Source: an uncultured Planctomycetales bacterium (lineage in GTDB: Bacteria > Omnitrophota > Gorgyraeia > Zapsychrales > Zapsychraceae). From it: a stretch of 64,000 bases of DNA. The stretch lies in NCBI GenBank assembly GCA_964364455.1, contig CAYIMR010000001.1, positions 2,403 through 66,402 on the forward strand, in the 5' to 3' direction. The notes under the pieces were generated by a model. It was not told the DNA's origin. It searched no databases and worked only from the letters and a program-made list of their open reading frames with translations. This document shows, piece after piece, positions 1 to 64,000 of this stretch. The position numbers and the translations under genes were made by a program. Every line of letters starts with the position of its first letter. The stretch's first letter is position 1.

Positions 1-1000
1 GATTGCGGAAATACTCCCTGCCGAATGCGAAACTCGCATTAGTCTCACCACCCATCCACGAATGTTTTTGAGGGGCGGCCGTCAGGCGTGCTTGGTTGAT
101 GATCTTACTGCGCAATTCCTTGATCTCGCTGTCTTCGGAGAGCCCTGGCAGGCCTGCCAGGATTGCCAACACAGCGAGGTAAGCGACGGCGAACCTAGTA
201 TTTCCATCCAATGACCAGCCCGTTCCAGAAATATATTCTGCCTGACGTTGGAATATCACCTGGGCGCGCTCCCGCAGCACTGCAGAAGGGACTCCTTGCA
301 TCGTCAATAAATCAAAAATCGCTGTATCATCTGATTCTAAATTGCCAAAGAACCACTGATTCAGCCGTATCAGCAACCCAGCGTTTTGACGCAGCATCCT
401 CAGTGAAGCGGTGTCACCACGGCCAGCCAGCCAAGTGATAATCTTAATCACATCCTGAGCATTTGGCGTTTCGCTCGCCAAGGTCGTGAGCTGTTCTGTC
501 GCCTCGAGTTCCTGTAACGCTTCGATGGCCAACTCAGATTTCGTCGCATGGCGGCCCAACTGAACCAGTTCAGGAAGCGCGTGGAGTTGTTGTAATGCTC
601 TCAACGCCTTGAAATCATCGAGGCGGTCGGGGGCGTCTGAAGAGAATGGAATGTCGGCTCCTGCCCTCTGAGCCAACTGTTTCACCAAGGCATCGTCGTT
701 TGCAAACTGCGCAAGCACGGATGGAAGGCGTCTAATCTCATAATCTACAATGGTGTCGCCAATCGTACGAAGCGACTTAGGATCTCCCGTGCGAGCTTGA
801 GCGAGTAGGCGTTCCAGGGCCACTTCAGGATCCTTCGTTCCATATTGGCCGTACTCGTAGTACCACGGGTTACGTTTGAACCATTCGAGGAGTTCGTTCT
901 TTGGTTCGGTCGGCTGGACTAAAACGGCTGGGTGAACAACGGGAATAACATCTATCGCTGCCTTGCGAGTTGTGTTCTCGTCTTTAGCTCTGCGTTCTGC
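1..1000 (-). other. Module: alpha-helical HEAT/ARM-like repeat region (C-terminal part of ORF-L, continues beyond the window)
   Basis: Translated stretch reads ...PELVQLGRHATKSELAIEALQELEATEQLTTLASETPNAQDVIKIITWLAGRGDTASLRMLRQNAGLL... The segment at 100-180 (AYLAVLAILAGLPGLSEDSEIKELRSKI) was verified by hand. Confidence 0.3.
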
Positions 1001-4000
1001 TTTCACTTCCAGCCAAATAATAATTACAATTTCTGCCAACACAGGCACAAACAAAACCGTAAGCCACCCGAATACATGATATAAAGCATAACCGGCAAGT
1101 CCCACGAAAATTACCATCGCGGTGGTCAATAGCACCATAACACCGTCTACGGCCTTATTCAGTGCCTTCGCTCGCTCAAATACTTTCTTTATCGACTTAA
1201 GCTGTGCCGCGAGCCACGCCGATCCAACCACGGGGCTGGAGGCGCGTAGATGCTTCTCCACCTCATGCAGCCTGATCTCCTTAAATCGCTGCGCCAGTTC
1301 TTCAAAACTTATGTTCAGATTTCCCCGGACAAATTCATACATCTGGCCATATTGTTTGACCAGCCGGATAATGCTGACTTTCTCGTGCCCTATCCTGTAA
1401 GAAGCTTCCATGATGGCCAGCCATCGGGCGTCTTGATGTTCTTGATGTGCGTAATACAATTGCGACACCTCCGTCAAATACTGCGCCAATAATTCCTGGG
1501 ATCTCTTGCGGTAATACTCCACGATCTGCTGTTTCTCCCGATAATGATCCGGCAGTTGCAAGAGCGTCACCACTTCCTCAAAACTGTACCCGCTGTCTTT
1601 AAACACATCCATCAGCCAGCCGTTCACGCCCGTCTCGACATACTCCTTCGGGCCTCCCGTATCCGTCGCGATGTTCGGATGCCCGTTAAACGACGCCCGT
1701 TGATCCGACGTACCCGCGGCCTCCCGCGTTGACCTCGGCATGCTCACCCACACGTCGCTGGCCTGCGTCGCCAGCTTCATGGCCTCCGTGCCTGAACCTT
1801 CCACAAATATAAACTTGCCTTCCAAATCTTCCCTTTTGGCCAAGGCTTTAAATTGCCGCACCCACTCCCGGCCGACGGTATCTCTTCCGACACCGCCGAC
1901 CAATAAATTCATTTCCAATCCGTATTTTCTGCCCAACGGTGTTTCGTATTCCTTGTCCCTGTCTCCTGTAATATACTCGATTAACCCAAACAGGATCCTT
2001 TGCTCCTTATACTCCACCAACCTCCTGACCAATCCGGCCAACGGACGCTCGATATGTCTGAATGCCGTCCCTGTTGTCTTCAGCAAATATTCATTCAACT
2101 TGCCCTTGGCATGCTGGCCGATTTCATACAAGTCAATACCTCTTACCCCTTTCCCGCTTCCCTCCAGATCCATTAGTTCCCCGCTCTTCCACAACCGCGG
2201 ATCCGATCCATTGGTGATCGCCAAGGTCTTTTCTCCGGCCCCCGGCAACACGGCTAACCTCGTCACCTCCCCATGCTCCTGGGCGACCGCGTTGATGACC
2301 GCGACCCGCGGATTCTCCGCCAACCTTCTCGCCAAATCCAAGCTGCCGTCCCGGATAACATAATCCGGCGCCAGACCTTCACCAACATGCATCCTTAACC
2401 AGGAAACACTGTCATACTTCGGCAAAGCCGCCGCCTCCGGTGTGTGCGTGGTGAGGACGACTTTCGTATCCCGGTAAATACTTGCTTCTTTGCGTAGCCT
2501 GAAATAACCATTCTCAAAATACTGAATGTCGTTCTCTACGGCCTGCACCAGGAAAAACAATTGCGGTTCATTCAACCTCAGGATATCCGGCGCGACGCCC
2601 AGCTGTTTGAATAATTCCACATACGTCCTGCCCAAGAACGCCATCTGCCGTAACTTGCCGGGCTCCTCCGGATACAACGCGTAATTAATCTCCGGCTGCC
2701 TGATCATCAATACCGGTGTCCCATGCGTGAGGACCATATACAACCGTACGTTGTACATAGATCCGTTAAATTCGACATCAAACCGGAAGGCCTCTTTCTT
2801 GTGTTCGGCAACAGATAATCTGCCGACCCCGGCCGTATGATCCCAGTCGATCCCGATATAAGTGCCGCCTCCGGCATGGTCCACATAATGTTCATACAAT
2901 GGCATCAAACCCACCACCCTTTGCCCGGTCTGTCCGTACGCGCCGTAGGTTTCGCCGGCGAGGAACCCTAATCCGCCGCTGGCCAACGCCTGTTGTGCCC
3001 GCGGATCCTTGATCTCATCCAGGAACGCCTCCATCGTCGCGTCCACCGCAAACGGCCCTTGCATTAAGTAAGATCGCAGATCCTCAACGCTGCGGATAGA
3101 TCCGGAGCAGATGTCAGTCTTCCGCGCCCCGGCTTGCGTTTGTTCCCTATGACTTTCCGGACTTAAAATCGGGCTGCTGGCCCCGAGCGAAGTCGGGGGG
3201 GAGGCGGTATCCGGGGCTGCCTGCCTTTCTCTTTCGGCTAAAGCCCTGACCGCCTGCAGGAACACTTCCTCGGGATGGTTCCATCCTTCGATAACAATGC
3301 CCGGGTCGATGCGCCGGACTGTTTCCCTGGCCTTCTCCATACTATCAATGCCGGAAAGTCTGTGCAGGCTGTATAAGAAAGATATCAGCAATGACCTCTT
3401 GAACTTCAACTTAAAATACTGGAATTCATCGGGCAGGTTATCCAGCAATGATTTACCGGTGTCACCGATCGGTGCTTCAATGAAATCTTTGATCGTTCCC
3501 TCAAACTGCTTACCGATAAATTCAGAAGTAATCGAAGCTTCGAAATCTTCAAGGTTGGAAACCCTGTCGACAAATTTGCCGATAATCGCACCGGGGCCAA
3601 ACTTGACAATCTCAAACAAGTAATCCGCGGCATCTTTTTTCTTTGTCAAAACCCAGACCAATTCCATCAATCTATCGAGATCAAAAGGTAAACCATGGAT
3701 ATCTTTCCCGATTGCCGCCAGTCCGTCAATGATTTGCGTTTTGATGAGTTCCAGGACCTCTCGCCTTTCTTCATCGCTAACAGGACGCTTGTTTTTATCT
3801 GTAAATTGCGCTCTTCTTTCTTCAGGAGGCAATTTATCATTACGGGCATTCGTAAAATATCGGATAGAATCCTCCACCGCGTCATGCAAAGGCAGCCCCA
3901 GCGCGACAAGAAGATCTCTTCCGGCCCATCTATTGACATACATGGCCAACACCCCCAGGGGATGAGCGATATAAGGGGCGCCACCCTGTCTTATCTGTCC

Positions 4001-7000
4001 GGAATGATGATACTGAGCTATCTTGTAAAAAATTTCAAAAATTTCTCTATCCAAACCCGGCATCAGGCTGCCTGTTCCTGTAAAATCATCGGGGCCGAAG
4101 AAAAGATACCCGGGCAATCCCCGGAGTTTTTCCTGCACAAAACGCTCCACGGTCCCCTCTGCCAGCTTTAAGGAAACCGGCCCCGTTGCTTCATCCATGA
4201 ACGACGCGCGGGCGAAAGCCAAAGCGACATCCTGGCGTTTAATTTTATGAAGCGATTCCAGAACCAATGTAATTCTTGCTTTTCCGTTACTTGATGTTCC
4301 GCTGAAAATCTTCGCGACATTGATTTGAGGGTCGAGCCGCCCGATGGTATCCAGGAGCCAGGAGAGCTGGCCGACCTTGTCAGGAATTTCCACCATAAAT
4401 TCTTCACGGTATATTTTCGTCCACAATAATTTAGGCAGCCACCAGGTTTTTGATACACTCGTTACATCGGCATCCGGAAGGGTACGTAAGGTCTGCGCAA
4501 TAGCTAATGCACGGGCGGCATCAATACCACGGATGGTAAGGTCGACAACGACTTTAACAAATCCTTTCATATTGGCGCGCAGCTCAGCCGGGATCTCTTT
4601 ATCGACATAAACCGTGAAAAAGCGTATATTGCCGCCAAGATTTTTTACCTCGCGGCTTACGGCGCGCAGCATGCCCGGCCTGTCGTGCCGTGCCCAGATT
4701 TGAAGACTAATTTCTCCATCGTAAAATTCTTTTGTGGTCCTGACAAAGATCTTTCTTTTATCCGAAGGCAGTCTTGCCTTGATCTGTTCCGGAGTAATCT
4801 GCTTGCTGCCGGCGGCCGCGATCAGGGAATCGACGTCTTTGAGATGTTCCTTTTCGAAGGTGAGCAAAAGCGTCTCCAGCCGGGCGAAATTATCAGATTT
4901 AGCAAGCTGTTGGCTGTTCTCTAAACTCAGGGCCTGAGCTACAATCTCTTCCCCTTGAATAAGCGCCTCGCGGTGAATATCCTGAACGGACAACAGATCC
5001 AAAGCGACGGCCAGATACAGCGCGTTCCAGTCAGCCAAGTCAAGTTTTCGGGCCAGCGGATCAAGAAAATCCTGCCTGTATGTTTCTAAAGAATGTATAT
5101 AATGGATCCGCATCAGCATCTTGTTCACATTATTGGCCGCATCATCGTTAAGCTTTCTTTTTTCTTCCACGCCCATACCAGCCAATGCCCCGGCAAGTTT
5201 CTCGGACAAATGATTAACCGGCGAGGAAGAAGAAACAGGGCTGGAGGAGGACGGCCCGTTCATCGCGTATTTCGCTCTCTCCAGGTCTTCCTTGATACGC
5301 TTTAACTCCTCCGCGGAAATCCCTTCGGGGTGTTTCAATGTCAACGCGACCGTCGCGAATTTGCCCTCCACTCTCGTTTTAATACTTAAAACATTGATCC
5401 GGGTATCCCTGTCCCAAAGAGCCCGTAACATGTTGACGAGAACCCCCGTTTTGTGTGGAATACGCTCAATTGAAACAGGGACTCTATTGGAATAAATGAA
5501 TTGGGCCATTTTCCGGGTAAAAGCCGGTTCGGGGACTTTGATATCCGGGATCGTTCCCAGGGCTTCCATAATATTATTGATCTTTTCCGGAGTTACGCCT
5601 TCCACCTCCAGGACAATGTTGACTTCTTTTGTCTCATCCGAATCAAAATCGCCAAGATTCGCCCCAAATTCTGAAATAATCTTTGCGACATCCAGAAAGA
5701 TGCCCGGCCAGTCATATCTGCCCGTAACGATGAGCCGCGCGCGGCCATCGCTCACCGCCCCCTCAAGCCTCACCTTGAGGTTGCCCGCTGAAAAGCGTTC
5801 ATTGATAACTTCCGCGTCGATCTGTTTCGTGCCGACCAAGGCATAAAGATCTTCCACGCTCTTTAACCTGAATGACGGGAACGTCCCTAAAAGACGCTCA
5901 AGCATAATGCGCGTATCGGGCAGACTGAAATCAAGCCGTGTCAATCGTTTCTTGAGCATCTGCCCGCCTATTTTGATAGCGCGCTCTTTGATCTGGTCTT
6001 TCGCGATAATTCCAAGCTCTACCGCCATCAATAATTCCCGCGCGTTTTTAAGCCCCAGGTCGAGCGCCATAGGGCCAAGGAATTGATCCGTGCAACTTAT
6101 GATCCCTTCCATCACTTGCGCATGTTCACGCTTGCCAAGACCAAGCATGCCAATGATTAACCGCGCGCGGTTTGTTTTGACCTTGCTGATTATATGCCTG
6201 TCGATGCTCTTGACGGCCTTCCCGCTGACCACCCGTACCGTTAACCCGTTAGATACCGGTTCTGTCGCTGATAACCATTTCTTTTGAGTAACTTCAAAAC
6301 CTTCTTCTCGTTCCACCGCCACAAAAGCCTCTACGCCGGCATATTGGTCATTGAAAAGATCTATATAGCGATGAGCGGCGATATCGGCCGAGATTGAATT
6401 TAAAGGCAGCCGGAGAGGCACAAACTCCCCTTCATTGACGTTGACCGTTACATAAATCCATTGTTTTTCCAGTTTTTGTAACGCTTCAAAATCTTTGGCA
6501 AAATTACCGCTCAATTTTAATTCGGGGATATTCCTGAAGCGCTGCTTGGATAACGTGGGTTCCTTGGATACATTGTAGATCCAATGCGCCCCGCCCGCTT
6601 CCGTGGAGTACTGATAAAGATCAAAATTGGCGGACGTCATGATCTGTATTTCAAAGGGCCTGGTTGAATCATCCCAATAATCTATATGTACCCCTTCGTA
6701 GTGATCCCCTTTTATCCGATTCCTAGGCTTTGCTCCCATCCAATGCCTGCCCGGCATTCTGACAAATTGGTCAATAAGGCCGATAACCTCTCCCATCAAC
6801 ATTTTGTCTTCACTCAAAATGACAAGACGAAATCCGAATAAATCGTTAATGTCATCAAGCGCAACCCCTTTGCGGGTCATCTTGTTCCTTATCGAAGCGG
6901 GGCCTTTAAACCGTCCGGTCACATAGAATTTGTCTGCCGGTATACTGGATTTAAGGTAAATGATCAGGTTCCGGAGTTCCAGGGCAAGGTATTCCTCGGA

Positions 7001-10000
7001 TTGTTCCCTGTTCAAGCCTGTCCGTTTTTTCAAGGCCTCCGCCAACTGCGTATATTCCTCATAATTGGTATAGTAAAACCATTTGTCTCTTAGAAAATCA
7101 GCCATGTCCCGGCGCCCTGACCGTTCAGCCAGCGGAATATAAACTTCCAGGATTTCATAAAGGATCCGCTCGCGCCGTTCCCCGGACGCGCTGGAAAGTG
7201 CCTCTATCTTATCGGCGCAGGCCAACAACAGGACTTTGGCGTTCGCCGCTGTTGTAATAATCATTCCCATCTGGTTGCGCACGACTTCACTTCCCTTAAC
7301 CACCGCCGCGCGTTTCCACAGATCACCAAAGAATGTGTTGATATTTTTAAGTCTCGGCGGATTATATTCAAGATTGCGTAACTCTTTAAGCCCGTTGAGC
7401 AGATCCCAGAGAGCAGTACCTTGGAATTCGGCAATCCCTCGACGGCGAAGTCCTTCCATCTTCGCGGCCTCAAGCAGACTCAACCACGCCGCCGCGACGA
7501 CATCGGCGGACCCGCCAAATGCTTCGACGTGGTTTGCTCTATGTTCCGCGGATTTGTATAATTTTTCATCATATCCTTCCCGGGCAATTTTTTTGGCCTT
7601 TTGAACGATCGGTTCTTCGTTATTTTCATTGACCACCGGACTGCTGGAAGAAAGCTTATCCCCTGCCGGAGAACTCGCATCATCAAGCATCAATGTCTTG
7701 GCCAGTATTCTGAAGTATTCCTGCCGTCCCATGGTGTATTTGAACAGGGCCTCGACGCTTTCGGATGTTTTTTCCCAGCTATTATCCGACATCAGCGCGT
7801 GTGCCCTGAGCGTATCCCACTGATCGTTCTCATTTCTGGCTTTCCACGCGGCGTATAACCGGTCAAAGGCGAACATGATATAGTCCACCGTCCTGTCCAC
7901 TCTGTATTCATCGACAGGGAATCTCGCTCCGTTGAAATCAGGTTCATTGTCATTGATACGGGTGATCCGCGCGAGTTCCGGAACATAGATCGATCTTATC
8001 GTAGATTTATGTCCCTGTTTGTCCGATACCAGCCCGGGGACACCAAAGGCCAAAGCTTCCATAGGTGATATTCCGCCCGGTTCCCACATGGAGAAAGAAT
8101 TGTAGAAATCGCCGATCCCGTAAACGTGATAATAGAGAGGCTTTTGATTGGAAACAAAATCGTTGTTGTATCCAACTCTCCCGGGAAACTCATAGATCAA
8201 CGCGTTGAGTTGCCCCATGAGAAGAGGATCTCCCACCCCGGCAAAGACAAACGACACATCCGGATACCGGCCGCTATACATGACCCTGCGGACAAACGGC
8301 ACCACATACTGAATGCCTTTTTGATCCGTAATACGTGAGACCAGATTACCGACGAAATAATTTTCATTGATATATTCCGATCTGCCGCCGGAGGCCGGCC
8401 AGAATTGAGGATATTCTTCGGCCATGATTATCCTCGACTCGATCTGCTTCTTGCGCTGGATTTTGAGGAACTTCTGCAAATCCTCCGGCGTATGGACGTC
8501 GAACATGGTCATGCCGAAGCGACCGCGCTGACGCTCCCGCAACGGGATACCGTTGGTCACCGAGAATAATCTGCGCGCCTGTTTCTTTTCAATGAACACA
8601 TGACGGAAGCCTTCGGCGCCGCCTTTGTCATCGGTCTGCACATAGTCCCTCAATTGTCCGGGGCTTACCGGCACAATGATGCCGGCGTGCCGGATAAAGG
8701 CGTGCATGAAATTGATCAAATCACTCCTGTGAGGATCAATAAACCATCCGTAATCTTCCGGCGCCAATCCCAGATTGCCCAAAAGATCAACGCCATTCTG
8801 ATAGCGTCCCACCTTGAACTGATAATCCTGCCCGTTGTTATGGATCCATCCGATCGTGCGCGCTTGTGAAAAATGCGGATCTCGCTTATATAAAGACCTG
8901 TCGGAATTAAGATGGGCCATCAGCGGCGCCGTCATCCAGTCGTTCCCGATAATGATGCTCGGATGGATATTAAGCGCCTTCATCGCTTCCAAAGCTCCCA
9001 GGGAGAGGAAGGCGGCGCGCAACGACTCGTGTTCCTTGCTGGATTGTCCGTATAAAGCATCCGCGAAATATGGATTGTCCAGAAAAACATAATCCACATC
9101 TTCAAAATATTTTTCCGCTATGGATCCGGCGACATGCCCGTGCCGCCCTAAGAAGATTTGCGCGACCTTTCCGGTGTACTGGACGGTGGACTTATCAAGA
9201 TTCTGATACTGCGGTAAAACGACATATACCTTTAATCCTGACTTAGCTAATACCATCGCCAACTCTCCAACCACATTGGCCATGCCCCCGGCCTTAAAGT
9301 ACGGCACCGCCTCGGGCGAAACGAAAACCGCCGCCCCGACATCCATCCAGCGGCGGACTTTCTGGGCCGCCTCCCTTACCAATTCATCTTCCGTGCGTTT
9401 CGTCAGGCTCTCCAGCATCCTTTTCATTTTGTCCGCTTCTTTAGGATGTTTAACTGCCATATCATGCATGATCACCGTCAGATCCGTCGTATTAAGCTGG
9501 CCTCGGGTTGCCCGACTCTCGACGATACGCGCTAAATAGGAAAATCGTTCATGGAAAAAGGCATAACTGCGGTGCAGGACGGCTTTTTCAAGCCATCGAA
9601 ACGCGTTATTGACCTTGATCCTTCGCGGCCGATACTGCTCGCTGTAGCGCTTGAGCGCGTCCCGCAGCGCCCGGCCGCGGGCATTCGTCGTAAGACTTCC
9701 GACACCATCGCTTAAATCATCTTTAAGCCCACGGACCTTCCTGACCGCCAGCACGGCCGGCTGATAAGATCCCAGCGTCAATCTTATCCCTTCGGCCAGC
9801 AACTCTTTCCCCGTAAAGACTTCCTCTCTGCCGTTTTCCAGATCCGTTACCATATAGAATTGTTTTGAAGAAGACTCTATCTCCAATTGCTTTTGCAACG
9901 GCGCAAGATCGATACCGGCGAAAGCCGTCTCCCACCATTCGTTGATAACAAATATCAATTTCTCTTTTTTGTTAAACCGCGCGATGGCAAAGATACGGTC

Positions 10001-13000
10001 GTGATGTGTATTGATGAGATATTCATTGCCCGTATGCAAGGATCCATACCGGCGATACGTATTTAACGCGCGCTGATAAAATTGCTGGACCGTTTCCTTG
10101 TAAAGGTTCTCGAATTCCAGTTGAGCGTAATAGCGCTGCCGGTCGGCCTCCGCGTAATTATGCCAGGTATAGTTATCGATACGAACGCGATGCACCTCGC
10201 CTTCTTCCTGGCGGTTATAAATCATGATCGGCCCGCGGGTCGTGGCCAGCCAGGTCCATATCGCCGCCTTGAGCCGGCGCGGCCCGTAATGCTGCCATCT
10301 GTCCATCACGCGGAAGAAGTCATGCGTCTCCAGCGCCCCGACCATTTGCGATCCTTTTGGCAATTCATTCGACAACCACCGGAAATGTCCGTTTAATATC
10401 GTCTGCGTGCTGCCGCCTTCCATAATGACCTTCTGCAGATCCGAATACGTCCCTGTCTCCATCGGCATAACACCGGACTTAAGCAGTTGAATGTCCTTCC
10501 CGTAATTTTCACCCACAAAAATGAAATCGGGATAATCTTTGGTGATGTGGGAAACCAGATACACCAAAAGCGGATTGCCTTCGCCGCCATGCCAATGGTT
10601 AACGACCTTGAATCCACCGTCTTGTTTGCGCTCCCAGGAAGTGACGTGACCGAATAATTTCTGCTTGCCGTTCAATGATCTTTCGGCCGGCAGCATGACA
10701 CCGAAATGATGCGCCACGTCGATGCGTGCCCCTTTAATACCATTTTTGGCCAAGCGCCGGATCAGCGTTTCATAGGCGTATAACACCCGGATATCCCGCC
10801 AGTTGATCACCACCGAATCGTGCCATTCAACCGGAAGCCCGTCCTCGTGGTTAACACTGCCATCGGTCGCCAATCGCCGGATGATCTTACCGAAGGATCT
10901 GGCCTTGACGATCGACCATTCAGGCAGCTGCTTAAAGTTCTGGTTCACGTGGGGGATGAGGTCGACCAAAATTTCTATGCCGTATTTTTCTTTAGCCTTT
11001 TTCACGAGTCTGCTCAATCCTTCTTCACCGCCCAATTCCTTGCTGATATTAAATTCCAGCGGCGAGAATAGCGACGCGTCCGGGCCAACCTGACCGATAA
11101 TGTTTTCCGGCCGATCGAGCTGGTAAACGCCCATCACATAAACGTACGCGAACCCTTGCGCATGGAGATACGGCAGTTTCTCTTCGATCGTCTTGAATGT
11201 CCCGGGAATGGCCCTGCCGTTCTCATCGTGAATAATCTTGCCGTCTTCTCCGTAAACACCCAAATACGCCGGCCAGCCTTGATAGATCATCTTCCCTCTC
11301 AAGTCGGGCTGGGCAAAAATCGTCACATTGGCTTGATCATTTTCAACGTACTGCCAGTCCATGCGCCCGTTATCCTGCAGTTGAACGGCGAGGTGGATAA
11401 CTCCTTTACGCGCCCTGAGAACACGGCTGCCTTCCGAAAAACTTAACCGTATGGAATTGTCCGTCTCCGGCACCACATTCAGCTTCCGGTATCTTTTTTG
11501 CCCGGAATAATTCGTTGCCGTGACCAGCCGCGCGTTGAATGTCTTTAATCTTTTCTTGTTCTTGAAGGGATTAAATCCCGCGTCAATGACCATATCACTG
11601 AACTCGACCGCTTCTCCCAGCTTCGCCATGCGTGTCTCGTGGGCCGCGGGGAATTCTTGCGGCCGGCCGCTATATAAATTGTTCAGGATCTTCTGCGTCA
11701 TCACCTGAATGTGATCGTCCTCAACGCCCAGCGCCGCGTTCAAGATGCGTTTGGCTTCTTCTCCCGCTTTGGGATGATGGACAAGTCCTTCCAGCTGCCG
11801 CACGGCATCGACCATTCTCTGGTGGTCTCCGGAATTTAACTCGTAGACGATCTTGTAAAGGGCGGGATGATTTTGGTAGCGCGCGAGGTCTTCGCGCATA
11901 TCGGAGACTTCCCGGGGATCGGTGATGACATCAACGCGCTGGCCATGCCCGAAGAATGACCGGATGTGGCGCGTATCCGTCAGATAATCCACAAAATGAG
12001 CAGGGGCGATCCTGACGATGGCCTGCTCATCTTTGTTCCATTTGTAATAAAGGTCAATATGCTCATCTTCAAAAAAGACCTCTTTAAATTGTTCGATCCT
12101 TTTACCGACGGCCTTCGGTATGTCCGCCCGCGGCAGGATCTGGCGCAGGATCGTTTGGATACGCGCTCTTCTGTCCACGCCCCGGCGCGCGGTTCTTGCC
12201 TCATAAATTTTCCGTATTAATTTTCGTTCAGCCAACATACGCCAAAACTCGAGGAAAAGCTGTTGCTTGCGGTCCCGTTCCCGCGCGTCCGTGCTCTCAA
12301 TCGGGGAGGAGCTGCGGCTGGAGGCGGAGTCGGCTGAGGTGAGCTCTCGACGGCGAAGTCCTTCCATCTTCGCGGCCTCAAGCAGACTCAACCACGCCGC
12401 CGCGACGACATCGGCGGACCCGCCAAATGCTTCGACGTGGTTTGCTCTATGTTCCGCGGATTTGTATAATTTTTCATCATATCCTTCCCGGGCAATTTTT
12501 TTGGCCTTTTGAACGATCGGTTCTTCGTTATTTTCATTGACCACCGGACTGCTGGAAGAATCATTCTGCCTCTTTAAAATAAGCATGCCCAGCGGCGGAA
12601 GTGTGAGATTCAGCGAATAAGGCCGGCCGTGCGTGGAGACAGGTTGCGCCATAACACCGCCGGAGTTTCCGATGTTGCCACCGCCGTAAATGTCCGCGTC
12701 GCTATTGAGGATTTTCTGCCAATATCCGCCCTGCGGCACGCCGATACGGTAATCCTGCCGGAGCAGGGGTGTGAAGTTCATAACCACCACGACGTTGCCT
12801 TGAGGATTTCGACCCCGGCGTATGAAGCTGATTACACTTTGCTCCCAATCACTAAAATCGATCCACTCAAAACCATGCCCTTCGAAATCCACCTCATGAA
12901 GGGCGGACTCGCGGCGGTAGAGACCGTTGAGATCCCGCACCCATCTCTGCGTCCCTTGATGGCCGGGATAATTCCGAAGATGCCATTCAATTGCTGTATT

Positions 13001-16000
13001 CGCGTCCCACTCTTTCGCCTGCCCGAATTCCCCGCCCATAAACAACAACTTCTTGCCGGGCATGGTAAACTGCAGACCGAAAAGTAATCTCAAGTTGGCA
13101 AAGACCTGCCGCTCGTCGCCAGGCATTCTTTCTTTCAGCGAGCGCTTGCCGTGAACGACTTCATCATGCGAAAGCGGAAGAACAAAATTCTCGGTAGAAG
13201 CGTAGACCAGATAAAATGTCAAAAGATGCTGGTTGAATTTCCGATAAATGGGATCGAGCTTCATATATTCCAGGGTATCGTGCATCCAGCCCATGGACCA
13301 TTTCATCGAAAAGCCGAGACCACCCATATCCGCCGGGCGGGAGACCATCGGCCAGGAAGTCGATTCTTCGGCGATGGTCAAAATGCCCGGATATTGCCCA
13401 TGCGCAGCGATGTTGAAATCTTTCAGAAACGCGACGGCTTCGAGGTTCTCCCTTCCGCCATAAACGTTGGGAATCCATTCGCCGTCTTTACGCGAATAAT
13501 CGCGGTAGAGCATTGATGCCACCGCGTCCACCCGCAGGCCGTCGATATGATACTTCTCAAGCCAGAAGAGAGCGTTGGCGATCAGAAAACTGCGCACCTC
13601 ATGGCGGCTGTAATTAAAGGTGTTTGTGCCCCAGTCCGGATGATCCCGTTCGCGCGCGTCGCTGTAGGAGAAAAGATGCGTGCCGTCAAAATTGTAAAGC
13701 CCGACTTCATCCTTCGGGAAATGCGCCGGCACCCAATCAACAAGGACTCCAATGCCCTGCTGATGCAGATGATCCACCAGATACATGAAATCCTGCGGCG
13801 TGCCGTAACGCGACGTCGGGGCATAGAAATTGCTGACCTGATAACCCCAGGAAGGATAATAAAGATGTTCCGCGACAGGCATAAATTCAACGTGGGTAAA
13901 GTTCATGTCTTTGACATATTGGGCCAGACGCGGCGCGATCTCGCGATAAGTTAACCATCGGTTGTTCTCCCCGCGCAGCCAGGATCCGAGGTGAATTTCA
14001 TAAACGGAAACCGGCGCGTCCAAGGCCTGCTTTCGGGCGCGCTCACCCATCCACTGCGCGTCTTGCCATTCGTAGTCCAGACCCCAGATAATCGAAGCGT
14101 TACTGGCGGGCTGTTCGCTCGTCGGGAACTGATTAAATGAAGCGCAGGGATCAGATTTCATGCGCGTTATACCATCCGCGCCCTTCACGGCGAATTTATA
14201 AACCGTGCCCGCGCCGATATTCGGGACAAAGATAGCCCAGATACCGGCGTCCAGACGCCAGAGGCAATGCGCACCCTGATCCCATTCATTGAAATCACCG
14301 ACCAGAGAAATTGCCTGCGCGTTGGGCGCCCACACGGCAAAATACGTGCCGATCGTCCGGCCGTCGGCCTGAATCAGATGCGCCCCAAGCTTCTCATAAA
14401 TACGGTAATGCGTCCCTTGGCCGACCAAAAGTTGTCTGTCGAAATCACTTAAATGGAGCTTTTGAATCTCTTTTAGAACCGCCGGATAAGACAGTTCTAC
14501 AATCCTGTTCTCGCGCTCCACAGAGGCAAGGAAGTTATTCAATTCCCGTGGATGAACCGCGTAATAAACATACATGATTTCCAACGCCGAAACCGGACTG
14601 GAAGAGGCTTCCGCAATAATCACCCGGCCGTTTTTGCCGAATCTGCTCACTAAGTTTAAATTTTTGCGTGGGGCAGGATCACCGGTAATGAAGACTTCTT
14701 CCCGATCCGTTTGAATCATCCCGGCCACATAGGAATCATGGCGGATATTCCCGGTTTCTAACGGCCGCCCATTAACTTCTATATTCTTAAGAAGAGTCTG
14801 CATGGCCCGGAGTTCATCCATAGAACTAGTGTCATCGGACAATTTTCTCCCGATCTTTTGCGCTATGGAAGCCAACCAATTAAGACCTGTGCTTCCAACA
14901 CCCTTACCCTGCAATTTTGCATCGACAAAATGATTTAGCACCAAAATACTGTTTTTTGAGACGAAGAACTCAAGAACGCCGATGGGCACGGATTTCTCTC
15001 CCATGGAATAATTGTAGGCGTAATATTGCACTCCATCACAAGAGGGCCTCTTTGCGCCGCGGCCTTGGATGGTAATCTTTTTAATCGAAGAATCTCCTTC
15101 AATGTTGTCCAATACCATGCGCGCGGGCAAAATAACCAAGCCCTTCCCGCTTCCTTGTACCGGTGAAGAGGAATACTTCCGTTCTCCCTTGGCCTGGACT
15201 TCGGCGACAACGGCGCGCGCGGGTATGGATCGATCGAGCGGAATGTTGATGAAGATCGACTCTTCCGCCGGTTTGGCATGAACTTCTTTAAATCGCTGGA
15301 CAACGCCTTGTGCGGAGTCACCAGACACACTCCGGGCACCGAACAGACCTCTGGAACCTGACATTGTCAAAATCGATTCTTCACCAGGAATTGTGCCGAT
15401 CGCAGGCGGATCGCGGAAGCTTAACTTGTGGCCGCGTCTGTTTTCAGCGAGGAGATAATTCCCGCCGTACCCAAGATAGCCGGCAATAGCCAGCCGGACA
15501 GCGGATGCGTCATGATGAGCTGGATTATCGATGGCAAGCCAGAGACCATACCATTGACCATTGACCATTGACCATTGACCATAAACTGATACCGGGATCA
15601 CGGCCGGAGTCTGCGGCAACGCCGCCGGTACCGCCGGAACGTTCGTTGTTGTATGGGCGGCTTTGAAGCTGAATTTCTTGGCATTGACCGCCATCTGTCC
15701 GGCCATATCCGCGATTACCTTGAGATCTTTGACGGAAACGATCTTTGTGCCGGCTGTGTTATGAGCGCGGACATATTCCGCCCAGACAAGATCATTGACA
15801 TCAACAACAGGCGAAGAAGAAGAGGCGACCACCGCGCCGACGGGCGAATTCGTTATTTCGTCTTTCGTCTTTCGTCCTTCGTCCGTCATTTCCTGTTCAC
15901 TGTACCCTGTCCCTGCACCAAGGGATACCCTGTCCCCTGCATCCATTGCTTCCTTCAGACTCAAAACAACCAGACCCTTCTTCTTGCGCTTAGGCTGGGT

Positions 16001-16039
16001 CTTCGCCCATTCGTCATAGCGCGGAAACCACAACGCCAT
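1..16039 (-). CDS. Giant multidomain fusion ORF (ORF-L). The C-terminal part continues past window position 1. The start is provisionally the ATG at 16037-16039 (MALWFPRYDEWAKTQ...), but the true start could lie as far up as about 16200.
   Basis: Hand translation of the reverse strand gives continuous protein-like sequence with the recognisable domains listed below. No stops were met in the followed frame, but continuity between anchors was not exhaustively checked. Plus-strand ORFs over this span in the track (e.g. 12629..13087, 13547..13954) look like antisense artefacts. Confidence 0.45.
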   Translation of the reverse strand, partial: MALWFPRYDEWAKTQPKRKKKGLVVLSLKEAMDAGDRVSLGAGTGYSEQEMTDEGRKTKDEITNSPVGAVVASSSSPVVDVNDLVWAEYVRAHNTAGTKIVSVKDLKVIADMAGQMAVNAKKFSFKAAHTTTNVPAVPAALPQTPAVIPVSVYGQWSMVNGQWYGLWLAIDNPAHHDASAVRLAIAGYLGYGGNYLLAENRRGHKLSFRDPPAIGTIPGEESILTMSGSRGLFGARSVSGDSAQGVVQRFKEVHAKPAEESIFINIPLDRSIPARAVVAEVQAKGERKYSSSPVQGSGKGLVILPARMVLDNIEGDSSIKKITIQGRGAKRPSCDGVQYYAYNYSMGEKSVPIGVLEFFVSKNSILVLNHFVDAKLQGKGVGSTGLNWLASIAQKIGRKLSDDTSSMDELRAMQTLLKNIEVNGRPLETGNIRHDSYVAGMIQTDREEVFITGDPAPRKNLNLVSRFGKNGRVIIAEASSSPVSALEIMYVYYAVHPRELNNFLASVERENRIVELSYPAVLKEIQKLHLSDFDRQLLVGQGTHYRIYEKLGAHLIQADGRTIGTYFAVWAPNAQAISLVGDFNEWDQGAHCLWRLDAGIWAIFVPNIGAGTVYKFAVKGADGITRMKSDPCASFNQFPTSEQPASNASIIWGLDYEWQDAQWMGERARKQALDAPVSVYEIHLGSWLRGENNRWLTYREIAPRLAQYVKDMNFTHVEFMPVAEHLYYPSWGYQVSNFYAPTSRYGTPQDFMYLVDHLHQQGIGVLVDWVPAHFPKDEVGLYNFDGTHLFSYSDARERDHPDWGTNTFNYSRHEVRSFLIANALFWLEKYHIDGLRVDAVASMLYRDYSRKDGEWIPNVYGGRENLEAVAFLKDFNIAAHGQYPGILTIAEESTSWPMVSRPADMGGLGFSMKWSMGWMHDTLEYMKLDPIYRKFNQHLLTFYLVYASTENFVLPLSHDEVVHGKRSLKERMPGDERQVFANLRLLFGLQFTMPGKKLLFMGGEFGQAKEWDANTAIEWHLRNYPGHQGTQRWVRDLNGLYRRESALHEVDFEGHGFEWIDFSDWEQSVISFIRRGRNPQGNVVVVMNFTPLLRQDYRIGVPQGGYWQKILNSDADIYGGGNIGNSGGVMAQPVSTHGRPYSLNLTLPPLGMLILKRQNDSSSSPVVNENNEEPIVQKAKKIAREGYDEKLYKSAEHRANHVEAFGGSADVVAAAWLSLLEAAKMEGLRRRELTSADSASSRSSSPIESTDARERDRKQQLFLEFWRMLAERKLIRKIYEARTARRGVDRRARIQTILRQILPRADIPKAVGKRIEQFKEVFFEDEHIDLYYKWNKDEQAIVRIAPAHFVDYLTDTRHIRSFFGHGQRVDVITDPREVSDMREDLARYQNHPALYKIVYELNSGDHQRMVDAVRQLEGLVHHPKAGEEAKRILNAALGVEDDHIQVMTQKILNNLYSGRPQEFPAAHETRMAKLGEAVEFSDMVIDAGFNPFKNKKRLKTFNARLVTATNYSGQKRYRKLNVVPETDNSIRLSFSEGSRVLRARKGVIHLAVQLQDNGRMDWQYVENDQANVTIFAQPDLRGKMIYQGWPAYLGVYGEDGKIIHDENGRAIPGTFKTIEEKLPYLHAQGFAYVYVMGVYQLDRPENIIGQVGPDASLFSPLEFNISKELGGEEGLSRLVKKAKEKYGIEILVDLIPHVNQNFKQLPEWSIVKARSFGKIIRRLATDGSVNHEDGLPVEWHDSVVINWRDIRVLYAYETLIRRLAKNGIKGARIDVAHHFGVMLPAERSLNGKQKLFGHVTSWERKQDGGFKVVNHWHGGEGNPLLVYLVSHITKDYPDFIFVGENYGKDIQLLKSGVMPMETGTYSDLQKVIMEGGSTQTILNGHFRWLSNELPKGSQMVGALETHDFFRVMDRWQHYGPRRLKAAIWTWLATTRGPIMIYNRQEEGEVHRVRIDNYTWHNYAEADRQRYYAQLEFENLYKETVQQFYQRALNTYRRYGSLHTGNEYLINTHHDRIFAIARFNKKEKLIFVINEWWETAFAGIDLAPLQKQLEIESSSKQFYMVTDLENGREEVFTGKELLAEGIRLTLGSYQPAVLAVRKVRGLKDDLSDGVGSLTTNARGRALRDALKRYSEQYRPRRIKVNNAFRWLEKAVLHRSYAFFHERFSYLARIVESRATRGQLNTTDLTVIMHDMAVKHPKEADKMKRMLESLTKRTEDELVREAAQKVRRWMDVGAAVFVSPEAVPYFKAGGMANVVGELAMVLAKSGLKVYVVLPQYQNLDKSTVQYTGKVAQIFLGRHGHVAGSIAEKYFEDVDYVFLDNPYFADALYGQSSKEHESLRAAFLSLGALEAMKALNIHPSIIIGNDWMTAPLMAHLNSDRSLYKRDPHFSQARTIGWIHNNGQDYQFKVGRYQNGVDLLGNLGLAPEDYGWFIDPHRSDLINFMHAFIRHAGIIVPVSPGQLRDYVQTDDKGGAEGFRHVFIEKKQARRLFSVTNGIPLRERQRGRFGMTMFDVHTPEDLQKFLKIQRKKQIESRIIMAEEYPQFWPASGGRSEYINENYFVGNLVSRITDQKGIQYVVPFVRRVMYSGRYPDVSFVFAGVGDPLLMGQLNALIYEFPGRVGYNNDFVSNQKPLYYHVYGIGDFYNSFSMWEPGGISPMEALAFGVPGLVSDKQGHKSTIRSIYVPELARITRINDNEPDFNGARFPVDEYRVDRTVDYIMFAFDRLYAAWKARNENDQWDTLRAHALMSDNSWEKTSESVEALFKYTMGRQEYFRILAKTLMLDDASSPAGDKLSSSSPVVNENNEEPIVQKAKKIAREGYDEKLYKSAEHRANHVEAFGGSADVVAAAWLSLLEAAKMEGLRRRGIAEFQGTALWDLLNGLKELRNLEYNPPRLKNINTFFGDLWKRAAVVKGSEVVRNQMGMIITTAANAKVLLLACADKIEALSSASGERRERILYEILEVYIPLAERSGRRDMADFLRDKWFYYTNYEEYTQLAEALKKRTGLNREQSEEYLALELRNLIIYLKSSIPADKFYVTGRFKGPASIRNKMTRKGVALDDINDLFGFRLVILSEDKMLMGEVIGLIDQFVRMPGRHWMGAKPRNRIKGDHYEGVHIDYWDDSTRPFEIQIMTSANFDLYQYSTEAGGAHWIYNVSKEPTLSKQRFRNIPELKLSGNFAKDFEALQKLEKQWIYVTVNVNEGEFVPLRLPLNSISADIAAHRYIDLFNDQYAGVEAFVAVEREEGFEVTQKKWLSATEPVSNGLTVRVVSGKAVKSIDRHIISKVKTNRARLIIGMLGLGKREHAQVMEGIISCTDQFLGPMALDLGLKNARELLMAVELGIIAKDQIKERAIKIGGQMLKKRLTRLDFSLPDTRIMLERLLGTFPSFRLKSVEDLYALVGTKQIDAEVINERFSAGNLKVRLEGAVSDGRARLIVTGRYDWPGIFLDVAKIISEFGANLGDFDSDETKEVNIVLEVEGVTPEKINNIMEALGTIPDIKVPEPAFTRKMAQFIYSNRVPVSIERIPHKTGVLVNMLRALWDRDTRINVLSIKTRVEGKFATVALTLKHPEGISAEELKRIKEDLERAKYAMNGPSSSSPVSSSSPVNHLSEKLAGALAGMGVEEKRKLNDDAANNVNKMLMRIHYIHSLETYRQDFLDPLARKLDLADWNALYLAVALDLLSVQDIHREALIQGEEIVAQALSLENSQQLAKSDNFARLETLLLTFEKEHLKDVDSLIAAAGSKQITPEQIKARLPSDKRKIFVRTTKEFYDGEISLQIWARHDRPGMLRAVSREVKNLGGNIRFFTVYVDKEIPAELRANMKGFVKVVVDLTIRGIDAARALAIAQTLRTLPDADVTSVSKTWWLPKLLWTKIYREEFMVEIPDKVGQLSWLLDTIGRLDPQINVAKIFSGTSSNGKARITLVLESLHKIKRQDVALAFARASFMDEATGPVSLKLAEGTVERFVQEKLRGLPGYLFFGPDDFTGTGSLMPGLDREIFEIFYKIAQYHHSGQIRQGGAPYIAHPLGVLAMYVNRWAGRDLLVALGLPLHDAVEDSIRYFTNARNDKLPPEERRAQFTDKNKRPVSDEERREVLELIKTQIIDGLAAIGKDIHGLPFDLDRLMELVWVLTKKKDAADYLFEIVKFGPGAIIGKFVDRVSNLEDFEASITSEFIGKQFEGTIKDFIEAPIGDTGKSLLDNLPDEFQYFKLKFKRSLLISFLYSLHRLSGIDSMEKARETVRRIDPGIVIEGWNHPEEVFLQAVRALAERERQAAPDTASPPTSLGASSPILSPESHREQTQAGARKTDICSGSIRSVEDLRSYLMQGPFAVDATMEAFLDEIKDPRAQQALASGGLGFLAGETYGAYGQTGQRVVGLMPLYEHYVDHAGGGTYIGIDWDHTAGVGRLSVAEHKKEAFRFDVEFNGSMYNVRLYMVLTHGTPVLMIRQPEINYALYPEEPGKLRQMAFLGRTYVELFKQLGVAPDILRLNEPQLFFLVQAVENDIQYFENGYFRLRKEASIYRDTKVVLTTHTPEAAALPKYDSVSWLRMHVGEGLAPDYVIRDGSLDLARRLAENPRVAVINAVAQEHGEVTRLAVLPGAGEKTLAITNGSDPRLWKSGELMDLEGSGKGVRGIDLYEIGQHAKGKLNEYLLKTTGTAFRHIERPLAGLVRRLVEYKEQRILFGLIEYITGDRDKEYETPLGRKYGLEMNLLVGGVGRDTVGREWVRQFKALAKREDLEGKFIFVEGSGTEAMKLATQASDVWVSMPRSTREAAGTSDQRASFNGHPNIATDTGGPKEYVETGVNGWLMDVFKDSGYSFEEVVTLLQLPDHYREKQQIVEYYRKRSQELLAQYLTEVSQLYYAHQEHQDARWLAIMEASYRIGHEKVSIIRLVKQYGQMYEFVRGNLNISFEELAQRFKEIRLHEVEKHLRASSPVVGSAWLAAQLKSIKKVFERAKALNKAVDGVMVLLTTAMVIFVGLAGYALYHVFGWLTVLFVPVLAEIVIIIWLEVKAERRAKDENTTRKAAIDVIPVVHPAVLVQPTEPKNELLEWFKRNPWYYEYGQYGTKDPEVALERLLAQARTGDPKSLRTIGDTIVDYEIRRLPSVLAQFANDDALVKQLAQRAGADIPFSSDAPDRLDDFKALRALQQLHALPELVQLGRHATKSELAIEALQELEATEQLTTLASETPNAQDVIKIITWLAGRGDTASLRMLRQNAGLLIRLNQWFFGNLESDDTAIFDLLTMQGVPSAVLRERAQVIFQRQAEYISGTGWSLDGNTRFAVAYLAVLAILAGLPGLSEDSEIKELRSKIINQARLTAAPQKHSWMGGETNASFAFGREYFRN
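1000..1200 (-). other. Module: two predicted transmembrane helices
   Basis: Translation reads VDGVMVLLTTAMVIFVGLAGYALYHVFGWLTVLFVPVLAEIVIIIWLEVKAERR. Confidence 0.4.
1500..3100 (-). other. Module: GT35-family alpha-glucan (glycogen/maltodextrin) phosphorylase-like
   Basis: Motifs ASGGLGFLAGETYG (verified at 2941-3000), VVLTTHTPEAAALPKYD (verified at 2401-2460), and a C-terminal ...SMPRSTREAAGTSDQRASFNGHPNIATDTGGPKEYVETGVNGWLM (EASGTSGMK-like, Lys not conserved). Confidence 0.55.
3200..4100 (-). other. Module: HD-superfamily (RelA/SpoT-type) hydrolase domain
   Basis: HHSGQIRQGGAPYIAHPLGVLAMYV...LHDAVEDS verified against plus-strand 3901-4020. A downstream ...KFVDRVSNLED matches the ADRLHNMRT-like motif. 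Confidence 0.6.
4100..5230 (-). other. Module: two ACT-like regulatory domains
   Basis: ISLQIWARHDRPGMLRAVSREVKNLGGNIRFFTV and MVEIPDKVGQLSWLLDTIGRLDPQINVAKIF.... Confidence 0.4.
5250..7440 (-). other. Module: RelA/SpoT-homologue (RSH) block containing a (p)ppGpp-synthetase-like domain, a TGS-like domain and an ACT domain, preceded by an HD-like helical segment
   Basis: Synthetase motif EIQIMTSANFDLYQYSTEAGGAHWIYN verified at about 6560-6680, and GRFKGPASIRNKMTRKG upstream. TGS-like at about 6370-6470. ACT GRARLIVTGRYDWPGIFLDVAKIISEFGANL at about 5300-5560. KVLLLACADKIEAL...ILYEILEVYIPLAERSG at about 7300-7420. Confidence 0.55.
7438..7655. repeat. Exact 216-bp direct repeat, copy A. It lies inside ORF-L coding sequence and encodes ...RRRLGEMKAAELLSLWAAAVVDASGGFAEVHNARHEASKYLKEDYGERAIKKAKQVIPEENNENVVPSSSS on the minus strand (given C- to N-terminus, i.e. 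in plus-strand coordinate order).
   Basis: Base-for-base identical to 12344-12561 by direct comparison. The flanks diverge immediately on both sides. Confidence 0.85.
7700..9600 (-). other. Module: GT5/GT4 glycogen(starch)-synthase-like glycosyltransferase
   Basis: AAVFVSPEAVPYFKAGGMANVVGELAMVLAKSGLKVYVVLP and ...SMWEPGGISPMEALAFGVPGLVSDKQG, matching the KTGGLADV and SxFEPCGLxQ motif positions. Confidence 0.45.
9700..12290 (-). other. Module: GH13 alpha-amylase-family catalytic domain with an N-terminal extension (GlgE/amylosucrase-like)
   Basis: Region I ILVDLIPHVNQN verified at 10931-10965. Region II GARIDVAHHFG verified at 10693-10731. Region III FIFVGENYG. Region IV GALETHDFF. Confidence 0.55.
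12344..12561. repeat. Exact 216-bp direct repeat, copy B
   Basis: Identical to 7438-7655. The upstream context differs (ELTSADSASSRSSSPI...). Confidence 0.85.
12600..14580 (-). other. glgB: Module: 1,4-alpha-glucan branching enzyme (GlgB, GH13_9)-like
   Basis: YEKLGAHL, VWAPNAQAISLVGDFNEWD, VYEIHLGSW, LRVDAVASMLY, HDEVVHGK. ...PGILTIAEESTSWPMVSRP verified at 13321-13380. Confidence 0.6.
14620..15160 (-). other. Module: GNAT-type N-acetyltransferase-like
   Basis: VDAKLQGKGVGSTGLNWLASIAQKIGRK matches GNAT motif A. The module is flanked by SSSPVQ (verified at about 15165-15185) and SSSPVS (about 14590). Confidence 0.4.
15553..15585. repeat. Tandem repeat (CCATTGAC)x4 inside coding sequence. 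It encodes a Gly-Gln-Trp repeat (YGQWSMVNGQWYGLW).
   Basis: Directly visible: ccattgaccattgaccattgaccattgacca. Confidence 0.8.
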
Positions 16040-16287
16040 CTGGAATTCCTTATCGGACAACTTGATCTTGACGGAATTCAACGCGGCGGACGCGCGGCCG
16101 CTGAAGTAAGCCCAAGCATCAACTAGGCTCAATTGAATCTTACCGTCGAAGCCGGGCACCAGAACGATTTCGGCAATCTTGACAATCCTGAAAGGCGCGA
16201 CTATACTTGGGATGAATATGAAAGGATTCTTTACTAATCGCAGGCGTGAACTGGTCGGCAAAAGTTTTGTGACTACCGAGGAATAAA

Positions 16288-16380
16288 ATGTTTTTAGCAG
16301 GCCTATTAGCGGTAGCCGCCATAGCCGTGGTAATTGCCGTGTGGTTTGGAATCGATCAATACCGCGCCCATCACCACTAA
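16288..16380 (+). CDS. Small hydrophobic peptide 1 (30 aa): MFLAGLLAVAAIAVVIAVWFGIDQYRAHHH
   Basis: ATG 16288 is preceded by GAGGA 7 nt upstream. One predicted TM helix followed by DQYR and a His3 tail. Paralogous to the next two peptides. Confidence 0.5.
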   Translation: MFLAGLLAVAAIAVVIAVWFGIDQYRAHHH

Positions 16381-16437
16381 TCATTGCCCCTAAAGGCGCC
16401 GCCCCACCCGGTATTCTCGGTTGCCCGGAAAGGAGTG

Positions 16438-16539
16438 ATGAATAAAATGTTATTCGTACTGGTAACGTTCTTGATGATCGGCCTGGCTTTCTTGATCTGG
16501 ATTGCCATCGACCAATACCGCCTGAAACATCATCATTGA
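16438..16539 (+). CDS. Small hydrophobic peptide 2 (33 aa): MNKMLFVLVTFLMIGLAFLIWIAIDQYRLKHHH
   Basis: AAAGGAG Shine-Dalgarno 3-9 nt upstream of the ATG. Same TM helix plus IDQYR plus HHH pattern. Confidence 0.5.
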   Translation: MNKMLFVLVTFLMIGLAFLIWIAIDQYRLKHHH

Positions 16540-16741
16540 CCGGGTCTGCTTCGTCCCTCGCCCCTCGTCCCTCGTCCTTCATGGCCTCAAAATTCGGCGC
16601 GTTGGTCTTTCGGGCCAGATCTTCCTGAATGCCGCCCTGCGCCAAGACGCCCAAAGAAGCCGTTCGGATTGAGCCGAAGGTTAAGTTGACGAGAGACCGC
16701 GGATATGTTATAGCTACACTGTTAAATCGGGAGGTGGGATA

Positions 16742-16843
16742 ATGGGAATATATATTTTGCTCGGCGGGTTTCTTATCTTCGCGCTTATTATCGCCGAGAT
16801 CGTGATCCGTCAGGACAGGGGCCGCCATCATCACGGAGCTTGA
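16742..16843 (+). CDS. Small hydrophobic peptide 3 (33 aa): MGIYILLGGFLIFALIIAEIVIRQDRGRHHHGA
   Basis: GGGAGG upstream of the ATG. Third paralogue, with a more diverged tail (RQDRGRHHH). Confidence 0.45.
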   Translation: MGIYILLGGFLIFALIIAEIVIRQDRGRHHHGA

Positions 16844-16967
16844 TCCGCGCGATCCTTCTCCGATCGAGGCCTTCTGCGGCTTAAATATAATTCCGCCTTG
16901 ACCATATCTCTCAGACATGTTAGGATTTGACGATAATTTAGAGTAATCTTTAAAAGGAACAGAAAAG

Positions 16968-17207
16968 ATGAAACGATTAAAAGTCTTTAATAATGACCAA
17001 TGGCTGACTAAGCACTTTAAAGAATTAGTAGATAAATACGCTGGTGGATTCATTATCGCGGTTAACGGCAAGATCGTATATACCAACAAAGACGGCTCAC
17101 CGCGCGATTTAGGGAAACGCGTCAAAAGAGAATTCCCTGATGCTACGCCCTTGTTTTTCCGAGTCCCATATCCCCATGAATTTATATGCGCTCTAATCAT
17201 TCTATAA
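16968..17207 (+). CDS. DUF5678-like small protein
   Basis: In the ORF track: MKRLKVFNNDQWLTKHFKELVDKYAGGFIIAVNGKIVYTNKDGSPRDLGKRVKREF.... AAGGAACAG sits upstream of the ATG. From memory this family is typically paired with a retropepsin-like protease. Confidence 0.6.
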   Translation: MKRLKVFNNDQWLTKHFKELVDKYAGGFIIAVNGKIVYTNKDGSPRDLGKRVKREFPDATPLFFRVPYPHEFICALIIL

Positions 17208-17587
17208 AATTCCCCTACAAAACCTACAATAACATACCCTGTCCGATCATCACTCTTGATATCCGCAAAACGGCCATTGACGCCTATATCGATTCCGGAG
17301 CTTTCTACTCTATTTTCTCCATCAAGGAGGCTGAATGGCTCGGCATAGACTACACCAAAGGCAGGCAAGGCGGCGCTATGGTAGGGGACGGAAATATAAT
17401 TCCAGTATATTTTCATATCCTCCCTATAAGTATCGGCGGGATTTCCCTCAACGCCACGATAGGATTTTCCCCCAAACTTAATATCGGCTTCAACCTTTTG
17501 GGCAGAAAAGACATCTTCAACCGTTTTGTCATTATCTTCGATGACGCCAAAAGAAGTGTCACGTTGATTCCCCGCAAACACCAATAA
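17186..17587 (+). CDS. Retropepsin-like (retroviral-type) aspartic protease
   Basis: In the ORF track: ...IITLDIRKTAIDAYIDSGAFYSIF... carries the D-S-G-A catalytic motif. The ORF overlaps the DUF5678 ORF by 22 nt in a different frame, suggesting translational coupling. Confidence 0.65.
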   Translation: MRSNHSIKFPYKTYNNIPCPIITLDIRKTAIDAYIDSGAFYSIFSIKEAEWLGIDYTKGRQGGAMVGDGNIIPVYFHILPISIGGISLNATIGFSPKLNIGFNLLGRKDIFNRFVIIFDDAKRSVTLIPRKHQ

Positions 17588-17599
17588 TTCTTCAGCGCC

Positions 17600-20500
17600 G
17601 GCGAAACCTGCATTATTTCCATTCGGCGCGTTGGTCAGACGCTCCAAAGCTTCTTTATTACCAATTTGCGCCAAGACACCCAATTGCTTGGCCGCGACAT
17701 AAACGATCCCCGCCGCCGCGACGAATGTTCCGGCAACCGCGTACGCTCCAACGCCGATGGCCGCCGTCGCAACAGCCGCAACACCCAGGCCGAGCAGGGT
17801 TTCAATCGTACCGAAGCCGGATTGCCGGGGGTCAATAACTGGGCTGGAACTCTTGCCGAAATTGTTGCTCTTAGCAGAATTTTCCCTTTTTTGTTTCAGG
17901 GTTTTTAAGGTTTCTTCATCCATGCCCATCTCAAACGACGGGTCATCCACAGGGGGGGAGGTTTTCTTTTCTGTGCCGATAAGGCCCAGGACTCTTTGCA
18001 GGTTGTTTTTCCAATTTTCAACCGCCCCATCCACAACATCCTGAGAAACATTTTTTATCGTAAAGAAATCATCAATGTCCGCCATCTGCCCTAGGATATC
18101 TAAATTGCCGATCGACCCATGCTGACCTTGCAAAATACCGGCCTTGAGGATAGCGTCCAAATTCCGGAGGTAATTGCCTCGCAACAACGAGGCGTACGCA
18201 TCCGGCGGCATACCCAATTCAGCGACGACGCCCCTTAGGATTTCCGGCCGCCCTTTATCATACGCGTCGAAGAACAGCGACAAACGGCGGTAATCCCCGA
18301 CCGGCAGGCGCATGACCACCCCGTATCGGTCAAACAGCGGCAAAACGCCGATCGTGTGCCGCGTTAACCGCCCGCCGCGTGAAAGCACCCGGCGTTCCCT
18401 TTCCATCATCCGCGAGATGCCTTGCGGGGTTTCCAACCCGACAGGTGTCCCGGATTGAAGCTGATGTTCCCAATCAAGGAATATCCCCGGTTTGCCGACG
18501 TGTTCTTTAAAAACAGTCGGCTCAAAGGTATCATTGAGATTATGCTTCGCGTAGCCTGGCGTCCCGGCGCCTTTAAACTCCAGGCCAAAGGCTTTGTGTT
18601 CTTTAGTCCCTGAGCCTTTGAGTTCTTCCCCTCTCGTGACAATAGCCCCTTCCTTATTGACACGGATCACCGCCGGCACCGGCAATAAAATCGACCGCCC
18701 GGCGATGCCCAGCATCGGCATCGTAAATGGCCGTTGTTGGGCGTCCACAACCCTCTTGAGCCCGAATCTTTTATACATCTCCTCGTCATTTAAGGCTCGT
18801 ATATACCGGGCCTGATGTAATAACGGCGCGCCTTTTTCGATTTCATAAGCCGGGCCAGCCAAAAACACAAACGATCCATTTTCATTATCAAGGACCCCGC
18901 TGAACTCCTCCGGCAACTGAACACCGGCGGGAATATTCCACCTTGACCCTTTTTTAACATAAACGTCGGCATCCAGATGCAAGAACGGCCTGCCGTGTTT
19001 GTAATATTTCCGCCCTCCTGTTTCTGGATCTGTAAATATGCCGGCCGCCTGATTTGTCAGGGCCTCATCCCGATACCGCCCTGCCACCTTTTGAAGGCAC
19101 GACAACTTTTCAAGATCAAACACCGGGCTGGAGGACTTAGACTTTCGGGCAACAACGTAATAATCAGAGTCATTGAAAAGCTCTACGCTGTATCGCGCGA
19201 ATAATGGATGCATCATCCGGTGGATCCGTTCTTCTGTCTGGAAGAATGTCCTAAACCACCCTCGTTCGGCAAAATGCTTAACAACCGCCGGTGCCAACAG
19301 CCCCTTCCTCCATAACCCCTGCAGAATCAAGAAAGCGGAAACCTTGTAAACGCCCCTCACATAACCGTTCGTCCTTGTGTAATGGCTCCAGGCTTTCTCC
19401 CTGGCCAGGAAGTTGCCGATAAACGTGCCGCCCGGCGCCAGCCTCCCTGCCATCATGCCCACCGCTTTGTCTAAATCAGAAAGGTGGAATAACGTGTCAA
19501 GCGAAACAACAACATCCACACCGCTGATAAGCTGAAGGACCCTGGAATCATAAATATCCATATTTAAGACAGTCACCTTGCCGGCATTGGGGCCTTGGAT
19601 CCTCTGGCGCAACCGCACCAATGCCTCGGCGTTGACATCCACCGCGTATATCGCTTTCACATTTTCTAACGCCGCCACCTTTTTGGTGAGCCCGCCGGCG
19701 CCGGATCCAAAATCAGCGACAACCAGCTTATCCCCGGCTTTTCTCACCTCTTCCACGGTTCTGTCTTCAAGTTTTGTGTGCATGCTAAAAATACTCTTTT
19801 CCGGCGTCACATCAAAAACACGATGTCCTTTACGCTCAATCCAATGAAGAATAGTATGCTTCGGCAAATCCTTAACCGGACTGCTGGTTACAGACACCTC
19901 TTTGATTAATTGAGCAAGTTTCTCCTTAACTTGAGAATCAGAAGCTGCCGGCGGATGAATATGGTCTATTTCCTCTTGGAGCAGGATAGTATACCCTGAC
20001 ATCTCGTTAACACCATAACCGCCTAGCATCTCATCGGGTTTCCTCTTGGACCTCGGGAATAAATGCGCACGCACCTGTCCATTCCCGATATCGACCCATT
20101 TGATATCGATCATGTTTTCCGTAATTCCACCGGAGAGCAATTGTTTAATCTTCTTGCTGGCATTATAGATAACCTCTCCCATCATGCCGCTGTAGACAAA
20201 ATTCACCGCAGGCCAATTAGGTACCTGCTGGCCGGCCTCAGAAACTAAGTCGACAACCTCCCTTTTATCAATGGGGAAGCGCCCTAAGAACCCTTGGAAA
20301 TGGGCATGATGTTTAATAGAACGCCCGGGGCCGTTCCAGTAAATGGTAGCATGAGGCATCACCACGGCAAGAAGCGCGCCAAGGCCCATAACCTTATTTA
20401 ATGATGGCTGAATGCCGTGTTTCCGATAGGCGATTACAAAACTCGGCGTTTTCCTTGCCTCATCTGTCCCCCAGAAAAATGGATTGATATACATTGCCCA

Positions 20501-23500
20501 ATCCTTCAATCCGGAATGGAACCGGCTTAGATCAATACCGCGTTCGGCCAACGGCATATAAGCCGCGCAGAGATTACATTTGCCATCTCCTTTAAAACGA
20601 AGATTAAATACCGATTTTAAGACCAAATCTCTCCATATCTGTTTAGCCGCCAAATAGGTCCCGTAAACAGTTTGCCCCCTGATATTGTTAAAAATATTTA
20701 AGATACCTAATGGGTTCTCAACAGATAAACCCTTTGCGTAATCAGCTCCACGATGTGCGGCATAAACGATTTGATAATCGTCACCGACAGGATAGACTGT
20801 AATACCATTTTCTAATTGCTCTTTTGCAATAAATCCTGCCGCAAGCTGCTGGCGGACCAGGTCCCTAAACTTTTCTTCTATCGTATTCCCTTTAAGGGGC
20901 CTTATCGCATTCCATAATAGAACCAAATTGTTTTTACTAAATATATTTAACGGGCTTGAGGTGTTATCATTTAATATCGGCGAGCTTATGACAGCTTCGG
21001 CATTATTGTTGTTTTGATGATCAAGTTCCTTACTTAACCAAGCATACACATTCATGTAATATCCCAAGCTTCGGTCCCAGCGATTGTCTGCCTGCATGGC
21101 ATTGGTGATCCTCTTATCCCAATTCCTAGGATTGTTTTTGTAAATATTAACTGCCCTCTCAATCGTTACATAAAGCTGACCCGTATTAATAGCCCGGCGA
21201 CGGATGTCTTCTTCGGGTGTGGCAAACGTTCGGCTGACCCCGGCAAAAACAAATCCCGTCGGCTTAGAACCAAGCTCAGCAACCGTATCGGCTAAGCCAC
21301 CGGTTTTGCGGACCAACGGAAGCGTCCCATAACGCATCGCTATCTGCTGATTGATACCGCTGGGCTCATAATCCGAGGGTACAAGAAGCATATCTGCCCC
21401 AGCATAAATCATCCGTGCCAGTTTGTCGCTAAAGGCCTTCACATAAACAGTCCGTTCCAGAGAATCTTTGCCCGCTAATTCAGCCAAATCGTCCTCAAGC
21501 CACTTTTCTCCCGTCCCTAAAATAACCAGATCAATACCTAAGCGTTCTTTTCGCCCGCGATGGATATCATCAATCATGTCGGCAAGGATATCGAACTGTT
21601 TCTGGTCGACCAGCCTTGAAACAACTCCAACCAGTATCCTATCAGGATGGCCATGGCCTAAGTGGCCGTATTGTTTATCCGTAACAAGGCCGATTTCCTG
21701 AATCCCGCCTCTCTTGGATAAAAGTTTCTTTAACACATCCTTGTTGATATTCTTGGCCTTTCGGATATCCTCAATAGCGTCTTTACTGATATCATAATTT
21801 TCCGCAAGCGCCGTGTCTGTCGCGGGGTTCCAAACCTCAAAATCAATCCCATTTAAGATCCCGCCAAAACGGTTGGAGACATCCTGTAGAAGCCTATCGA
21901 TTTCAAAATAGGTACCCCTGATTTCCTTGGCATAGGTTTCACTGACCGTGTTGATATAATTGCCCTTGCCTCCCAAACGCAATATCACCTCAGGGACTGT
22001 TGCCATAAAATTCAATCTCCCCGACTTGACGATAAAAGGCTCTATATTACTCAACCCGATCTCCGGCAACCATTCCACGGGATACTCGCCTTGGTATCCA
22101 ATATTATGAATGGTGAAGATACTCCCTGTCCGCGCGAAATAATCGCCAAATCCCGACCGCATATAAAGGGAAGCGAGGGCGGTATGGTGGTCGTTTGTAT
22201 GGATAATCTCCGGTCTTATCCCCAGTTGTTTAAATAATTCCAAGGCCCCGCGCGATAACAAGATCGATTCATAAAATTCTGTTTCCTTCCCGGAATATGG
22301 ATTAACAAACATATCTTCACTCTGAGCCACAAGCATATACACCGTAATGCCGTCTATGGCAGTCTTTTTAACCCTGAGAATTTCATCTTTCCTCCTATTA
22401 AACGGTATTTTTATTTCAACCCCCTCAACATCTTCAGCCTCATACCTCTCTAATTTCTCGACCATTGAGGCAAAATATGGCATAACAACACTCACATCCT
22501 TGCCTGCCTTGGCAAAGGCTTTAAATAATTCATGCATAACATCACCTTGGCCGCCTACTTTCACTAAAGGTCCAAATTCCATGCCGATGGCGGCAATGCT
22601 TCCCTCATATTGCTGCATAATTCCAACAAAACCATTACCGCTTTGTAAATCAGCCCATTCCAACTCTCCGTCAATTCCTTTAAAGGCAACCGTGTAATCA
22701 AAACTATCCGCGGAATTCATTTTAAGTTCATAGACTGCACGGCCATCCTCACGGTTTTCCACAAACTCAAACGGCGTTTCAAAGAATTTCCACGGGCCCT
22801 CTTCATTGCTTAACTTATACCAAAGCCTCACATCCCTATTGCCGTCAACATCCCCTCGATTGGCAATGGTCCGTAAAGTAATATTACCGCCTGCCGCACT
22901 CTGCCACACACGGCTTGCCTCTTCGATATATCCACCCCTTAATTCATCCGGCAGTACCACACCCAGACTTTTCGTCAACTCCTTATTTCCGATCATCAAG
23001 CTCCGCTTAACATTTTCCTGCAACACATAATTTAAGGATTGTTTAAGGCCGTAATCCTCCTGTATTTTTCGATAGAGTATCCGGCGGGCATCTTCCTCGT
23101 CCAAATGCGATAAAATCAAATGGCTGATTTCGTCAAACATAACCATTTTTAAAGCATTGAGCAGATGAGATGCGTATTGAATGTCCTTTTGTAGCTCATC
23201 AGGGATTTGAAGAAGCCGGTAAGATAAATAGATCACGCCTTCCTTGATATGGGCCGCATGCTCGGCCCGGCCGTGAAGCCGTATTGATACTGTCCTTTCT
23301 GATTTTCCTTCATCGTCTCCTTCAAAGAACATTTCTTTATGGCCCGGAAGCTGCTGGTCAAGGGCATATATCAGCGCCGATTCAACAGCCTCTTTAATCT
23401 TCGGCGTACTATCGCCTTCCACTTTGACTGTTATTTCCCCCGCCTCATTCATCTCAACCATTGCCTCTAGCGATACCCTCCTCTTTCCTGGCCACCTCTT

Positions 23501-26500
23501 CGCTTTCATCGGAAAAACGCCTTTTTCTTTCTTCGAAGAAATCTTTTGAACCGGTGAGGAGGTTTCTGCTTGTGGCAGGCCTTTGGACTGGACCAAAACA
23601 ATGTTGGAAATATAGCTGAAAGATCCTCCCGTCCATCCCATAGTGGTGGTTAGCTTATCAGTTTTAAATCCTAGTTTTTCACCATAGTCTGCCAATGTTT
23701 CAAAATCAACCCTGTGCGTGATATCGACCGAGGAAACTTGGCGGCCGAAAAGGCGTGTTAACGGCAAACTGATATTATAAACATAAACACTGGGCTGTCC
23801 GGGTTGCGTATAAACGTCTTCGCGCTTGAGCTCTCCGTAATCCAGCGTAATAACGTAACCGCGCCGCAAGGCACGGGAAACCTCTTTATTCCATCGCAGG
23901 GCCTCTAAATTAACCGCAAATTCCGTCCCTTCAGGAGGGATGACCTTATCCGCCCAGTTCGCAAAATACGCGGCAATGGTTTGATCGGAGATTCCTCCCT
24001 CAACTTCTTTATAAGTGCCATCTCTGTAATCGACATAAATTTCTTTTAGCCTACCTTGCCGGACAACCACGCGGTGGACAGGGAACGTATCCAAGAGCTC
24101 GTTGGAAAGGAAGATCCCCTCAACGCTTTCATCCTCAAACGGCAAATTCCTGGCTGAACCATTAAGAAGAGTGACCTTTTCTTTATAATCTTTTGCCTGT
24201 AGTTTTTCTTCGACTGTCTTAAGAAGTTCGGGGCTGATTTCCACATCGACGCACTTGATAGCGTTCCATAGATCTCTGTAACGGGCCTCCCCTTCCAGGG
24301 CCTCCATGAAATTCACCATAAGACTCCCGTCACCGCCGCCCATTTCGACAACTGTAAATTCATCAGGGCTCCCCATGTTCTTCCAATATTCAAAGATCTT
24401 AGCCACAACGCTTCTTATCCTTTCTTTATGCTTCGAATCTGTTTCAAAAGATATGTCCCTGTGGCCTGTGTAATAAGCACCTTCTGCGTAAAGAACTTCT
24501 TCCTGGAATTTGTCAAAGGTCATTACCTCGCGTCTCTTGACCTGAAGTGCGGCCTCTTTGGCCCTTTCCACCGGAGAAGAAGAGCCTTGCCGAAGGTTAT
24601 CTGCGTTATTTTCTATGATAATTTTCGTATCACGAAGGAATAACCTTCCATTTACTTTTCTGAACTCCCCTCTTTCGATGACGACAACGATATCTTGTCC
24701 TTCAGAGAGCGTGTTCAAATCCACTTCCATGCCTGTGTTGTTCTCAATTTCTATCTCTCCTTCCAACTCGGCATCCTTTAAGTGCACCACACCCTTAATC
24801 TCTATTCCCTTTAATTTCGCCACGCTGGCCCGGCCAAAGGCATTGATGACATGCATTGCATCCAAATAGAACTTGTCATGCAAATTAAACAGCGGCGGCG
24901 CGTGCCCGGCATACCTGTCCTCCAGCATCCACTTCCTCCGATTCAATTGATAATAATCACTATAGGCCTGCAGCCAGAAGTCAATGGCAAACTTAATCGG
25001 CGTAAAGAATTGCGTTCTTCGGGTGACATCAACATTGACAATTCTTAAAATTTTATCCACCTGGTATCTCTCTAAGATCGCTCTTACCATTGGGTTCTTG
25101 CTCGTCATAAAATAGTTGTGAACGTTCAAAAAGACAGTCCCAATTGGCCCTTCTAATTGAATATAATCCTTACCATCTTTTCCTTTTTTATCCGCAACAA
25201 TGAGGTCTGGCGCGAATATCTTTTGCAGCTCCTCCATGTTGCCTTCAAATACTTCGCTTCGTAAATCTTGTAAAATCTTGGCCAATAAACTGTAATTGAT
25301 AAGCGCGATGTTGGTATTGAAGTACTGCGCGCCTTCCTCTCCTTCTCCGCCTTTTAAGCCCACTTCCTGGAAAACCGTTTCTTGTTGATTATTCTTCGCT
25401 GAATTCAACTCTAACATCCTCACCGTTACTTTCCCGTCCGCTAAAAATTCAACGCCGATCATGCCTCCCTTGCGATCAATACCTGTCTTGGTAGTGGAGA
25501 CCATCACCAAGGGGACATTGCGCTTCAACATCCATTCCACAATATATCGGTCCGGCATATTGTTGGTGCCATCGCCATTATAAAACGCCACCACGATATT
25601 ACTCTCTTCAGACGCATAATCATGATCCAATGCCCCTCTTAAATACTTGAATCCCCATTCTCCGTGACTGGCCGAAGATTCTCTCGCGTAGGTCGCTTCC
25701 TTTGTCTGCGCATCCAGCGAGGGATAAAATGGCGCCACCTGCATCCTTACCTCTATACCTGACTCATCAAGGATCTGTTTATAACTGCGTTCCTCCGCGA
25801 TCAGTTTGCCCTCTAGCAGATCCGGCAAATACGGCCGTTCTAACAACGTTTCGTAGGATGGCTTGGAATCGTCGCTGACAATCGGCTGGAATACCACTTT
25901 CCCGTGATACTCTCTTCTTTGAACTTCTTGAATTAATCGCAATAACTTCACTTCTGCGACGCTTACGATCTTCTCCCCATAGATCCCTTCAAATCCAAGA
26001 TCCGTACCCTTGGCCCCCAGTTCGTTTCTTCCCCAGAATTTTTTTACATAACTCTCGCGTTCAAGGCTTGTTCCTAATCCGGCATCTAAATTCCCCAGCC
26101 TGATCTCGTAAACTCTTTTGGCTTCATCTGCTCTCATTTCCTCGACAATAGTTTCATAATCCTGGGCCCCTAACAAATCCCTGCGCTGATCTTCCGTCAA
26201 CAATGCCGAAGGATAAAAATTCCCCTGGTTATTTCTGGTTTTAATGATCAATTTCGGACGGTCAGCGGACGGGTTCCGATACAATCGCAAGAATGTCTTC
26301 CACAGATCCCTGCTGTAGTTATCCAATCCCCGTTGATCAAAAATTCTTTCAAGAGATTCATCGTCTTGCGCGTCCTCAACCGGTGAACTCGCGGCCGGCC
26401 CCATCAAATCAGCCAATAACCTCTTCACCTCGTCTCTGGCCTCGCCGGCAAGCCATTTCTGAATTCCTTGTTTGACCAATTCTTCGATGTTGGCCGTTCC

Positions 26501-29500
26501 GACGCCCGGGACACTGCGGATGACATTGACCTTGTGATCGTAAATATGGGTGATATTGACTCCCGTTTCCTGCAAGCTGTTGACCAACGCTCTTTCCAAC
26601 TCATCGAGCCTGTGGGCGGCGGCCATAATCCTGTCGCTGGCCCCCTCGCCAAAGTGGATATGCATGTCGATGTCACTGCCCTCAACCGCTTCGCCGCTTG
26701 GCACGGAACCGGCCGCGTATCCGCCGCGGATAAGGTCAGAACCGAACTCCTCTTGTAATTTTTTGACAAGGGCAAAACCTGACAGGGAGAGAACAACCGG
26801 ATAAATTCTTTGCCCCCACGCGGTGACGGCAGATTTTCTGATACTCTGGATGCCGGAGGCGTCGTCGTAGAGCTTGATGATTTCTTCTTCACCCGCCTTG
26901 GCGGCGATCATTTCTTTGATAACGCGGGCAACCTGATTGAAGTTGATCGGAGAGGAAGATTCTGCGGAAATATTCTTCTCTGTCCCCTGTGCTCCGTTGA
27001 AGCTGTAAACGACACCTTGATGGCGGGCGACTTCGGAATGCCAGAATGCCTTGGATTCTTCGACGAGCTCGGCGACCCTGCCCTTGAACTTGATCCTGGC
27101 CCGCTTCATCTGTTCCATGGCCTCATGATTGAGGCTCACGTTGACCGGCACGTATTTTCCATCCTGGGTGTAGAGAGGCAGGGCGTTGTAAAGGAGTCCG
27201 GCTTCCTGATGAACGCGCTTCTTGATGACTTCTTTGCGGTCCAGATCGCCCTGCGGAATGCCGAAGCTGTTTTCAACCAAATCTGAAAGCGCATTTTCCG
27301 CGAATTCCGCGACCAATTCAGCGCGGATATCCGTGTCGATAGTGATATGGAGCCGGTTCTCCACGCGGGCGATCAGCCAGTCGACCTGTTCGGCCGACAA
27401 GCGGACCGGCGAGGAAGACATTATCATCTTATTTATCCTATCAATTGTTTCCGGTATCCATATTGTCAACTCAGCGGCATTCAGGGGCAACTCACGTGTT
27501 TTTGTGCTTTCTAAAAAAGCCATAAGTTCTAATTCCAAACTTGTTGATTTACTCTCTGACGCTTGTAGTAACGCTCCGGGGAATCTCCTGTCATCCTGTC
27601 CGATAATATCCCCGTCTTTGCTCTTGACCAAAAATTTCCCGCTTTGATAATCGGTAACTACGACCAATTCTTGACCTGTGACGATAATCGTCCTGTTTCT
27701 TTCTTGCCCCTCATAATTTCTATCGACATTAACCGCAACTTTGATGCCTCCATAGTTAAATGTAGCCTTTGCTCTTTCCCCATTAGAATTCATTTCTGCC
27801 GCAAGCCGTGTCGGACTTCTGGTCCCCACCAAAACTTGAAGTACGCTTAAAAGATGCGGCAAAAGGTCCTGCACCACACTGACCGTTAGGTCTAATTTTC
27901 TTCCCTCCAGTGGATTTAACATGTTCAATTCTATTTCTTTGATTTTGCCAAAATTGGCACTGTGGATTGCCTGCTTAAGCATAGTAATAATCGGGTCATA
28001 CATGTACTCATACCCTACCGCTAGGAGGCGGCCACGTTGACGCGCCAATTCAACTAATTCTGCGGATTGTCCTTGTGTCGCGGCTAGAGGCTTCTCAACC
28101 AATACATCTTTGCCGGCTAAAAGCGCCTGTCTGGCCAATTCATAATGTGATGTTGATTCTGTGGTAATAATCACCACCTGACTATCGGGATTCTCTAATA
28201 CTTCTGTCCTGTAATCTTGGACATTGTGGATTCGAACGTTGCTTGGCAAGTCTTTGTGCTCCTCCCATTGAGGATAGTTGGATCGGGCGAAACCACGAAC
28301 AATAGAATATGGGAAACTCTTGGATAACACATTCAACATCACCCCACCGCCCCAACGGCCAAGACCCACTAAAGCAATTTGTTTGATTCCAAAATATCTT
28401 ATAGCAAGGCGGTCAAGAGCCGCAGGCTCGTTGATATCTCTTGCTCCCTCTAATAGCGGCTCGATTAATGCGTTCAAATTAAATTCAAAACGCGTACAAT
28501 CCGGACACTGGCTAACATCATGCTGCCATTTTCTCTGATCGCGCCAAATGCCCCAGAAATCAAAATTATCATTATTAATATCTCCCATCCCAAAGTGCTT
28601 AAAGTCTTCAATAGAAACCGACGTACATGGATAAACCTGGCCCCTTGCGCCAATCACGGGGATAAACTTGCAATGCTGGCATTGCGTAAACGGTTTCTCC
28701 GGCTGGTGAACATCGTCTTGCCGGATAAGGATATTGATTTTTCTCCGGCTGAATTCACGGGCAATGCCATTAATTTTGGCAATCATAATATCGGCAACAT
28801 TCTCATCGAGATCAAACTCTTTATTCTGGTGTGAGGGTTTAAGCGGCGCGCTAAAACGAATAGCATCAACACCAGCATTATCCGCCCATTGGATAATCGA
28901 GCGTAACTCATCCCCACCGCTGTTCCTTTCATTAAAAAGGTAAGTAATTTCTACGCCTAGCGGTGTGTTCCTGGCCTGACGTAATTTTAGCAACTGCTCC
29001 ATGTTTTGAATAATCTTAATGAAAGCCTTTGGATCAACAGGACGATGTGTCTTCTGATAAGACTCAACCGTTCCTGCGTCCAAGCTGATTCTAACCAAAT
29101 CACCTTTGGCAGCCAAAGAGGTGGCCACATCAAAAACTTTCTCCCCATAATAAAAATTACTGAACAACTTAAAGATCATCCCGGATTGCTTTATAGCCGC
29201 AATGACTTCTTGTATCCTTGGATAAACTAAAGGCTCTGTAGAATTACCAGATATAATGATACGCTTGATACCTTTGCCTTTCAGCGAACATATAAAGGCA
29301 ATTAATTTATCAGGTTCAATGCCTCTTTCTTGATTCTTCTGTAATGCAACTTTATCCTGCAGCCTCGTACACCACACGCAATAATTGTTGCACCCCATTT
29401 TTTGGGAAGCGTAATAAGGGTGAATTTCAATCTGTAACGGTTTCTCCGGTGTCTTGCCCTGGAGAATATCCAACAGGCCATCGCGGTAATCATGCATAAG

Positions 29501-32500
29501 CCACTTTAAGCGAATCGTCTGTTCATCAAGCCTATCTATTGGGGATGAGACCCTTGAGTTGCGATTATAATCTTCTGCTTTCATCTTCGGCAGATGAGAC
29601 ATTTGGGCATCGTAGGTACTGAATTGTATATAACTATTCTCATCCGGGATGGCTTTGCCATCTTTATCCTTAACAACTAATAAATCATTCACATGAACAT
29701 CGGAATCCTTAACATCCGGCACGAGGATCCAAAGCAGTCCGTTTGCCCAAGCCTTAAGTTCACTTTTCAATTTCTTCTGTCGATCTTTAAGCGCGGGTAA
29801 TCCTTCGCGTGGAGATTTCAGCCCTTCCGGCAAGCCATCTTCTATTTGGCTAATAATATTATCAGCGTCTCGCATAAAATTATTCCTAAGAAGCATCTCA
29901 ATTTCTTTCTGCGTTAATTCAATATCTTTCTGAGGTCTGAAACTATTACGCTGAACAGCAATCTTTCGGATAAACCGCTCATAATCATCCGGGGATGCCT
30001 TAATAAAATGCTCCAAAACGGTTTTATCGGAACCAAGCCCAAGCATACGCGCCAACAGGCTGTTGGGTGTAGTCAACATGCCCCAATCATAGAAGCCGCC
30101 GTTAATCATGCGCATGACCGGCCAGTGCGTTAGTTTCCGCAACATCTTTCGTACGGCCCTATCGGATATGCGCTCCTTATCCCCTAACATATTGAGTTTC
30201 CTCAATACATTACTTACCACCTCAACCCATTTGCCTTCCTTCATATCAAGCATTTTTGCCAGTTGGTCTTCGGTAAAGGTATAAATCCTATCCTTATTCT
30301 CTTTATCGGTAAGGAATGCTAAAAACTCATCTGAAGCGGCAATACCATATTCTTTAAACTTGCTGCGCAACTCATCAACTGTATATTCATGCAACGGCTT
30401 TTGCACATATCCTTGCGCGGCATCCTTGACCATAAGCAAATCGAAGAGTTTTCTTCGGGCTTTTTTCCGGGCACCGAAGCCATTGTTTGCCGCTATTTCA
30501 ATCAGCTCCACACCAACTATCACGCCCAGCCCGAGAATGAAGCACCAAAGCATGTTGATATAAATACCAGCCAGCACGGAAACCAACCCAATGCCTCTTA
30601 CGGCATTCTTGGCAATTCCTTGCTTCCATAACGGCACGATCATGTCCCTGGCAGACCATAACCACGACCGGACAAAGCCGCCACCGACATCCTTGGCCAC
30701 GGCACGATAATTCCTGTCAGATATAAATTTGATCAACAACGGCAGAAGCATCGTGACATCACCCAAGAAGAAGAACAGGAACAGGACAGCCGTCATGTGC
30801 CTTTCGAACGTCTTCTGCGCGAAGAACCGGGACATCTGGACCCTTGGTGTCCTGTTAAACCTATTGCGCAGGCCAAGCACTGTGAACCCGGCGTGAACCA
30901 CAATTAACCCCTTAAGAAGCCATACGGGAACAAGACTAAAGCCAGACCACAGTAAAAAGCCGAGACTTAGAACTGTTAGTAAATTGGCCCCCCAGTTCGT
31001 CATAGGTATATTGTAAACCGCCCTTGGCCTAAATAGATGCGGACCTATAATATATGCGAATACAAGCATCAAATAGAGAAATGCGCTAGCAAGGAATACT
31101 ATTGGATGATACGGCGCGAAAAATAAGATCAACGGTATAAGGACCGTGCCAATCTTTGGCCCCAACGTAAAGGTCTGATAGACATCTTTCGTGAACCGCC
31201 GGTCAGCTGGTGTCAAACGTTCAGCCGGGAGGAACACATCTTTACCTTGCACCGTATCCCTGGCAACGGACCAACCATAAAGCGGGTGCACGGATGTTGA
31301 AAAGATGGCGGCAGCGGGCTTAAAGAACAAGGCATTAAGGAATTTAAGGAATCCCCAAGGTGCTCCATACTTGGCATTCATCAATGTAATCAGATTTTGT
31401 ACAATGGAAAGAGCCAGGACAAACCCGGATGTCACAAAGGCGCCGGCAAACGGGAAGGAGTGAGCTGGATCGATAAACAGCACGACCTGCAATAAGACGA
31501 ATGTAATGACATTCACAAGAACCAAAGTCTTGAGCCCCCAGAAAGCGCCCGTGTTAAATAAATGCGTCCACTTCCATGATGTCGGCCCCTTATTGCTTAA
31601 ATTGAATAATTGTCCCAAGGTGTCATGTATCATTTCATAGTTATCCGCTGCGTATTTACTCTCAGTTCCCAAATCAGATTTATAATCCGTAACCTTAGCC
31701 CCACCGATAAACATCGCGTGGTTATACTTCACGTGGATGCCCTGGCCAAGCCCCAACAATGTCAGCGTTAAATCTTCGGCGTTTCTCGATAGAGGCGCAA
31801 TCCCGTAATTAAGCTCGTACTCTTCTTTGTGCATGTATTTGCCATATTCACCCACCTGCCCTGTGGCATTCATGAAGGATTGAACCATCATCGTCCAATT
31901 GGATTCGTTAAGATCTTTCGTGCGCGCCACATCGCTTAAGTATTTATCTGCGACATACATGGGGAAAATAAGCCCCATCGTATTGGATTTAGAAAGCTCA
32001 TCAATATCGTTGACAATCCACATACCTTCTTCCGGCTTGACCTCCATGATGGCGTCCATGCGCATGGAAACGTCAAACCGGTACCTTGAGAAGTTCGCAA
32101 TCGTCGTAGCCTTAAACGCGCCCGTCATCTCCGGCATACTTGCCGGCCCTAAGAGCCACGTTGCATCAGGCGCTCCCCTAAGTCCATCATTCCCAACCTG
32201 GGAGATTAAAATTCTGTTTTCCGGACGTGCAATATAGGCCGGGGCTCTGGAATCCGGGGCCGGAACAATGACGGTAAAGGCAAAGAATTTCTCGGCTACC
32301 CGCCGATCATAAAAGAGATCAAATTGCACAAATTCTTTTGCACGTTTATACTTAGCCAATAAGCCAGACTGAAGGACAACCGTTCGTTCATCCTTTGTTA
32401 ATAACATTAATGGCAACCATCCTGTTCTTGATATAACACCCTGAAGTTCTTTTAATCTGTCTTCCTTAAATATGTTTGAATTCCTGAGAACATTCAGCAT

Positions 32501-35500
32501 ATTCAAGGCTAATTTTCTTCTCGCATTTCCTTTAGACAAAGGCCCGTAGAACCGCTTCAATTGCTGATAGCGTGCGTTATAGAAACTGTATTCCGCCACG
32601 CTGCGGAAACCGGCAACTTCTTCTTTGATTCCCTCAAACGTCCGGTACAAAGTATTAAGATGCATATTCGCCCAATGGATCATTTGTTCCTTAACATGCT
32701 CCGCTCTTTCTTTTGAATCTAATTTTTTCTTAAGAGTTTCTATAAGCGCTGCCCCTTCAAAGGGAGTCTCGAATCTGGCGTGTCGCACGATATCCCTTAT
32801 TTCTTTTTGTGTTTCCGAAGAGATGGCCGGGCCCACCACTCTCTCGATGTCAAAAGTATCCGCGAATTTATGCCACCCATCATAAAAGAGATTAACCACA
32901 AGATTGTTCATCTCAGTTGGATATGCCTTTAAAATCCTGTCCCATTCTTTCTCCAGTTCTAATGAATTATTCAAGCCCTTTAATTTTGCTTTTAAGTCTT
33001 TGATGTCTTGCCCCTCTTCTCCACCCTTTTGCTTTAATTCATCCTCAGCCTTTTTAAGATCATCTATGGCTTGCTTAATCTCAGATGCAATCTTTTTTGC
33101 CTTACGCTCATCTTTATATTTAAAAGCTGTCCAACCGGTCATTTCTTCGTAAGACCAATCATGCCTCTCCTGATACCCAGCATGATAAAGTGTCGTAACT
33201 GGCCTTTCGGTCCATTCCCTGAAAAGCTCTGGCGTGTCTAAGTTGTAGAAGGATCCCAAAATACGTCGTATGCTGTCATGGAACTTCTCTTCATATCCTT
33301 TCGGCTTAACGTATTCGAATTTCAATAAGTTCTGCATGGCGATAGTATCGATAGTATTGTTACCCACTTTCGCCATAGACTTAATACGGTAATTCCATGA
33401 TTCCAGGGCACGTTCCCGTATCATCTCCGCATTTAGGCCATGTTCCGCAACCTTGTAGTGGAGCACATGAATGTTGTTGTAGAGCTCAAAAATACGGGTC
33501 AACCGCCACGTCCAATAACTTAATAAGACGATAAGGACAATCGGGCCGATAAGCGGTAGCATAACGGAATAGAGTGTAGCCATAAAGAACAGGCCGTTTA
33601 TTCCGATCTGGGTAAGGAGAGCAAGCTGAGGAGCGACAGAAAGAACATACCAAGCAGCGGTAGCTAGGGTCGTAACGCCGGAGACTATCGCGAGCCATCT
33701 GTAGAGATGCCGGTTAAACCATGCTTTGACCTTTGGATCATTTAATGACTTAGTGTCAGTTTCTTTGTTTAACTCAGCTTTGATGGCTTCCAGGGCATGT
33801 TTGATCTCGAAGTTGTGCCTGATGTAAAATCTCCGTTTTTTCTCAATCTCGCGTTTGTTAACGACAACCTGACCTAAATACATACCACCACGGAGCAAGA
33901 AGATAAAAGATAATCCTAATACAAAATGTGCAGGCAAGGCAACAAAGGTAAAGAATAATGTCAAATCAAAATAACCAGCGGTCAAACCAGCCACCTGCGA
34001 TAACACCGGCATGCTAAAGACCCACGATAACAATGGCACAATAATGTTGATCAAGGCTGGCCAGGACAGTGACGCCCTAGTTGTCCTTGCTGCCAATTGA
34101 TAAACGAATATGGCCGAAATGGCCGCCACTCCTGTGAACCATAGCGGCCATCCCAATGCCGCGTTCAAGCCGTAAAATATGATCCCGGCTAGTCCGACAG
34201 CAAGGATTTCTCTGGGCCATGGTACAATGCGGCCGTATTTGTAGTAATGTTTGACGCCAAAATCATCTTTTTTGACAACATCATCAGACCATGCCTTCTT
34301 CTCCTTCTCTGAAGCCGTATACTCCTTCTTAAACGTATTCAATAACTGATCCAACATGCCGTCAAAATAGCCGACCGGCTGTATCTTCCCTTTAGACTTC
34401 CTGAAGTCATAATCCACTTCATCGCCATTCTTTTCGGCTTGCCGTCTTTCGGCCAAAAGTTTCATCTTGGCAATCAACAAGAATAAAGTAATGGCAAACG
34501 GAGGCACCACCGATAAGTAAGAAAGCCCGAGCGGAAGAACGCCGGCAAGTAAGCTTACATACCCCAGGGCAAGGCCTGATCCGATGAAGCCGGTGAGCAA
34601 GACAGCGAAACTGAAGAAGTTTGCCATCAATTTGATAGTCCTTGTGACATTGATATATTTTGTCGGACGCGTGAAGAACGGATACTTGCCCTTCTTCATG
34701 CTCTTGATAAGATAGGGCATAAACTTATTGTCAATGATATTGCGCATAATCAATTTATGCAGGTCGGAGTTGCCCTTTATATTGTATTCATTATGGTGGT
34801 TAGCCCCTTTGGAGACCTGGAGGAAGGCCCGGATAAACGCGTGGCCCGGGAAGGCATGCAGAGCATTTTGACGTCTTGCCTCTTCGTATTGTTCTTTGAT
34901 GTTTTGATCAAGGCCTTCAAATCCATTGGTAATATCGGCTAAATCCTTCCACGTCAGCCCATAAGCGGCGAAAGGTTCATCATAGTCTTTGTGCTGCAAT
35001 AACCGTGTCATGAAGAATTCTTCCAGGTAAATCCTCCATATCCAGTTATCCGCAAGTCCTTTCCGTATTTCAACGGAAATGTTGTCGTATTCGTAATTCA
35101 ACGCATAGAGGACATTGGAGGTCCTGTTAACAACTTCCGGAACGATTTGCTCATATTGTCCCTTCCCTATTTTGTCTTCCGCCAACTTCAACAAGTGCCT
35201 CGTCCAGGCCACCTGTCCCTGCATATTCCCTGTCAGGTAAAGGAACATTTCCCGCAAGAAGAATTCCTCGTAGGAAATTTCAAACCAGCCCTCATAAGCC
35301 TTAGCACCCCTCGCCTCTAAGGCATCAATTTCTTCCTGGATGCGCTGCTTTTTCAGTTCATTCGTTTCCTTTGCTAATCTCTCTTTCAAAGTGGCCAATA
35401 CGGCGGATTCATAACTGCTATCCGAGCGCGCCCGTTCGACTTTCACCCAGAACAGGTCGTCAAAGGGTGAATTCTTAACGTTTCTGTCATCGTGATATCC

Positions 35501-38500
35501 GTAAACTCTCTCACTTGCCTTGGCCTCATCCGCAAAACGGGCAATAAGCTTAGACATGATTCTGTCAGAAATTAAATGCTGCAGGACATCAACACCTTTA
35601 TTCCCTTTGTAGTTAACAAAATTCATATCTTTAACTTTAATTTCCACAGCACCCGTTAACCGGTCCAAAAGCAGCTTTTGCGTAATAAGCCCTTTGAGCT
35701 TTTCTTCTTCGGTTTTTATTTGTGCACCCAAATCCTTGGATCGATCCGATTCCTTGGCCTCTTTACTGAATTCCTCTTTCAGCTCACGCAGCCTTGCACC
35801 AGATTCCTCGACTTGATGGACAATCTGTTTCCAGCGTGCCATCTGTTTATCGCTGCTTGTCCCCTTAAACCTCCAAACATCAATCTCTCTACCATCTAGT
35901 AAGACCTGCGTTGCCTTGTGTGCATCATCCAAACCATATTTCTGCGCCAATTCTTTAAAGATCGGTTCAAAAATGACTTTTGCCACATCTTGATAAATCA
36001 AACGCCCAACGGCATCCAGGTTCATGCTCTTAGGAAGTTCCCCATTGTTCGAACCTTTAACAGTGTTGATAACCTGCCTGAACTGCTCCCTCACCCATTC
36101 GGCATTCTGGTACTTCACCCCGATATTCAAAATATTTACTAGTCCGCTGGCGACATTGGCAATGTAGGAGGGATAACGCTGTTCAATGATCGCCTCAATT
36201 TGCCTGATTGCCTGAACGGCGTCCCCGGTCCGCAAGGCATTTTCAATCTCGGCAAAGAATTCATCGACACTGATTTGCTCCACCGCACCCGCCTGTGAAG
36301 TTTCGGTCTTCTTCTTTAGGGAAGGCGTGAATAACCTCTTTATCAGCTTGCCCATTTTCCAAACGAAAATCAGCACTATCCCTATGCCAAGGGCGATAAA
36401 GGAGGCCCCGACAGGCGAAATTCCATCCTCCGCTGTCATCAGCTTGTATTTCTCAACGAGATGATCCCTGTCTTCTCTCACATCGTTAAATCTCGTCCCC
36501 TCTCCCTCGCCAAAAGGACGATAATCATTATCGACATATCCCGCATTTTTAGGCGCTGATCCCCCGGTATCTCCATTGATCCCCGTGCCGTTATCAAATC
36601 CGTAGAAAGCGCGCACTTTCCAAACCACAAAATCCCAAGCGGAAGAAGCGATCTCTTTGATGTGGCGCACATATTGCGCCGCAAAGTTATTGACCCAGAA
36701 CCGGTCATAAGCTTCAGGACTTAACCTAGAAACAACTTCATCCGTTTCTTTGTTATAGCCCGGAACGGCTTGGGTATCTTTTGTCTCGGAACGATATTTG
36801 TTCCAATAGATCTTCATCAGCTTGCCATTAAAGTAAGTACGGTAAGGGATCCCGGTAAAGTCAAATATCCAATCGGAATTTTCTTCTTTGAATCTGCGGT
36901 AATCTGCCAGGAACTGGAAGGTCTGAGGCGTGGCATCCAGCTCATAAACATCCACGACGCCCTGGACATAGGTGCCATCCGGATTACGTCTTGGGACAGC
37001 AATAGAAATCTTGCTGGGTTTCTCTACGGGCAATTTAACGCCAAGCTCATTCTCTAAGATCATAATTTCGCTTGGTTTGTTGAAGCCATGATCGTATAAA
37101 CGCTGTTTTTGCGGCTCAAATCCGAACCCTCTGTATTCATTGTATAAAAGACGGCCGTCAAATCGCGTGGCCATTGTTGTCAAGGCGCGCTCCCCTTGAC
37201 GAGGCCGTTTGTCGATAACCTTATACTTTATAACAGCTTGGTCATGCGGGCCGTTTTCAATGTTTACATCATAAGAACGGGCAACCCAATCGCCATTGAA
37301 TATCCTTATCTCTTCACCTTTTTCATCAACTCCAAGACGGCTGTAAGCATTGATGTCCTTGATAACCTCGCCTTTTTTGTTAAACTTGACGTTATACGTG
37401 TAGCTTCCTCCGGCGATATCACGCTGTTGCGGGAAGCCGGCCCCGAGAACCGCATCTGCTGGGCCATTATTGAAATCCATGAAGGTGACGGTCCGTGCAA
37501 TGCCCGTGGCGAACTGTGTTTCCTTATCTAAACTATTATGATCTTTTATTCTGGCATATAATCTTCCTGAACCGAGCTCAATCTCCTCCCAAGCATCCAA
37601 GGTAAAGTCAAATTTTATAATACCATTTGTTTTCTGAATAAAATCTTCCAGCAGAATGTGCCATGAATCCTCATCTGTCTTGTTCAAGGCATTCGCTAAC
37701 TCTTTAGAAATATTACCCCGCTTGACAAAGAAGTATAACCGCCGGTCCTCCAAATTCGTATTAGTAGAGAAGGTATAAACTTTATCTTCTCTATCAAACG
37801 CGAATGTCTTGGTTGCTATGTCAAATGATCCGTATTTTAATTTCCCACGTTCGACGCCTATTTCATAAAAACTATAAATGCTCAATTGAATAATAAACTT
37901 ATTCCCTTCAAGATATCCAAAATGCTTTTCACCTACATTACCTTTGCCATCACGGACTTCTTGATAATTAACTCCACTAATAAATTTACCCTCTTTGTCG
38001 TTAAACAAATGTTCCCCTTGGTATCTGATTCTTTTGTTAACGTCAAACAGCTTAGTAATATCCACATTATTGATATCTGTTATGATGCTGCCATCGGCAT
38101 ACGTCAGCCAACTGCGGTCGATCAAAAGGCCTTTAACCCATTTCGTATTCGTCTTTTCGTCAACATACAGGAGATCATCCTTTTTCACTTCTTCAGAGGC
38201 CGATACAATACGGACCAAATAGGTCTCCGAATGGCTGGCCATGTCGATGGCGCCCGGGACGCCCTCGTAAAACGATTTGGTCACTTCGTTGGGGAAGAGG
38301 TTGCCTTGGGCATCCACGCGGCCTTTATAGCTTTCGATAATCCGGCCGCGGCCGTCTTTGACGATGTGCCGGACGATGCCGAGGAAGTCTCTTTCCATCC
38401 GGATACGCAGGGTGCCGTCTTTGATGCCCTGGGTCTCCGACTCGGAATAAAGCGTGTCTTCCCTCGCCCCCCGTTCATTCAGAACGTAGGTTTCTTCCGT

Positions 38501-41500
38501 CGCCGGGACCTCGTAGCGGCTGAAGCCAAAGTTATCGTAACGCGGCTCGGACTCCCTCCGGCGCAGGAATCCTACCTCATATTCCCTCCCCCTGATCTCC
38601 ACCCCGCGGCCGCTCTTATGCAGATCCCCGATCCTCTCGTTCTCCTTCACCGGCACAAGACCGGACGCGCCGGCGGCATCGCCCGTCCGCGTGGATTGAT
38701 AGACCTTTTCCCCGCGCAGGAAGACGCGGATCCCTTCATACTTCTTCACCGGCCTGTCGTCGGCATCCTTCAATCCCTGCCAGACGGGTCCGTTGAGATA
38801 ATCCACGGCCTCATCCGTCACCGCGCCTGTGTCAGGATCGACTTTGAGAACCTCCGTGGCCTTCCAGAGGATGCCCCTGGATCCGGGTTTCTTCGCGTCG
38901 TAGAGATACGTCGAGGCCTCCCAGAGGGGCTTATGATCCAGGCCAAGGACAGGGCTGCGGTAATATTCCGTGACATGGGTGCGCTCGAATCCGCCCGCGG
39001 CATTGACCAATCCGTCGTATTTAAACTCCTTGTTGCCGCCGGCGTCCAGGACCTCCTGCCAGACAAGATTCCTTAAAACACCGTCTGCGCCCAGCACTTT
39101 AAATTTATGGCTGGTGATCTCGGCCGTGACGCTCCCCGTCAGCGGATCATGGCCGAGCGTCCTGCCGGAGGCGATGTGCTCGTCCTTGAGGAGGTCTCCC
39201 GTCTTTGCGTCGCGCCTCATCACCCAGGCCTCGCCATTGTCCGGCTTGCCGTAGCGGGCATTGAACGACCCCTTTTCATTGCCGTAAAAATAATATATCC
39301 TCGTATTTTTGATATCGAAGGTGCCGGCGTCGTTGGCCTGTTCCCACATCTTCTTGGATACGTCCTCTTTCAGATAGGCCTCGCTCCTGGACTTGTAGAC
39401 GCGGCCCTGAGGATTCAGATAATCCTTGCGCACAACGACCGCGGGTTTCCCTGCGACGGCGTCATCCCTTTGCGTCAGCGACCTTGCGATGAGGGCGTCC
39501 GTATCGGGCGACGCATCCTCCTTCATGGGATAAATTCTCGACACGCCCTCGCCCATCACCTGCTCCCAGTCGGAATAAACCATCTCCGTCCCGAGATAAA
39601 TCCTGGCCAGCTTACGGTTCCCCATGCCAAAACGCATGACCTGTTTAGCCTCGGCGCGGATCGAATCCAGATCCAGGGCCATCTCCCTTCCGGTGACGTA
39701 ATAAGAGACGTCGTCTTTTCTCACGACAAGGAAGTTATCTTTCTGGATGCCGCCGAACAATGCCCTGCCCTTGCGGCCGAGTTCCAGGATGCCCTTGACC
39801 TCTGGTCCCACCCCAAGCGCCTTATCTTCAATCGCCTCGGAAAGCCTGCGCGGAATGTCCAGGGAATGCTCAAGCTCGCGGATCTCCACTTTGAGCTTAT
39901 CCATTTGCTTTAACGCCTCTCTCCTTTGCCGCGCGGACCAGCCCTCGGCGAGGTCCTGCTTCGCAGACGGCACTGCCCCGGATTCAGAAACCTTGGACGG
40001 CTCCGTCTGCCGCTTCGCAGGCTCAGGCGCCTCCTTCCCTGTCCACAATTTCCGCAGGGCATAAAAGGCCTCTTTGGGATTGCGGTTGATGTCCACAACG
40101 CCCCACCACTCCTCGTTGACCTCCATGTCCTCGGGGATGGAGAACGCCCGCCCGCTTGTCTCATGGCGATCCGGCCGTCCAGCCTTCCACCACTCGTCGC
40201 TGAACGTCATAAATGTCGCGCCCAGGAAGCTCTTTCCATCCGCATGTGCGACGATCTTCTTCCACGTCCTCTCGACAACGGAGGCCTGCATGGGCTGGCT
40301 CTCGCGGCCCGCCCTGCCGTCAAAGGAATCCGTCCCGGTCTCGGAGATATACCACTGCAGGCTCTCCGGAATATCCTTATCCGCCAGGATCCCCTTCCAT
40401 TCCTCAAAGGCCTTCTCGATATGATCATTCTCGTAGAAATTGACGCCCCAGACGTCGATAAGGGAAACGCCGTCCTTGACGAACCTCTTGACGACCTCTC
40501 TGGACGGCATGCCGCCGTGGGCCGTGGTCACCTTACGGGACGGATCAATCTCCTTAGTCCGCCGGGCGGCCTCTTTCAGGGCCGCGTACCAATTGTCAAC
40601 GTCGTTATCAAACTCCCTCTCAAGGTCGTTATAGTCATTGCCGAAGGACCACATGAGGATCGCGGGATGATCTTTGTGCTTCTTAATATAGTCTATGTAC
40701 CCGCCGCCGAGCATGTCCGGACCGCGGTTGCGCGTATTGTCAAAATACGGGAAGCCCACAATCACCTTGATGCCGTTCTCCGCCAGCTTGTCCAGAAACG
40801 CCTTTGACGTAATCGGATAATAGGTCCTGATGACCCTGACCCCCATTTCCTTCATAAGGTCGATGTCCCGCAGATGGCTGCCCCAGACGGTATGGCTTCT
40901 GAGATCCACGCCCTTTTCCGTCGGAGAATAGGTCAGCCCCCGTATCCGGAGGATCTTGTCCGGCTCCGCGGCGGACAAGGCCTGCGTCTGCCCGCGGGCG
41001 CCTTCGGTCTTTTGCGGCTGTTCAGGCTTATCACCGGCAGGCGCCAGCGCAGCCAGTTCCTGCGCGGCCGGCACGGCAGGCATATCCTTTATCTTCCTCT
41101 CGACTTCCTGCAATTCACCCCAGAGCTGCTTAATCCTCTCCAGCTTCTCTCTCATGGCTTCTCTGTCTTTCTGCGACAGATCATTGCCCTCCAGCCGCTT
41201 CTCAATGGCCTTGATGACCTCTTCCCTGTATCGCGGCATATCCACCGCCACCTGGCTCTTGAGCGGCAGATACCCTTCCAGCCAGGAGGCGTTGGGCTGG
41301 GGCTCATAAATAACAGTATGGCTTTCAACGGCATCCTCATACTTGCCGGACTGATTGAGATCCCTGTAATACGGATAACCCCTGCCCGGGACTTCCTTAT
41401 GGACGTCCGCCAGCTCAAAGCGCTTATCGTAACGGCGCGACGACTCCGTCAGGATTTCTTCCGTCGCCGGGACAGCCGGGGCGTCCTCTTTACGCAGGAC

Positions 41501-44500
41501 GCCGTAACCCTGGGCGAATTCCAGTTCCTGCTTCATGGTCATGAGATTCGGTTCAATGATAAGGGGATACTTGCTGTCGACGGGAACGCTGAGCCTGCCG
41601 AAATCCTCGGGCAGAATCACCATGAATGCGCCTTTCACCGAGGCGCCGGCCTTGTCGAGATAACGGACGGCCTCTCTGACGTGCCCGCTCTCATCCGTGT
41701 AAGAGAACCTGATATAATACCCGCGGCTGTTTTTGTCTATGCCGTACTGCATCAATTTCTCGATGGATATTCGATTGGCCGGCCTGCCGAGGGCATAATC
41801 CTCGGGGGAGAGCTCAACGGACATCCTGCCGTCAAAGAAACGGCCTATGCCGCCGCCCGCAGGGCCGTCTCTAAGAATCTTTATGCCGCCCTGTATCATA
41901 TCAAGCGACGGCATGACGATCCTGCCCTGCGGATCAACCAGCGTCCTGCCCTCGTAAGCATCCTCAGGCACGCCGACCTCAAAACGGGTATACTGCCATT
42001 CGGGCTTTGTCTGGTCGGGAAGGATGCTCTTGTCCTGCTCGGTCAACGGCGCCCTGACAAACGGAATCTCCTTCTTGTTCTCCTTGCTGTCTTTCTTCCA
42101 GAAGGAGATAAAGTCCTTGAAGCCCTTAAAGCTCAGGAGATTATACTTCGCGTAAGCAGAGGGAGTGCCTGACGTCGCGAGATCCGCCCCAACGCTGGTG
42201 CTCTCGGAGACGTCGTACTTTGTGGAAAGCGTGCCCTTATAATTGTCATTTGAGTCTTTGCTGACGCCGATCTTCACGTCTTTGTTGATATTCAGGCCGA
42301 CCCCGTAGGTCTCGGCTCCCTTAACGTTGCTGTAGGAGACATTCAGATTCTTGTAGCGGCCCGTCAGGCTGAAGCGGTTCGATCCGATGGCCTGCTCGGC
42401 CGTGAAATACACAGGCCCGAGATTGACATCCGCGCCGACGGAGGCGTAATATTCCTCGCGCTCCGGCCAGAGGTCGAGGTAGCCTTTCTCGTGCTCCCTG
42501 TTGAGGGAGAAATTCAGCGTGACGTTCTTGTTGAGCTCGTGCTTGAGGGTCAGCTTCTGGAAGTTATAGGCGTCCTTGCTCTTGAATTCGACGTTGCTCT
42601 GATCCGCGACCGTCTTTCCTGTGGCGGTGTCGGTAATAGTGATATTGTCAATGGTCGTCCTCTGGGCATCGGCATAACCTATCTTCAGGACAAGCCGGTT
42701 CTTTTCGCTCGCCTGATAATCCACAACGCCTTCAACGGCCCGCGTCTGCGAATTATCGCCGGCGGCGTTCACCTTGATGAATCCGGCAATCCCCAGATAG
42801 ACGTTGTTGCCCTGAACGCCGATGCTGTCCAGGATAAGGATGGCGTGCTCTGTCTTGGTGACGCCGCCCCCCGTGGCATACTCTTCGTATCTCTCCGACT
42901 TATTGTGCCCCACGGCAATCCTGTGAATAATGCCGTCGTTGTCCACGCCCGTTGTGGTGATATTCGCCAGGAAATAACTGTTGTCCGGGCTGCCGGTGTA
43001 GGAGGCCTTTGACGTCCCGACGTAGAGATCGACCCCAGGCAGGAGGTTCTGCGTGGCGAACTGCTGGAAGGTTGGAACCAGGCCCTTTCCGTCTTCCTTG
43101 ATATCCGTGAGGCTTATCTCAGAAGCCTCTGTGACAGACCTTCCGTTGAGTGCGGCCATGCGGCCGTAAGGCCTGACGTAGACGTAATACTCGTCTCCGA
43201 TTTGGACAACCGCCGGCGGGGCCCGGGTCATCCGCGCCACGTAACTTCTCAAGGCATTGAACCTGTCCGCCGTAAATTCTTGTATCCCGGCCTTCTCAAG
43301 GTTGATCTTCATCAGATGATCCGTCAAGAGAAGCACCCTGCGGTTATAATCACTGGATGCCCCGGCGAGCTCAGCAAGGGCCTTTTTGGCCTTTGTCTTG
43401 GCGTCGTCAAGGGCCTTTCCTGCCTCTTTAATGACCTTGTTTTCACGCAGGCGCGTCTGATTGGTTTCATTCGATGTCCCAAGCGATTTCAGGACATCCT
43501 CGAGCGGATTCTTGCCTGCCCCGGTGAGCGCGTCTATGGTATCAACCGCTTTCAGGAGATTCTTTTCCTCAATATCCATAATGTTCTTGACGCTCTCACC
43601 GACCCCGTCGGCGAAATATTTGCCTGTGGCGACAAGCTGATTGACCGCGTCAACAATCCTGATGCGCTCCTGAACAATCTTGAGATCTTCCCTGGCCAGC
43701 TTGAGCTTGCGTTCGATGACCTGCGCGGGCGTCTCGGAGGCGCCCTTGGACTCGACATATTTATCGTCCAGATCGGCCTGACGATGAACGCCCCAGGCAG
43801 GATTGTCGTGGTATTCTTTCTCCTGGTCAAGCGTCGGGAGCCACTGCGTGATAAGATTCCTGGTTCCCTCGGAAAACATCTTTTTATTCTCGGCCGCGAT
43901 CTTAAGATATTTCCTGTTTTCTTCTATGCGGCTCAACCGGCCCATCACCTTGGTGGTCCTCGGCTCCTTGTCATCTTCATGCCAGTAGCTCCGGACAGCC
44001 TGCCTGTCCTTGAAAATGGGCACCTTATTCTCGTAATCGGGGACGTCGACCGTCAAAGACGCCTTCAACATCTTGATCGTTCTGTCTAAGTAGGGGATTT
44101 CATTGATAAGAACATTCTTGCGCTCATTGAGAATCTCCTGCGGCGTCTGGAAGAACGTGCCTTTATCCTTGGCGTCCCATGCCAGCTTCTGATTCTTCAG
44201 CATGGGCAATCGCGTGTTCTCCAGGGCAAGCCTTTGCTCGCTCAGCGCAAGAAGCTCCTGGACAAAGGACAGCCACTTGGCATTGCCATTGGCCTTCTTG
44301 ATCTCGCCCTGCAAGTACGGGATGGTCTCGGTTCTCAGTTGATTGATGAGTTTGTTGGTATCGGACAGCCATTTCTCGACGTCCGCGCGGGGCAGGAGGA
44401 TAGTAGCATAATCTTTCTCTCGAAGCATCCTGTCGATCTCATCTCTCCCCTTCTCATCCTCCGCCTTCTTTTCCTGCGTATTGCTGATCGCCACGGCAAT

Positions 44501-47500
44501 GGCCCTCTCAACGGGCCGGAGCATATCGCCGTTGGCGTCCTTGGCCCCAAGCTGATAGCCCTCCGCGGCCGTCTTGGTGCCGGGATTGCGCAACATCCCC
44601 TCCATGTCCGCGATGTTCTTGGCAATCTCGGAACGTTTATCCTGCAGTCTGCTTGAATCCGGACCGAATATCGAGGCCGTGGCGCGATCCGCGTAGGCCT
44701 TGATCTCTTCTTTCAGCGCCGCCACAATGCCGCCGTTCTTGGCCTTTTCCCTAAGCTCGCTCATAAATTTCTCGCCGTTGGTGTCCGTGGGATCTTTGTC
44801 GAGCGCAATGGTCCTGAGACCCTTCAGGAGGTAGTTGCCGTTCATCAGCTTCACGTCCATCTTGCTCACGCCGGCCTCTATCAAATTCCCTATGGCCTTA
44901 GTCTCTTTCAGGAAGGCCTCTTTGTCGTTGCTTTTCCTGGCATCCTCCGCCTTCTTGAGGCCTTCGTACAACTCACGGGCCAGTTTCTCCTCCTTTTTAT
45001 AATCGGCTTCTTTTTGGCTCATGTTGAGATTCTCCTTCTGAACGTCGGAAAGCATCTTCTCATATGCCTTGTCCGTCTTTAATCCCGCGCCTTTCAGGAA
45101 TCCTGTGAGATCGTCGACCGAGGCCTTCATGCCGTACCTGGCCTCCGGCGAAAGCCTGTCGGCAGGCTGTTTGTCTTTTTGAACCTCATATTCAACCTCT
45201 TCCACAGGAGGCATATATCCGTCCGGCAGCCGCCTGGAAGATCCGTTCTTTTCCTGCACAAGCGCGGCAGCGGGATCGTTTTTCTGCTTGTCGGGATAAT
45301 TGGCGCCGAACCCAAGGATACGGGCCTCTCCACTGAAGCTGTCTATGTCAGGGCCTTCCACGATGATGTTGGCCGGCTGCCTGCTGCCCTGAGGCGCCGC
45401 AATAATTTTATGGGCCACAAGCGTCCCGTCGGGTTTACGCCACATGAACTTCACGTCCTTGCCTTCCTCCTGCGGCCATGTCACGTAATCGGCAACATCT
45501 TTTTCGGTAAAGAGATACCGCGAGCCTGTTCCCAAATCAGCGGCAATCGGAATCCTTTGCAACCTCTTCTCAAAGATGGCCACCTCACCCTCAACGGCCT
45601 TGGCGTCCGTATCCTTGTCCTTGCCGCTGTTCCTGATGCCCCAGACATAGGGGAGGTCCTTTGCCTTAACGTCACCCGCATCGACAACCCTGCCTTCGAT
45701 GCCGGCAATGCCCGTGACCATAACCGTGCCCTCCGGCAGCGGCGTTTCGTTGATTATCGTATCAGCCGCGCTCTTGATAATGCCTGCTTCAAACCGCGAG
45801 AACCTCTTAAAGTCGTCGCCATTTAACTCGCGCACCGGTGCCGGCCCGTTAAAATTCGCTGCCGTCTTATTAATCTCCCTGGGATTATTCATGTCAGGAA
45901 TATCGGCCCTGACCACCAGGACTGTCCGGTCTTTAATCTCCGCGGCCCAATCCTCTATCTTGACCGGCCCCTTCGACGTCCCGGCCTTTATCTTGACGAT
46001 CATGACAGGCTCGGTCATCGTCTCTGACTGGTCGACGACAACCATGTCAATCCCTGTCCTCTGCTCTTCTGGAATTGCCGCCAGGATCTTCTGCGTCTGC
46101 CACGAGCTCAAATGAAGCTCATCGGCGTTAAACATCACGGTCTGAGCGGCCTTGCCTTCCCCGTCCTTAATGTCGACGGACTCTATCCTGTTGGGCACCG
46201 GCACAAGGACTGTCTTCTTCTCTCTGATGCCGTCTTTGTTCTTCAGCCATTTCAACCGGAAGGCCTCCTTTTCAACGTCTTCCGGCCTGCCGGTATAGGG
46301 CATGGTGCGCAGATATTCGCCGCGGCTGTTGAGCACAATAAGATGCCCCGTGACGTCCGAAGGATTGACGCTTGACCGCAGGTCTTCAGGGACAAGCGGA
46401 TTCTCAAACCAGTAATGAAGTCTGGCCCCCTCGCGGCTGACGATGACAATCGGATGAACATAGCGGGCATCTCCGTCTTTCAATTCGCCTGAAATAACGC
46501 CGGGATTAACGGGGACCTTCACCTTGTTCCTTCCAAAATAAACCGTCATGCCGTCGCGCTCATATCCCCTTGAGGGGATAGTCAGCGGCATGCCCTCCCA
46601 GTCATAATGCCTGATAAATTTAAACGCTGCCGGATCCCATGTCGCGCCCAATATGATGCCGTTCTGATCTTTTCCGGAGCGGATTTCATGCAGCTCCCTC
46701 AGCCGCGGGACATCCGCCTTGGAAGGCATGATGTACTCCTGGCCTTCCGTCATCATCTGGCCGACGTCTTCAAGGTATTCCTTGGCCGCCGGCTCGGTCT
46801 CGCCCTCAAGTGTATAAAAATGGGGAACGGCGAACCGGACGCGTTTCTCCCAGATGCCGTCCTGGCCGCGGACATATTGATAGCCAAAGAGGAACCATTC
46901 GGGATGCTCTGTGTTTTTGCCATCAACCTCTATCTTGTCCCCTTCGCGGCCTCTGTATAGGGCATAAACTTTGTTCGGATCCTCATTCTCCCTTGCATCA
47001 GTCATGAAGACGACCTGCTGCGCCCCAGGAATCGGCACCGCGCCGTACTTATGCCCTCTTAACACAGAGCTGTCTTTTGGCTTACCGACAATATCGCCGA
47101 GAACCGGCAGATCGCCAAACAGGGAACTCAGCAGATCCGCAGGGAGGTCCTCCAGGATCTGGGCGGGCGTAATGACTATCTCCCTGGCCTTCTTCATGTC
47201 GGTGAAACGGTATTCGCCGGTTGTCTCATCCTTGACCATGGGCAGGGCGCTCATCTTAAGCGTCGTGGCGTCGACAAAGACCCTCGCGGCATCCAATGGC
47301 CCCTGCCATTTATCCACCCGCCAGAACGGATGTTTGCGCGTGATCACAAGGCCGCCTCTCAACGGCCACTCAAGCTGTTTGGCGCGCAGCTCATTGTAAA
47401 TCTTGGCCAGGACCTGGACGTAGGCCAGATACCCCAGGGTCATGGTGGCCGGCGAGGCCTTCGAGAGATCGTTCAAACCAATGCTCTGGACAATCAGGTC

Positions 47501-50500
47501 GAAATAGAGGCTGTAGCTGTTATCTATGCCGACGTTAAAATCTATGGAAAGATCGTTGACCTTGTTGAGGTATTTTCTGAAATTGTAAATGCTGTTGCCG
47601 GGTTTCCAGTTGAGGCCGACGCCGGCGAAGAGCCGGGTCTTGTCCTTTTCTGACAACTCCTCGTATTGCCTGAAAAGGTTGTCGATAAACGAGTACGGAT
47701 CCGTATGAATGGCCTCTGCCGATGCCTTGATAAGGCCGTAACGGGCCTCTTGCTCAAAACGCTTCTGGTCGGCATCGCCGCCCTTGGCCTGGTTGAGTTT
47801 TTTCTCTGCCTTGGCCAGATCTTTATGAAGCCTGGCTATATCCTTGATGATGCGGGCTTCTTTATGCAGGGTTGCCAGCAGCCGGGCAACCTCCGGGCGT
47901 CTGACCACATCCGCGGTCTCAGGCGCGGCCTTCGCCAACTCTTCCATGCTCTTAAATGCCCCTGCATTGCCGTCTCTGAGACGATCGATGTCCTCGGAAA
48001 TCTTGTTGATCTCTGCCTCGAAAAGTCCGGCCTCCTGGGCCCCCTGCAATAAGACCTCCCTGATTGTTGAAACGCCGACAGATTCAAGAACATCAATGGC
48101 CTTAAGCTCAGCGGACGCTTCGGCGAACCGGCCCGTCTCCTTGAGGAAATTATCGTATAAACCGCCGTAGACGCGGCCCATGACGTCCGCGGCAGCCGCC
48201 TTCGATTTCAATAACCGCGCCTCATAGGCCTCGCCGCTCGCCTCGCCCAAATCAGAATCCGTAAGCTTTAACCTGAACAGATAATGCGCCCCTCTCTTTT
48301 CTGCCCCGGCAAATGCCCCGGCTGTTCCGAGAACCGCGCCCGGCTTGATCTCGCCGCCCTGCGTGATCTCAACCGCGCCCAGATGGCCGAAGACCTGTTT
48401 AATCTTGATGCCCTCCTGGCTGGTTGACTCGACGGTAATTTCATAACCGCGCGGCCCGCGCTCGACGGCCGTGACCCTGCCGTCCAGGATGCTGCGCACG
48501 CGTGTCCCTTCCGGCACCACGTGCTCGCGGATGCCTTTCTCATAAGGAATAATCTTATAATCCGGGGAATCGCGCACCGCCATCGTCTCTGAGGTCTGTG
48601 ATTCCAGGAACCTCGGCAGGTCCACTTTTTCCTTGTCGCCGCCTTCCAGGAACGGACTCACCGGATGCCTAGAGAAGATAACGAGACTGCTTGTCATGCT
48701 GTCCGTCCCTGTGGCCTTATTCACAGTCCTAAAGAATCCTTTAAGGATCCGGCCAAGGGCATCGTTGTCTTTGATAATATCCTTGTCCGATATCACGAGG
48801 ACCAGACCCTTTCGGGCGCCTTCCTGATCTTTCAGTCCCTTCCTGGCTAAAATGTCCTCAATGCTGGCCTTTAATGCCCCGGGCAGATGATCAGCCGGCT
48901 CAATGCCTTTGTCTGTGAGCTTCATCAGGCCGCCGTCTTTTCCTTTGAACACCAAATACGGTTCCGGCATATTCAGGCCGGGCTCGCCGGAGAGGCGCAG
49001 GGCCTTGCCCTCAACCATCAATGTCTCAACAACAGGGAATATAACCTCTTTGCCGGACTCCTTCCTGGTCAGCCTGACCCTCTCTTCAATCGGCAGTTTA
49101 TATCCCGCCTCGGACGGGACATCGGCCGGCGCAACCGGACGTTTGCCCTCGGCAGCCATCTTGCGCTCAGCCACGCTGAATTCGCCCGTCCCTGACAAAT
49201 ACTCCGTGTAGCCTGCGGCTTTATCCTGGACAAAGAGCCGGCCGAGCTTGTCCTTGTCAATGTTTTTATACATGGCGATGATCTTCCTGACGTAATCCGG
49301 CGTTTCGTGGTTGCCGCTGATCTGGCCGTTAACCACCTTTGGATAATAGCTGTCGGAATGATCCGGCCCTGCGTTATATCCGGCCAGGCTGTACTGCAGC
49401 AGCTCTTTAAGCGTAGCCTTGGGATACCTGCGGCTCATCTTTTCCATAACCTCCGCCAGATAACTCACGCCTACGGTCACGTTCTTGCGCGGGTCAAAGA
49501 CATCCGGTTCGTACGGCCAGGCCTCGGGGATAACGCCCTCGCGCGCGAGACGCTGGACCGTCGCCTCCCACGTCGTGGCAATAATCTGCATGAGCCCCCT
49601 GGCGCCCTTGGGGCTGACGGCCTTCGGGTTAAACCGGCTTTCCGCGTAAACCGTCGCAAGGACCAATTTGTTAAAATCATCAAAGCTGAAGCCGAATTTC
49701 TTCTCCATGTGCCGGAATATGGCGTACCTGCCCCAGGCCTGCTTCTTAATGGGCATGAGGATATCTTCTTCAAACGACTCGGCGCTCATGACCTCATTCT
49801 CCGCCGCAGCCTTCTTGGCCTTTTCTGCGTCGGATTTCCGGGTGTTCATGCGCTCTATGTCTGCGTCCATACTGTTGAGCGCCTGACGGACGGCGAATTC
49901 CTGGGTCTTCATATCCCAGCGGCCCGTCTCCTCGATCCCAAGGTTTTTCTGCATCTCTTTCACGCGCTGTTTCAGGGCTTCCGTGTAAACGTCCGCGTTG
50001 GCCTCGGCGTCATGCTTAAACGCCATCATCTGCGCCATGTTTTGATAAACGGCCTTTTCATCGCCGGCCGGTTTGTTCGCCTCGGCGAGCCTTACGATCT
50101 GGCGGATGTGACGGACCTGCCAGCCTTTGTCACCCGCGTCAAACGTCTTTGTGTTGCGCCGGCCGAACTCCTCGGTCTCTTTCTTCATGCCCTCAAGACC
50201 AAGCATCTCCTGCTGATCGGCCAGGCTTTGCAACTGCTCTTTGATCCGCTCTTTCTCCCGCGCGTTCTCCGCCAGTTCCATCTGGGCGTTGAGCTTTTGC
50301 CGTTGTAAATCCATCCTTGCCTTGTCCTGTTCCCCGGCGGAGACCTTGCTCACCTCTGCCTCCAAATCCTTCTCGGCAAGATGAATGGCAGCTAAGTAAA
50401 ATTCTTTCTCTTTTCTTTGCAGCGTATTCCGCGCTTGTTTGAGCTGTTCCTTCGCGGCGGTGGAATCTTCCTTTTGCTGTTGAATGCGGTTGACTTCGAG

Positions 50501-53500
50501 TCCGGCCTCGATGATCGCTTTGCGAAGATCCCTTAACTCCGGCTGGACGTCTTTGAGCCTGGCCATCGCGGCTAAAAGCGCCTTTCTTTCTTTCATGGAA
50601 GGATCTGTCCGGCCTTCATATTTTGCTATGATCTCTTTTTCCACGAGGATCTGACGGTCTTCCTTCGTAAAGACATTCGCGTTCTCATCCCTGCCATGCG
50701 TCCTGAAGAAAATTTTGGTCACGTCCCTTAAAGGCATCTCATCGACCGGATAATCCGCTTCCCTTAACATCTCTTTGAGCTGCTTGATATCTTTCCCGTA
50801 TCCGAGGGCGAGGTTAAACCGGCCGAGGGAAATTTCCTCTTCTGCCGAGGCAAGCGCCCGGGCCGAGTCAAGGATTTTCTTCTGAAGCGCCCCTGTCTTT
50901 TCTGTCAGCGCCGCGGCCTTTTGTTCCGAATCCCTGGCATCCTTTTCCGCCGCTTTGAGTGCCCTGGCCTTTGCCTCGAAAGACGTCTTCAGGCTCCACT
51001 GTATTTCCCGCAAGCGGCGGTCTTCCGCTTCGTCTTTGTCGGCTTTCTTCTCACGCGCCGCCGCGCTTTCTTCCACGGCGGTAATGATCTCCTCATGGAG
51101 GCTTCGAAGCTCCTGCTCTTTCTGGTGAATTTCCTCCCGGACCTTAATCATCGCGTCCTCTGCCGGAGTTTCTGCTGACTGGGCGGCGCCTTGAACAGGC
51201 AAGGATGCGTAAGATTTCTTATACAATTCACTGAGCTCTTTAGTGACGCGCTCCGCCTGCATCTGTTTTAAGACAATCGTCTCATCGGGCGTTCTGTCCG
51301 GCTTATTCTGTAATTTCTCGATTTTCTTCACTAAGTCATTCTGTGTAACAGCTTCCATCATGCGGGACAGCTCGCCCTGCATCTCCATCAGCCTGCCTTT
51401 ATGCTCAACATCCAGCGTCTTGCCGTTCTCCAGCTCCTGCATCTGACGGATAATGTTCCTTGCCTTGGATCTTTGATCATAAGGCAGCGCATCCACCAGC
51501 CCCTCGACGCCCTGCCGGTTCTGCCCGCCGGAGGCGAGAGAAGCCATCGATCCTTCGCGCATCTGAGGAAGCTCAACGCCAAACCGGCTTAAGGCATGCT
51601 CATTGGCAAAAGACGTTGCCTGGCCCGCGGCCTCCTCGGCCACGCCAAAGATATCCTTGCCGATGTTCAAGATGCCTTTCGGACCTTCGAGGGCCTGCGT
51701 CCAGACATGGAACGGCCCGCCTATCAATTCGCCGGCAACGGTCACCGCGTGAATCTCTGCGCTGATGAGCCACAGGCCAAGAACACCTTCCCAGAACCGC
51801 CTCGCGATTCTAAGGTTAAACCAGATGTCTGCGGAAACAGATTCGCCGCTGCGATACGCGTCATAAATGCGGATGAGATTGGCAAAAAGACCGACGGAGA
51901 TAAGGTATAACGTCTTTGCCACGGCCTGCGGATAATACCGGAGGGTTGTTTTAAGGCGGGCGATTCTTCTTTTTGCCGCCGGAGGCGCCCTTGGCTGCTC
52001 AACGCGCATTTGAGCGCTCAGGGCATTGAATTCCTCCTCAAGGATGTACCGCAGGTGCCTGCCGGTCGTATAGAAAATTTTTCCTTCCCCTGCGTAAAGA
52101 ACCTTGAATACAGATTTGACATAATTTTCTCCTTGACCGCTCAACTCTGCCCCTGTCTTTCTAAACGCTCTTAATTGGGTAATAACCGCCCCTGCGTCAA
52201 TATCCATACTCGTGCGTTTCTGCAGTGTCTGTTTGTAAACTTCTTTGATCAAAGGACGCAGATTCATGAGCAGGGCTATGACAATCGTATGGAAAATCCC
52301 ACCGATCGTGAAAGAAAGTTTCAAACCGCCCTCGCCGACAAAATGGGCAGCCTGGACTGCCTTCAGCGGCGATACGAACAGCCTCAAGAGATGTTCCAGG
52401 ACATCCCATTGAATAAACACCCCGCCCAAGAGGTATGCGCCGGCGCCGGCGGCGAGGATACCGCTAACGATATACAGTGTCAGACGGGACGCTGTAAAGT
52501 CGACCATGCTGGCCAGCATGGGCACCTGCCACCACAGCGCGCGTAGCCGCCGGCTGAGCCAGCCAATCACTCCGGCTTTCATCCATCCGGATCCGCTCCT
52601 GACCTCAGCCACAACGCCTCGAATATGGTCTTGCGCGGATACCTTCTGCCTTGTGGTTCTTTGCCATGAATCGACCAGTTTCTCGAACCAGTTATCCTGT
52701 AATTTCAGTGCCACAAAGCCAAATCTGCCGGACGGTTTCATGGCAAAGAACCACCAGAAACTATGCAACAACATCTCCCCTGCGCCCGTCAACACGGCCA
52801 GCGGCATAGAAATCGTTCCGTACCGGGAATAAAGCCTGCGGGTGTATTTGATTTTGGATTCACCTTGCTGCGATTTCTTAAACATCTTATAAGATTCTTT
52901 AATCAATCTTAATTCGACCTCTTCCTGTTCTGCCGCGGAAAGGCCTGCGAGCAAATGAGCGTTCTTACCGGAAACCGCCGGCTTGACCTTTTCCTTCCAG
53001 GAAGCCGTCTCGCCACTCCACAGCCTCCAGCCGAGGACCGTGATAATGCCCATGAAGGAAAACAGAACCATGCCCAGCGCTATAAGCGATGTGACCTCAA
53101 AAGAGAATATGGAAAAGAGCACTGCCGGAAGCCATGAAAAACCGACAGCGGCGGTCATAATACCCGCAAGGAGCCCTGCTGATAAGATGCTGACGGCCTC
53201 TCTTGAAAGAAATCTTTCCTTCAAATGTCTCCATCGCCCGGTCTCTTGTGCCCCCTGCACTTCCACAGGACTTGAAACGCGCATCCCTGCGGCTTTCTTC
53301 TCTCGTCCCTCGTCCTTCATCCTTTGTTCCCCAACCGGGCTGGAAGCAAAAAGCCGTGGTGCTGGATTTGCAAACTCCCCGCCGTCTTTATCCAAACGTA
53401 TCTTCTCAAATCCTCTTCTTCTTAAAATACTGGCTATATCGTAGGCAGTCTGCGCGCATTCGTTATCGACAGAGAATCTGACCGCGTCGACATAATAAAT

Positions 53501-56500
53501 CACACTGTCTAACAGACTCGTAAATATGCCCTGTCCTTCGACATTGTATTGCCTCATATCAAAGCCGCCCAAATCAAGAATATTCCTTCCTTCTTCACTT
53601 CTTAGGCCAAAAAGTATATATGGATGCTCCGGCAGGGTACTTTCTTCCGGAAGTCGTGTATAAAGTTCCTCTTCGACAGAAACAGCCTCAAGATAAATCA
53701 CTTTTTCATTTCCCCATAACTGGATGGAAACAATGACGTTATATTCCCTCCCATCCTTTGCCGTAAACCTTGCGCCTTCGAAATATTTTTGGATCATCTC
53801 TTCGGTTATTCTTGCTTTTTCTGCTGAAGTTCGTTTTCTCACGGGGCTGGAACTCTTCACCGGCGAGGAGGCCTTGTCTTCTTGATGATCTTTCTTTTCT
53901 GCCGTATCCTGCATCTTGAACAATGCGCCTTCTTGCGTCTCCTTGGAACCCCGTCTTTCTAACACGAAAAGAACTGCCTTGGATACAACAGTAAAGACAA
54001 CAAAGACGAATCCGTAATAGGCGCGCGGATACAGGGACCGCAATGCCCTGAAGGCCGCTCCCGCCACAATGACTGAAACCCCCGTCCCAAACATCCCTTC
54101 TGTAAAGAAATAGCCCCCGGCCAAAAGGCTGGTCAGGCTGAAACCCCCTCCATAAACGCGCAATAGGATCTTCAGGCCCGCAAGAGCTGAAATCACAGGC
54201 AAAGACAAAAGTCCGAGGATAATCAAGAACGCCGCCGCTGCTGCCTGAAGCCTGTTGGCAATCAGGCTCTTCCATACGCCGGCCACGCGGCCTATCCCGC
54301 GGCGAGAGGCGCCTTTCGAATCAACAGGGCTGGAGGCGTTTTCAACGATAGACAAAGGATGAGGGATAAAAGATACGGCCATCCCTCGTCCCTCATCCTT
54401 CGTCCCTCGTCCTTCGTTAATTGAGCGCGCTGGTTGAGGTTCGGTAGCGCGGAATTCGCTTGTCACTAAAAGCTTCACAGACAAGTTGCTGGATACGGCT
54501 TTCGCTGAAGCCATCGAGTTCTTCCCAGGTTTGGTTGATACCATTGCGTTGGTACGCACGGTTCTCACCGGTGAGAACAAGATAGACCTTAAGGCGGTTA
54601 TGATCTTTGTCTTTTGCTGTAACAATGACGCAATTCGACGTGGGAACGTAGACAAAATGCTTGACTTCAAGGTTTGCACAGCTTGTGTTAAGTCGGACCA
54701 TGACAGACCTCCTTTGTTTTCGTCGCTCGTCGCTCGTATTTCGTATTTCGTAACGGGACGAACAACAGAAAGGGCATGATCAGTCCCAACCAAAACACCG
54801 GGACCAACCAGACCCTTTCGATTAACCACTTGATTTAATTTATCCTGTGCCCAAATAACTAAACGAGATACGAGATACGAGATACGAGATACGGCATTAG
54901 GTAAGCGGGCAAAGTAAGCAGCAAGCAGCACGGATAATAAGGCGATCAGGATCGTATTATTATCCATATTGCCTTTTAAAGCGGAGACAGACGGAATAAT
55001 ACTGAAGAGGGCGGTTAAACCCCTGGCGGTATTCGCGTTAACTCCTTCGGACACACGACGAGAAACATCCGAACGCTCACGCGAATCTTGAAGCGGTAAT
55101 CCAATCGGACTTGCGGCTGCACTAAACCAGCTCTCCCTGGACTCGCGGCTTCCAGCTACACCTTCAGAAGCTTCACGTGCTCCAAGGACGTTTCTGTATT
55201 GATCAACAAGGCCTACATTCGTAGAACCTTGATTGTATCCAACCCTATCAGCAGCATTGCCGTTGATTCCAATAGTCCTTACATCTATAACTACGGACCA
55301 GAGAACCTCAACAGCTTCGTTCCTGGTTAAGGCCTGCCCTACTTCTAATCCAGCAGACACTCCAAGAACTCGAACGATCCTATACCCATCATTTCTGATG
55401 GACACAGACCGCGCACTGCTTTTTCCACTTATAAGAACCACATACTGAGCTAATCCAGACCCAACTGTCGCAGGGCCAGATTCAGAATTCTTCTTATCAG
55501 CCAATTCTGAAATGGCTTCAACTTCACCAGCTGTCCTATATTCACGAGATCCCTTCCTGTTAACCAGGACGAATTCGTGTCCATAGTACTTCAGCACTTG
55601 CGCTACTAACTCCGCTACTTCTGCCAACCGTCCTCTAACATATATATATATCAGAGTAGATTGGGTACTTCTGCTGCTATTCACTCCATTCGCCACTCTT
55701 ACTGCCTGAGACACACTTCGAGAATCAGCTACTCCTTCATTTTGACCATTATGGCTTAACCCATTATGATCTGATGAGTTAGAAACATACACTTCTGACT
55801 TCTCTACTGCAAACACCACTTCTACTGTATTCTTTATCCGCTCTCCTGCCTTTTGCACTGCCTGATCCACTGCGGAAGTGGACGGCAGCTTCCAAATGCC
55901 CGGACTAGGACCGCTTCTGCCAAAGTTTGTACTAGTGTCCTGAGAAACCTGCCTGATTGGGTTATGTGCCCTGGAAACTTCTTCCTTTATATCAGGAGCC
56001 TCACCAATGCTGTTTTTCTTAATCTGGGCATACCAATCATTATGACTTGGGGCCTTTTTCACCACCTGGACTATCGGAACATCCCCAACAACACGACTGG
56101 GCGGAATGCCACCGACCGCTATTGCGGGGATGGCGGTAGCAGGCCGATCATCCCGGCCAAATGGTAACGCATCTGTTCTGGTTCCCGTATCCGCCTTGGT
56201 CGTCATAGACCCACGATCAAGCTCGTAGGTTCCCTTGATATTGCCTTTCTGATCGATCTTAAAAGGTGTCTTTCGGTCACGAGCGAGGCCAAGCTGCATA
56301 ACAGGCAATGACAGGATAGGTGCGATAACTGGCGTTCCAGGACCAAAATCTGGCGGCATAATAATAATAGGTGTTGGCGGAACAGGCAGTATGGCCTTCT
56401 CTGGGGCTAAAGAAGGTGTCATGGTCTTGAGTGCCGGCTGACCGTCAGCGGCTGTTGTTGCGGATGATTCCACCGCCGCTGACTCTTTATTCTTGCCCGA

Positions 56501-59500
56501 GAAAAACTGTTTCAAATCTTCGAAGAATTGCCCCACCCCGCGCAAGAGCGCCGGCACAGCGTATAATTCCTTCATGCGTTGCGCCGTTTCCGCGGCTTTT
56601 CCGGAAACTACCGGCGAAGAGGCGCCGCCTTCAGCCTCAACCAGCGAGCTGGCTACCTTGTTTCCATCAACCTGCAATTCCCCAATTTCAGAATCGAATT
56701 CAATTATCCTGGTTGCGAGGCGGCCCTCGTTCATGTATTCCGCGTAATTCCCTCCTACCTCCTTTAGCTCATCCCTAACTACATTGACAAACTTATCAAA
56801 GCCGTAATCTTCGCTGGTTTCATTTAAAACCAACCGTACCTTTAAATTATTAAGGCCAGCCCCTGAACCTTTAAATTTATTTAACATCACGCCATTAATA
56901 AAATTCTTCGTATATTTTTGCATCTCGGCCGCAGAAGCCATCGAAAGAGGAGGGGTTAAATGCCCTAAAACCGCAACTTTATTATTGAGATCATATACAA
57001 GAACTCCCAAGCTTCCGGCTAAATTCCGTGTGGTTAATTTCCCCTTGCCTGTTTCGGCACCCCCGACAGGAACCTCAACGGGGAGAAAAGGAGTCACCTC
57101 ATTTACCGCCTGCTGAATCTTTTGATTAAATTCCCGGATCTCTTCTTTAGTGATGTTTCCTTCCTCCGCGCGTAAGCGCCGCTTGCGAATATCCTCTTCG
57201 GAGTCAAACTTGATTTGTTTTGTTCCAATGTCATCAATGACCCTTCTTACCAGCATCGCGGCGGCCACAGATGCCTTGATGCCATCTCGCAAGAAACTTT
57301 GTTTTTCACGGCCATCCAACAAACCCACATACAGTTGTTCATTCGCCTCAATGTTCTGTAAGGAATCTCTATAGCTCGCCTCAACCCGCCTGTTGGCCTG
57401 CTGGAGCATGCCTTCATAAAAATCCTTTGACCGCGTTTTCACATCCACCAAACCCAACAGATCAGATACGACATTCTCCCTTTGAGCAAACAACTCTTCG
57501 CTGCCGATGTATAAGAAAGCGAGGGCGTTCATTAACCTATCCTTATCCTTCTGCTCAATCTTACCGATATCTTTTCTCTCCTGATAATAAGTCCTATTAA
57601 TAACCTTGTAATCAACCGGCCCTAAGTCTGTTTCCCATCTGCCGTTTATAAGACCGCGCGTATCATCGGGCAGTTCCGCGACAATAACAACATCAACATC
57701 TTTCCACAGGCTGCTTCCATGGGCCGCGGCATACACAATTTCTGCCTTTTCACCTAATTCCGCGCGCACATTATTCGGGACAATTTCTTTCAACCTTCTC
57801 TTTTCAGCTTCGGTCATCGGGCTGGAGGCGCCCTTGGACTGGGCCAAAACAATTCTTCTTTGCGCCGCGCTGGTATTTTGCGCCTGACGAATCATCCATT
57901 CTCCAATGGCTTGCTCAGGGGCCGTCATCTCTTTGCCGGGTAAACTTTGGATTTCCGTCGGCGTGAAAGGTTCAGCCTCGGCCACCATGCGGTTGAGAGG
58001 GATCTTTCCCTCATTTAATAACTGATAAGGCTTAACCTCCTTATTTTTAACCTCTTCCCCTTTGGCATCAGCGCGTCCTTGACCATAGGCAATGTCCCTA
58101 TTATCAATTAACTCAGCTGGCACACCTTTTAGCGGTATGCGCACAAAACCACCTGTGACAGCCGGCAATGTTTCCGTATGACTTGTTAATTGGGAAAGGT
58201 TGAAATTCCCCTGGGACCTGATCTTCTGATATTGCTGCGAAGAAATCTTCAATATATTCGCGTCCCGGGCTTCCACTTTAATTTCATAATCATTCACCCG
58301 TTCTGCCTTAAGGCCTATTGCTGTTGCCTGGATATTTCTCCCCTTGGCATCCTTGATCACCGGAACAGGGATATCCGCGTATTCGCTATTAATCCTTTGA
58401 CTATCAAAGGCAACCTCATAAAGATCGCCGGTAACACGGTCAACGAGATGGATTTCAGGAGCCCCCGCCTGAGGAGATACCTTTGATCGGCGCGGCATTC
58501 GCACAACCACTTCCGGCTGTGCAATGGCATATTCAACAGGTGTTAAATTATCCGGATGATCAAATTCCTGCCGCATAACCCTTGGCAAATTATGTTGAAT
58601 GTATGCGCCCACATCCATTGATGTCTGCCCAATAGCCTCTTGAGCGACTAAATCAGCCACCGTTAACTGACGGTCAATGATCTCATCACCGGCCTGACGG
58701 CCATGAACATTTGAGATGGCCCCGATATTATTGCCATCCAGGCGATAAACCAGGATATCCTGGTTAGCGGCATCCCAAACAACAATGCCATATTCGTCCG
58801 AACCCGGCCCCATCCTTGAAACAATGGCCAAATTCTCCGCAGGGCGTGTACGGGCCACCATATTGATGAAGGCCTTATAGTTATCATTACCGACAAAAAT
58901 ATTCTGTTTACCGGGTATTCGAGAGCTTGTATAACTCGCCTGGCTGGCAATCATCGAATCAATAATTTTCTTTGCCCCGGGGATATCCCCAAAATCAACC
59001 GCATCATAAAACGCTTCTTCTGTCTCTCCGGGGATCTGTCCTGAATACCCTTGCGAGAGAGTATCAAACCCGAAGTCCTCTATGCCGATAACCTTTGCCT
59101 CACGGATCGCTTGTTGCATATCCGGCGTATACGTCGCAACCGCGCTCATCGGCGCCGTCTTGGATTCTTTCAATAATGGTTCTCGAATTTTTATTAACCG
59201 TTGGTTCACTGTCTTATCTGTTCCCGGAGCGTCCGGCCTTTTTAGCGCCTCCTCGACAATCGCCTGCCGCGTTTGCGGCAATTTGTTGCTGAATTCACTT
59301 AATTGGACATACTTCCCTGCCTGGAGAGCCTCGCTATAAAGATTATCGGCTATTTGCTTGGCTTCTGTTAAATTGACTTCTGCCCCACCGGTATAAACCG
59401 GTGAAATACCCGCGTAAAAATTCAAATCCCCTGCCCCAAAGGCATCCACCTTCTCTTTTAATTCCGGATGCTCTTCCGCGATCTCTGTTTTAATACGGTT

Positions 59501-62500
59501 AACAATTTTATTCCTGAAATTATCGGTCACCGCGTCTGTCCTCAAGAGAACATTGCTTAAAACATCCTCGGTGAAACTAACCCCTCTTTCCGCGCGGGCA
59601 TTTCTTTCTCTATACCCGGCTACTTGTGCCTGCCGCGGGACCATTACTTGAGGAGCGCCCTCGAAAACAACAGCATAATTAGGCCCGGCCTTATAGATAT
59701 CAAAATCAATATCTTCTTCATTTAACGGTGCCTCGCCCTCTTTAACCGTTTGATTGTAACTCTTGACCGTCTCGCGAATGGCTTCTCGAATCGCACCATT
59801 TATCTCAGGGCCGGTATACGCCAGGACCTTATCCCCTATTTCATGGCCAACCCCTAATTCTTCACCCAGGGTATTAAGCCATTTCAGATCCTGAAGTTTG
59901 ATCATTGAAATACTAACGGCCTCCTTCCCCTTCTTCACTCGCGATATTAAATCCTCCTGGAGTTTAGAATAACTCTTGACTCCACCCGTTCTCGTAAATC
60001 TTTGTTGAAGGCTCTCAAATGTTTTGACAACGCCGCTAATAGCTGACTTGTCAACCGGGGATCTGGCCTTGACCGGCGAACTGGACGCCTGAGGGTTCAA
60101 AACATCTTTGATCTTCGGCGAAATGGTGATTTTCATATCGCGGGCCGGTTCCACCGGGCTGCTGGACGACGGGCCTTGAACCAATTCGGGCGGCGCCGCC
60201 TGAATTGACTGTCCCATGACCGGCGAGCTGGAAAGTTTAATAGTGACAAGACTTCCTTCCGCCCAACCCCGGGCATTGAAAGACCCAAAGGATCCGTCGT
60301 CAAACTTCACGTGAACGACAAACGTGTTAATACCGTATCCCCTCGGCATAAATCTGAAACTATGAATCGTGCCTAACCCCTGAGCGGTGTGCTTAACTCT
60401 TGCGCCTTTCACAACACCCTTTTCTCTCAGAGAGCCCAGCAATTCCCGTGCCCCCTCTTTTTCCTCTGGAGTCAACTTCACCGGCGAGGCCGCGGATTGA
60501 GGTTCCCTGCGCCCGATCACCACTGCACCCCAATTGGGCCCTCTCGAAATGGGCACATTTGCTACAACTTTTAACCCGGATTCTTCCATTTCAGAGACAG
60601 AATCAAAATGCCTCGTCTCTCCGCGTCCACCACTATTCATCACAACATGCCCGCCCGGGCGCAGATTCGAAACAACTTTTTTGAAAAGATCCCCGCCTAA
60701 GAAAGGAGAATAACTCACATATAAAACATCATAACCGCTGGCACCGTCGAGAGAATCGCTGGTAACTTCAGGAGGCACAAATGACGCAGCGTCTTTGTTG
60801 ACATAGTAAATGATCTCACGATTTTTTATCCTGCCATCTGTCGCCGGAAGGCCGAACGTAAAGACGGCCCTGGAGGCATCGCTCAAATCCATATTCAAAT
60901 CAACGGCTCCTACCCCTCGCAGTTGTTTCTCGATGGCCGTGAAGTTATCCAGTCCGTTCGTATCTCCCATGAACTGCCGGGAGAGATCTACAAATACATA
61001 ACGCGAGGCATCTGTTGCGGCCAAAGGTCCAAGCACATCAAATCCAGCGCCGGGATAATAAACCGTGATATCCCTGCTGCCATCAGGATTGATTGCCGAA
61101 GGGCCGATCCTCCCCAGCATCTCAATCTCAAACGCCCTAACGGGCCGTGTCTCTTCGGTCAGCTCAGGCCCAAAATTCACGCCGCCTTTTAGACGTTCAA
61201 TAAAATGTTTCCTATTCCCAGGTTGCCCCACAGGGCTGCTGGAAGCGATAAGGTCACGGGCCGCGGCTGCATAATCTCTCTCTTTTGCAGGAAGCCTTAC
61301 AAGATACGCCTCATCAATGCTTGCGGCCAACTGCTTAATAAACGTTTCAGAAACATGCCCGCCCCAGGGACTGTTCTGCCTAATACTTGCCATAAGGGCA
61401 TCCGTGCCCTCAATCTTTTCAACCGTCTGAGAGGTATAATCCGGGCTGACGTCAAGCAGAACAACCTTGTCCACCGTAACAAACTCGGGCCTCTGATTCA
61501 CATCTGCTCTGATAAGCTTGCCGTTCTGCTCCCTGTCCCTGTAAGGCAATCTCCCAGCACCTTTAACATAGTTGGGGCCGGCAATAAAAGTTTCATCAAA
61601 GAAAAATCCGACAGGGATGTCATCAATTACCAGGGCATAATCGCGTGGGTTCAAGTCAAAAATTTCACGGCTCAAAGTAGATTTGCCGCTTTCCGGAACG
61701 CCCAGAATCAGCACCCCTCCATTTGTCCGATTGTCAACGAGGACATTGCCGTGTATCGAATAGACATCCGCATCTTTCAATCCAAGGTCACGCAGCTCCT
61801 GCTTTAATGCCACAGGGAGACTGACATTCTTCAAATTATCCAAGCCGGTTTTAACCTTTTTGTATATCCGGTTGGAAAGATTCAGCACATCTTTCAGGGT
61901 CACCGGCGAGGAGGCGGCAAGATAGGCCGCGGCGGCCGCGTAATCCTTCTTTTCTTCATTTTCAGGAAATTTCACAAGGTACGCTTCATCAATGCTCGCG
62001 GCCAACTGCTTAAGAAATTCCTCAGAGACATGCCCGCCCCAGGGACTGTTCCGCCTGATGATTTCTATAATAGCCTCGGGTGAATTAATTTTCTCAACTG
62101 TCTGGGAGGTGTACGCGGGGCTGACTTCAAGCAAAACAACCTTCTTAACCCTTACAAATTCAGGCATCCGATTTACGTCCGCATCATTTATGAGTTTTCC
62201 TGTCCGATCTCTGTAAGGCAACGTCCGCGCCCCTTTGACATAGTTAGGACCGGCGATGAATGTCTTCTCATCAAAGAAGAACCCAACAGGAATATCGTCA
62301 ACAACCAGGGCGTGGCGGCGGCTCAAATTCAGAATCTCATGGCTCAGTAAGGATTTTCCACTTTCCGGGGCCCCCAAAATCAGAACACCCTTGTCTGTCT
62401 GAGTGTCAACGAGAACATTGCCATGCATCGGATACACCTTCCGATGGAGTTTTTCCTCTAATGTCGTTGGGAGGCTGACATTTCTTAGATCATCTAATCC

Positions 62501-64000
62501 CTCCTTTATTTCTTTATATGTTGTATCGGCCGTATTGAGGACTTCTCGCAATTGGGATTTGAATCCGTCATCGTCTCGACGGCCTGAGGACAGCCTGCCA
62601 GCTTTTCTGAAATAATAACTATTCTCACCCAGCGGCTTGAATCCTAATCCCTTGAAGAATCCTTCCCAGGCCGCTTGCGCTCCCGATTCTTCTCCTAAAT
62701 AGACAAGATTCGTACCCAAAGAATAGTCTGTGCCAAATTCTTGAACAAATTTACGTACCAGCTCTCTGCCGTACCCATTACCGCCCGCTTGCGTCCCGAC
62801 CTCGACATGATACAAATTGAGGAACTTGTCATTGTCCGGATTAGGCTGAATGGCCACAAGGACGGCGTCGGGACGTTTGCTGTCTCCCATGTAGAGAACT
62901 TCTACTTTTGTATTTTGCTTAAAGGCTTCTAAAATATTTTGATCATTGCTGCCGACCTTTCTTTCTAACCGGCTAAAGGCTTTAAAATTATCCAGGATAT
63001 TCTTGACGTCATTTTGATCCGCGGCTCTATTCACAACAGGGCTGCTGGAGATTTCCATATTTGTAGTAACTGAACTCTCATAATACTTATCAATGAGGCT
63101 TGCCAACTGGCCCAATGTGCTGTCATTATTGTCCTCAACGACAGCGGCGGGCATGAATTCGGCAAATTCTTTCTTATAATCAACAACATCCAGCGTCTGC
63201 GCGTCCTTAGAACTAAACGCCAGCGCGCGGAGAGAATTGATGATCTTCTCACCCGCGAGATCCACAATGTTCTTTTGCTCGTCGCGTACGGCTTGAGTAT
63301 CGGCCGTCGCGGAAAGAATTTCCGCCTGCCTGGTCCATTGAGGATTGATGGCGATCCGCGCCTCGAGGCCTTCTCCCTGGATATACGCGTCGGAACTGAC
63401 AATAAGCGCGTGGCTTTCTGTGCCATCCGCCAACGGTGTGCTGACAATAATCGCTCTCTGCAAACGGGCGCGCGACACATCGACATTGCCGCTGCCGGAA
63501 ATCTTCTCCAAGATCGTATTAAATTGACCCGGGCTGACGCGCTTGACCTGCCCTTCGGCGATCGTGATCCCCTGCTTGATCCCGATGTTCAGGGCGACCG
63601 CGTAATCCCTGTCTCCTTGCGGAAGATTAAATTTGCTGTTTTCCTTCCACGCGTCCACGGGAAGCGCCCTGGCAAGGATGCGCGATCGCCAATCGGACGG
63701 GATCCGGATGTCCGGTTCGCCGACAAGAACCGCCGCGTTTTTCTCAACTTCATCAAACGTCACTTCGTTGCCCCCGGTATCGTAAAACACCTGGCGCGTG
63801 ATCGTCTTCTGGACCTTATGGATACTGCCCGCTTCGTCTTTCTGTTCTTCCACCACGGTTTCCAGGACGATCTTCCCCGTGAAGATCTTCCGGCTGTCGA
63901 CCCCTATCGACCCGATATAATCTCTGACGGCCTCTGCCGTCTGGTTATCCGGGACAGGGACAAGGGTCAGCCGGCCGGTCCTGCCGAGGGTAACCGCTTT
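17600..64000 (-). CDS. Giant multidomain fusion ORF (ORF-R). The N-terminus lies beyond window end 64000. An in-frame ATG at 54380-54382 has an open frame upstream of it. One apparent frame discontinuity was verified at about 40735-40745, and at least one more is implied. The C-terminal end near 17600-17840 is unresolved.
   Basis: Hand translation of the reverse strand gives continuous protein with the modules listed below, and many motifs were verified against the plus strand. Not in the supplied ORF track. Confidence 0.45.
17640..17830 (-). other. Module: Gly/Ala-rich hydrophobic segment (possible C-terminal membrane anchor), following SSSPVID
   Basis: GTIETLLGLGVAAVATAAIGVGAYAVAGTFVAAAGIVYVAAKQLGVL verified at 17701-17840. 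Confidence 0.35.
19140..19860 (-). other. Module: class I SAM-dependent methyltransferase
   Basis: VVADFGSGAGGLT (motif I, verified at 19686-19724) and GVDVVVSLDTLFHL. Confidence 0.55.
19900..20950 (-). other. Module: HIT-superfamily GalT-like nucleotidyltransferase
   Basis: YWNGPGRSIKHHAHFQGFLGRFPIDKREVVDL verified at 20221-20340 (His-phi-His-phi-His HIT signature). An upstream Cys pair GDGKCNLCAAY is present. Confidence 0.5.
21000..22600 (-). other. glgA: Module: glycogen synthase (GlgA, GT5)-like
   Basis: MEFGPLVKVGGQGDVMHELFKAFAKAGKDVSVVMPYF, IIHTNDHHTALA, NGIDFEVWNPATD. ...AMRYGTLPLVRKTGGLADTV verified at 21281-21340. Confidence 0.6.
23560..24570 (-). other. Module: MidA/NDUFAF7-like (DUF185) SAM-dependent methyltransferase
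   Basis: VVEMGGGDGSLMVNFMEAL and SNELLDTFPVHRVV. Preceded by RQGSSSPVE (verified at 24575-24595). Confidence 0.4.
24600..26370 (-). other. Module: UDPGP-family UDP-sugar pyrophosphorylase (UGPase/UAP-like)
   Basis: LGNLDAGLGTSLERESYVK verified at 26041-26100 (LNGGLGTSMG signature position). Confidence 0.5.
26400..27400 (-). other. Module: Pol-beta-superfamily nucleotidyltransferase
   Basis: GGYAAGSVPSGEAVEGSDIDMHIHFGEG verified at 26641-26700 (GS...DxD motif). Confidence 0.5.
27430..28420 (-). other. Module: Gfo/Idh/MocA-family NAD(P)-dependent oxidoreductase
   Basis: IALVGLGRWGGGVMLNVL (verified at 28322-28390) and HYELARQALLAGKDVLVEKPLA. Confidence 0.5.
28450..29600 (-). other. Module: radical SAM domain with a C-terminal Cys-rich (SPASM/twitch-like) extension
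   Basis: MGCNNYCVWCTRL (CxxxCxxC) verified at 29371-29400. Downstream Cys clusters: FTQCQHCKF...YPCTSVS and QCPDCTRF. Confidence 0.55.
30500..34700 (-). other. Module: polytopic integral-membrane blocks (many predicted TM helices; possible GT-C or transporter-like fold)
   Basis: Long runs of hydrophobic helices, e.g. MANFFSFAVLLTGFIGSGLALGYVSLLAGVLPLGLSYLSVVPPFAITLFLLIA and LVLVNVITFVLLQVVLFIDPAHSFPFAGAFVTSGFVLALSIV. No fold could be assigned by eye. Confidence 0.4.
39950..40900 (-). other. Module: TIM-barrel glycoside-hydrolase-like domain (clan GH-A-like). The frame breaks inside it.
   Basis: HLRDIDLMKEMGVRVIRTYYPITSKAFLDKLAENGIKVIVGFPYF (frame A, verified 40741-40920), then DNTRNRGPDMLGGGYIDYIKKHKDHPAILMWSFGNDYNDL (frame B, verified 40621-40740). 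The NE-type catalytic position reads ND. Confidence 0.45.
42200..43100 (-). other. Module: beta-barrel-like segment with alternating hydrophobic pattern (porin/OMP-like)
   Basis: ...NVTLNFSLNREHEKGYLDLW...YFTAEQAIGSNRFSLTGRYKNLNVSYSNVKGAETYGVGLNINKDVKIGVSKD...YAKYNLLSF. Based on composition and pattern only. Confidence 0.3.
48250..48650 (-). other. Module: LytM/M23-like beta-fold domain (catalytic motifs degenerate)
   Basis: GTRVRSILDGRVTAVERGPRGYEITVESTSQEGIKIKQVFGHLGAVEI...GAHYLFRLKL verified at 48181-48300. Confidence 0.4.
49350..49900 (-). other. Module: soluble lytic transglycosylase (SLT) domain
   Basis: AESRFNPKAVSPKGARGLMQIIATTW verified at 49561-49680 (ES...GLMQI signature), and ...LAGYNAGP downstream. 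Confidence 0.65.
50000..51900 (-). other. Module: long coiled-coil region
   Basis: About 600 residues of E/K/R/A/Q/L-rich heptad-like sequence (e.g. ELRSLHEEIITAVEESAAAREKKADKDEAEDRRLREIQ...). Confidence 0.4.
52200..54382 (-). other. N-terminal region after the in-frame ATG at 54380-54382. It contains clustered SSPV motifs and two blocks of TM helices.
   Basis: MAVSFIPHPLSIVENASSPVDSK..., TM helices (FLIILGLLSLPVISALAGLKILL, LSAGLLAGIMTAAVGFSWLPAVLFSIF). ASSPVKSSSPV verified at 53843-53870. Confidence 0.4.
54385..54420 (-). promoter_or_regulatory. Purine-rich GGACGAGG-type tandem repeats immediately upstream of the in-frame ATG at 54382 (Shine-Dalgarno-like)
   Basis: Minus strand reads aacgaaggacgagggacgaaggatgagggacgagggATG. 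The same repeat family occurs at 15845-15885, 16545-16580, 53295-53325 and 54721-54750. Confidence 0.3.
54417..54701 (-). CDS. Small ORF (94 aa, MVRLNTSCANLEVKHFVYVPTSNCVIVTAKDKDHNRLKVYLVLTGENRAYQRNGINQTWEELDGFSESRIQQLVCEAFSDK...). It overlaps the giant reading frame in a +1 frame.
   Basis: In the ORF track. The AAAGGAGG Shine-Dalgarno sits 6 nt upstream of the ATG (verified at 54702-54716). The sequence is globular-looking, whereas the giant frame is low-complexity over the same span. Confidence 0.4.
   Translation of the reverse strand: MVRLNTSCANLEVKHFVYVPTSNCVIVTAKDKDHNRLKVYLVLTGENRAYQRNGINQTWEELDGFSESRIQQLVCEAFSDKRIPRYRTSTSALN
54858..54890. repeat. Tandem heptamer repeat (GAGATAC)x4
   Basis: Directly visible: gagatacgagatacgagatacgagatacgg. 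It encodes (SRISYLV)-like residues in the giant frame. Confidence 0.8.
56640..57820 (-). other. Module: unassigned alpha/beta module between ASSPMT (about 57815-57835) and ASSPVV (verified 56610-56635)
   Basis: Protein-like translation (…VDVVIVAELPDDTRGLINGRWETDLGPVDYKVINRTYYQ…VEVPVGGAETGKGKLTTRNLAGSLGVLVYD…). No confident family assignment. Confidence 0.25.
60480..61220 (-). other. Module: Rossmann-fold methyltransferase-like
   Basis: ITVYYPGAGFDVLGPLAATDASRYVFVDLS...GYDVLYVSYSPF. Assignment is tentative. Confidence 0.3.
61240..61890 (-). other. Module: HprK-C-like P-loop kinase/phosphorylase domain, copy 2
   Basis: NGGVLILGVPESGKSTLSREIFDL verified at 61653-61705. Confidence 0.5.
61900..62600 (-). 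other. Module: HprK-C-like P-loop domain, copy 1 (tandem paralogue, about 80% nt identity to copy 2)
   Basis: KGVLILGAPESGKSLLSHEILNL verified at 62326-62378. The duplication is visible at DNA level when 61261-61400 is compared with 61921-62070. Confidence 0.5.
62640..63030 (-). other. Module: GNAT-type acetyltransferase-like
   Basis: HVEVGTQAGGNGYGRELVRKFVQE verified at 62761-62815. It follows MEISSSPVVN (63038-63058). Confidence 0.4.

What the first reader, a model, noticed from the sequence alone, without database searches (positions are those of the whole stretch)
16288..16843. Three tandem paralogous 30-33 aa membrane peptides with His-His-His tails
Each has a good RBS, one hydrophobic helix, then (I)DQYR and a terminal HHH (HHHGA in the third). 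They sit in the only plus-strand island, between the two giant ORFs and next to the protease pair. Candidate roles are small membrane regulators or chaperones of the giant membrane proteins, metal-binding peptides, or type I toxin-like peptides.
Basis: seen in the sequence. Interest (0 to 1): 0.65.

Follow-up and report, generated by a model that had tools for sequence, protein, structure and literature searches.

The report
Small membrane-peptide genes nested inside giant gene
The three 30-33 residue membrane peptides are real, conserved genes, but they do not lie between two giant genes: they sit, with toxin-antitoxin-like cassettes, on the opposite strand inside one uninterrupted giant Omnitrophota reading frame that is kept free of stop codons across them.

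Summary
The three small + strand ORFs exist as described: pep1 16288-16380, pep2 16447-16539 (alternative start 16438) and pep3 16742-16843. Homologues occur in three related Omnitrophota contigs. More distant relatives occur in four metagenome contigs.

Between genomes, substitutions are mostly synonymous in the peptide frame and non-synonymous in the opposite frame. The peptides are therefore the selected coding sequences.

In intact copies, each peptide follows a ~70-aa two-helix membrane protein. The two genes are translationally coupled, sit behind a near-consensus promoter, and lie among toxin-antitoxin-like pairs. In the window that partner has decayed to a 22-codon remnant, leaving three orphan peptides. 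The HHH tail becomes a looser basic, His-rich tail in distant copies.

The context claim is wrong. One minus-strand frame has no stop codon over the whole 64 kb (21,333 codons) and runs straight through the island. Holding the + proteins fixed, 15.7 ± 3.3 stops would be expected there; 0 are observed. The same open frame crosses the homologous islands in L033, L052 and L054.

No known family matches. The function is inferred as selfish or immunity-type membrane cargo, and this is weakly supported. I found no prior description of the nested arrangement.

The parts
16179..16207 (+). Sigma-70-like promoter TTGACA-17-TATACT upstream of the small-ORF operon
   Evidence: It matches 11 of 12 consensus positions. 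The same sequence is present in L033 at about 141-170. Analogous TTGACA-17 elements precede the module in L053, L054 and L055 (read by eye).
16218..16286 (+). 22-codon remnant (MKGFFTNRRRELVGKSFVTTEE) of the ~67-aa two-helix membrane partner gene. Its stop lies 1 nt before the pep1 ATG.
   Evidence: L033 has the full-length version, MKGFFTNPRRELIGKSFV...PKEGEK (67 aa), directly upstream of the pep1 homologue. The first 18 codons align between the two. L039 carries the same truncated form.
16288..16380 (+). pep1, a 30-aa single-pass membrane peptide ending DQYRAHHH
   Evidence: The L033 orthologue is at 386-481 and the L039 orthologue at 9708-9800. Window against L033 gives 8 synonymous and 3 non-synonymous codon changes in this frame, against 1 and 8 in the giant frame.
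16447..16539 (+). pep2, a 30-aa peptide (33 aa if started at 16438) ending DQYRLKHHH
   Evidence: An identical peptide is in L039 at 9867-9959. Paralogues of the pep2' type are in L033 (830-919) and L039 (11245, 12720). L033 against L039b gives 10 synonymous and 3 non-synonymous changes in the + frame, against 1 and 12 in the giant frame.
16592..16654 (.). D1 repeat, copy b. It reads LGVLAQGGIQEDLARKTNAPN in the giant frame and separates the pep1/pep2 block from the pep3/protease block.
   Evidence: See (D1: 75% identity to copy a, spacing 1029 nt, which is in frame). Further copies are in L033 and L039 at cassette borders. It occurs nowhere else in the 64-kb window.
16742..16843 (+). pep3, a 33-aa peptide ending RQDRGRHHHGA. 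It is the most divergent paralogue.
   Evidence: It is identical in L039 (called there as the 66-aa P0008). Only a 3' remnant (DRARHHHRA*) is present in L033. No divergent full-length orthologue was available, so coding selection is untested for this one.
16898..16926 (+). Weaker promoter-like site upstream of the DUF5678 gene
   Evidence: 9 of 12 positions with a TG extension. This is a consensus match only.
16968..17207 (+). DUF5678-like gene (79 aa)
   Evidence: Pfam PF18929 with E 0.004, below the gathering score. It is conserved next to the protease in L033 and L039.
17186..17587 (+). Retropepsin-like aspartic protease (133 aa, DSGA motif)
   Evidence: Pfam Asp_protease_2 at 24.5 bits against a cut-off of 24.3. 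Against L033 it shows 65 of 128 identical residues, with nucleotide differences by + codon position of 47, 41 and 85. Codon changes are 36 synonymous and 63 non-synonymous in the + frame, against 6 and 93 in the giant frame.
17621..17683 (.). D1 repeat, copy a. It lies directly after the hydrophobic helix of the giant protein and reads LGVLAQIGNKEALERLTNAPN.
17690..17797 (-). Hydrophobic transmembrane-like stretch of the giant protein (LLGLGVAAVATAAIGVGAYAVAGTFVAAAGIVYVAA), just upstream of the island in the giant gene's reading direction
   Evidence: Translation.
2..64000 (-). A single stop-free reading frame of 21,333 codons that runs off both ends of the window. It is a giant multi-enzyme ORF and contains the whole island in antisense.
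   Evidence: See (0 stops, against 16-68 per 2 kb in the other minus frames). Pfam domains in this frame include starch synthase/GT1, GlgB, RelA/SpoT, methyltransferases, radical SAM, SLT and M23. The nearest homologues are Omnitrophota proteins.

Best explanation
**What is shown**

The three ORFs are real genes for about 30-residue single-pass membrane peptides. Each has a hydrophobic helix, a Trp at its end, and a short basic, His-rich tail. By the positive-inside rule the tail should be cytoplasmic.

They belong to a small, lineage-restricted and so far unnamed family. Its intact form is a two-gene operon:
- a sigma-70-like promoter;
- a ~70-aa two-helix membrane protein;
- the peptide, starting 1-8 nt after the partner's stop codon.

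These modules sit in variable arrays together with toxin-antitoxin-like pairs:
- DUF5678/retropepsin in the window, L033 and L039;
- DUF433 and DUF2283 genes in L033;
- DUF4258/DUF2283 in L039;
- DUF433/DUF5615 in L052;
- HicA/HicB in L053.

In this lineage the arrays are bounded by a ~63-nt repeat.

In the window the partner of pep1 has been cut down to 22 codons, and pep2 and pep3 have no partner. What remains is three orphan peptide genes.

The whole array lies antisense inside a giant Omnitrophota multi-enzyme ORF. The giant frame is not conserved at the amino-acid level across the island, but it is kept free of stop codons. Translation of the giant gene presumably reads through about 490 codons of 'junk linker' there.

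**What is inferred (about 0.35 on its own)**

The module is selfish or addiction-type, or immunity-type, membrane cargo. The peptide is the harmless or protective partner, because only peptides survive as orphans. The two-helix protein is the potentially harmful partner.

The peptides are not dedicated factors of the giant protein.
For: **Real genes**
- The ORFs, ribosome-binding sites and hydropathy are as described.
- Homologues are present in L033, a different Omnitrophota genome, in L039, and in L001, which is near-identical.
- pep1, window against L033: 8 synonymous and 3 non-synonymous changes in the + frame, against 1 and 8 in the giant frame.
- pep2' type, L033 against L039b: 10 and 3, against 1 and 12. 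Nucleotide differences by + codon position are 3, 1 and 12.
- The + stop codon is preserved, TAA in the window and TGA in L033.
- The promoter is conserved.

**Two-gene module**
- Both modules in L033 are translationally coupled.
- Homologues of the 2-TM partner at 55-66% identity are each followed by a 27-36 aa peptide: L052 (runs off the contig end), L053, L054 and L055. These peptides read MFA(L/M)(I/V)TAL...LWI..E(Q/R)(Y/R)(R/W)L(K/H)(H/K)H.
- Toxin-antitoxin-like neighbours are seen.

**Decay pattern**
- The truncated partner and peptide remnants are seen.

**Nested in the giant ORF**
- The window has 0 stops in 21,333 codons.
- Island null model, keeping the + proteins and their codon usage: 15.7 ± 3.3 stops expected, minimum 3 in 5000 trials, 0 observed. 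The other minus frames hold 36 and 33.
- L033 has 0 stops over 2666 codons, and over its first 3300 nt 0 against 63 and 57 in the other minus frames.
- L052 has 543 codons open.
- L054 has 0 stops against 58 and 44, at 39% GC.
- The codon-usage score of the giant frame is the lowest of the whole window at 16181-16600.
Against: - There are no expression data of any kind.
- pep3 has no divergent orthologue, so selection on it is untested.
- The window copies are orphans and might be on the way to decay.
- The functional assignment (immunity or addiction partner) rests only on gene neighbourhood and on which partner survives. No search gave a hit: Pfam, NCBIfam, PADLOC and PHROGs were all negative.
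- In L053 and L055 the antisense frame is open only piecewise, so nesting in a continuous giant ORF is not universal or not resolved there.
- The minus frame of L039 is broken several times. This is probably due to homopolymer errors, but that is not proven.
- L001, 99.3% identical to the window, has the upstream part of the giant ORF split into separate genes. The continuity of the giant ORF therefore varies between assemblies.
- The family is tiny in protein databases: 21 clusters for the partner. This could mean rarity rather than masking by gene callers.
Confidence: 0.6

Rival explanations
1. The peptides are type I toxin-like. They are membrane-damaging, and their mRNAs are held in check by a fully complementary antisense RNA, which here is the giant gene's own transcript.
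For: - The architecture resembles known type I toxins (from my own knowledge of PepA1, Ldr and Fst): 30 aa, one helix, a Trp, then a basic tail.
- The genes are multi-copy and tandem, and sit in toxin-antitoxin-rich arrays.
- The overlap with a presumably transcribed gene on the other strand is complete.
Against: - In intact modules the peptide is translationally coupled to a protein partner, which is not the usual type I layout.
- Orphan peptides persist without that partner. This is hard to tolerate for a toxin unless the antisense RNA suffices.
- No known type I family matches.
- No structured leader or small RNA was detected.
Confidence: 0.15
2. The window copies are decaying, non-functional leftovers of a cassette. 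The family was functional elsewhere, but here it is no longer expressed or needed.
For: - The partner gene is truncated to 22 codons.
- pep2 and pep3 lack partners.
- L033 shows 3' remnants of pep2 and pep3.
Against: - All three window ORFs are intact with ribosome-binding sites. The promoter is identical to that of L033.
- pep1 of the window (an orphan) against L033 (with an intact partner) still shows 8 synonymous to 3 conservative changes.
- The same three orphans are retained unchanged in L039, although the flanking DNA there is only 87% identical.
Confidence: 0.13
3. The peptides are dedicated accessory subunits, regulators or insertion helpers of the giant membrane protein.
For: - They are physically embedded in the giant gene, next to one of its hydrophobic helices.
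- The module is found inside stop-free antisense frames in several contigs.
Against: - Number, order and presence vary between close relatives.
- They travel with unrelated toxin-antitoxin-like pairs and carry their own promoter.
- In L053 and L055 the context is not a continuous giant frame.
- The giant-frame sequence opposite them is unconstrained.
Confidence: 0.07
4. The peptides are membrane-anchored metal-binding peptides that use the His3 tail.
For: The terminal HHH is conserved in the Omnitrophota copies: pep1, pep2, pep3, and the L033 copies.
Against: - Distant homologues end KHHPK, HKHAH, KHKH... or KHQQRRHTRKV.
- L039 paralogues end RHHQ and KHH.
- No metal-transport or metal-sensing gene is nearby.
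Confidence: 0.04
5. The ORFs are spurious: chance antisense ORFs, shadows of the giant gene.
For: Many long + strand ORFs in the window are such shadows and have no Pfam hits.
Against: - The substitution pattern is coding-like in the + frame and anti-coding in the giant frame.
- Start, stop, ribosome-binding site and promoter are conserved.
- The giant frame has its worst codon-usage score here.
Confidence: 0.02

Closest known systems
Type I toxin-antitoxin toxins (Hok, Ldr, TisB, Fst, PepA1/SprA1 and others)
   Same: - Peptides of 25-50 aa with one hydrophobic helix and a short charged C-terminal tail.
- Often multi-copy or tandem, and found in toxin-antitoxin-rich or mobile regions.
- Overlapped by an antisense transcript.
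   Different: - There is no sequence match to any catalogued family.
- The intact unit has a protein partner encoded upstream and translationally coupled.
- No dedicated small RNA is seen; the only antisense RNA would be a giant mRNA.
- Toxicity is untested.
Embedded antisense overlapping genes in bacteria (for example the E. coli cases discussed in bioRxiv 10.1101/2020.11.18.388249 and PMC7457138)
   Same: Short protein-coding ORFs lie completely inside a longer gene on the opposite strand.
   Different: Roles are reversed here.
- The embedded genes include members of established families (retropepsin-like protease and DUF5678 here; DUF433, DUF2283 and HicAB in related loci) and carry the amino-acid-level constraint.
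- The long 'mother' frame shows no amino-acid conservation and is only kept free of stops.
Omnitrophota giant 'multi-enzyme metabolic cluster' ORFs (West-Roberts et al. 2023, bioRxiv 10.1101/2023.11.21.568195; Nielsen & Lui 2026, bioRxiv 10.64898/2026.06.07.730766)
   Same: - The host frame fits this class: more than 21,000 codons.
- It contains PF08323, PF00534, methyltransferase, radical SAM and HD/RelA domains, hydrophobic helices, and SLT/M23 domains.
   Different: A text search of both papers for antisense, opposite strand, nested, small protein/small ORF and stop codon found no mention of opposite-strand genes inside the giants, or of unconstrained read-through linkers.
Chromosomal integron cassette arrays and tandem integration at a repeated attachment site
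   Same: - Variable arrays of very small cassettes, many toxin-antitoxin-like.
- They share one orientation, are separated by a repeated ~60-nt element, and differ between close strains.
   Different: - No integrase was found in what I scanned.
- The repeat lacks the attC core sites in the right order and has no convincing hairpin (z from -0.3 to -2.6).
- At least some cassettes have their own promoter.
- The repeat is conserved as a peptide in the giant frame.
Small membrane protein modulators (KdpF, CydX, AcrZ, MgtS/MgtR, MgrB)
   Same: Size and single-pass topology.
   Different: - There is no sequence match.
- There is no linked transporter, oxidase or sensor operon.
- The location is a mobile cassette, and copy number is variable.

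Membership tests
Type I toxin peptides | Small (<60 aa) hydrophobic peptide with one transmembrane helix | tested here: met
   19-residue Kyte-Doolittle means are 2.6-2.8, followed by polar tails.
Type I toxin peptides | Sequence membership in a described toxin family (Pfam or NCBIfam models) | tested here: not met
   No hit at E <= 1 for pep1 or pep2. pep3 gave only sub-threshold noise.
Type I toxin peptides | Antisense RNA antitoxin that pairs with the toxin mRNA | not testable with these tools
   The opposite strand is a giant ORF, so an antisense transcript is plausible. No RNA data are available, and Rfam found nothing.
Type I toxin peptides | Toxicity on over-expression | not testable with these tools
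   This needs an experiment.
Integron gene-cassette array | Adjacent IntI tyrosine recombinase | tested here: not met
   No integrase domain appeared in the giant frame from 2 to 58000 or in the long + ORFs. The giant frame from 58001 to 64000 was not scanned.
Integron gene-cassette array | attC sites with RYYYAAC ... GTTRRRY cores and an imperfect hairpin | tested here: not met
   The D1 repeat has GTTGG at its 5' end and CCAAG at its 3' end, which is the wrong order. Fold z-scores are -0.3 to -2.6, and the terminal pairing is not kept in L033 copy 1108.
Omnitrophota giant multi-enzyme ORF (host frame) | Uninterrupted ORF of at least 10,000 codons | tested here: met
   21,333 codons without a stop, running off both window ends.
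Omnitrophota giant multi-enzyme ORF (host frame) | Many distinct enzyme Pfams tiled in one frame (PF08323, PF00534, methyltransferases, radical SAM, HD) | tested here: met
   compared with the class description read.
Omnitrophota giant multi-enzyme ORF (host frame) | Omnitrophota origin | tested here: met
   The best named homologues are Candidatus Omnitrophota. The homologous island L033 is from a Candidatus Omnitrophota genome.
New two-gene membrane module (2-TM ~70 aa protein + ~30 aa peptide) | The peptide lies immediately downstream of the FWT.KRLEALS...LGG.FGKI 2-TM protein | tested here: inconclusive
   This is met in L033 (twice), L039, L052, L053, L054 and L055. In the window only a 22-codon remnant of a paralogous partner precedes pep1, and pep2 and pep3 have none.
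Known small membrane modulators (KdpF, CydX, AcrZ, MgtS) | Sequence match, or linkage to the target operon | tested here: not met
   No Pfam or NCBIfam match. The neighbours are toxin-antitoxin-like genes and the giant ORF.

The most novel reading that the evidence does not exclude
Omnitrophota giant genes harbour arrays of small selfish cassettes (toxin-antitoxin-like pairs and the 2-TM protein plus peptide module) on their antisense strand. Either the cassettes are adapted to carry a stop-free antisense frame, or stops are purged after insertion. As a result the ribosome reads a giant ORF straight through hundreds of codons whose only constraint is 'no stop'.

This would mean that continuity of translation itself is under selection in these giants, not just the protein product. 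It would also mean that standard gene calling hides a whole layer of nested genes.
Probability: 0.45. Interest if true: 0.85.

Novelty: new variant of a known kind. Interest (0 to 1): 0.7.

Why it matters
**A new small-protein family.** This defines a new, evolutionarily constrained small membrane-protein family and its two-gene module. Gene callers almost never report these genes, because a giant ORF on the other strand masks them. Only 21 clusters of the partner protein exist among 1.84 billion representatives.

**A handle on whether giant ORFs are translated end to end.** The more important point is that the island bears directly on an open question: whether the enormous Omnitrophota ORFs are really translated from end to end. 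In the island the amino-acid sequence of the giant frame is free to drift, yet stop codons are excluded. This holds in at least four independent contigs. Selection therefore seems to act on uninterrupted reading rather than on the sequence read.

**It is testable.** One can look for peptides or ribosome footprints from the 'junk linker', and for transcripts of the + strand.

**Implication for annotation.** Six-frame annotation of giant genes may uncover many nested mobile cassettes.

Tried and rejected
**Searches that led nowhere**
- Exact look-up of the window protease and DUF5678 proteins. The protease is not on record, and DUF5678 is only on the L039 contig.
- A back-translated search for the protease in GTDB genomes found no relative.
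- Degenerate DNA pattern for the peptide C-terminus:
  - GTDB genomes: 36 hits, of which one is real (L033).
  - JGI metagenomes: 12 hits. Only three also fit a stricter C-terminal pattern, and on translation those three are unrelated.
  - Viral contigs: none.
With the three peptides concatenated it found only P0008, which is pep3 of L039.
- Pfam, NCBIfam, PADLOC and PHROGs on the peptides and on the 2-TM partner gave nothing significant.
- Rfam on the island found nothing.

**Ideas considered and rejected**
- The D1 repeat as a structured element or attC site: no convincing fold and wrong core order.
- Terminator scan: the number found equals the shuffled expectation.
- The giant stop-free frame as an artefact peculiar to the window. 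I raised this because L001 differs from the window almost only by small indels and stop-removing changes at its gene borders. I rejected it for the island, because L001's own 1598-aa gene P0001 crosses the island, and because independent public contigs L033, L052 and L054 show the same open frame.
- The long + ORFs at 37.8-50 kb, and ORFs in other stretches of low coding score, as further nested genes: no Pfam hits.
- L002, the locus of a distant homologue of the flanking giant segment, is an ordinary gene neighbourhood without the island.
Full report
**1. The observation**

- pep1, 16288-16380: MFLAGLLAVAAIAVVIAVWFGIDQYRAHHH.
- pep2, 16447-16539: MLFVLVTFLMIGLAFLIWIAIDQYRLKHHH. An in-frame ATG at 16438 would add MNK.
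- pep3, 16742-16843: MGIYILLGGFLIFALIIAEIVIRQDRGRHHHGA.

Each is preceded by a Shine-Dalgarno-like purine run. Each has one strongly hydrophobic 19-residue stretch (Kyte-Doolittle mean 2.6-2.8), followed by a polar tail that ends in His residues.

pep1 and pep2 share their start context (AATAAAATGTT) and a 24-nt stretch over W..IDQYR at 83% identity (D7 and D12). pep3 is more distant.

**2.

A six-frame scan shows that one minus-strand frame has no stop codon from position 2 to 64000. That is 21,333 codons, and the frame runs off both ends. The other minus frames hold 16-68 stops per 2 kb.

Pfam places many enzyme domains in this single frame:
- starch-synthase/GT1, GlgB (CBM48 and alpha-amylase), UDPGP;
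- RelA/SpoT-HD-ACT;
- several methyltransferases, radical SAM, GFO_IDH;
- SLT, M23 and GH2.

The nearest named homologues are from Candidatus Omnitrophota. This matches the 'multi-enzyme metabolic cluster' class of giant Omnitrophota proteins described by Nielsen & Lui 2026, following West-Roberts et al. 2023.

The frame passes straight through the island. The peptides are therefore nested antisense inside one giant ORF, not placed between two.

**3. The + strand genes next door are genuine**
- 17186-17587 passes the Pfam Asp_protease_2 threshold and has the DSGA motif.
- 16968-17207 is DUF5678-like.
- A near-consensus promoter, TTGACA-17-TATACT, lies at 16179-16207.

**4. Related sequences**
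- **L001** (ENA, 99.3% identical to window 29032-15324). It carries the island, and its 1598-aa called gene P0001 also reads through it.
- **L033** (Candidatus Omnitrophota genome, found with a degenerate DNA pattern for the peptide C-terminus). It holds a homologous but differently composed island:
  - the same promoter;
  - a full-length 67-aa two-helix protein (MKGFF...), followed 1 nt later by a pep1 orthologue, MFLAGLLAVATIAVVIGVWFGIDQYRVRHHH;
  - a 69-aa two-helix protein, followed by MFALITALVILIIVSSWIAIEQYRIKHHH;
  - 3' remnants of pep3 and pep2;
  - DUF433-like and DUF2283-like genes;
  - the DUF5678/protease pair.
- **L039** (ENA, mosaic, 87-99% identical). It has pep1, pep2, pep3 and the protease pair. 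It also has two further pep2'-type copies, one intact 69-aa partner, two other small membrane ORFs, and DUF4258/DUF2283.
- **More distant modules.** A search with the 69-aa partner found five homologues at 55-66% identity. I examined four of their contigs, and in each the partner is followed by a 27-36-aa peptide of the same design:
  - L052: next to DUF433/DUF5615. MFGLILALAILMALSIWIGVDRLKHKH..., running off the contig end.
  - L053: next to HicB/HicA. MFALVTALAIAAVVVLWIVGERYRLKHHPK.
  - L054: MFALITALAIALVVLVWIALEQRRLHKHAH.
  - L055: MFAMITALILMVGVVLWIVLEQRWLKHQQRRHTRKV.

From this, the conserved unit is promoter, then a ~70-aa 2-TM protein, then the peptide. The strict HHH end is a feature of the Omnitrophota copies only.

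**5. Which frame is under selection?**

Codon-by-codon comparison, shown as synonymous/non-synonymous changes:

| Comparison | + frame | Giant frame |
|---|---|---|
| pep1, window vs L033 | 8 / 3 | 1 / 8 |
| pep2' type, L033 vs L039b | 10 / 3 | 1 / 12 |
| Protease, window vs L033 | 36 / 63 | 6 / 93 |
| 69-aa partner, L033 vs L039 | 17 / 6 | 12 / 11 |

- For pep2' type, nucleotide differences by + codon position are 3, 1 and 12.
- For the protease they are 47, 41 and 85.
- The pep1 stop codon is kept as a stop, TAA in the window and TGA in L033.

The + strand genes are therefore the constrained coding sequences. The giant frame changes radically across them. Its codon-usage score is the lowest of the whole window at 16181-16600.

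**6. The giant frame is nevertheless kept open**
- Within 16150-17620 it has 0 stops. The other two minus frames have 36 and 33.
- In 5000 randomisations I kept every + protein and its codon usage and shuffled the intergenic bases. These gave 15.7 ± 3.3 stops, and never fewer than 3.
- L033 is stop-free in one minus frame over all 8000 nt. Over its first 3300 nt the count is 0 against 63 and 57.
- L052 is open over all 543 codons.
- L054, at 39% GC, is open over 627 codons against 58 and 44 stops in the other frames.
- In L053 and L055 each cassette is covered by an open antisense frame, but the frames are not joined.
- L039 shows repeated frame hand-offs. At least two of these coincide with single-base homopolymer differences from the window. 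I read them as probable assembly errors.

I infer that ribosomes on the giant mRNA must be able to read through the island, so stops are selected against even though the sequence read is unconstrained.

**7. Anatomy of the array**

A 63-nt repeat (D1) sits at 16592-16654 and 17621-17683. The two copies are 1029 nt apart, which is in frame. It occurs nowhere else in the window.

D1 recurs at cassette borders in L033 and L039. In the giant frame it reads LGVLAQ.G...L.RLTNAPN, and it follows a hydrophobic helix of the giant protein. Copies inside the islands look like echoes of that site left by successive insertions or recombination.

D1 has no convincing fold, and it lacks integron attC cores in the proper order. 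No Rfam family matches in the island.

**8. What the peptides do (inferred)**

No family in Pfam, NCBIfam, PADLOC or PHROGs matches the peptides or their partner.

The evidence on function is contextual:
- the module has its own promoter;
- it is translationally coupled;
- it is small and variable in copy number;
- it always sits among toxin-antitoxin-like pairs.

Only the peptide is ever found as an orphan: three in the window, and several in L039. The 2-TM gene is the one seen truncated.

That pattern is what one expects if the peptide is the harmless or protective partner and the 2-TM protein the costly one. I hold this at about 0.35.

The type I-toxin reading fits the architecture, but it fits the orphan copies and the coupled protein partner less well. 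The metal-binding reading is weakened by the variable tails. A dedicated role for the giant protein is weakened by the variable content of the array.

**9. Novelty**

Giant Omnitrophota ORFs are known. A term search of the two main papers found no mention of antisense or nested genes, and a wider literature search found no such description for Omnitrophota.

Embedded antisense genes are debated in E. coli. There, however, the long gene is the constrained one. Here the relation is inverted.

**10. Caveats**
- There are no expression data.
- pep3 lacks a divergent orthologue.
- Protein databases under-report these genes because giant ORFs mask them. The partner family has only 21 clusters among 1.84 billion representatives.
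- L001's split version of the giant ORF upstream of the island is unexplained.

Noticed in passing
window 2-64000, minus strand: The whole window is one stop-free frame of 21,333 codons. It tiles ordinary metabolic and cell-wall enzyme domains (starch synthase, GlgB, RelA/SpoT, methyltransferases, radical SAM, SLT, M23, GH2), and the ORF runs off both ends.
   Followed up: yes
window 27819-27749, 27173-27164, 25321-25131, 23671-23526, 20651-20247, 15379-15378 (compared with L001): The ENA contig L001 is 99.3% identical, but there the same DNA is called as six separate genes in different frames. Nearly all indels, many of them in homopolymers, and two stop-to-sense differences (TAA/TTA at 20247, TGA/GAA at 15379) cluster at those gene borders. 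Either the giant ORF is split in that strain or assembly, or it is fused in this one. The direction of change is unresolved.
   Followed up: partly
window, 27 sites in the giant frame, for example 63046, 60229, 53869, 27415, 23560, 19132, 17848, 15817, 12553, 7645, 5245: The motif (S)SSPV occurs 27 times in the giant protein, where about 0.3 would be expected. It often lies at module borders, for example 14 residues before the Met that starts a separate gene in L001. It could be a linker or a processing signature. The related motifs ASPLA and SSPV also occur in L052 and L054.
   Followed up: partly
window 12553 and 7645; L039 5756-5970: The same 30-residue stretch (SSSSPVVNENNEEPIVQKAKKIAREGYDEKLY) occurs twice in the giant protein. 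L039 joins window ~7652 directly to ~12346, so it lacks the ~4.7 kb between the two copies. Modules of the giant gene appear to be gained or lost by recombination between repeated linkers.
   Followed up: partly
window 16592-16654 and 17621-17683; L033 508, 1108, 1978; L039 10016, 12399, 13504: A ~63-nt repeat bounds the cassettes. It is conserved as the peptide LGVLAQ.G...L.RLTNAPN in the giant frame. It is not attC-like and has no clear fold.
   Followed up: yes
window 53100-56100; also 27800-29500, 30800-31300, 20300-20900, 33500-34200: These are further stretches where the giant frame has a codon-usage score near or below zero but still no stops. A 94-aa minus-strand ORF in another frame (54417-54701) looks protein-like, but it has no Pfam hit. 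These may be more unconstrained linkers or unrecognised nested genes.
   Followed up: partly
window 37800-52000: This block has higher G+C (0.55-0.58 against about 0.45 next to it) and strongly negative AT skew. The codon-aligned + frame is almost stop-free too, giving + ORFs of 250-450 codons. None of the eight long + ORFs tested here has a Pfam hit, so they are antisense shadows. In the giant frame, the stretch from about 37800 to 40400 also lacks Pfam hits.
   Followed up: partly
L039 11016-11108 and 11105-11215: There are two more small membrane ORFs in the island of the related contig. One has an acidic tail (…PPDDDEEEEK) and one a His/Lys tail (…SHRHKHS). An AF2212-like antitoxin fragment is also present (MIKIIPAIYEKG…).
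   Followed up: no
L053 376-876 and 977-1594: In a contig without a continuous giant frame, the HicB/HicA pair and the 2-TM protein plus peptide module are each still exactly covered by an open antisense frame of 167 and 206 codons. This hints that the cassettes themselves carry the stop-free property.
   Followed up: no

Follow-up and report, generated by a model that had tools for sequence, protein, structure and literature searches.

A DUF5678 and retropepsin-like protease gene pair lying antisense within a giant multi-enzyme open reading frame

The stretch of DNA analysed here (the window, 64,000 nt at its full length) is spanned on the minus strand by a giant open reading frame (ORF), within which two small overlapping genes, together with a set of accompanying features, are found on the plus strand. 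The features of the locus, with the evidence for each in parentheses, are as follows.

2..64000, minus strand: giant multi-enzyme ORF, a single stop-free frame that exceeds 21,333 codons and runs past either end of the window (stop counts, coding statistics, Pfam)
15806..15820, minus strand: nearest downstream SSSPV motif in the giant frame (motif search)
16100..17620, no strand: island in which the giant frame passes through non-giant-like sequence and the recognisable genes are all on the plus strand (codon statistics, GC)
16179-16207, plus strand: promoter-like site, 11/12 matches, for the GIDQYRAHHH peptide region (motif match)
16288..16380, plus strand: paralogous small TM peptide, 30 aa, ...GIDQYRAHHH, with a Shine-Dalgarno (SD) sequence (sequence)
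16446..16539, plus strand: paralogous small TM peptide, 30 aa, ...AIDQYRLKHHH, with an AGGAG SD (repeats D3/D5)
16592..16654, no strand: left copy of a direct repeat, 63 nt of giant-ORF sequence, LGVLAQ..TNAPN in the giant frame (75% identity)
16742..16843, plus strand: gene for a small hydrophobic peptide, 33 aa, MGIYILLGGFLIFALIIAEIVIRQDRGRHHHGA, with a strong SD, GGGAGGTGGGATAATG (within the repeat-bounded unit)
16898..16926, plus strand: sigma-70-like promoter, TTGACC-17-TAGGAT with TG, upstream of ORF1 (sequence motif)
16968..17207, plus strand: ORF1, small protein of the DUF5678 family, 79 aa, the upstream partner (Pfam, tblastn)
17186..17207, plus strand: overlap of ORF1 and ORF2, 22 nt (ORF coordinates)
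17186..17587, plus strand: ORF2, standalone retropepsin-like aspartic protease, 133 aa (Pfam, homologues, alignment, AF2/Foldseek, profile search)
17291..17302, plus strand: codons of the D36-S37-G38-A39 catalytic motif (read off the sequence; alignment)
17621..17683, no strand: right copy of the direct repeat, beginning 34 nt past the protease stop codon (repeat search)
17837..17851, minus strand: SSSPV motif of the giant frame closest on the upstream side, with a hydrophobic hairpin after it at 17806-17680 (motif search)

The minus-strand frame that bears the SSSPV motifs contains no stop codon over 64,000 nt, while the remaining two minus frames have 948 and 1358, and in 634 of 637 sliding windows it scores best as a coding frame. 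Pfam domains recognised along it comprise GlgA (twice), GlgB (CBM_48/Alpha-amylase), methyltransferases, RelA/SpoT with ACT, SLT, M23, GH2, radical SAM, GFO_IDH and UDPGP, and it holds 34 hydrophobic segments. With more than 10,000 codons and diverse enzyme domains alongside transmembrane segments, the host ORF has the properties of a giant gene. It matches the Archaeovorin or 'multi-enzyme metabolic' class of Omnitrophota giant genes in its length of more than 21 kaa, in its tiling with starch synthase, GT1, methyltransferase, radical SAM, GH2, M23 and SLT domains and in its many hydrophobic segments (classes described in bioRxiv 10.1101/2023.11.21.568195 and 10.64898/2026.06.07.730766). The nearest relatives of the protease and of the locus come from MAGs labelled Omnitrophota or 'uncultured Planctomycetales'; the window itself contains no marker gene. 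As the minus frame is stop-free across the window, the pair sits antisense within one giant ORF. The initial annotation had instead placed the pair between two giant ORFs and convergent with the end of one of them, ORF-R; a single minus-strand ORF spans the whole window, and no ORF terminates near 17590. An alternative genetic code was rejected as the source of the open frame, because all three stop codons are absent from it.

Within the island, codon log-odds of the giant frame range from -0.23 to 0.01, compared with a window mean of 0.21 (sd 0.08), GC falls to 0.35-0.46, and the worst codon statistics of the giant frame coincide exactly with the island of the pair. Between 16100 and 17620 the giant frame has no stops and the other frames have 35 and 38, an outcome with a chance probability of about 6e-13. 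The island is contained in one SSSPV-to-SSSPV segment of 677 codons, and the read-through segment of the giant frame across the cassette includes peptides such as INSWGYGTR and NKGVASGNSLLTR. The two repeat copies are spaced 1029 nt apart, equal to 343 codons. The 16-mer ATTCGGCGCGTTGGTC of the left copy occurs three times in L001 and once in L035, two related contigs at the same hotspot; L001 (ERZ1286166 contig_6208) is a near-identical, unclassified metagenome contig from ENA. The repeat also belongs to a giant-gene module found again in L001, so it need not be a genuine target duplication. A homologue of the 33-aa hydrophobic peptide adjoins a different variant of the pair in L035 (1812-1913). 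Rfam and tRNA scans of the island gave no matches. An attC-like hairpin in the flanking repeat was considered and dropped, as one copy folded no better than its shuffles and the other only marginally so (z = 0.29 and -2.36), and an integron-type gene cassette does not fit the presence of own promoters, the lack of a consistent attC-like fold and the lack of an integrase within the window.

Pfam scans of ORF2 returned gag-asp_proteas (PF13975; E=2.1e-5, 25.4 bits with a cut-off of 28.2), Asp_protease_2 (PF13650; 24.5 bits, barely above the cut-off of 24.3), and Asp_protease (PF09668; E=2.7e-4, 21.5 bits with a cut-off of 26), and precomputed PF13650/PF13975 matches are present in many homologues of ORF2. 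A word-index search found 167 homologues, and a profile search gathered 593 clusters at E<=1e-10. None of the best 150 representatives of these clusters exceeds 163 aa; all stand alone, without fusion to a larger protein. The family is large, and its typical standalone member is about 132 aa long. The D-S-G-A motif is invariant in an alignment of 30 sequences and present in 75 of 82 locus copies, the remainder having DTGA or being truncated. The AF2 model of ORF2 (pLDDT 81.8) finds as its top PDB matches in Foldseek only retropepsin-like or pepsin-like structures, with probability 1.0 and E of only about 1e-3; APRc, Ddi1 and HIV PR are among the best (TM 0.58 for 5c9f and 0.61 for 5c9d). A profile search against PDB sequences leads from the protease to the Ddi1 RVP domain (E=1e-4). 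The protein is thus predicted by its model to have the single-lobe retropepsin fold.

With APRc of Rickettsia conorii (5c9f/5c9d), the RVP domain of Ddi1 and the retroviral proteases, ORF2 has in common a beta-rich single lobe of about 130 aa and a D-S/T-G-A motif followed later by G-R-x-D. These clan AA relatives share no more than 17-20% sequence identity with ORF2 and are matched by Foldseek with weak E-values (~1e-3). In addition, APRc has a membrane anchor and Ddi1 has UBL/UBA domains, whereas the ORF2 protease has neither and, unlike APRc, Ddi1 and the retroviral proteases, is paired with a DUF5678 gene. By analogy with this group, the ORF2 protease would be expected to be active as a homodimer.

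The assignment of ORF1 is indirect. Its own score against DUF5678 (PF18929) is 17.4 bits (E=0.004), under the cut-off of 23.2 bits. Where ORF1 homologues precede protease homologues, they reach 27-50 bits against PF18929 (27.4, 30.1, 41.2 and 49.7), tblastn ties these partners to the ORF1 protein at E=1e-9 to 1e-26, and a precomputed PF18929 match exists for one close homologue. Since the upstream partners reach these scores, ORF1 can be placed by transitive homology as a divergent DUF5678 protein. The AF2 model of DUF5678 (pLDDT 84.6) has a flexible C-tail, and the C-terminal tail of the ORF1 protein (...RVPYPHEFICAL) is conserved. No DNA-binding domain or known-antitoxin fold is recognisable in the DUF5678 model; neither a PDB fold search with it nor a comparison of the DUF5678 profile with PDB sequences gave a significant match.

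An AGGAA sequence resembling a Shine-Dalgarno site precedes the ATG of ORF1, and the two genes overlap by 4, 13, 19 or 22 nt across the family, always 1 mod 3. This conserved relative frame suggests that the DUF5678 and protease genes are translationally coupled. The initial annotation had proposed a D-S-G-A retropepsin-fold protease overlapped by 22 nt with a DUF5678 partner. The coordinates of the overlap are as it gave them, and Pfam matches, the invariant motif and the AF2/Foldseek result agree with it on the protease, including conservation of the catalytic Asp, whose loss would have spoken against the proposal. Pfam on both ORFs, the check it had named, gave aspartic-protease matches for ORF2 and only a sub-cut-off DUF5678 match for ORF1, so that the partner's identity holds through transitive homology.

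Genome searches found 130 loci encoding the protease, of which 80, across many phyla, were examined. By tblastn, about 64 of the 80 have a DUF5678-like ORF immediately before the protease gene, and in several of the remaining loci an uncharacterised ORF of about 70 aa occupies the same position. The two-gene module is also found in Desulfobacterota, Nitrospirota, Chloroflexota, Binatia, KSB1, WOR-3, Bipolaricaulota and archaeal MAGs, with no giant ORF at the locus. Several MAGs have two or three diverged copies of the pair; one example is JAHJHM01 (loci L002, L020 and L045), and in one MAG all three diverged copies are nested. Some MAGs share near-identical DUF5678 sequences although their labels name different phyla. 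Searches of plasmids and phages (tblastn with the protease) and of IMG/VR (profile scan) found no copies of the pair. Around the non-nested loci, a scan of neighbouring genes found mostly housekeeping genes and no enrichment of toxin-antitoxin (TA) or mobile-element genes, and one clade of these loci has ABC_sub_bind neighbours.

In 21 of the 28 Omnitrophota-type loci (those labelled Omnitrophota, Omnitrophica or 'uncultured Planctomycetales'), a stop-free frame on the opposite strand extends across the pair for 2-20 kb and in many cases along the entire contig; this is so in none of the 52 loci of other phyla, where the longest open frame is 1.07 kb. The nesting frame is in every case the one codon-aligned with the protease, in which TTA, CTA and TCA codons of the protease read as stops. 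Across 17 nested loci (the window included, the other proteases being 41-68% identical to that of the window), the nested proteases contain none of these codons, compared with about 75 expected from flanking codon usage. This expectation was used in place of a within-gene synonymous shuffle, since shuffling cannot create codons that are absent from a codon-aligned frame. In distant, non-nested copies, TTA, CTA and TCA are found at the expected rate. Nested cassettes therefore avoid all three codons whose antisense reading is a stop. At the same time, full-length nested protease copies retain DSGA or DTGA together with GFNL[LI]G.

Several nested cassettes are flanked by direct repeats of host sequence. 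Those of L005 measure 87 nt (95% identity) and those of L014 92-102 nt (94-97%); shorter ones occur in L018 (68 nt), L017 (47 nt) and L019 (16 nt). The spacing of these repeats is a multiple of 3, and in L005 and L014 they tightly bracket a unit of 830-880 nt. The repeat sequences vary from locus to locus, and long, variable flanking repeats of this kind fit no standard transposition mechanism. No recombinase is found within the cassette. The nested cassettes of L005, L014, L017 and L041 have a TTGAC(A/T)-17-TATA(T/C/G)T promoter and an AGGAGG sequence upstream of the DUF5678 gene. At one hotspot, related contigs differ in their content: the window and L001 have one pair (A), and in L035 a pair (B) of 41% identity occupies a nearby position, with about 230 nt filling the slot of pair A. 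The giant frame of L001 is broken within the island, which there separates distinct ORFs; either the break reflects assembly indel errors or continuity of the frame is not essential at this point. An empty-site search, in which the L005 giant-protein segment was rebuilt as if cassette-less, found no homologue of that segment in the protein collection.

The pair is not alone in these positions. Pair-bearing giant frames contain 85 antisense ORFs preceded by SD sequences, and the Pfam families among them are DUF2283, DUF433, HicB, PIN, HicA, CopG, NTP_transf_2 and AF2212-like. These are mostly recognised TA families; the rest we take to be small proteins that are TA partners or DUFs. The following modules, all recognised by Pfam, lie antisense to the giant frame.

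L012 3351-3790: nested HicBA
L041 5381-5808: nested HicBA
L002 9291-9791: nested PIN
L013 6020-6439: nested PIN
L005 10920-11246: nested MNT

A DUF4258/DUF2283 pair is also found in L001, about 900 nt downstream of the protease. As TA-associated genes are nested in the same way, nesting in itself implies no functional link to the giant protein.

The architecture of the pair resembles that of type II TA systems (HicAB, VapBC/PIN, HEPN-MNT and DUF4258/DUF2283), in that two small, adjacent, co-directional and overlapping genes form a transcription unit with its own promoter. As in those systems, the small partner comes first, several copies occur per genome and the distribution is patchy and horizontally spread, here without plasmid, phage or IMG/VR copies; the pair also shares giant frames and hotspots with canonical type II TA modules. 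In contrast to type II antitoxins, DUF5678 shows no DNA-binding antitoxin fold in its model. We know of no established TA system in which the toxin is a retropepsin-like protease. TA and defence profile libraries run on both proteins gave no PADLOC hits and only noise from NCBIfam. Literature searches on SSSPV, on DUF5678 in a TA or defence role and on retropepsins combined with toxin-antitoxin found nothing relevant, and no experiment or database entry labels the DUF5678-protease pair as a TA or defence system.

Taken together, the pair is on balance probably an autonomous, TA-like cassette that is gained and lost, and tolerated in frame within the linker regions of giant genes. It consists of its own promoter, the DUF5678 small protein and the protease, probably translationally coupled, and its family is spread patchily over numerous phyla of bacteria and a few archaeal MAGs. 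Within genomes of the Omnitrophota type it lies antisense in the linker regions of giant multi-enzyme ORFs and is kept stop-free in the giant frame, so that the giant ORF passes straight through. Both strands are thereby under selection, the plus strand for the catalytic motif and the minus strand for avoidance of antisense-stop codons. Judged by its architecture and its company, it would most likely behave as a type II toxin-antitoxin or addiction module, in which the protease, probably as a homodimer, would be the effector, and DUF5678 the neutralising partner, possibly through insertion of its conserved, flexible C-terminal tail into the active-site cleft. Arrival by insertion likewise appears to be the probable mode. 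A partial parallel is offered by the Rickettsia palindromic elements, which are reportedly in-frame selfish insertions in coding genes. There too, repeated foreign DNA is tolerated in ORFs, with the frame kept open and translated with the host protein; those elements are non-coding palindromes of about 100-150 bp, whereas the cassette insert measures 0.75-1 kb and carries a promoter and two opposite-strand genes.

The initial annotation had seen in the protease a candidate dedicated enzyme for processing a polyprotein at SSSPV linkers. In the strongest form of this idea, a trans-acting maturation enzyme would cut SSSPV-type linkers and be kept within the giant gene for joint inheritance. The window does contain 30 SSSPV-type motifs where 0.14 are expected, conserved at the amino-acid level with varied codons and bracketing modules, and in L006 and L045 such a motif directly precedes the cassette; the catalytic motif is conserved, the strong physical linkage to giant ORFs, seen at 21 of 28 Omnitrophota-type loci, could reflect a functional link, and information on cleavage points in giant Omnitrophota proteins is lacking in the literature (bioRxiv 10.1101/2023.11.21.568195). 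However, outside the window 21 giant frames bear the pair and 12 of them lack [AST]SSP[VIL], and the motif variants are lineage-specific, whereas the protease is conserved. The module is also widespread in phyla without giant ORFs, is encoded antisense from its own promoter between insertion-like flanks, and shows no fusions in the best 150 family members. Canonical TA cassettes are nested likewise, and a maturation role leaves the obligatory DUF5678 partner unexplained. Serine at P1 is, moreover, atypical for retropepsins. The likeness to viral polyprotein proteases (retroviral PR, picornaviral 3C) is that of a small protease beside a multi-domain ORF with a recurrent short linker; those proteases are encoded by the polyprotein ORF itself and so share its strand, whereas ORF2 is a separate antisense gene with an obligatory partner, and its family occurs without a polyprotein in most phyla, with no co-occurrence with polyprotein and motif across genomes. 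The refuting outcome named by the initial annotation, a pair widespread without giant ORFs and without positional association, is thus seen in its first half only, since in Omnitrophota the positional association is strong. With the pair widespread in the absence of giant ORFs yet associated with them in that group, cleavage of the giant protein by ORF2 may yet occur but is unsupported, and a dedicated maturation role is most likely not the function of the cassette and must be considered very unlikely. A candidate substrate peptide for cleavage by the protease is FGKSSSPVIDPR.

Three further explanations concern the origin, the function and the reality of the pair. The pair could once have been intergenic between co-directional genes and been swallowed when these fused through stop-codon loss, the repeats then being module repeats. 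A plausible pre-adapted state is seen in the 'MDKDDLW' clade, where the pair lies antisense between tandem ABC_sub_bind genes and the antisense frame is open for 600-800 nt, and engulfment would agree with the membership of the LGVLAQ..TNAPN repeat in a recurring module and with the distinct ORFs on either side of the L001 island. The near-identical, locus-specific 87-102-nt repeats around the 830-880-nt unit of L005 and L014, the variable presence of cassettes at neighbouring positions of one hotspot and the three diverged copies nested in a single MAG make this origin unlikely. A role outside TA biology, in regulatory or housekeeping proteolysis with DUF5678 as substrate, pro-peptide-like activator or adaptor and nesting as a neutral by-product of mobility, is rather doubtful. 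APRc and other retropepsin-like enzymes of bacteria act on specific substrates and are not known to serve as toxins, and the DUF5678 model without an antitoxin-like fold or DNA-binding domain, the housekeeping neighbours outside Omnitrophota and the empty PADLOC result fit such a role. Against it stand the multiple diverged copies per genome, the patchy spread with near-identical copies across phylum labels and the identifiable co-nested genes of TA-associated families, traits typical of addiction or selfish modules. Finally, there is next to no chance that both plus-strand ORFs are mere shadows of the giant gene. The window has other long plus-strand ORFs, of up to 432 aa between 37.8 and 50.3 kb, and these are shadows without Pfam matches, but both proteins of the pair have large families in genomes without any giant ORF, by which the shadow reading is ruled out; the invariant catalytic residues, the confident retropepsin-like model and the poorest codon statistics of the giant frame at this very place also count against it.

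The autonomous TA-like cassette, as the favoured reading, corrects the picture of the locus to one giant ORF in place of two, in which the protease is a passenger and no obvious maturation enzyme. Text searches of bioRxiv 10.1101/2023.11.21.568195 and 10.64898/2026.06.07.730766 found no description of antisense genes or TA cassettes nested within giant ORFs. The nested pairs indicate that functional genes can lie antisense in giant ORFs of bacteria and that selection is then measurable on either strand. Genes that are fully nested in a longer opposite-strand gene are generally passed over by standard gene callers, and such cassettes are therefore probably missing from annotations of giant-gene genomes. 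For the giant protein itself, the open frame implies that several hundred codons of effectively arbitrary sequence form a translated part of it, which bears on whether it exists as one chain or as cut pieces. Beyond this host group, DUF5678 with a retropepsin-like protease constitutes a widespread, uncharacterised two-gene system (593 clusters) and possibly a new type of TA or defence system.

As a more tentative extension, and a rather unlikely one, Omnitrophota giant genes may serve as landing pads for a guild of TA-type cassettes that includes the DUF5678-protease pair, arriving as antisense-stop-purged units of a multiple of 3 with long host duplications. If so, nested addiction modules could guard a huge, repeat-rich and costly gene from internal deletion. 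Alternatively, the cassettes and the small hydrophobic peptides could be kept under control by convergent transcription and by the giant mRNA acting as a natural antisense RNA, in which case the cell would depend on continued transcription of the giant gene.

The two small plus-strand genes lie antisense within one stop-free giant frame, an arrangement more unusual than that in the initial annotation, which had placed them between two giant ORFs and convergent with the end of one of these (ORF-R). No giant ORF terminates at about 17590; the SSSPV-bearing minus-strand frame runs through, reading across the antisense of both genes and of the 870 nt to their left. No description of such a nested pair was found in the searchable literature. 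The two overlapping ORFs themselves are as originally described.

Features of the giant frame and of its island (16100-17620, the part holding the pair and small peptide genes)
2-64000, minus strand: giant frame, stop-free, >21,333 codons, open at both window ends
16288-16380, plus strand: small hydrophobic peptide gene, strong Shine-Dalgarno (SD) sequence
16446-16539, plus strand: paralogous peptide gene, strong SD
16742-16843, plus strand: paralogous peptide gene, strong SD
16898-16926, plus strand: promoter by sequence match, TTGACC-17-TAGGAT, extended TG
16968-17207, plus strand: ORF1, DUF5678-family gene, 79 aa
17186-17587, plus strand: ORF2, retropepsin-like protease gene, 133 aa, overlapping ORF1 by 22 nt

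The giant frame has no stop codon in the 64,000-nt window, compared with 948 and 1,358 in the other two minus-strand frames, and it scores best for coding potential in 634 of 637 sliding windows. Within the island it again has none, where the other frames have 35 and 38; such an open stretch has a chance probability of about 6e-13 and was reproduced by 0 of 20,000 shuffles. The encoded domains include GlgA (twice), GlgB, several methyltransferases, RelA/SpoT with ACT, SLT, peptidase M23, GH2, radical SAM, GFO_IDH and UDPGP, together with 34 hydrophobic segments. The protein is of the 'multi-enzyme metabolic' or Archaeovorin type described for Omnitrophota, in which lengths of 85,804 and 147,155 aa are reached (bioRxiv 10.1101/2023.11.21.568195; 10.64898/2026.06.07.730766). 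Codon statistics of the frame are by far the worst at 16200-17200 (-0.23 to 0.01, against a mean of 0.21 and standard deviation of 0.08), where GC is also reduced, so the frame is open there without giant-gene-like sequence. Other, short stretches of poor codon statistics occur at 54300-54830, 30887-31148, 55613-55868 and 28501-28800, and a search for a nested gene at 53.6-55.9 kb gave none that was convincing. Long plus-strand ORFs of up to 432 aa, all in a single frame, occur at 37.8-50.3 kb; they lack Pfam matches and look like shadow ORFs of the giant frame.

The D-S-G-A motif of ORF2 lies at 17291-17302, and its assignment to a protease agrees with Pfam matches to gag-asp_proteas (E=2.1e-5), Asp_protease_2 (24.5 bits, cut-off 24.3) and Asp_protease (E=2.7e-4). 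In an alignment of 30 sequences, the catalytic D36 is invariant, as are S37, G38, A39 and the block L98..G101-F-N-L..G106-R107. The top PDB fold matches of an AlphaFold2 model (pLDDT 81.8) are solely of retropepsin or pepsin type, including APRc of Rickettsia (5c9f/5c9d, TM 0.58-0.61), Ddi1 RVP domains and HIV protease, with weak E-values of about 1e-3; a sequence profile matches Ddi1 RVP at E=1e-4. Combined, the Pfam, alignment, fold and profile results confirm ORF2 as a retropepsin-type protease with a conserved catalytic Asp. Homologues number 167 in a word-indexed protein collection, nearly all of 125-140 aa, and an exhaustive profile search recovered 2,548 cluster representatives at a threshold of E<=1e-3, of which 593 also reach E<=1e-10; none of the 150 top-scoring ones exceeds 163 aa, indicating a standalone, single-domain family. 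ORF1 scores 17.4 bits against DUF5678, below the Pfam cut-off of 23.2, while its homologues partnering the protease reach 27-50 bits. The conserved C-terminal tail of this partner family, ..(R/I)VP(R/Y)P(E/H)(D/E)F.CAL, is the low-confidence part of an otherwise confident ORF1 model (pLDDT 84.6), which had no match in a PDB fold search.

Scanning one genome per species identified 130 loci with homologues of the pair, of which 80 were fetched. These come from Omnitrophota, Desulfobacterota ('Deltaproteobacteria'), Nitrospirota, Chloroflexota, Binatia, KSB1, WOR-3, Bipolaricaulota, Desantisbacteria, Saccharibacteria and archaeal MAGs. About 64 of the 80 have an ORF1 homologue immediately 5' of the protease gene, and several of the loci without a recognised one have an ORF of about 70 aa in the same position. 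The two genes overlap by 4, 13, 19 or 22 nt; as each value is 1 mod 3, their relative frame is conserved. Several MAGs contain two or three diverged copies. The pair is a conserved module independent of giant ORFs. Within one clade (L023, L026-L030, L033, L036, L040, L047, L055, L056, L058 and L059), the DUF5678 proteins (MDKDDLWIVEHFSELV...) are nearly identical in MAGs labelled Binatia, Syntrophobacter, Nitrospirae and Deltaproteobacteria. ABC_sub_bind genes encoded on the other strand are frequent in the scannable flanks of this clade (13 of 107 neighbour ORFs), and the antisense frame is stop-free for about 600-800 nt in 11 of 14 loci. This pattern suggests either mis-binning or a recent horizontal transfer, and the loci may be pre-adapted to nesting.

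Of the 28 loci labelled Omnitrophota, Omnitrophica or 'uncultured Planctomycetales', 21 have the pair on the antisense strand of a stop-free frame that spans 2 to >20 kb and often fills the contig; in the 52 loci of other phyla, open antisense frames covering the pair reach 1.07 kb at most. Apart from the window's own copy, nested proteases are 41-68% identical to the window protease and retain DSGA or DTGA and GFNL[LI]G. One copy (L012, 9947-10396) has an in-frame stop (..KGPKG*IVPE..) and is possibly a pseudogene or a sequencing error. The nesting frame is in every case the one codon-aligned with the protease, in which only the sense codons TTA, CTA and TCA give antisense stops. From codon usage in the sequence flanking each protease gene, about 75 such codons would be expected across 17 nested proteases; none is present (per-locus P(0) of 3e-4 to 0.09). 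Distant non-nested copies contain them at or above expectation. This difference is direct evidence for selection on both strands of the nested pair.

Other genes are nested in the same manner. A Pfam scan of 85 SD-preceded antisense ORFs inside the same giant frames matched DUF2283 (3), DUF433 (3), HicB-like (3), PIN (2), HicA (2), CopG antitoxin, NTP_transf_2/Polbeta, AF2212-like and UPF0150, mostly recognised toxin-antitoxin (TA) families, the two remaining being uncharacterised DUFs. The canonical TA genes below lie in stop-free giant frames of Omnitrophota-type MAGs.

Canonical TA genes nested antisense in giant frames of other loci
L012, 3351-3790: HicB-HicA, 74 bits
L041, 5381-5808: HicB-HicA, immediately after the pair
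L002, 9291-9791: PIN toxin with upstream small ORF (unit 9128-9791)
L013, 6020-6439: PIN toxin with upstream small ORF (unit 5797-6439)
L005, 10920-11246: MNT-type nucleotidyltransferase

Neither nested or antisense genes nor TA modules within giant ORFs came up in word searches of the two giant-gene papers (bioRxiv 10.1101/2023.11.21.568195; 10.64898/2026.06.07.730766). The three peptide genes of the island (30-33 aa), also nested antisense, have a homologue in L035 (1812-1913) and no Pfam match; the C-terminus is ..IDQYRxxHHH in two of the peptides and ..RQDRGRHHHGA in the third. All three resemble small membrane peptides akin to type I toxins, for which the giant mRNA would be a natural antisense RNA.

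Nested cassettes have AGGAGG-type ribosome-binding sites and canonical promoter sequences upstream of the DUF5678 gene (for example, TTGACT-17-TATATT in L014 and L017, TTGACA-17-TATACT in L041). They are often flanked by direct repeats of giant-ORF sequence, which varies among loci.

Direct repeats flanking nested cassettes
Window: 63 nt, 75% identity, spacing 1,029 nt
L005: 87 nt, 95%, spacing 876 nt
L014: 92-102 nt, 94-97%, spacing 831 nt
L017: 47 nt, spacing 819 nt
L018: 68 nt, spacing 945 nt
L019: 16 nt, spacing 750 nt
L013: 19 nt, spacing 789 nt

All seven spacings are divisible by three; those of the significant repeat pairs in L041 and L049 are not. The window repeat also belongs to a repeated giant-gene module. 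Related contigs differ in content at the window site. In L001, identity is 99% across the pair and right flank and only 87% on the left; 2.5 kb of additional sequence beyond the protease holds a DUF4258/DUF2283 pair. L035 has about 230 nt in place of the window pair and, at a neighbouring position adjoining the peptide-gene homologue, a different variant (protease 41% identical). Judging from these contigs, the site is a variable hotspot at which cassettes are gained and lost as units. Compared with window 5226-19134, L001 (ENA ERZ1286166 contig_6208, 1-20240) is a mosaic relative: segments of 99.1-99.6% identity alternate with segments of 87-88%, and window 7652-12346 is missing.

The best-supported reading, favoured by a modest degree, is that the pair is an autonomous TA-like two-gene cassette, tolerated and kept stop-free antisense in linker regions of giant ORFs. 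Nesting, the open frame, dual constraint, an own promoter and cassette-level variation are well supported, and architecture, distribution and association suggest the toxin and antitoxin roles. A non-toxic proteolytic system is unlikely, though it retains some weight: PADLOC and NCBIfam scans of both proteins gave no hits, the PDB fold search found no antitoxin-like fold for the DUF5678 model, no copies were found on plasmids, phages or IMG/VR contigs, and the neighbours of the pair outside Omnitrophota are mostly housekeeping genes; the Pfam matches of other nested ORFs are mostly to TA families. Engulfment through gene fusion rather than insertion, which bears on origin only, is also unlikely. 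No recombinase is present with the cassette, and the long, variable flanking duplications do not fit standard transposition; the differing content of L001 and L035 points to exchange of whole units. An artefact is exceedingly improbable. As a caveat, the giant frame of L001 is split into several ORFs in different frames and is broken within the island; the differences include four indels clustered in 325 nt (L001 13227-13552), and the break reflects either an assembly error or dispensable continuity at this site.

The initial annotation, half right in that its proteins stand, had further proposed a dedicated polyprotein-processing protease, a role now judged unsupported and quite improbable. 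In its favour, [AST]SSP[VIL] occurs 30 times in the window against 0.14 expected (SSSPV 17 times), sits between enzyme modules and is encoded by many synonymous codon combinations, indicating selection at the protein level; the motif may be a site of cleavage or modification. SSPV sites number 27, including those whose first codons lie at plus-strand coordinates 63049, 61243, 60232, 27418, 24583, 19135, 17851, 15820, 15172, 14605, 12556, 7648 and 5248. The motif is strong in the giant frames of L012 and L041, with variants SSPI (L006), SSAV (L017) and ASPV (L045), but is entirely missing from 12 of 21 other pair-bearing giant frames and is lineage-specific among giant ORFs. This absence, with the occurrence of the pair in phyla without giant ORFs, removes the co-occurrence that a processing role needs.

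A purine-rich motif encoding (M)KDEGRG (GAAGGACGAGGGACGAGG) is found on the minus strand at 16576, 15883, 54418, 54397 and 53314, 10-40 codons upstream of SSPV sites and often adjoining an in-frame ATG. It resembles a stacked SD-like sequence and may indicate where translation begins within the giant ORF, or where genes once began in it. Additionally, SSSSPVVNENNEEPIVQKAKKIAREGYDEKLYKSAEHRANHVEAFGGSADVVAAAWLSLLEAAKMEGLRRR is present twice on the minus strand (12556 and 7648, 4.9 kb apart); a starch-synthase module comes after each copy, indicating that a segment of the giant gene was duplicated internally.

Follow-up and report, generated by a model that had tools for sequence, protein, structure and literature searches.

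A recurrent five-residue tag at module junctions of a giant gene of Omnitrophota type, and its possible role as a processing site

The stretch of DNA analysed here (64,000 nt, the window) lies, with near certainty, wholly inside one gene, whose length exceeds 24,000 codons. It is equally near certain that this gene is of the known "Archaeovorin / multi-enzyme" giant type of Omnitrophota. The encoded protein is subdivided by a tag of five residues, [SA]-S-S-P-[VI] (SSSPV), and the view that this tag is a module delimiter is strongly supported. As an explanation we favour, at slightly less than an even chance, a modular polyprotein of the Omnitrophota giant type in which the tags are processing sites.

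Extent and continuity of the giant ORF

Counting stops in all six frames revealed that only minus-strand frame 0 is open throughout. Not one of its 21,333 codons (window 2-64000) is a stop, for which base composition gives a probability of about 1e-490; each of the other five frames is interrupted by 531-1358 stops, and none of them stays open for more than 454 codons. Residue i of the protein is encoded from window position 64000-3(i-1).

2..64000, minus strand: giant ORF of 21,333 codons, cut off by the window at either end (stop counts in six frames)

The related contig L077 extends the ORF upstream by at least about 2,600 codons; the giants of the West-Roberts set are longer than 90 kb and 30,000 aa. 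The original prediction of a minus-strand ORF of more than 15,000 codons is thus true and was understated. Its absence from the ORF track, which had been pointed out, is explained by the ORF running past both window edges. There is no frame break near 40690 as had been claimed, since window 40541-40840 stays in frame as ordinary GH2-like protein, nor does the ORF end near 17600, as it goes on to base 2. The ORF list consists of shadow ORFs on the plus strand only (up to 432 aa), and no tRNA or Rfam match was found in the window.

It is very improbable that this is not one gene but the result of a mis-assembly or of stop-losing sequencing errors, or that it belongs to another class of megaproteins (NRPS/PKS, RTX adhesins, MARTX). 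Short public contigs of the region are indeed annotated as several genes, and an exact 215-nt repeat could mislead an assembler. However, sequencing errors make stops and do not erase the approximately 1,100 that are expected. The split genes in contig L001 are due to five single-base homopolymer deletions relative to the window, and the overlapping frame-shifted ORFs in L074 and L077 are of the kind that noisy long reads usually produce. Across many junctions, two independent assemblies match the window colinearly. As to a chimeric assembly, which had been named as a possible refutation, the public contigs ENA ERZ2470813 and ERZ1286166 are colinear with the window at 99.5-99.9% identity over 7.4-8.6 kb, and a one-off chimera is therefore dismissed. 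In the window, Pfam gave no match to condensation, adenylation, KS, AT, RTX, cadherin or C80 domains, and carrier and ACP domains, also typical of NRPS/PKS, are likewise without a match there.

Modules of the chain

The proposed Pfam check of the modules supported about 20 domains (Pfam/NCBIfam; PDB sequence searches of the giant ORF were used in addition). The earlier count of more than 25 modules is roughly right, as it agrees with the 27 tag-delimited units and is above the approximately 20 domain matches. About 20 distinct families are represented, none of them dominant and none with more than 2-3 copies, and self-BLAST detected only three internal duplications in the whole protein. Hydrophobic 19-mers, of which there are 33 in six clusters across the giant ORF, were taken as membrane helices (Kyte-Doolittle hydropathy scan, 19-residue window, threshold 1.7). 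Cysteine is nearly absent (22 in 21,333 aa), with 10 of the 22 serving as Fe-S ligands in the radical SAM unit.

On the N-terminal side, the following features were assigned:

61917..63102, minus strand: module slot of variable content, bounded by tags 318 and 696 (contig comparison with L001 and L077)
61901..62551, minus strand (aa 484-700): HPr-kinase-like P-loop module, copy 1 (Hpr_kinase_C and TIGR00679, weak)
61229..61897, minus strand (aa 702-924): HPr-kinase-like P-loop module, copy 2 (Pfam), tandem duplicate of copy 1
52265..54955, minus strand (aa 3016-3912): membrane-helix cluster 1, about 7-9 hydrophobic segments (hydropathy)

The two P-loop modules are 65% identical. In the variable slot, L001 and L077, which are two independent assemblies, carry a different module of about 860 nt. 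When the N-terminal modules were used in a word-indexed protein search, only the giant sequence itself matched, and therefore most modules are orphans.

The central part of the chain carries no tags. It consists of membrane-helix blocks, a helix-free envelope-active stretch with PG-binding, SLT, LytM and GH2-like domains, and radical SAM and oxidoreductase domains:

27419..53332, minus strand (aa 3557-12194): tag-free central unit, about 8,640 aa
38212..53080, minus strand (aa 3640-8596): block of distinct synonymous codon usage, 14.9 kb (GC3)
49901..49993, minus strand (aa 4670-4700): PG_binding_1 (Pfam, E=4.7e-5)
49352..49666, minus strand (aa 4779-4883): SLT lytic transglycosylase (Pfam, 2.1e-18), with intact E-S, GLMQ and AGYNAG motifs
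48269..48514, minus strand (aa 5163-5244): LytM/Peptidase_M23-like domain, degenerate (Pfam, 8.5e-8)
40391..40687, minus strand (aa 7772-7870): GH2/GH158-like TIM-barrel fragment (Pfam, PDB sequence search)
33521..36421, minus strand: single helix (aa 9194) and membrane-helix block 2, about 6 segments (aa 9795-10160; hydropathy)
30488..31528, minus strand (aa 10825-11171): membrane-helix block 3, about 8 segments (hydropathy)
28481..29443, minus strand (aa 11520-11840): radical SAM domain with SPASM-like Cys cluster (CNNYCVWC, CQHC, C11792, CPDC)
27671..28378, minus strand (aa 11875-12110): Gfo/Idh/MocA NAD-binding oxidoreductase (Pfam, 1.4e-18)

The LytM/M23-like domain is considered degenerate because the HxxxD and HxH metal ligands are absent. 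The codon-usage block has a GC3 of 0.70 as compared to 0.48-0.49 in its flanks. It is also divergent between strains, identity to L077 being lost or reduced to 79.8%, as against 99.5% upstream. No relative of the PG-binding/SLT/LytM block turned up in a metagenome scan. The predicted fusion of cell-wall-attack and membrane modules to cytoplasm-type enzymes is confirmed by the SLT, degenerate LytM/M23-like and PG_binding_1 domains and by the membrane blocks. The combination is, however, not "highly unusual", as had been assumed, but a published signature of the Omnitrophota giant class.

The C-terminal side is rich in enzymes:

26513..26716, minus strand (aa 12429-12496): nucleotidyltransferase (MTPAP-like palm), weak (E=0.005)
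24776..25582, minus strand (aa 12807-13075): UDPGP-type sugar-1-phosphate nucleotidyltransferase (2.3e-9)
23654..24394, minus strand (aa 13203-13449): Methyltransf_28, MidA/NDUFAF7-like (2.5e-36)
21239..22594, minus strand (aa 13803-14254): glycogen/starch synthase 1, GT5+GT1 (9.8e-41), KVGG and EPSG present
19418..19711, minus strand (aa 14764-14861): class I methyltransferase, Methyltransf_12/11/25 (Pfam)
17669..17806, minus strand (aa 15399-15444): hydrophobic hairpin (hydropathy)
12566..14389, minus strand (aa 16538-17145): glycogen branching enzyme GlgB, CBM48 + GH13 + amylase C (Pfam, NCBIfam)
12346..12560, plus strand: 215-nt direct repeat, copy 1; its start on the coding strand coincides exactly with the SSSSPV codons of tag 17149
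10946..11218, minus strand (aa 17595-17685): alpha-amylase-family catalytic fragment (Pfam)
7991..9325, minus strand (aa 18226-18670): glycogen/starch synthase 2 (about 1e-36), KAGG and EPGG present
7438..7652, plus strand: 215-nt direct repeat, copy 2, covering tag 18785 and the initial 66 residues of the RelA/SpoT unit
5501..7585, minus strand (aa 18806-19500): RelA/SpoT-like unit with HD_4, RelA_SpoT synthetase and ACT (Pfam)
4589..4702, minus strand (aa 19767-19804): second ACT domain (Pfam, self-BLAST)
1553..2980, minus strand (aa 20341-20816): alpha-glucan phosphorylase-like GT-B unit (TIGR02094, 1.3e-23; Pfam, weak GT5/GT1)
137..1153, minus strand (aa 20950-20997 and 21270-21288): hydrophobic segments (hydropathy)

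Judged from their domain matches, the cassettes include a complete alpha-glucan/glycogen toolkit, with two GlgA units, GlgB, the amylase-like, the alpha-glucan phosphorylase-like and the UDPGP unit. All four GH13 conserved regions of GlgB are intact. The GlgB module is 50-61% identical to ordinary GlgB, about equally (~60%) to that of many phyla, and a GTDB genome scan guided by this unit retrieved ordinary GlgB genes only, with identities of 60% or less and on ORFs of up to about 1,500 aa from many phyla. The catalytic motifs are absent from the amylase-like fragment (aa 17595-17685; motif check); in the RelA/SpoT-like unit the HD dipeptide is missing and synthetase motifs are kept in part. 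The two copies of the 215-nt repeat are 100% identical and flank a 4.9-kb block made up of the amylase-like and a GlgA unit. Three methyltransferases occur in the giant protein.

The SSSPV tag at module junctions

The SSSPV separators, already part of the original prediction, are real and highly significant, with 30 copies found versus 0.44 expected in the giant protein. In an unbiased k-mer count, SSPV is the most over-represented 4-mer of the protein (27 versus 0.21 expected). The tags listed here, each of 15 nt, follow the pattern [AGS][AS]SP[VIM] and are given by residue number, with the first base in brackets:

53333..63049, minus strand: 14 tags on the N-terminal side, 318 (63049), 696 (61915), 920 (61243), 1170 (60493), 1257 (60232), 1279 (60166), 1306 (60085), 2058 (57829), 2460 (56623), 2962 (55117), 3222 (54337), 3377 (53872), 3383 (53854), 3552 (53347)
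1229..27418, minus strand: 16 tags on the C-terminal side, 12195 (27418), 12348 (26959), 12537 (26392), 13140 (24583), 14956 (19135), 15384 (17851), 16061 (15820), 16277 (15172), 16466 (14605), 17149 (12556), 17230 (12313), 18785 (7648), 19585 (5248), 19591 (5230), 20274 (3181), 20920 (1243)

None of the 30 tags is located inside a Pfam envelope, where 8.5 would be expected, and their flanks are poor in order-promoting residues, i.e. linker-like (p=6e-7), with no conservation of the residues adjacent to the tag. Pairs of tags bracket GlgB (16466/17149), the RelA/SpoT-like unit (18785/19585), the phosphorylase-like unit (20274/20920) and UDPGP (12537/13140), and tag-to-tag distances match those of whole stand-alone proteins. 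Some tag-delimited units hold more than one enzyme, such as 13140-14956 with Methyltransf_28, GlgA and Methyltransf_12. The AF2 model of GlgB is confident only for aa 16506-17147, so that the fold stops one residue before the C-side tag and the tags are outside the fold. Four proteins that differ from each other in tag class were compared with stand-alone GlgB, whose terminus is reached 7-17 aa before the tag in all of them. From the density elsewhere, 20.4 tags would be expected in the central unit, and none was found (P(0) = 1.4e-9).

The codons of the tag vary between copies, and this includes switches of serine between TCN and AGY. Therefore it is the peptide, not the DNA, that is maintained, and the SSSPV tag is selected at the peptide level. 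This bears on the view that the tags have no role in the protein and are mere scars of a gene-assembly mechanism (recombination or cassette insertion). Close strains differ by whole-module replacement at tags (contig comparison), and these strain differences, like the perfect 215-nt duplication, begin at tags or within about 18 residues from them. In addition, GC3 steps coincide modestly with tag-bounded modules (0.090 versus 0.063, p=0.03, local step test). However, breakpoints should fall in linkers in any case, as a protein stays viable only if the junction is in frame and within a linker. Moreover, 15 variable bases are too short for homologous or site-specific recombination, and the tag persists between relatives with hardly similar modules (24-34% identity). 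We thus consider the scar reading improbable. Module swaps at tags together with the codon-usage mosaic indicate evolution by cassette exchange.

Several other roles of the tag were considered and rejected. Internal starts are ruled out since Val is often encoded by GTT, GTC or GTA and the tag is not preceded by a stop, a sulfatase-maturation motif (S-x-P-x-R) since position +5 is variable, and a DNA repeat or recombination site by the codon variation. Neither a lipobox nor a signal-peptidase I site nor a 2A-like skip fits all three tag classes (see below) together.

Relatives, known systems and the function of the tags

The tag is not restricted to the window. In contig L074, 27 tags occur within 25.9 kb despite a module identity of only 24-34%, and the tag is also enriched in P0011, P0035, P0061, P0067 and P0184. 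By comparison, 16 neighbouring ordinary genes have none in 6,285 aa. Other giant proteins bear different tags at the same module boundaries: LGCFFGLP[VI]MA in P0003 (nine copies), ARAETR in P0105 (nine copies) and RSEMR in P0046 and P0009. Leu, Gly and Arg codons vary within the LGCFFGLPVMA and RSEMR/RAETR classes. Relatives place a tag at the same position ahead of the Methyltransf_28 domain. The multi-enzyme relatives P0004, P0005 and P0007 (about 4,000 aa) have no tag, and therefore fusion does not require one. Literature searches with the tag strings returned unrelated matches only; the tag has apparently not been described before.

Relatives with the same or a sister tag are labelled Candidatus Omnitrophica or Omnitrophota (P0184, P0003, P0031, P0191-193), and P0069 is labelled Deltaproteobacteria. 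Placement in Omnitrophota is thus supported only indirectly, by database labels. Searches of GTDB species genomes and JGI metagenomes for exact 50-mers and 40-mers gave no match. The likeness to Omnitrophota giant ORFs, named in the original prediction, holds against published descriptions (West-Roberts 2023; Nielsen & Lui 2026), and the nearest named relatives are labelled Omnitrophota. With the giants in these papers and in Seymour et al. 2023 (PMC10066038) the gene shares a single ORF that runs to tens of thousands of codons, GT5/GT1, methyltransferases, radical SAM, HD-type regulators, a glycosyl hydrolase, SLT, many TM helices, poor conservation and mostly unannotated protein.

Archaeovorins, with the 39,678-aa protein of Velamenicoccus archaeovorus as type sequence, are defined by GT5 glycogen-synthase-like and GT1 domains, methyltransferases, glycosyl hydrolases, SLT (in some members) and many TM helices; the set also includes peptidases and NUDIX (West-Roberts 2023, bioRxiv 10.1101/2023.11.21.568195). 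The giant ORF has GT5+GT1 twice, three methyltransferases, GH13, GH2-like, M23-like and SLT domains, and the 33 hydrophobic 19-mers of the hydropathy scan. Archaeovorins also have a divergent SecA DEAD-like domain and a C39 or S8 peptidase near the N-terminus, and a type II/IV-like secretion locus, PPIase and pilZ genes border the giant gene (bioRxiv 10.1101/2023.11.21.568195); no flanking gene falls within the window. No SecA-DEAD, C39, S8, HEAT, TPR or NUDIX was found in the 21,333 aa of the window, both gene termini lying outside. Class 1 of Nielsen & Lui is tiled by many Pfam families with none dominant, and their "multi-enzyme metabolic cluster" giants are rich in PF08323, PF00534 and radical SAM (bioRxiv 10.64898/2026.06.07.730766). 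This corresponds to the approximately 20 families, in at most 2-3 copies, and to the PF08323/PF00534/radical SAM sugar-metabolism module found here. Junction tags, cysteine avoidance and module swaps at junctions are not mentioned in the three papers on Omnitrophota giants.

We hypothesise that the tags are cleaved and the modules delivered. The chain would in effect be an operon translated as a single chain, with the tags recognised by an endopeptidase that is dedicated to them and specific to the lineage. Cutting during or after translation would set the individual enzymes free, and the tag-free central unit would stay one membrane-anchored, wall-attacking product. Complete tagged relatives, including P0105, have Sec-type signal peptides, and cysteine is at 0-0.3% in the relatives versus about 1% in neighbouring proteins. 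The signal peptides and the near-total avoidance of cysteine suggest that the chain is threaded unfolded across membranes. If so, the nucleotide-cofactor enzymes may be cargo outside the producer cytoplasm, possibly in a prey or host cell. In the most far-reaching version, the giants are true polyproteins, the lineage-specific tags of 5-11 residues (SSSPV, RSEMR/RAETR, LGCFFGLPVMA) are cleavage points where a dedicated protease sets free ordinary enzymes and regulators by the dozen, the cysteine-free chain is exported, possibly into prey, and cassettes are exchanged at tags; we regard this version as possible, with more doubt than trust. If true, viral polyproteins and MARTX toxins would have in the giants a bacterial counterpart that is 10-30 fold larger. 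A module that resembles M48 proteases (HEGAH) is flanked by tags in L074/P0030. On the other hand, each of the three tags, which are chemically unrelated, would call for a protease specificity of its own, and export is difficult to square with a radical SAM enzyme.

Alternatively, the chain might stay uncut as a membrane-anchored mega-enzyme, with the tags as linear motifs that a partner reads without cleavage, e.g. as PPIase hinge, as site of Ser phosphorylation or glycosylation, or as chaperone or translocon docking site that paces module folding or export. We consider this conceivable but rather unlikely. Ser-Pro is invariant in the tag, a cyclophilin-type PPIase gene is located directly upstream of tagged P0035 in two contigs, and a conserved PPIase upstream of giant genes was also described by West-Roberts et al. 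(bioRxiv 10.1101/2023.11.21.568195). The same protein carries the HPr(Ser)-kinase-like P-loop modules. The only protease-like domain found in the window is the degenerate LytM (no HExxH, C39, S8 or C80), and a search for proteases in P0003, P0035, P0046, P0009 and P0105 found none. Published proteomics maps peptides to the V. archaeovorus giant ORF and reports no fragments. However, the RSEMR/RAETR class has no proline, and therefore a PPIase role cannot be general. It is also hard to picture a ribosome-binding RelA/SpoT-type enzyme, or a sigma factor such as the sigma-70 module of P0105 (which also has a NUDIX domain), tethered in a multi-megadalton chain, and conservation of an exact 5-mer across modules of 24-34% identity is not normal for passive linkers.

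The tags bear on the question of how cells use proteins of 20,000-150,000 residues. Published giant-gene studies ask whether the chains are cut and know of no cleavage points, which West-Roberts et al. state to be unknown (bioRxiv 10.1101/2023.11.21.568195); as to the side on which the metabolic modules lie, cytoplasmic or external, they are at odds. The answer that the tags offer is concrete and can be tested. They predict exact peptide termini, which can be sought in existing proteomes. For structure prediction, giant proteins can be divided computationally at the tags into their natural units, and the tags also mark off two compartments of the chain from each other. Co-occurrence of tag class and protease genes is a route to the processing enzyme.

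The proposed delivery would resemble that of MARTX toxins, whose effector domains are released by cuts in inter-effector linkers; the sites of processing are found where the chain between two effectors is unstructured (PMC2900308). MARTX and large clostridial toxins (PMC2900308, PMC5218395, PMC6315884) are very long exported chains, as is proposed for the giant, with a membrane-active part and a string of unrelated enzyme effectors; unstructured linkers with a short conserved processing site separate the modules, and repertoires are reshuffled between strains by recombination. The resemblance is one of function only, and the giant is not a MARTX toxin. Glycine-rich RTX repeats and an InsP6-activated C80 domain are absent from the window (Pfam), SSSPV takes the place of a small-Leu-small site, and the giant is 5-30 times as large. 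Its modules are bacterial enzymes of housekeeping type and not anti-eukaryotic effectors, and its processing is inferred.

Viral polyproteins and multi-cassette RiPP precursors, e.g. cyanobactin PatE with its PatA/PatG recognition sequences, are comparable in that short repeated recognition sequences flank the units of one translation product. As in polyproteins, conserved sites recur here at the boundaries of functional units, and the site differs by lineage, as expected if it co-evolves with a protease. However, what is strung together here are complete enzymes of a cell, encoded in a cellular genome.

Compared to an ordinary bacterial glg operon (glgB, glgA, glgP and glgC types) and a stand-alone RelA/SpoT, the GH13 regions of GlgB and KxGG/EPxG of GlgA are kept. 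Unlike in these, stops, start codons and intergenic regions are lacking, one reading frame runs through all units, cysteine has been purged, and some units are degenerate (LytM without metal ligands, RelA/SpoT without HD, the amylase-like fragment without catalytic motifs).

The giant gene and its domain content

Read from its first base, the reverse complement of the window gives one frame of 21,333 codons (minus strand, window 2-64000) in which no stop occurs, and the predicted ORF of more than 15,000 codons has thus proved to be longer still. The probability of such a stop-free frame, estimated from base composition, is about 1e-490; the remaining five frames carry 531-1358 stops each, with a longest open run of 454 codons. 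Two details of the original prediction had to be corrected. There is no frame break near 40690, as window 40541-40840 codes for a GH2-like protein in the same frame throughout, and the ORF does not end at about 17600, as the frame carries on below this position to the window edge. The ORF is indeed missing from the ORF track, because it exceeds both window ends and the mechanical listing leaves out ORFs that are open at both ends. On the plus strand, the listing has seven antisense ORFs of 215-432 aa (window 37886-50308), mostly within a GC3-rich block, which we read as shadow ORFs of the giant gene. Searches for tRNAs and Rfam families in the window found none.

Two public contigs match part of the gene: ENA ERZ2470813 (L001) is 99.89% identical to window 54515-61917, and ENA ERZ1286166 (L077) is 99.5% identical to window 53303-61917. 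These matches show that the sequence is natural and, at least locally, correctly joined. In L077 the ORF extends about 7.9 kb beyond the upstream edge of the window, and the gene therefore has more than 24,000 codons.

The same region has been annotated as several genes in both contigs. In L001 the splitting is caused by five single-base deletions in homopolymers, while L077 and the 348-kb ENA contig L074 show overlapping, frame-hopping ORFs as in noisy long-read assemblies. Giant genes in these three public assemblies are thus broken into many "genes" by homopolymer indels and long-read frameshifts. As a consequence, protein databases contain only fragments, and giant ORFs are hidden by automated annotation.

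Domains were placed by Pfam, NCBIfam and PDB sequence searches, and helices were assigned from hydropathy alone.

Domains and other features of the giant protein (residue coordinates; all encoded on the minus strand)
484-924: two tandem HPr-kinase-like P-loop modules, 65% mutual identity
about 1334-1407: GGDEF, weak hint
3016-3912: helix cluster (hydropathy)
about 5,300 aa: helix-free stretch, containing PG_binding_1, SLT, M23/LytM-like and GH2/GH158-like domains
4670-4700: PG_binding_1
4779-4883: SLT; E-S, GLMQ and AGYNAG motifs present
5163-5244 (window 48269-48514): M23/LytM-like domain; both metal-binding motifs missing
7772-7870: GH2/GH158-like TIM barrel
9194; 9795-10160; 10825-11171: additional helix blocks (hydropathy)
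11520-11840 (window 28481-29443): radical SAM and SPASM-like cluster; CxxxCxxC present
11875-12110: Gfo/Idh/MocA
12429-12496: nucleotidyltransferase, weak match
12807-13075: UDPGP
13203-13449: Methyltransf_28
13803-14254: first glycogen synthase; KxGG and EPxG present
14764-14861: class I methyltransferase
16538-17145: GlgB; all four GH13 regions present
17595-17685: amylase-family fragment
18226-18670: second glycogen synthase; KxGG and EPxG present
18806-19500 (window 5501-7585): RelA/SpoT-like unit with ACT; HD dipeptide lacking, EIQIMT replaces EVQIRT
19767-19804: second ACT
20341-20816: alpha-glucan phosphorylase-like unit

The predicted fusion of many modules, including SLT, LytM-like domain, helix blocks and metabolic enzymes, in one chain was confirmed by these searches. 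Because motifs are kept in some units and missing in others, the chain is a mixture of probably active enzymes and degenerate folds; the M23/LytM-like domain and the RelA/SpoT-like unit may have a regulatory or binding function in place of an enzymatic one. The suspected resemblance to Omnitrophota giant ORFs holds, and the gene belongs to a published kind, the Archaeovorin-type or class 1 multi-enzyme giants (West-Roberts et al. 2023, bioRxiv 10.1101/2023.11.21.568195; Nielsen & Lui 2026, bioRxiv 10.64898/2026.06.07.730766). That the gene comes from a member of the Omnitrophota is probable, judging by its architecture and by the database labels of tagged relatives. MARTX toxins, NRPS/PKS and RTX adhesins were considered as well, and the giant protein is none of these.

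A short peptide tag at module junctions

Enzyme-sized modules are separated by a five-residue tag, [SA]-S-S-P-[VI] ("SSSPV"). The pattern [AGS][AS]SP[VIMLT] occurs 30 times in the 21,333 aa (0.44 expected), and in an unbiased scan SSPV (27 vs 0.21 expected) and SSSP (19 vs 0.17) were by far the most over-represented 4-mers. Codons vary between the copies, with serine encoded now by TCN and now by AGY codons, so it is the peptide that is conserved and not a DNA repeat. An origin of the tags as recombination scars is thus unlikely, since only the peptide is conserved. In 63 instances from four sequence sets, conservation was confined to the five tag residues.

The tags lie in linker-like sequence. 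Pfam envelopes contain none of them, although chance alone would place 8.5 there, and the 12 residues on each side are depleted in order-promoting residues (0.243 vs 0.338, p=6e-7). Spans between tags correspond to the lengths of whole proteins, with 683 aa for GlgB, 800 aa for RelA/SpoT, 646 aa for the phosphorylase-like unit and 603 aa for UDPGP. An AlphaFold model of residues 16277-17230 (12 homologues) is confident for 16506-17147 only, and confidence falls off one residue before the C-side tag of GlgB. One large unit is free of tags: residues 3557-12194, where 20 would be expected from the density elsewhere (P=1.4e-9). Within it lie the helix blocks, the stretch of envelope-active domains, the radical SAM domain and the oxidoreductase.

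The SSSPV tag is also highly over-represented in several related database proteins, with 5 copies in P0011 (0.04 expected), 9 in P0035 (0.09 expected), 5 in P0067, 4 in P0061 and 6 in P0184, an NCBI protein labelled Candidatus Omnitrophica. On contig L074 (proteins P0030 and P0081), a giant gene that is at least 24,000 codons long and interrupted by frameshifts has 27 tags in 25.9 kb. Identity between its modules and those of the window is only 24-34%, yet the tag precedes Methyltransf_28 at the same position. Genome-wide composition does not account for the tag, because it is absent from the 16 ordinary chromosomal neighbour genes (6,285 aa) of P0035, which is complete with 3,371 aa. Among 110 short Methyltransf_28 homologues, only two contain the pattern. 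Multi-enzyme relatives of about 4,000 aa without any tag also exist (P0004, P0005, P0007).

Other relatives use other tags. LGCFFGLP[VI]MA is found nine times in P0003 (Candidatus Omnitrophica), ARAETR nine times in the complete 7,864-aa P0105, and RSEMR in P0046, P0191 and P0009, with four to nine copies for the ARAETR/RSEMR class. These tags, too, occur at module boundaries, at a spacing of 250-1,600 aa, and have variable codons. The tags that enclose the homologous GlgB unit are SSSPV in the window, LGCFFGLP in P0003, RSEMR in P0009 and of the SSSPV type in P0011. In all four proteins the C-side tag lies 7-17 residues past the end of stand-alone GlgB, and the tags thus mark ancestral protein termini.

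Cassette exchange and mosaic structure

From tag 696 onward (tags are named by their first residue), identity to the window is 99.5-99.9% in L001 and L077. In the interval from tag 318 to tag 696 (window 61917-63102), the GNAT-like module and the first HPr-kinase-like copy of the window are replaced in both of these independent ENA assemblies (L001 1-782, L077 8776-9636) by a tag-rich module of about 860 nt, with flanks that are 97-99.9% identical. In L077, similarity is lost again ten residues past tag 3552 for about 1.8 kb and resumes at only 79.8%. A direct repeat of 215 nt, with 100% identical copies at window 7438-7652 and 12346-12560, has its first base precisely where the SSSSPV codons of tags 17149 and 18785 begin. 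The copies flank a 4.9-kb block with the amylase-like fragment and GlgA, and between tags 17149 and 17230 they have left an orphan 81-aa piece of the RelA/SpoT N-terminus. It looks as if a cassette had been inserted or duplicated in frame very recently. Taken together, the module swap, the divergence after tag 3552 and the repeat show that cassettes have recently been replaced and inserted, the breakpoints lying at or beside tags.

The loss of similarity after tag 3552 marks the beginning of a 14.9-kb block (window 38212-53080, residues 3640-8596) with a GC3 of 0.70, compared to 0.48-0.49 in both flanks. GC1 and GC2 are unchanged, and the preferred codons are CTG/CTC, GGC, GAG and AAG. The block falls together with the tag-free, envelope-active stretch and is only about 80% identical or unalignable to L077, compared to 99.5% in the region upstream. 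This suggests a mosaic origin of the block by recombination. For GC3 steps at junctions, the test was only marginal (p=0.03).

Possible export and proposed processing

Proteins that have to pass through membranes in an unfolded state typically avoid cysteine strongly. The 21,333 aa contain only 22 cysteines (0.1%), ten of which are Fe-S ligands of the radical SAM/SPASM unit. Tagged relatives have 0-0.3%, compared to about 1% in neighbouring genes, and relatives of 4,000-7,864 aa have none. Sec-type signal peptides are predicted at the N-termini of the complete tagged relatives P0105, P0035, P0009, P0191 and P0186. The cysteine-free P0105 (contig L076, 1447-25041) has one module per tag interval, these being NUDIX, oxidoreductase, methyltransferase, anti-sigma-type kinase, sigma-70 (regions 2 and 4) and GT2. 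A signal peptide in front of such modules is a paradox, unless the modules work in a different cell or the signal peptide goes unused. The combination of cysteine purge, signal peptides and enzyme modules in tagged chains echoes the reported conflict between metabolic content and predicted outside topology (Nielsen & Lui 2026, bioRxiv 10.64898/2026.06.07.730766).

Among the explanations considered for the giant chain, a polyprotein is the most likely. The tags would be recognised by a lineage-specific endopeptidase and cutting there would release the enzymes, while the tag-free central unit would stay one membrane-anchored, wall-attacking product. As the chain seems designed to be exported, its nucleotide-dependent enzymes may be a cargo whose site of action is not the cytoplasm of the producer but perhaps a prey cell. 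MARTX toxins are the nearest working analogue. In these, unstructured linkers with a short site for processing separate the effector domains, and recombination reshuffles the effector repertoires (PMC2900308, PMC5218395, PMC6315884). The cleavage points of giant proteins were stated to be unknown (West-Roberts et al. 2023). In the giant-gene literature searched, junction tags and their lineage-specific classes are not mentioned, and neither are the lack of tags in the envelope unit, the purge of cysteine and module swaps at tags.

The main rival to a polyprotein supposes that the chain is not cut at the tags and that these serve as hinges or as sites of modification or docking. A cyclophilin-type PPIase gene directly upstream of P0035 in two contigs (L078 9199-9741, L079 463-1005) fits such a reading, as does the conserved PPIase reported upstream of giant genes (West-Roberts et al. 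2023), and the invariant Ser-Pro of the tag may be relevant to this enzyme. However, the RSEMR class is proline-free, which speaks against a general PPIase role. For the polyprotein, a processing protease was searched for in the window and not found.

In L074 (about 15026-15790, P0030 residues 1697-1947), a module of some 250 aa that contains HEGAH, an M48-like metalloprotease motif, has an SSSPV tag on both sides, and is a candidate for a cis-encoded processing protease. A counterpart of this module was not found in the window. Seven complete multi-enzyme relatives of 2-4 kaa (P0002, P0004, P0005, P0007, P0032, P0035, P0184) are conserved at both ends, where the signal peptide is followed by an N-terminal cap (LPxPG...WVNLSP...MGRDLLAQDYLLKQL) and the chain closes with a C-terminal cap ("GGIDLNP / GGIDFRAL ... 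PVII"). Neither cap is assigned to a Pfam family; both may serve in export or sorting.

Follow-up and report, generated by a model that had tools for sequence, protein, structure and literature searches.

A radical SAM and Gfo/Idh/MocA cassette within a giant Omnitrophota-type protein, a candidate nucleotide-sugar tailoring unit

Results

The cassette lies in a giant ORF with recurrent linkers

The window, the whole 64,000-nucleotide stretch of DNA analysed here, is spanned on the minus strand by one stop-free frame of 21,333 codons, from position 64000 to 2. The frame (2..64000) is a fragment of a giant multi-enzyme ORF, open at both ends; amino acid i begins at window base 64000-3(i-1), and the frame ends at base 64000. 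Pfam modules in this same frame were SLT, M23, GH2, Radical_SAM, GFO_IDH_MocA, UDPGP, Methyltransf_28, three GT5/GT1, methyltransferases, CBM48 with alpha-amylase (GlgB), and HD/RelA-SpoT/ACT. The original prediction of a radical SAM (rSAM) and a Gfo/Idh/MocA (Gfo) module inside a giant fusion was confirmed. A Kyte-Doolittle scan (19-aa window, threshold 1.7) revealed about 14 hydrophobic segments at aa 9194-11171 (30488..36421, minus strand); the scan is crude, and the number of segments gives no crossing parity. This cluster stands between the SLT/M23/GH2 region and the enzyme-cassette region, of which the rSAM/Gfo cassette is the first.

The motif S-S-P-[IVLAM] was counted 35 times in the ORF versus 0.96 expected, with the linker form [S/A]SSP[VI]. 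One of the 35 copies, SSPI at aa 11485-11488 (29537..29548, minus strand), marks the N-terminal boundary of the cassette, and a linker motif search placed SSSPV at aa 12195-12199 (27404..27418, minus strand) at the C-terminal boundary. MIMSSSPV (aa 12192-12199, window 27404-27427), listed with the modules in the original prediction, does follow the Gfo domain; it lies outside the enzyme and is one copy of the recurrent inter-cassette linker. The other elements named there (MGCNNYCVWC, CQHC, the lone Cys, CPDC and the Rossmann module) were also all present on the minus strand. Next to the cassette stand a weakly Pol-beta-type nucleotidyltransferase-like cassette at aa 12351-12537 (26390..26950, minus strand; PF22600 E 4.8e-4 and PF01909 E 0.011, both sub-threshold) and a UDP-sugar pyrophosphorylase-like (UDPGP) cassette at aa 12541-13139 (24584..26380, minus strand; PF01704 38.5 bits versus 22).

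The host ORF is best read as encoding an 'Archaeovorin'-type giant of Omnitrophota, anchored in the membrane and no shorter than 21,333 aa, in which [S/A]SSP[VI] linkers join many whole-enzyme cassettes. 'Archaeovorin' giants share with the window GT5, GT1, methyltransferases, glycoside hydrolase, peptidase, SLT and many transmembrane segments. In an Omnitrophota fragment (P0020, MDD5356031.1), the same UDPGP cassette (38%) comes after a member of the same rSAM family (41% identical), and SSSP linkers are shared with the window ORF. Radical_SAM ranks in the top 20 domains by frequency in the 'Archaeovorin' giant proteins (West-Roberts et al., bioRxiv 10.1101/2023.11.21.568195), and it was found in 90 long Omnitrophota proteins, inside a sugar-metabolism domain module (bioRxiv 10.64898/2026.06.07.730766). 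Calling such a unit inside a giant protein unexpected was therefore an overstatement. Term searches of both preprint texts found no mention of a Gfo/Idh/MocA pairing (PF01408), of iron-sulfur or cysteine content, or of a Ser-Ser-Pro or other linker motif. Radical SAM is thus already catalogued in Omnitrophota giant proteins, but its pairing there with a sugar dehydrogenase is, as far as those term searches show, not described.

The radical SAM domain carries an auxiliary Cys set

The radical SAM domain, with a C-terminal auxiliary-cluster (Twitch-like) subdomain, occupies aa 11489-11873 (28382..29536, minus strand), as assigned from PF04055, AlphaFold2, Foldseek and a family alignment (A1). 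PF04055 scored 32.6 bits (E 1.1e-7) versus the gathering score of 29.5, and 30.5 bits within a 5,000-aa chunk. MGCNNYCVWC lies at aa 11535-11544 (window 29369-29398), and the Cys residues of its CxxxCxxC, C11537/C11541/C11544 (29369..29392, minus strand), are nearly invariant in A1 and are the predicted ligands of the SAM-cleaving [4Fe-4S] cluster. The motif is not a chance one, because CxxxCxxC occurs once in 21,333 aa versus 2e-5 expected, and 9 of the only 22 Cys in the whole ORF (0.10%) fall in the 373-aa rSAM module versus 0.4 expected. SGNSTEP at aa 11584-11590 (29231..29251, minus strand) is the counterpart of the 'GGE' SAM-binding motif in A1 and in the profile alignment, where it pairs with SGG-LEP of DesII; S84 G85 N86 T88 E89 P90 were invariant in A1, and an R-x-SLDA block was also conserved.

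Downstream, CQHC (aa 11774-11777), a lone Cys (aa 11792) and CPDC (aa 11832-11835) form the auxiliary set C11774 (+ C11777), C11792, C11832 and C11835, spaced C-x17-C-x39-C-x2-C (28496..28681, minus strand). In A1, C292 was invariant and C274 and C335 were conserved at 90% or more; C332 was kept in the window's subclade, whereas members of the other subclade align no Cys at this position and carry a different one a few residues earlier. The predicted radical SAM domain with an additional Cys-ligated Fe-S extension held up. SPASM is a 7-Cys, two-cluster motif. The profile check proposed for it came out negative (PF13186 16.7 bits versus 21.5; TIGR04085 19.4 versus 27), and a SPASM domain was rejected because both profiles were sub-threshold and there are 4-5 downstream Cys versus seven. 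The set fits a single Fe-S cluster, predicted to be Twitch-like and not SPASM. The Twitch region of BtrN (4M7S) gave a weak, non-significant profile match (E 0.24).

The AlphaFold2 model of the rSAM domain had a pLDDT of 87.6 and a pTM of 0.89, and the top Foldseek match was DesII 8HZV (E 1e-12, TM 0.67-0.69 over about 400 columns). Other fold matches were BlsE, MoaA, viperin and AbmM, with the RiPP maturases SkfB and SuiB at ranks 7-12. Sequence profiles, too, placed DesII closest among solved relatives (E 1.7e-7). Judged by its sequence, the domain is a member of a rare family, and it looks catalytically intact, since the family conserves CxxxCxxC, SGNSTEP, R-x-SLDA and three or four of the auxiliary Cys. 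A decayed non-catalytic remnant, serving as structural filler of the giant protein, could account for a Pfam score barely over threshold and for the much function-unknown sequence in giant proteins. We find this scarcely credible, as the cluster ligands and SAM-binding motifs are all intact and conserved, nine Cys are kept though the protein is otherwise nearly Cys-purged, the model is confident, and identity with stand-alone enzymes reaches 54%.

No curated NCBIfam model reached its cut-off with the rSAM domain; the best matches were W_rSAM_matur (E 3.5e-14; 52.7 bits versus 380), TYW1 (36.6 versus 318) and MoaA (36.1 versus 231). Together with MoaA and viperin among the fold matches, the HD/RelA-SpoT and nucleotidyltransferase-like cassettes in the same protein, and the JGI label 'wyosine synthetase (radical SAM superfamily)' on homologues, these matches could indicate that the enzyme targets a free nucleotide, tRNA base or cofactor precursor (TYW1, MoaA, viperin or tungsten-cofactor maturase-like) and not a sugar meant for a polymer. 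We consider such a target quite unlikely: the scores are far under the cut-offs, the TYW1 similarity is confined in the profile alignment to the generic SAM-binding segment, and the partner of the rSAM domain is a sugar-type dehydrogenase.

The Gfo/Idh/MocA domain resembles UDP-sugar 3-dehydrogenases

Directly after the rSAM domain, as had been predicted, a Gfo/Idh/MocA NAD(P)-dependent dehydrogenase/ketoreductase was identified at aa 11874-12194 (27419..28381, minus strand; PF01408 70.8 bits versus 24). The Rossmann motif IALVGLGRWGGG begins at aa 11875 (window about 28349-28378), and in the dinucleotide-binding GLGRWG at aa 11879-11884 (28349..28366, minus strand) G6, G8, W10 and G11 were invariant in the Gfo alignment (A2). 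The EKP motif, E11969/K11970/P11971 (28088..28096, minus strand), was likewise invariant (E96 K97 P98), and we take its Lys to be the catalytic Lys of the family. In the substrate-binding domain motif D12045-x3-H12049 (27854..27868, minus strand), H176 was invariant, and the Asp was read off the window sequence and the A2 blocks. With GxGxWG, EKP and the His of DxxxH invariant in its clade, the domain looks catalytically intact. It falls in a small separate clade with the signatures GLGRWGGG and ARSNY (A2), beyond which the next relatives bear source-given UDP-sugar 3-dehydrogenase-pathway names (WbpB/WbpD).

The best NCBIfam matches were PRK10206 and UDP-GlcNAc 3-dehydrogenase, all under cut-off. 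With the cassette model, the top Foldseek match was GnnA 7BVJ (TM(target) 0.80-0.85, rmsd 3.3-3.8 A). The domain shares the Rossmann, EKP and DxxxH motifs with GnnA/WbpB-type UDP-sugar 3-dehydrogenases, among which it has its best structural match, although identity is 18-19% with GnnA and about 30% with WbpB-like proteins, and NF040723 scored 70 versus a cut-off of 450. The domain also matched inositol 2-dehydrogenase TIGR04380 (E 6.8e-17), and scyllo-inositol dehydrogenase structures were among the fold matches. BtrN has the Cys spacing C-x17-C-x44-CxxC, similar to C-x17-C-x39-CxxC in the window. These likenesses would suit a pair acting on a cyclitol or free sugar instead of an NDP-sugar, namely a BtrN-like radical dehydrogenase with an IolG-like inositol dehydrogenase. 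To this we give a low probability, because the BtrN match was non-significant, the inositol dehydrogenases ranked below GnnA, and the wider-clade fusion partners and cis neighbours are NDP-sugar enzymes.

The rSAM and Gfo domains make up one unit and are recurrently paired

The rSAM/Gfo unit covers window 27419-29536 on the minus strand (706 aa, aa 11489-12194). The motif search of the ORF found no SSP linker at the rSAM/Gfo junction. The AlphaFold2 cassette model (pLDDT 88.2, pTM 0.72) has a short helical connector between the domains, without a disordered stretch. An independent assembly, ENA ERZ2470813 NODE_5438 (locus L013), matches window 17104-29032 at 99.57% identity, and its first ORF runs through the junction. 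Linkers at both flanks and none at the junction, the modelled connector and the read-through are best read as one two-domain unit.

Besides the domain identities, intact motifs and cassette boundaries at the locus itself, the two families were recurrently fused elsewhere. A partial Zixibacteria protein (P0166) carries rSAM and Gfo in the same order, with one colinear BLASTP alignment over the junction (E 2e-62), and a 3,789-aa ORF of Elusimicrobia bacterium RIFOXYA2_FULL_50_26 (L016/L023) has the reverse order, Gfo then rSAM. The proposed search for stand-alone gene pairs yielded one (L006), with separate genes on the same strand 1.2 kb apart, at 48% (rSAM) and 38% (Gfo) identity with the window. 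Among stand-alone rSAM homologues, the closest (53-54% identical) lie directly downstream of GT5/GT1 glucan-synthase-like genes (L001, L007, L008, L014). The closest stand-alone Gfo relatives (P0163 and P0164, 45-46% identical) had no rSAM neighbour in their two gene neighbourhoods. Wider rSAM relatives (profile E 1e-24 to 1e-55) were fused to nucleotide-sugar enzymes: a DegT/DnrJ/EryC1 aminotransferase (P0029, P0055), a sugar-phosphate NTP_transferase (P0081) and an SDR epimerase/dehydratase (P0153).

Several members of the rSAM family lie beside large secreted surface proteins or beside genes that are unrelated or unknown (L001, L020, L021, L002, L003, L005). At L001 the homologue overlaps the start of an MBG/Ig-like/Kelch surface-protein gene, the near-identical L014 has a 1,545-codon frame at the same position, and large surface proteins lie near the homologues at L020 and L021. 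Such neighbours, the ranks of SkfB and SuiB, an auxiliary cluster typical of such enzymes, and 35 conserved Ser-rich motif copies in the host as possible substrate could all speak for a protein or peptide maturase (SkfB-, SuiB- or anSME-like) acting on the giant or a neighbouring secreted protein, with Gfo as an unrelated passenger. SPASM maturases (anSME, SuiB, PqqE) also share with the window a radical SAM core with a C-terminal Cys-rich Fe-S extension, and are second-tier fold matches; they differ from it in their SPASM domain and in the peptide-recognition domain, which is absent here. We regard a maturase as unlikely, since neither a RiPP-recognition domain nor a gene for a precursor peptide was detected, fusion with the same Gfo clade occurs in three lineages and in either order, the wider-clade fusion partners are sugar-nucleotide enzymes, and the family also occurs in genomes or contigs without sign of giant proteins, e.g. 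Nanoarchaeota. The original label of maturase-like was set aside because, by profile as well as by fold, DesII stands closest among solved relatives, ahead of SkfB and SuiB.

Discussion

We lean towards reading the rSAM/Gfo pair as a coupled nucleotide-sugar tailoring unit within the part of an Omnitrophota-type giant protein that holds sugar-metabolism domains and is probably cytoplasmic, because DesII is the nearest solved rSAM relative, GnnA is the nearest solved Gfo fold, and the wider-clade fusion partners and the cassettes that follow in cis are sugar enzymes. The original prediction had left open whether sugars or the protein itself would be modified; of the two, sugars are better supported by DesII, GnnA and the fusion partners. 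A cytoplasmic placement is suggested by the crude hydropathy scan and cofactor logic.

DesII (TDP-4-amino-4,6-dideoxy-D-glucose deaminase/dehydrogenase; 8HZV, 8HZY) uses radical SAM chemistry on a ring C-H of a nucleotide-sugar, giving a keto-sugar. Identity with it is only 15-18%, and TIGR04426 scored 27.6 versus a cut-off of 450. The window family keeps conserved C-terminal Cys that would hold a second cluster, and it lacks the long N-terminal extension of DesII; the window rSAM is also fused to a dehydrogenase. To our knowledge, no auxiliary cluster has been reported for DesII. BtrN and Twitch-domain dehydrogenases carry a single auxiliary cluster, placed within a short C-terminal domain, as is predicted for the window, and carbohydrate-type substrates, although BtrN was absent from the top 50 fold matches. 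AprD4/AprD3, a radical SAM diol dehydratase and an NADPH-dependent reductase in aminoglycoside C3'-deoxygenation, offer an analogy only, in that an rSAM-made keto-sugar is reduced by a nicotinamide-dependent partner (PMC5461906); they are two separate proteins, and their substrate is a pseudodisaccharide.

The predicted activity, cluster content, substrate class and chemistry would then be as follows. The [4Fe-4S] cluster on C11537/C11541/C11544 would cleave SAM to a 5'-deoxyadenosyl radical, and a second, Twitch-type cluster on C11774/C11792/C11832/C11835 may take the extra electron or bind substrate. Both domains would act sequentially on one nucleotide-activated hexose. The radical enzyme would take a ring hydrogen, at C3 or C4, and radical dehydration, deamination or oxidation would give a keto-sugar in the manner of DesII, AprD4 and BtrN; the Gfo domain would reduce the keto group, or provide it. 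The net product would be a tailored sugar, for example deoxy or epimerised, which might be passed to the later UDP-sugar pyrophosphorylase, methyltransferase and GT5/GT1 glucan-synthase cassettes. The UDPGP, GT5/GT1 and GlgB cassettes all come after the rSAM/Gfo unit in the same polypeptide.

A single giant frame carries the cassette

MGCNNYCVWC is a minus-strand motif whose frame ends at base 64000. This frame showed zero stop codons from 64000 to 2, giving 21,333 codons with both ends open, and since the ORF leaves the window at both ends, the protein must be at least 21,333 aa long. The possibility that the long frame is an artefact was rejected, because its domains share one frame along 64 kb. 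Also rejected, as probably spurious, were four plus-strand ORFs between 37.8 and 50.3 kb, each of 300-450 aa (37886-39076, 40874-42172, 43202-44089 and 49307-50308); they run antisense to the GC-rich stretch of the giant frame and lack support. The G+C content is 55-58% at window about 38000-52000 vs 43-49% in the flanking cassette region (20-38 kb), and the G+C-rich stretch codes for aa about 4000-8670, the linker-free SLT/M23/GH2 region.

Pfam scanning of the giant ORF placed the SLT lytic transglycosylase, the M23 peptidase and the GH2 barrel all inside aa 4,700-7,900. After GH2 the order was Radical_SAM, GFO_IDH_MocA, UDPGP, Methyltransf_28, GT5 with GT1, class-I methyltransferases, a complete GlgB (CBM48, alpha-amylase and its C-terminal domain), a second GT5 with GT1, HD/RelA-SpoT and ACT, and towards the end a third, weaker GT5/GT1. 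In the hydropathy scan, hydrophobic segments clustered at aa 3016-3911 and aa 9194-11171, with hairpins at aa 15399-15437 and 20950-20997. Cysteine is scarce in the giant ORF (22 of 21,333 aa, 0.10%), with only one in the first 11,152 aa; other large proteins bearing a radical SAM domain (P0020, P0037, P0040 and P0050) contain 0.9-1.5%.

The N-terminal half is a radical SAM domain with DesII as its nearest solved relative

The cassette occupies aa 11489-12194 (window 27419-29536, minus strand), with a radical SAM (rSAM) domain at aa 11489-11873 followed by a Gfo/Idh/MocA (Gfo) domain at aa 11874-12194. The coordinates and strings given in the original prediction were correct; with amino acid i beginning at window base 64000-3(i-1), they correspond to MGCNNYCVWC at aa 11535-11544 (CNNYCVWC, aa 11537-11544), CQHC at aa 11774-11777, a single Cys at aa 11792, CPDC at aa 11832-11835, the Rossmann motif, and MIMSSSPV at aa 12192-12199, all on the minus strand. 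The Pfam Radical_SAM profile (PF04055), proposed there as a check, scored 32.6 bits (E 1.1e-7) on the isolated module and 30.5 bits in a 5,000-aa chunk, exceeding by a narrow margin the gathering score of 29.5. A chance Cys pattern was rejected, as CxxxCxxC is expected 2e-5 times in the giant ORF. In the rSAM family alignment, the CxxxCxxC motif (each Cys at least 90% conserved), the GGE-type motif SGNSTEP and an R-x-S-L-D-A block were invariant or nearly so. Structure prediction, which had also been suggested, gave a confident AlphaFold2 model of the domain built on the family alignment (pLDDT 87.6, pTM 0.89), in which strand and helix elements alternate and which matched many radical SAM structures at Foldseek probability 1.00. 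The CxxxCxxC motif, the Pfam score and a modelled partial (beta/alpha)6 barrel with its GGE-type motif thus assign this half to the radical SAM superfamily, as far as sequence and model can tell. A module decayed to a non-enzyme is contradicted by the conserved motifs and by the 9 of the protein's 22 Cys kept in the rSAM module.

Among PDB structures, Foldseek ranked six DesII chains best (E 1e-12, TM 0.65-0.69), followed by SkfB, SuiB, BlsE, MoaA, PqqE, viperin and AbmM. A phmmer search of PDB with the single rSAM sequence gave zero matches and a family profile was needed; with it, DesII came first (E 1.7e-7), the SGNSTEP motif aligning with SGG-LEP of DesII. All NCBIfam matches were far below threshold, namely a tungsten-cofactor rSAM maturase (52.7 bits vs a cut-off of 380), TYW1 (36.6 vs 318), MoaA (36.1 vs 231) and the DesII equivalog TIGR04426 (27.6 vs 450, confined to the N-terminal core), and no curated family model in that scan covers the family. 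The domain is not an orthologue of DesII, though it may work in a similar way. The JGI name 'wyosine synthetase' (TYW1) carried by homologues was rejected, since the scores fall below the cut-offs and the label holds at superfamily level. An rSAM acting on a nucleotide or cofactor would likewise draw only on these family matches, all of them below threshold.

A word-indexed search of 5.8 billion proteins returned 17 rSAM relatives, of which 14 were strong (E 1e-52 or better); these 14 stand alone, measure 285-475 aa and reach up to 54% identity. When 1.84 billion cluster representatives were searched exhaustively with a profile, 54 matched at E<=1e-30 and 1,958 at E<=1e-10. With few matches at strict E and many at looser E, the family proper is therefore small and lies within a larger clade. 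The clade's more distant members (seen in P0043, P0029, P0037, P0040, P0050 and P0107) include a TIR-rSAM-SPASM fusion, P0043, and modules present in up to three copies each within other multi-thousand-residue proteins.

The auxiliary cysteines may mark a Twitch domain

Downstream of the rSAM core there are five Cys only (aa 11774, 11777, 11792, 11832 and 11835), of which three or four are conserved. In alignment numbering, C274 (aa 11774) and C335 (aa 11835) are at least 90% conserved and C292 (aa 11792) is invariant; C332 (aa 11832) is kept in the window's subclade, and the other subclade has a non-Cys residue there with another Cys a few residues upstream. The region was confidently modelled by AlphaFold2. 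The four Cys are spaced C-x17-C-x39-CxxC, which fits a putative single-cluster Twitch domain, not the seven-Cys SPASM motif. The spacing in BtrN is C-x17-C-x44-CxxC, and the family profile matched BtrN weakly over the Twitch region (E 0.24). SPASM membership, which the original prediction had proposed to check by HMM, was rejected: both PF13186 (16.7 bits vs 21.5) and TIGR04085 (19.4 vs 27) were below threshold, and five downstream Cys fall short of a seven-Cys motif for two auxiliary clusters.

The C-terminal half is a Gfo/Idh/MocA dehydrogenase

The Rossmann motif IALVGLGRWGGG starts at aa 11875 (minus strand), and the N-terminal Rossmann profile PF01408 scored 70.8 bits vs 24, confirming the predicted Gfo module beside the rSAM. 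GLGRWG, of the GxGxxG type (GxGxWG), is invariant in the Gfo clade alignment; E11969-K-P and D12045-x3-H12049 are present, and E96, K97, P98 and H176 of the alignment are invariant. The C-terminal profiles stayed below threshold (PF22725, 19.3 bits vs 27; PF02894, 11.7 vs 22.9), yet this domain has diverged and is not missing, because the modelled fold matches GnnA along its whole length.

P0162-P0165 (42-47% identical) and P0166 are close relatives of the Gfo half and make up a small clade, beyond which scores drop steeply to about 30% identity and source names read UDP-GlcNAc 3-dehydrogenase or fused WbpB-WbpD-type. Searched with the whole-cassette model, Foldseek ranked GnnA (7BVJ/7BVK, UDP-GlcNAc 3-dehydrogenase) best at a target-normalised TM of 0.80-0.85, followed by scyllo-inositol dehydrogenase, 1,5-anhydrofructose reductase and others. 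The UDP-GlcNAc 3-dehydrogenase model NF040723 (GnnA/WbpB type) gave 70 bits vs a cut-off of 450. In these comparisons GnnA is the closest structure to the Gfo half, not its orthologue.

The two halves make up a single unit and were joined in the AlphaFold2 model of aa 11489-12194 (pLDDT 88.2, pTM 0.72). The connector is short and helical (pLDDT 66-78) and runs directly into the first Rossmann strand. On the minus strand, the flanking cassettes at window 26960-27406 (149 aa, downstream) and 29549-30487 (313 aa, upstream) showed no Pfam family at E up to 1. Window 17104-29032 recurs at 99.57% identity in L013 (ENA ERZ2470813 NODE_5438), a metagenome contig that is an independent assembly of practically the same gene; 22 mismatches and 20 gaps separate the two across 11.9 kb, and in L013 the rSAM/Gfo junction lies in a single frame despite ORF-breaking indels elsewhere. 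The gene caller split the giant frame of L013 into six ORFs of 180-1,598 aa. That these are separate genes was rejected, given 20 gaps there vs 21,333 open codons in the window; the breaks are most simply assembly or sequencing indels, and they show how giant genes become fragmented in public protein sets.

The pairing recurs in both orders and as separate genes

P0166, a partial protein from a Zixibacteria MAG, is colinear with the cassette through the rSAM/Gfo junction (E 2e-62), sharing 52% identity with the window in the Gfo part and aligning at the CxxC of the rSAM tail. The reverse order was found in a 3,789-codon frame of three contigs (L015, L016 and L018; start codon not mapped), with the Gfo domain (aa 616-930) ahead of the rSAM domain (aa 935-1310) and CofD- and HAD-type modules after both; identity to the window is 42-46% for the rSAM and 32% for the Gfo. 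An 'Elusimicrobia bacterium RIFOXYA2_FULL_50_26' contig (L023) matches L016 at 99.9% identity. On contig L006, the rSAM (48%) and the Gfo (38%) are separate same-strand genes 1.2 kb apart, in a spacing that includes an assembly gap. Fusions in both orders together with a split pair are classic evidence that the rSAM and the Gfo work together. The search for stand-alone pairs, suggested in the original prediction, thus succeeded in L006 and failed for the closest stand-alone Gfo relatives (L009-L012), which had no rSAM neighbour. By sequence, the pairing looks obligate across three phylum-level labels, yet it is not universal.

Members of the rSAM family lie downstream of GT5/GT1 genes in L001, L007, L008 and L014, and others are among genes of no known function or large surface proteins; the contexts of P0012, P0013, P0008, P0024 and P0028 were uninformative. 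At L001 8269-13896, and similarly in L014 and L007, the stand-alone rSAM homologues closest to the window's (53-54% identical) adjoin a GT5/GT1 glucan-synthase-like gene. In L001 the rSAM gene overlaps, stop to start, a gene for a secreted MBG / Ig-like / Kelch surface protein, where L014 has a 1,545-codon frame. This type of context may point to surface-protein glycan tailoring.

A cytoplasmic role in nucleotide-sugar chemistry is predicted

Four lines converge on a probable nucleotide-sugar substrate class for the cassette. First, the nearest characterised relatives of both halves work on the C3 position of an NDP-hexose: DesII generates a radical there and yields a 3-keto product, and GnnA and WbpB oxidise the 3-OH of the sugar. 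Second, distant rSAM clade members (profile E 1e-24 to 1e-55, near full-length) are fused to sugar enzymes, including a DegT/DnrJ/EryC1 aminotransferase in P0029 and P0055, a sugar-phosphate nucleotidyltransferase in P0081 and an SDR epimerase/dehydratase in P0153; the remaining annotated partners are a methyltransferase and a TIR domain. The DegT fusions mirror DesI with DesII. Third, the closest stand-alone rSAM homologues come after GT5/GT1 genes. Fourth, the next cassettes in cis are a weak nucleotidyltransferase-like one, a UDP-sugar pyrophosphorylase, methyltransferases, GT5/GT1 and GlgB.

From comparison only, we infer a function on the template of AprD4/AprD3, where a radical SAM enzyme yields a keto-sugar that a nicotinamide-dependent partner reduces (PMC5461906). 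The rSAM would dehydrate or deaminate the sugar and the Gfo would then carry out ketoreduction; alternatively, oxidation and reduction could give an epimer. A cyclitol substrate would be a minor variant of this scheme. The original prediction had left open whether the unit modifies sugars or the protein itself. The sugar part is favoured by the fusion partners and by DesII and GnnA as nearest relatives, and the same fusion partners, together with the recurrent Gfo fusion, count against a peptide maturase; such a role is disfavoured, even with second-tier fold matches to SkfB and SuiB, a putative auxiliary cluster and surface-protein neighbours on its side.

The hydrophobic cluster at aa 9194-11171 ends about 320 residues before the cassette, which lies inside a 4,200-residue stretch free of hydrophobic segments and alongside enzymes needing UTP, SAM and NAD(P), and the cell-wall hydrolases lie on the opposite side of that cluster. 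For these reasons the cassette is likely cytoplasmic, in agreement with the reading in a 2026 preprint (bioRxiv 10.64898/2026.06.07.730766).

A Ser-Ser-Pro linker delimits the cassettes

The motif S-S-P-[IVLAM], consensus [S/A]-S-S-P-V, occurs in 35 copies in the giant ORF vs 0.96 expected from composition, and because its codons vary, it is conserved as peptide, not as DNA. Copies found by motif scan on the minus strand include 29537-29548, 27404-27418, 24583 (aa 13140) and 12559 (aa 17148). They sit between Pfam modules, bracketing UDPGP, Methyltransf_28, GT5/GT1, methyltransferase and GlgB, and by this placement delimit whole-enzyme cassettes. Copies at aa 11485 and aa 12195 bracket the rSAM-Gfo pair, with none at its internal junction near aa 11873; there is also none between aa 3576 and 11485 (SLT/M23/GH2 region and membrane clusters). 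The GlgB cassette (window 12560-14593, minus strand; aa 16470-17147) is flanked by two SSSPV linkers. Over >90% of its length it shares about 60% identity with stand-alone GlgB of Chloroflexota, Acidobacteriota, Planctomycetes and others, a flat 60% to ordinary GlgB of many phyla that gives no taxonomic signal. It is a complete, ordinary 1,4-alpha-glucan branching enzyme, and at least some cassettes are therefore whole canonical enzymes. The linker is enriched in the Omnitrophota fragment P0020 (5 vs 0.11 expected) and in P0037 (5 vs 0.4), and absent from the Elusimicrobia protein.

The motif may serve as a linker, or as a site of processing or glycosylation. A term search found it in neither a 2023 survey of giant proteins (bioRxiv 10.1101/2023.11.21.568195) nor the 2026 preprint (bioRxiv 10.64898/2026.06.07.730766), one of which states that cleavage points of giant proteins are unknown. 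At least two copies read S-x-P-x-R. The anSME target motif resembles this string. It is conceivable, though we give it very little credence, that the rSAM/Twitch domain is a BtrN/anSME-style radical dehydrogenase modifying the giant protein's own [S/A]SSP[VI] linkers in cis (a Ser oxidised or cross-linked, perhaps once glycosylated), while the Gfo would act on the sugar bound there; cassette boundaries would in this way be marked or processed. The giant ORF would then be a polyprotein punctuated post-translationally.

By-products of the analysis such as this motif may outweigh the cassette in importance. The [S/A]SSP[VI] motif offers a practical guide for cutting giant proteins into cassettes for structure prediction and for seeking processing sites, and according to the 2023 survey (bioRxiv 10.1101/2023.11.21.568195), work of this kind was blocked by the lack of such information. 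As a further observation, contig L004 (Logan SRR25013007_249, 3000-17335) carries seven consecutive same-strand genes, including two rSAM family paralogues and a PPDK_N protein; hydrophobic leaders resembling one another (MKK..ILINSFLLLDIAWAG-like) open 6 of the 7, and all 7 terminate in Q/R/L/I-S/A-I before the stop. It looks like an unfused cassette array with common terminal signals.

Comparison with giant Omnitrophota proteins

Bacterial proteins that run to tens of thousands of residues are hardly understood at all, and published surveys list domains without module functions. The domain repertoire of the window matches the 'Archaeovorin' type of giant protein known from Omnitrophota, the common elements being GT5, GT1, methyltransferases, glycoside hydrolase, peptidase, SLT and many transmembrane segments (bioRxiv 10.1101/2023.11.21.568195). 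The Archaeovorin type exceeds 30,000 aa, carries a SecA-DEAD-like domain and adjoins a secretion-system gene cluster; Pfam scans found no SecA domain within the 64-kb window.

A radical SAM unit in a giant protein had been called unexpected, which is an overstatement, as such domains are already catalogued there. Radical_SAM is among the 20 most frequent domains in a supplementary legend of the 2023 survey (bioRxiv 10.1101/2023.11.21.568195), and 90 long proteins of Omnitrophota carry PF04055, which shares a co-occurrence module with PF08323 and PF00534 (bioRxiv 10.64898/2026.06.07.730766). The bare observation is thus not new. A term search of these two papers found neither the rare rSAM/Twitch family nor its Gfo pairing. 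What appears to be new here is this family, its pairing with a particular Gfo/Idh/MocA clade and the cassette-delimiting linker. The catalogue entry 'Radical_SAM' becomes a bounded, expressible two-domain enzyme with a predicted nucleotide-sugar class, its pairing independently supported by evolution. If the proposed chemistry is true, sugar tailoring by radical SAM enzymes would gain a new family, one that has its reductase partner fused to it, and the cytoplasmic half would build a modified glucan or glycoconjugate, not plain glycogen.

Among close relatives of the cassette arrangement only P0020 is named (MDD5356031.1, a 1,396-aa partial protein labelled Candidatus Omnitrophota); it has an rSAM of the window's family (41% identical) and then the window's UDPGP cassette type (38%). 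Through this synteny P0020 gives indirect evidence that the giant protein comes from Omnitrophota. Peptides specific to the window's cassette had no match in scans of GTDB genomes and IMG/VR. At the place of the window's Gfo it carries a no-Pfam region, cupin-like by eye. In P0037, a region cupin-like by eye likewise stands immediately before one rSAM module.
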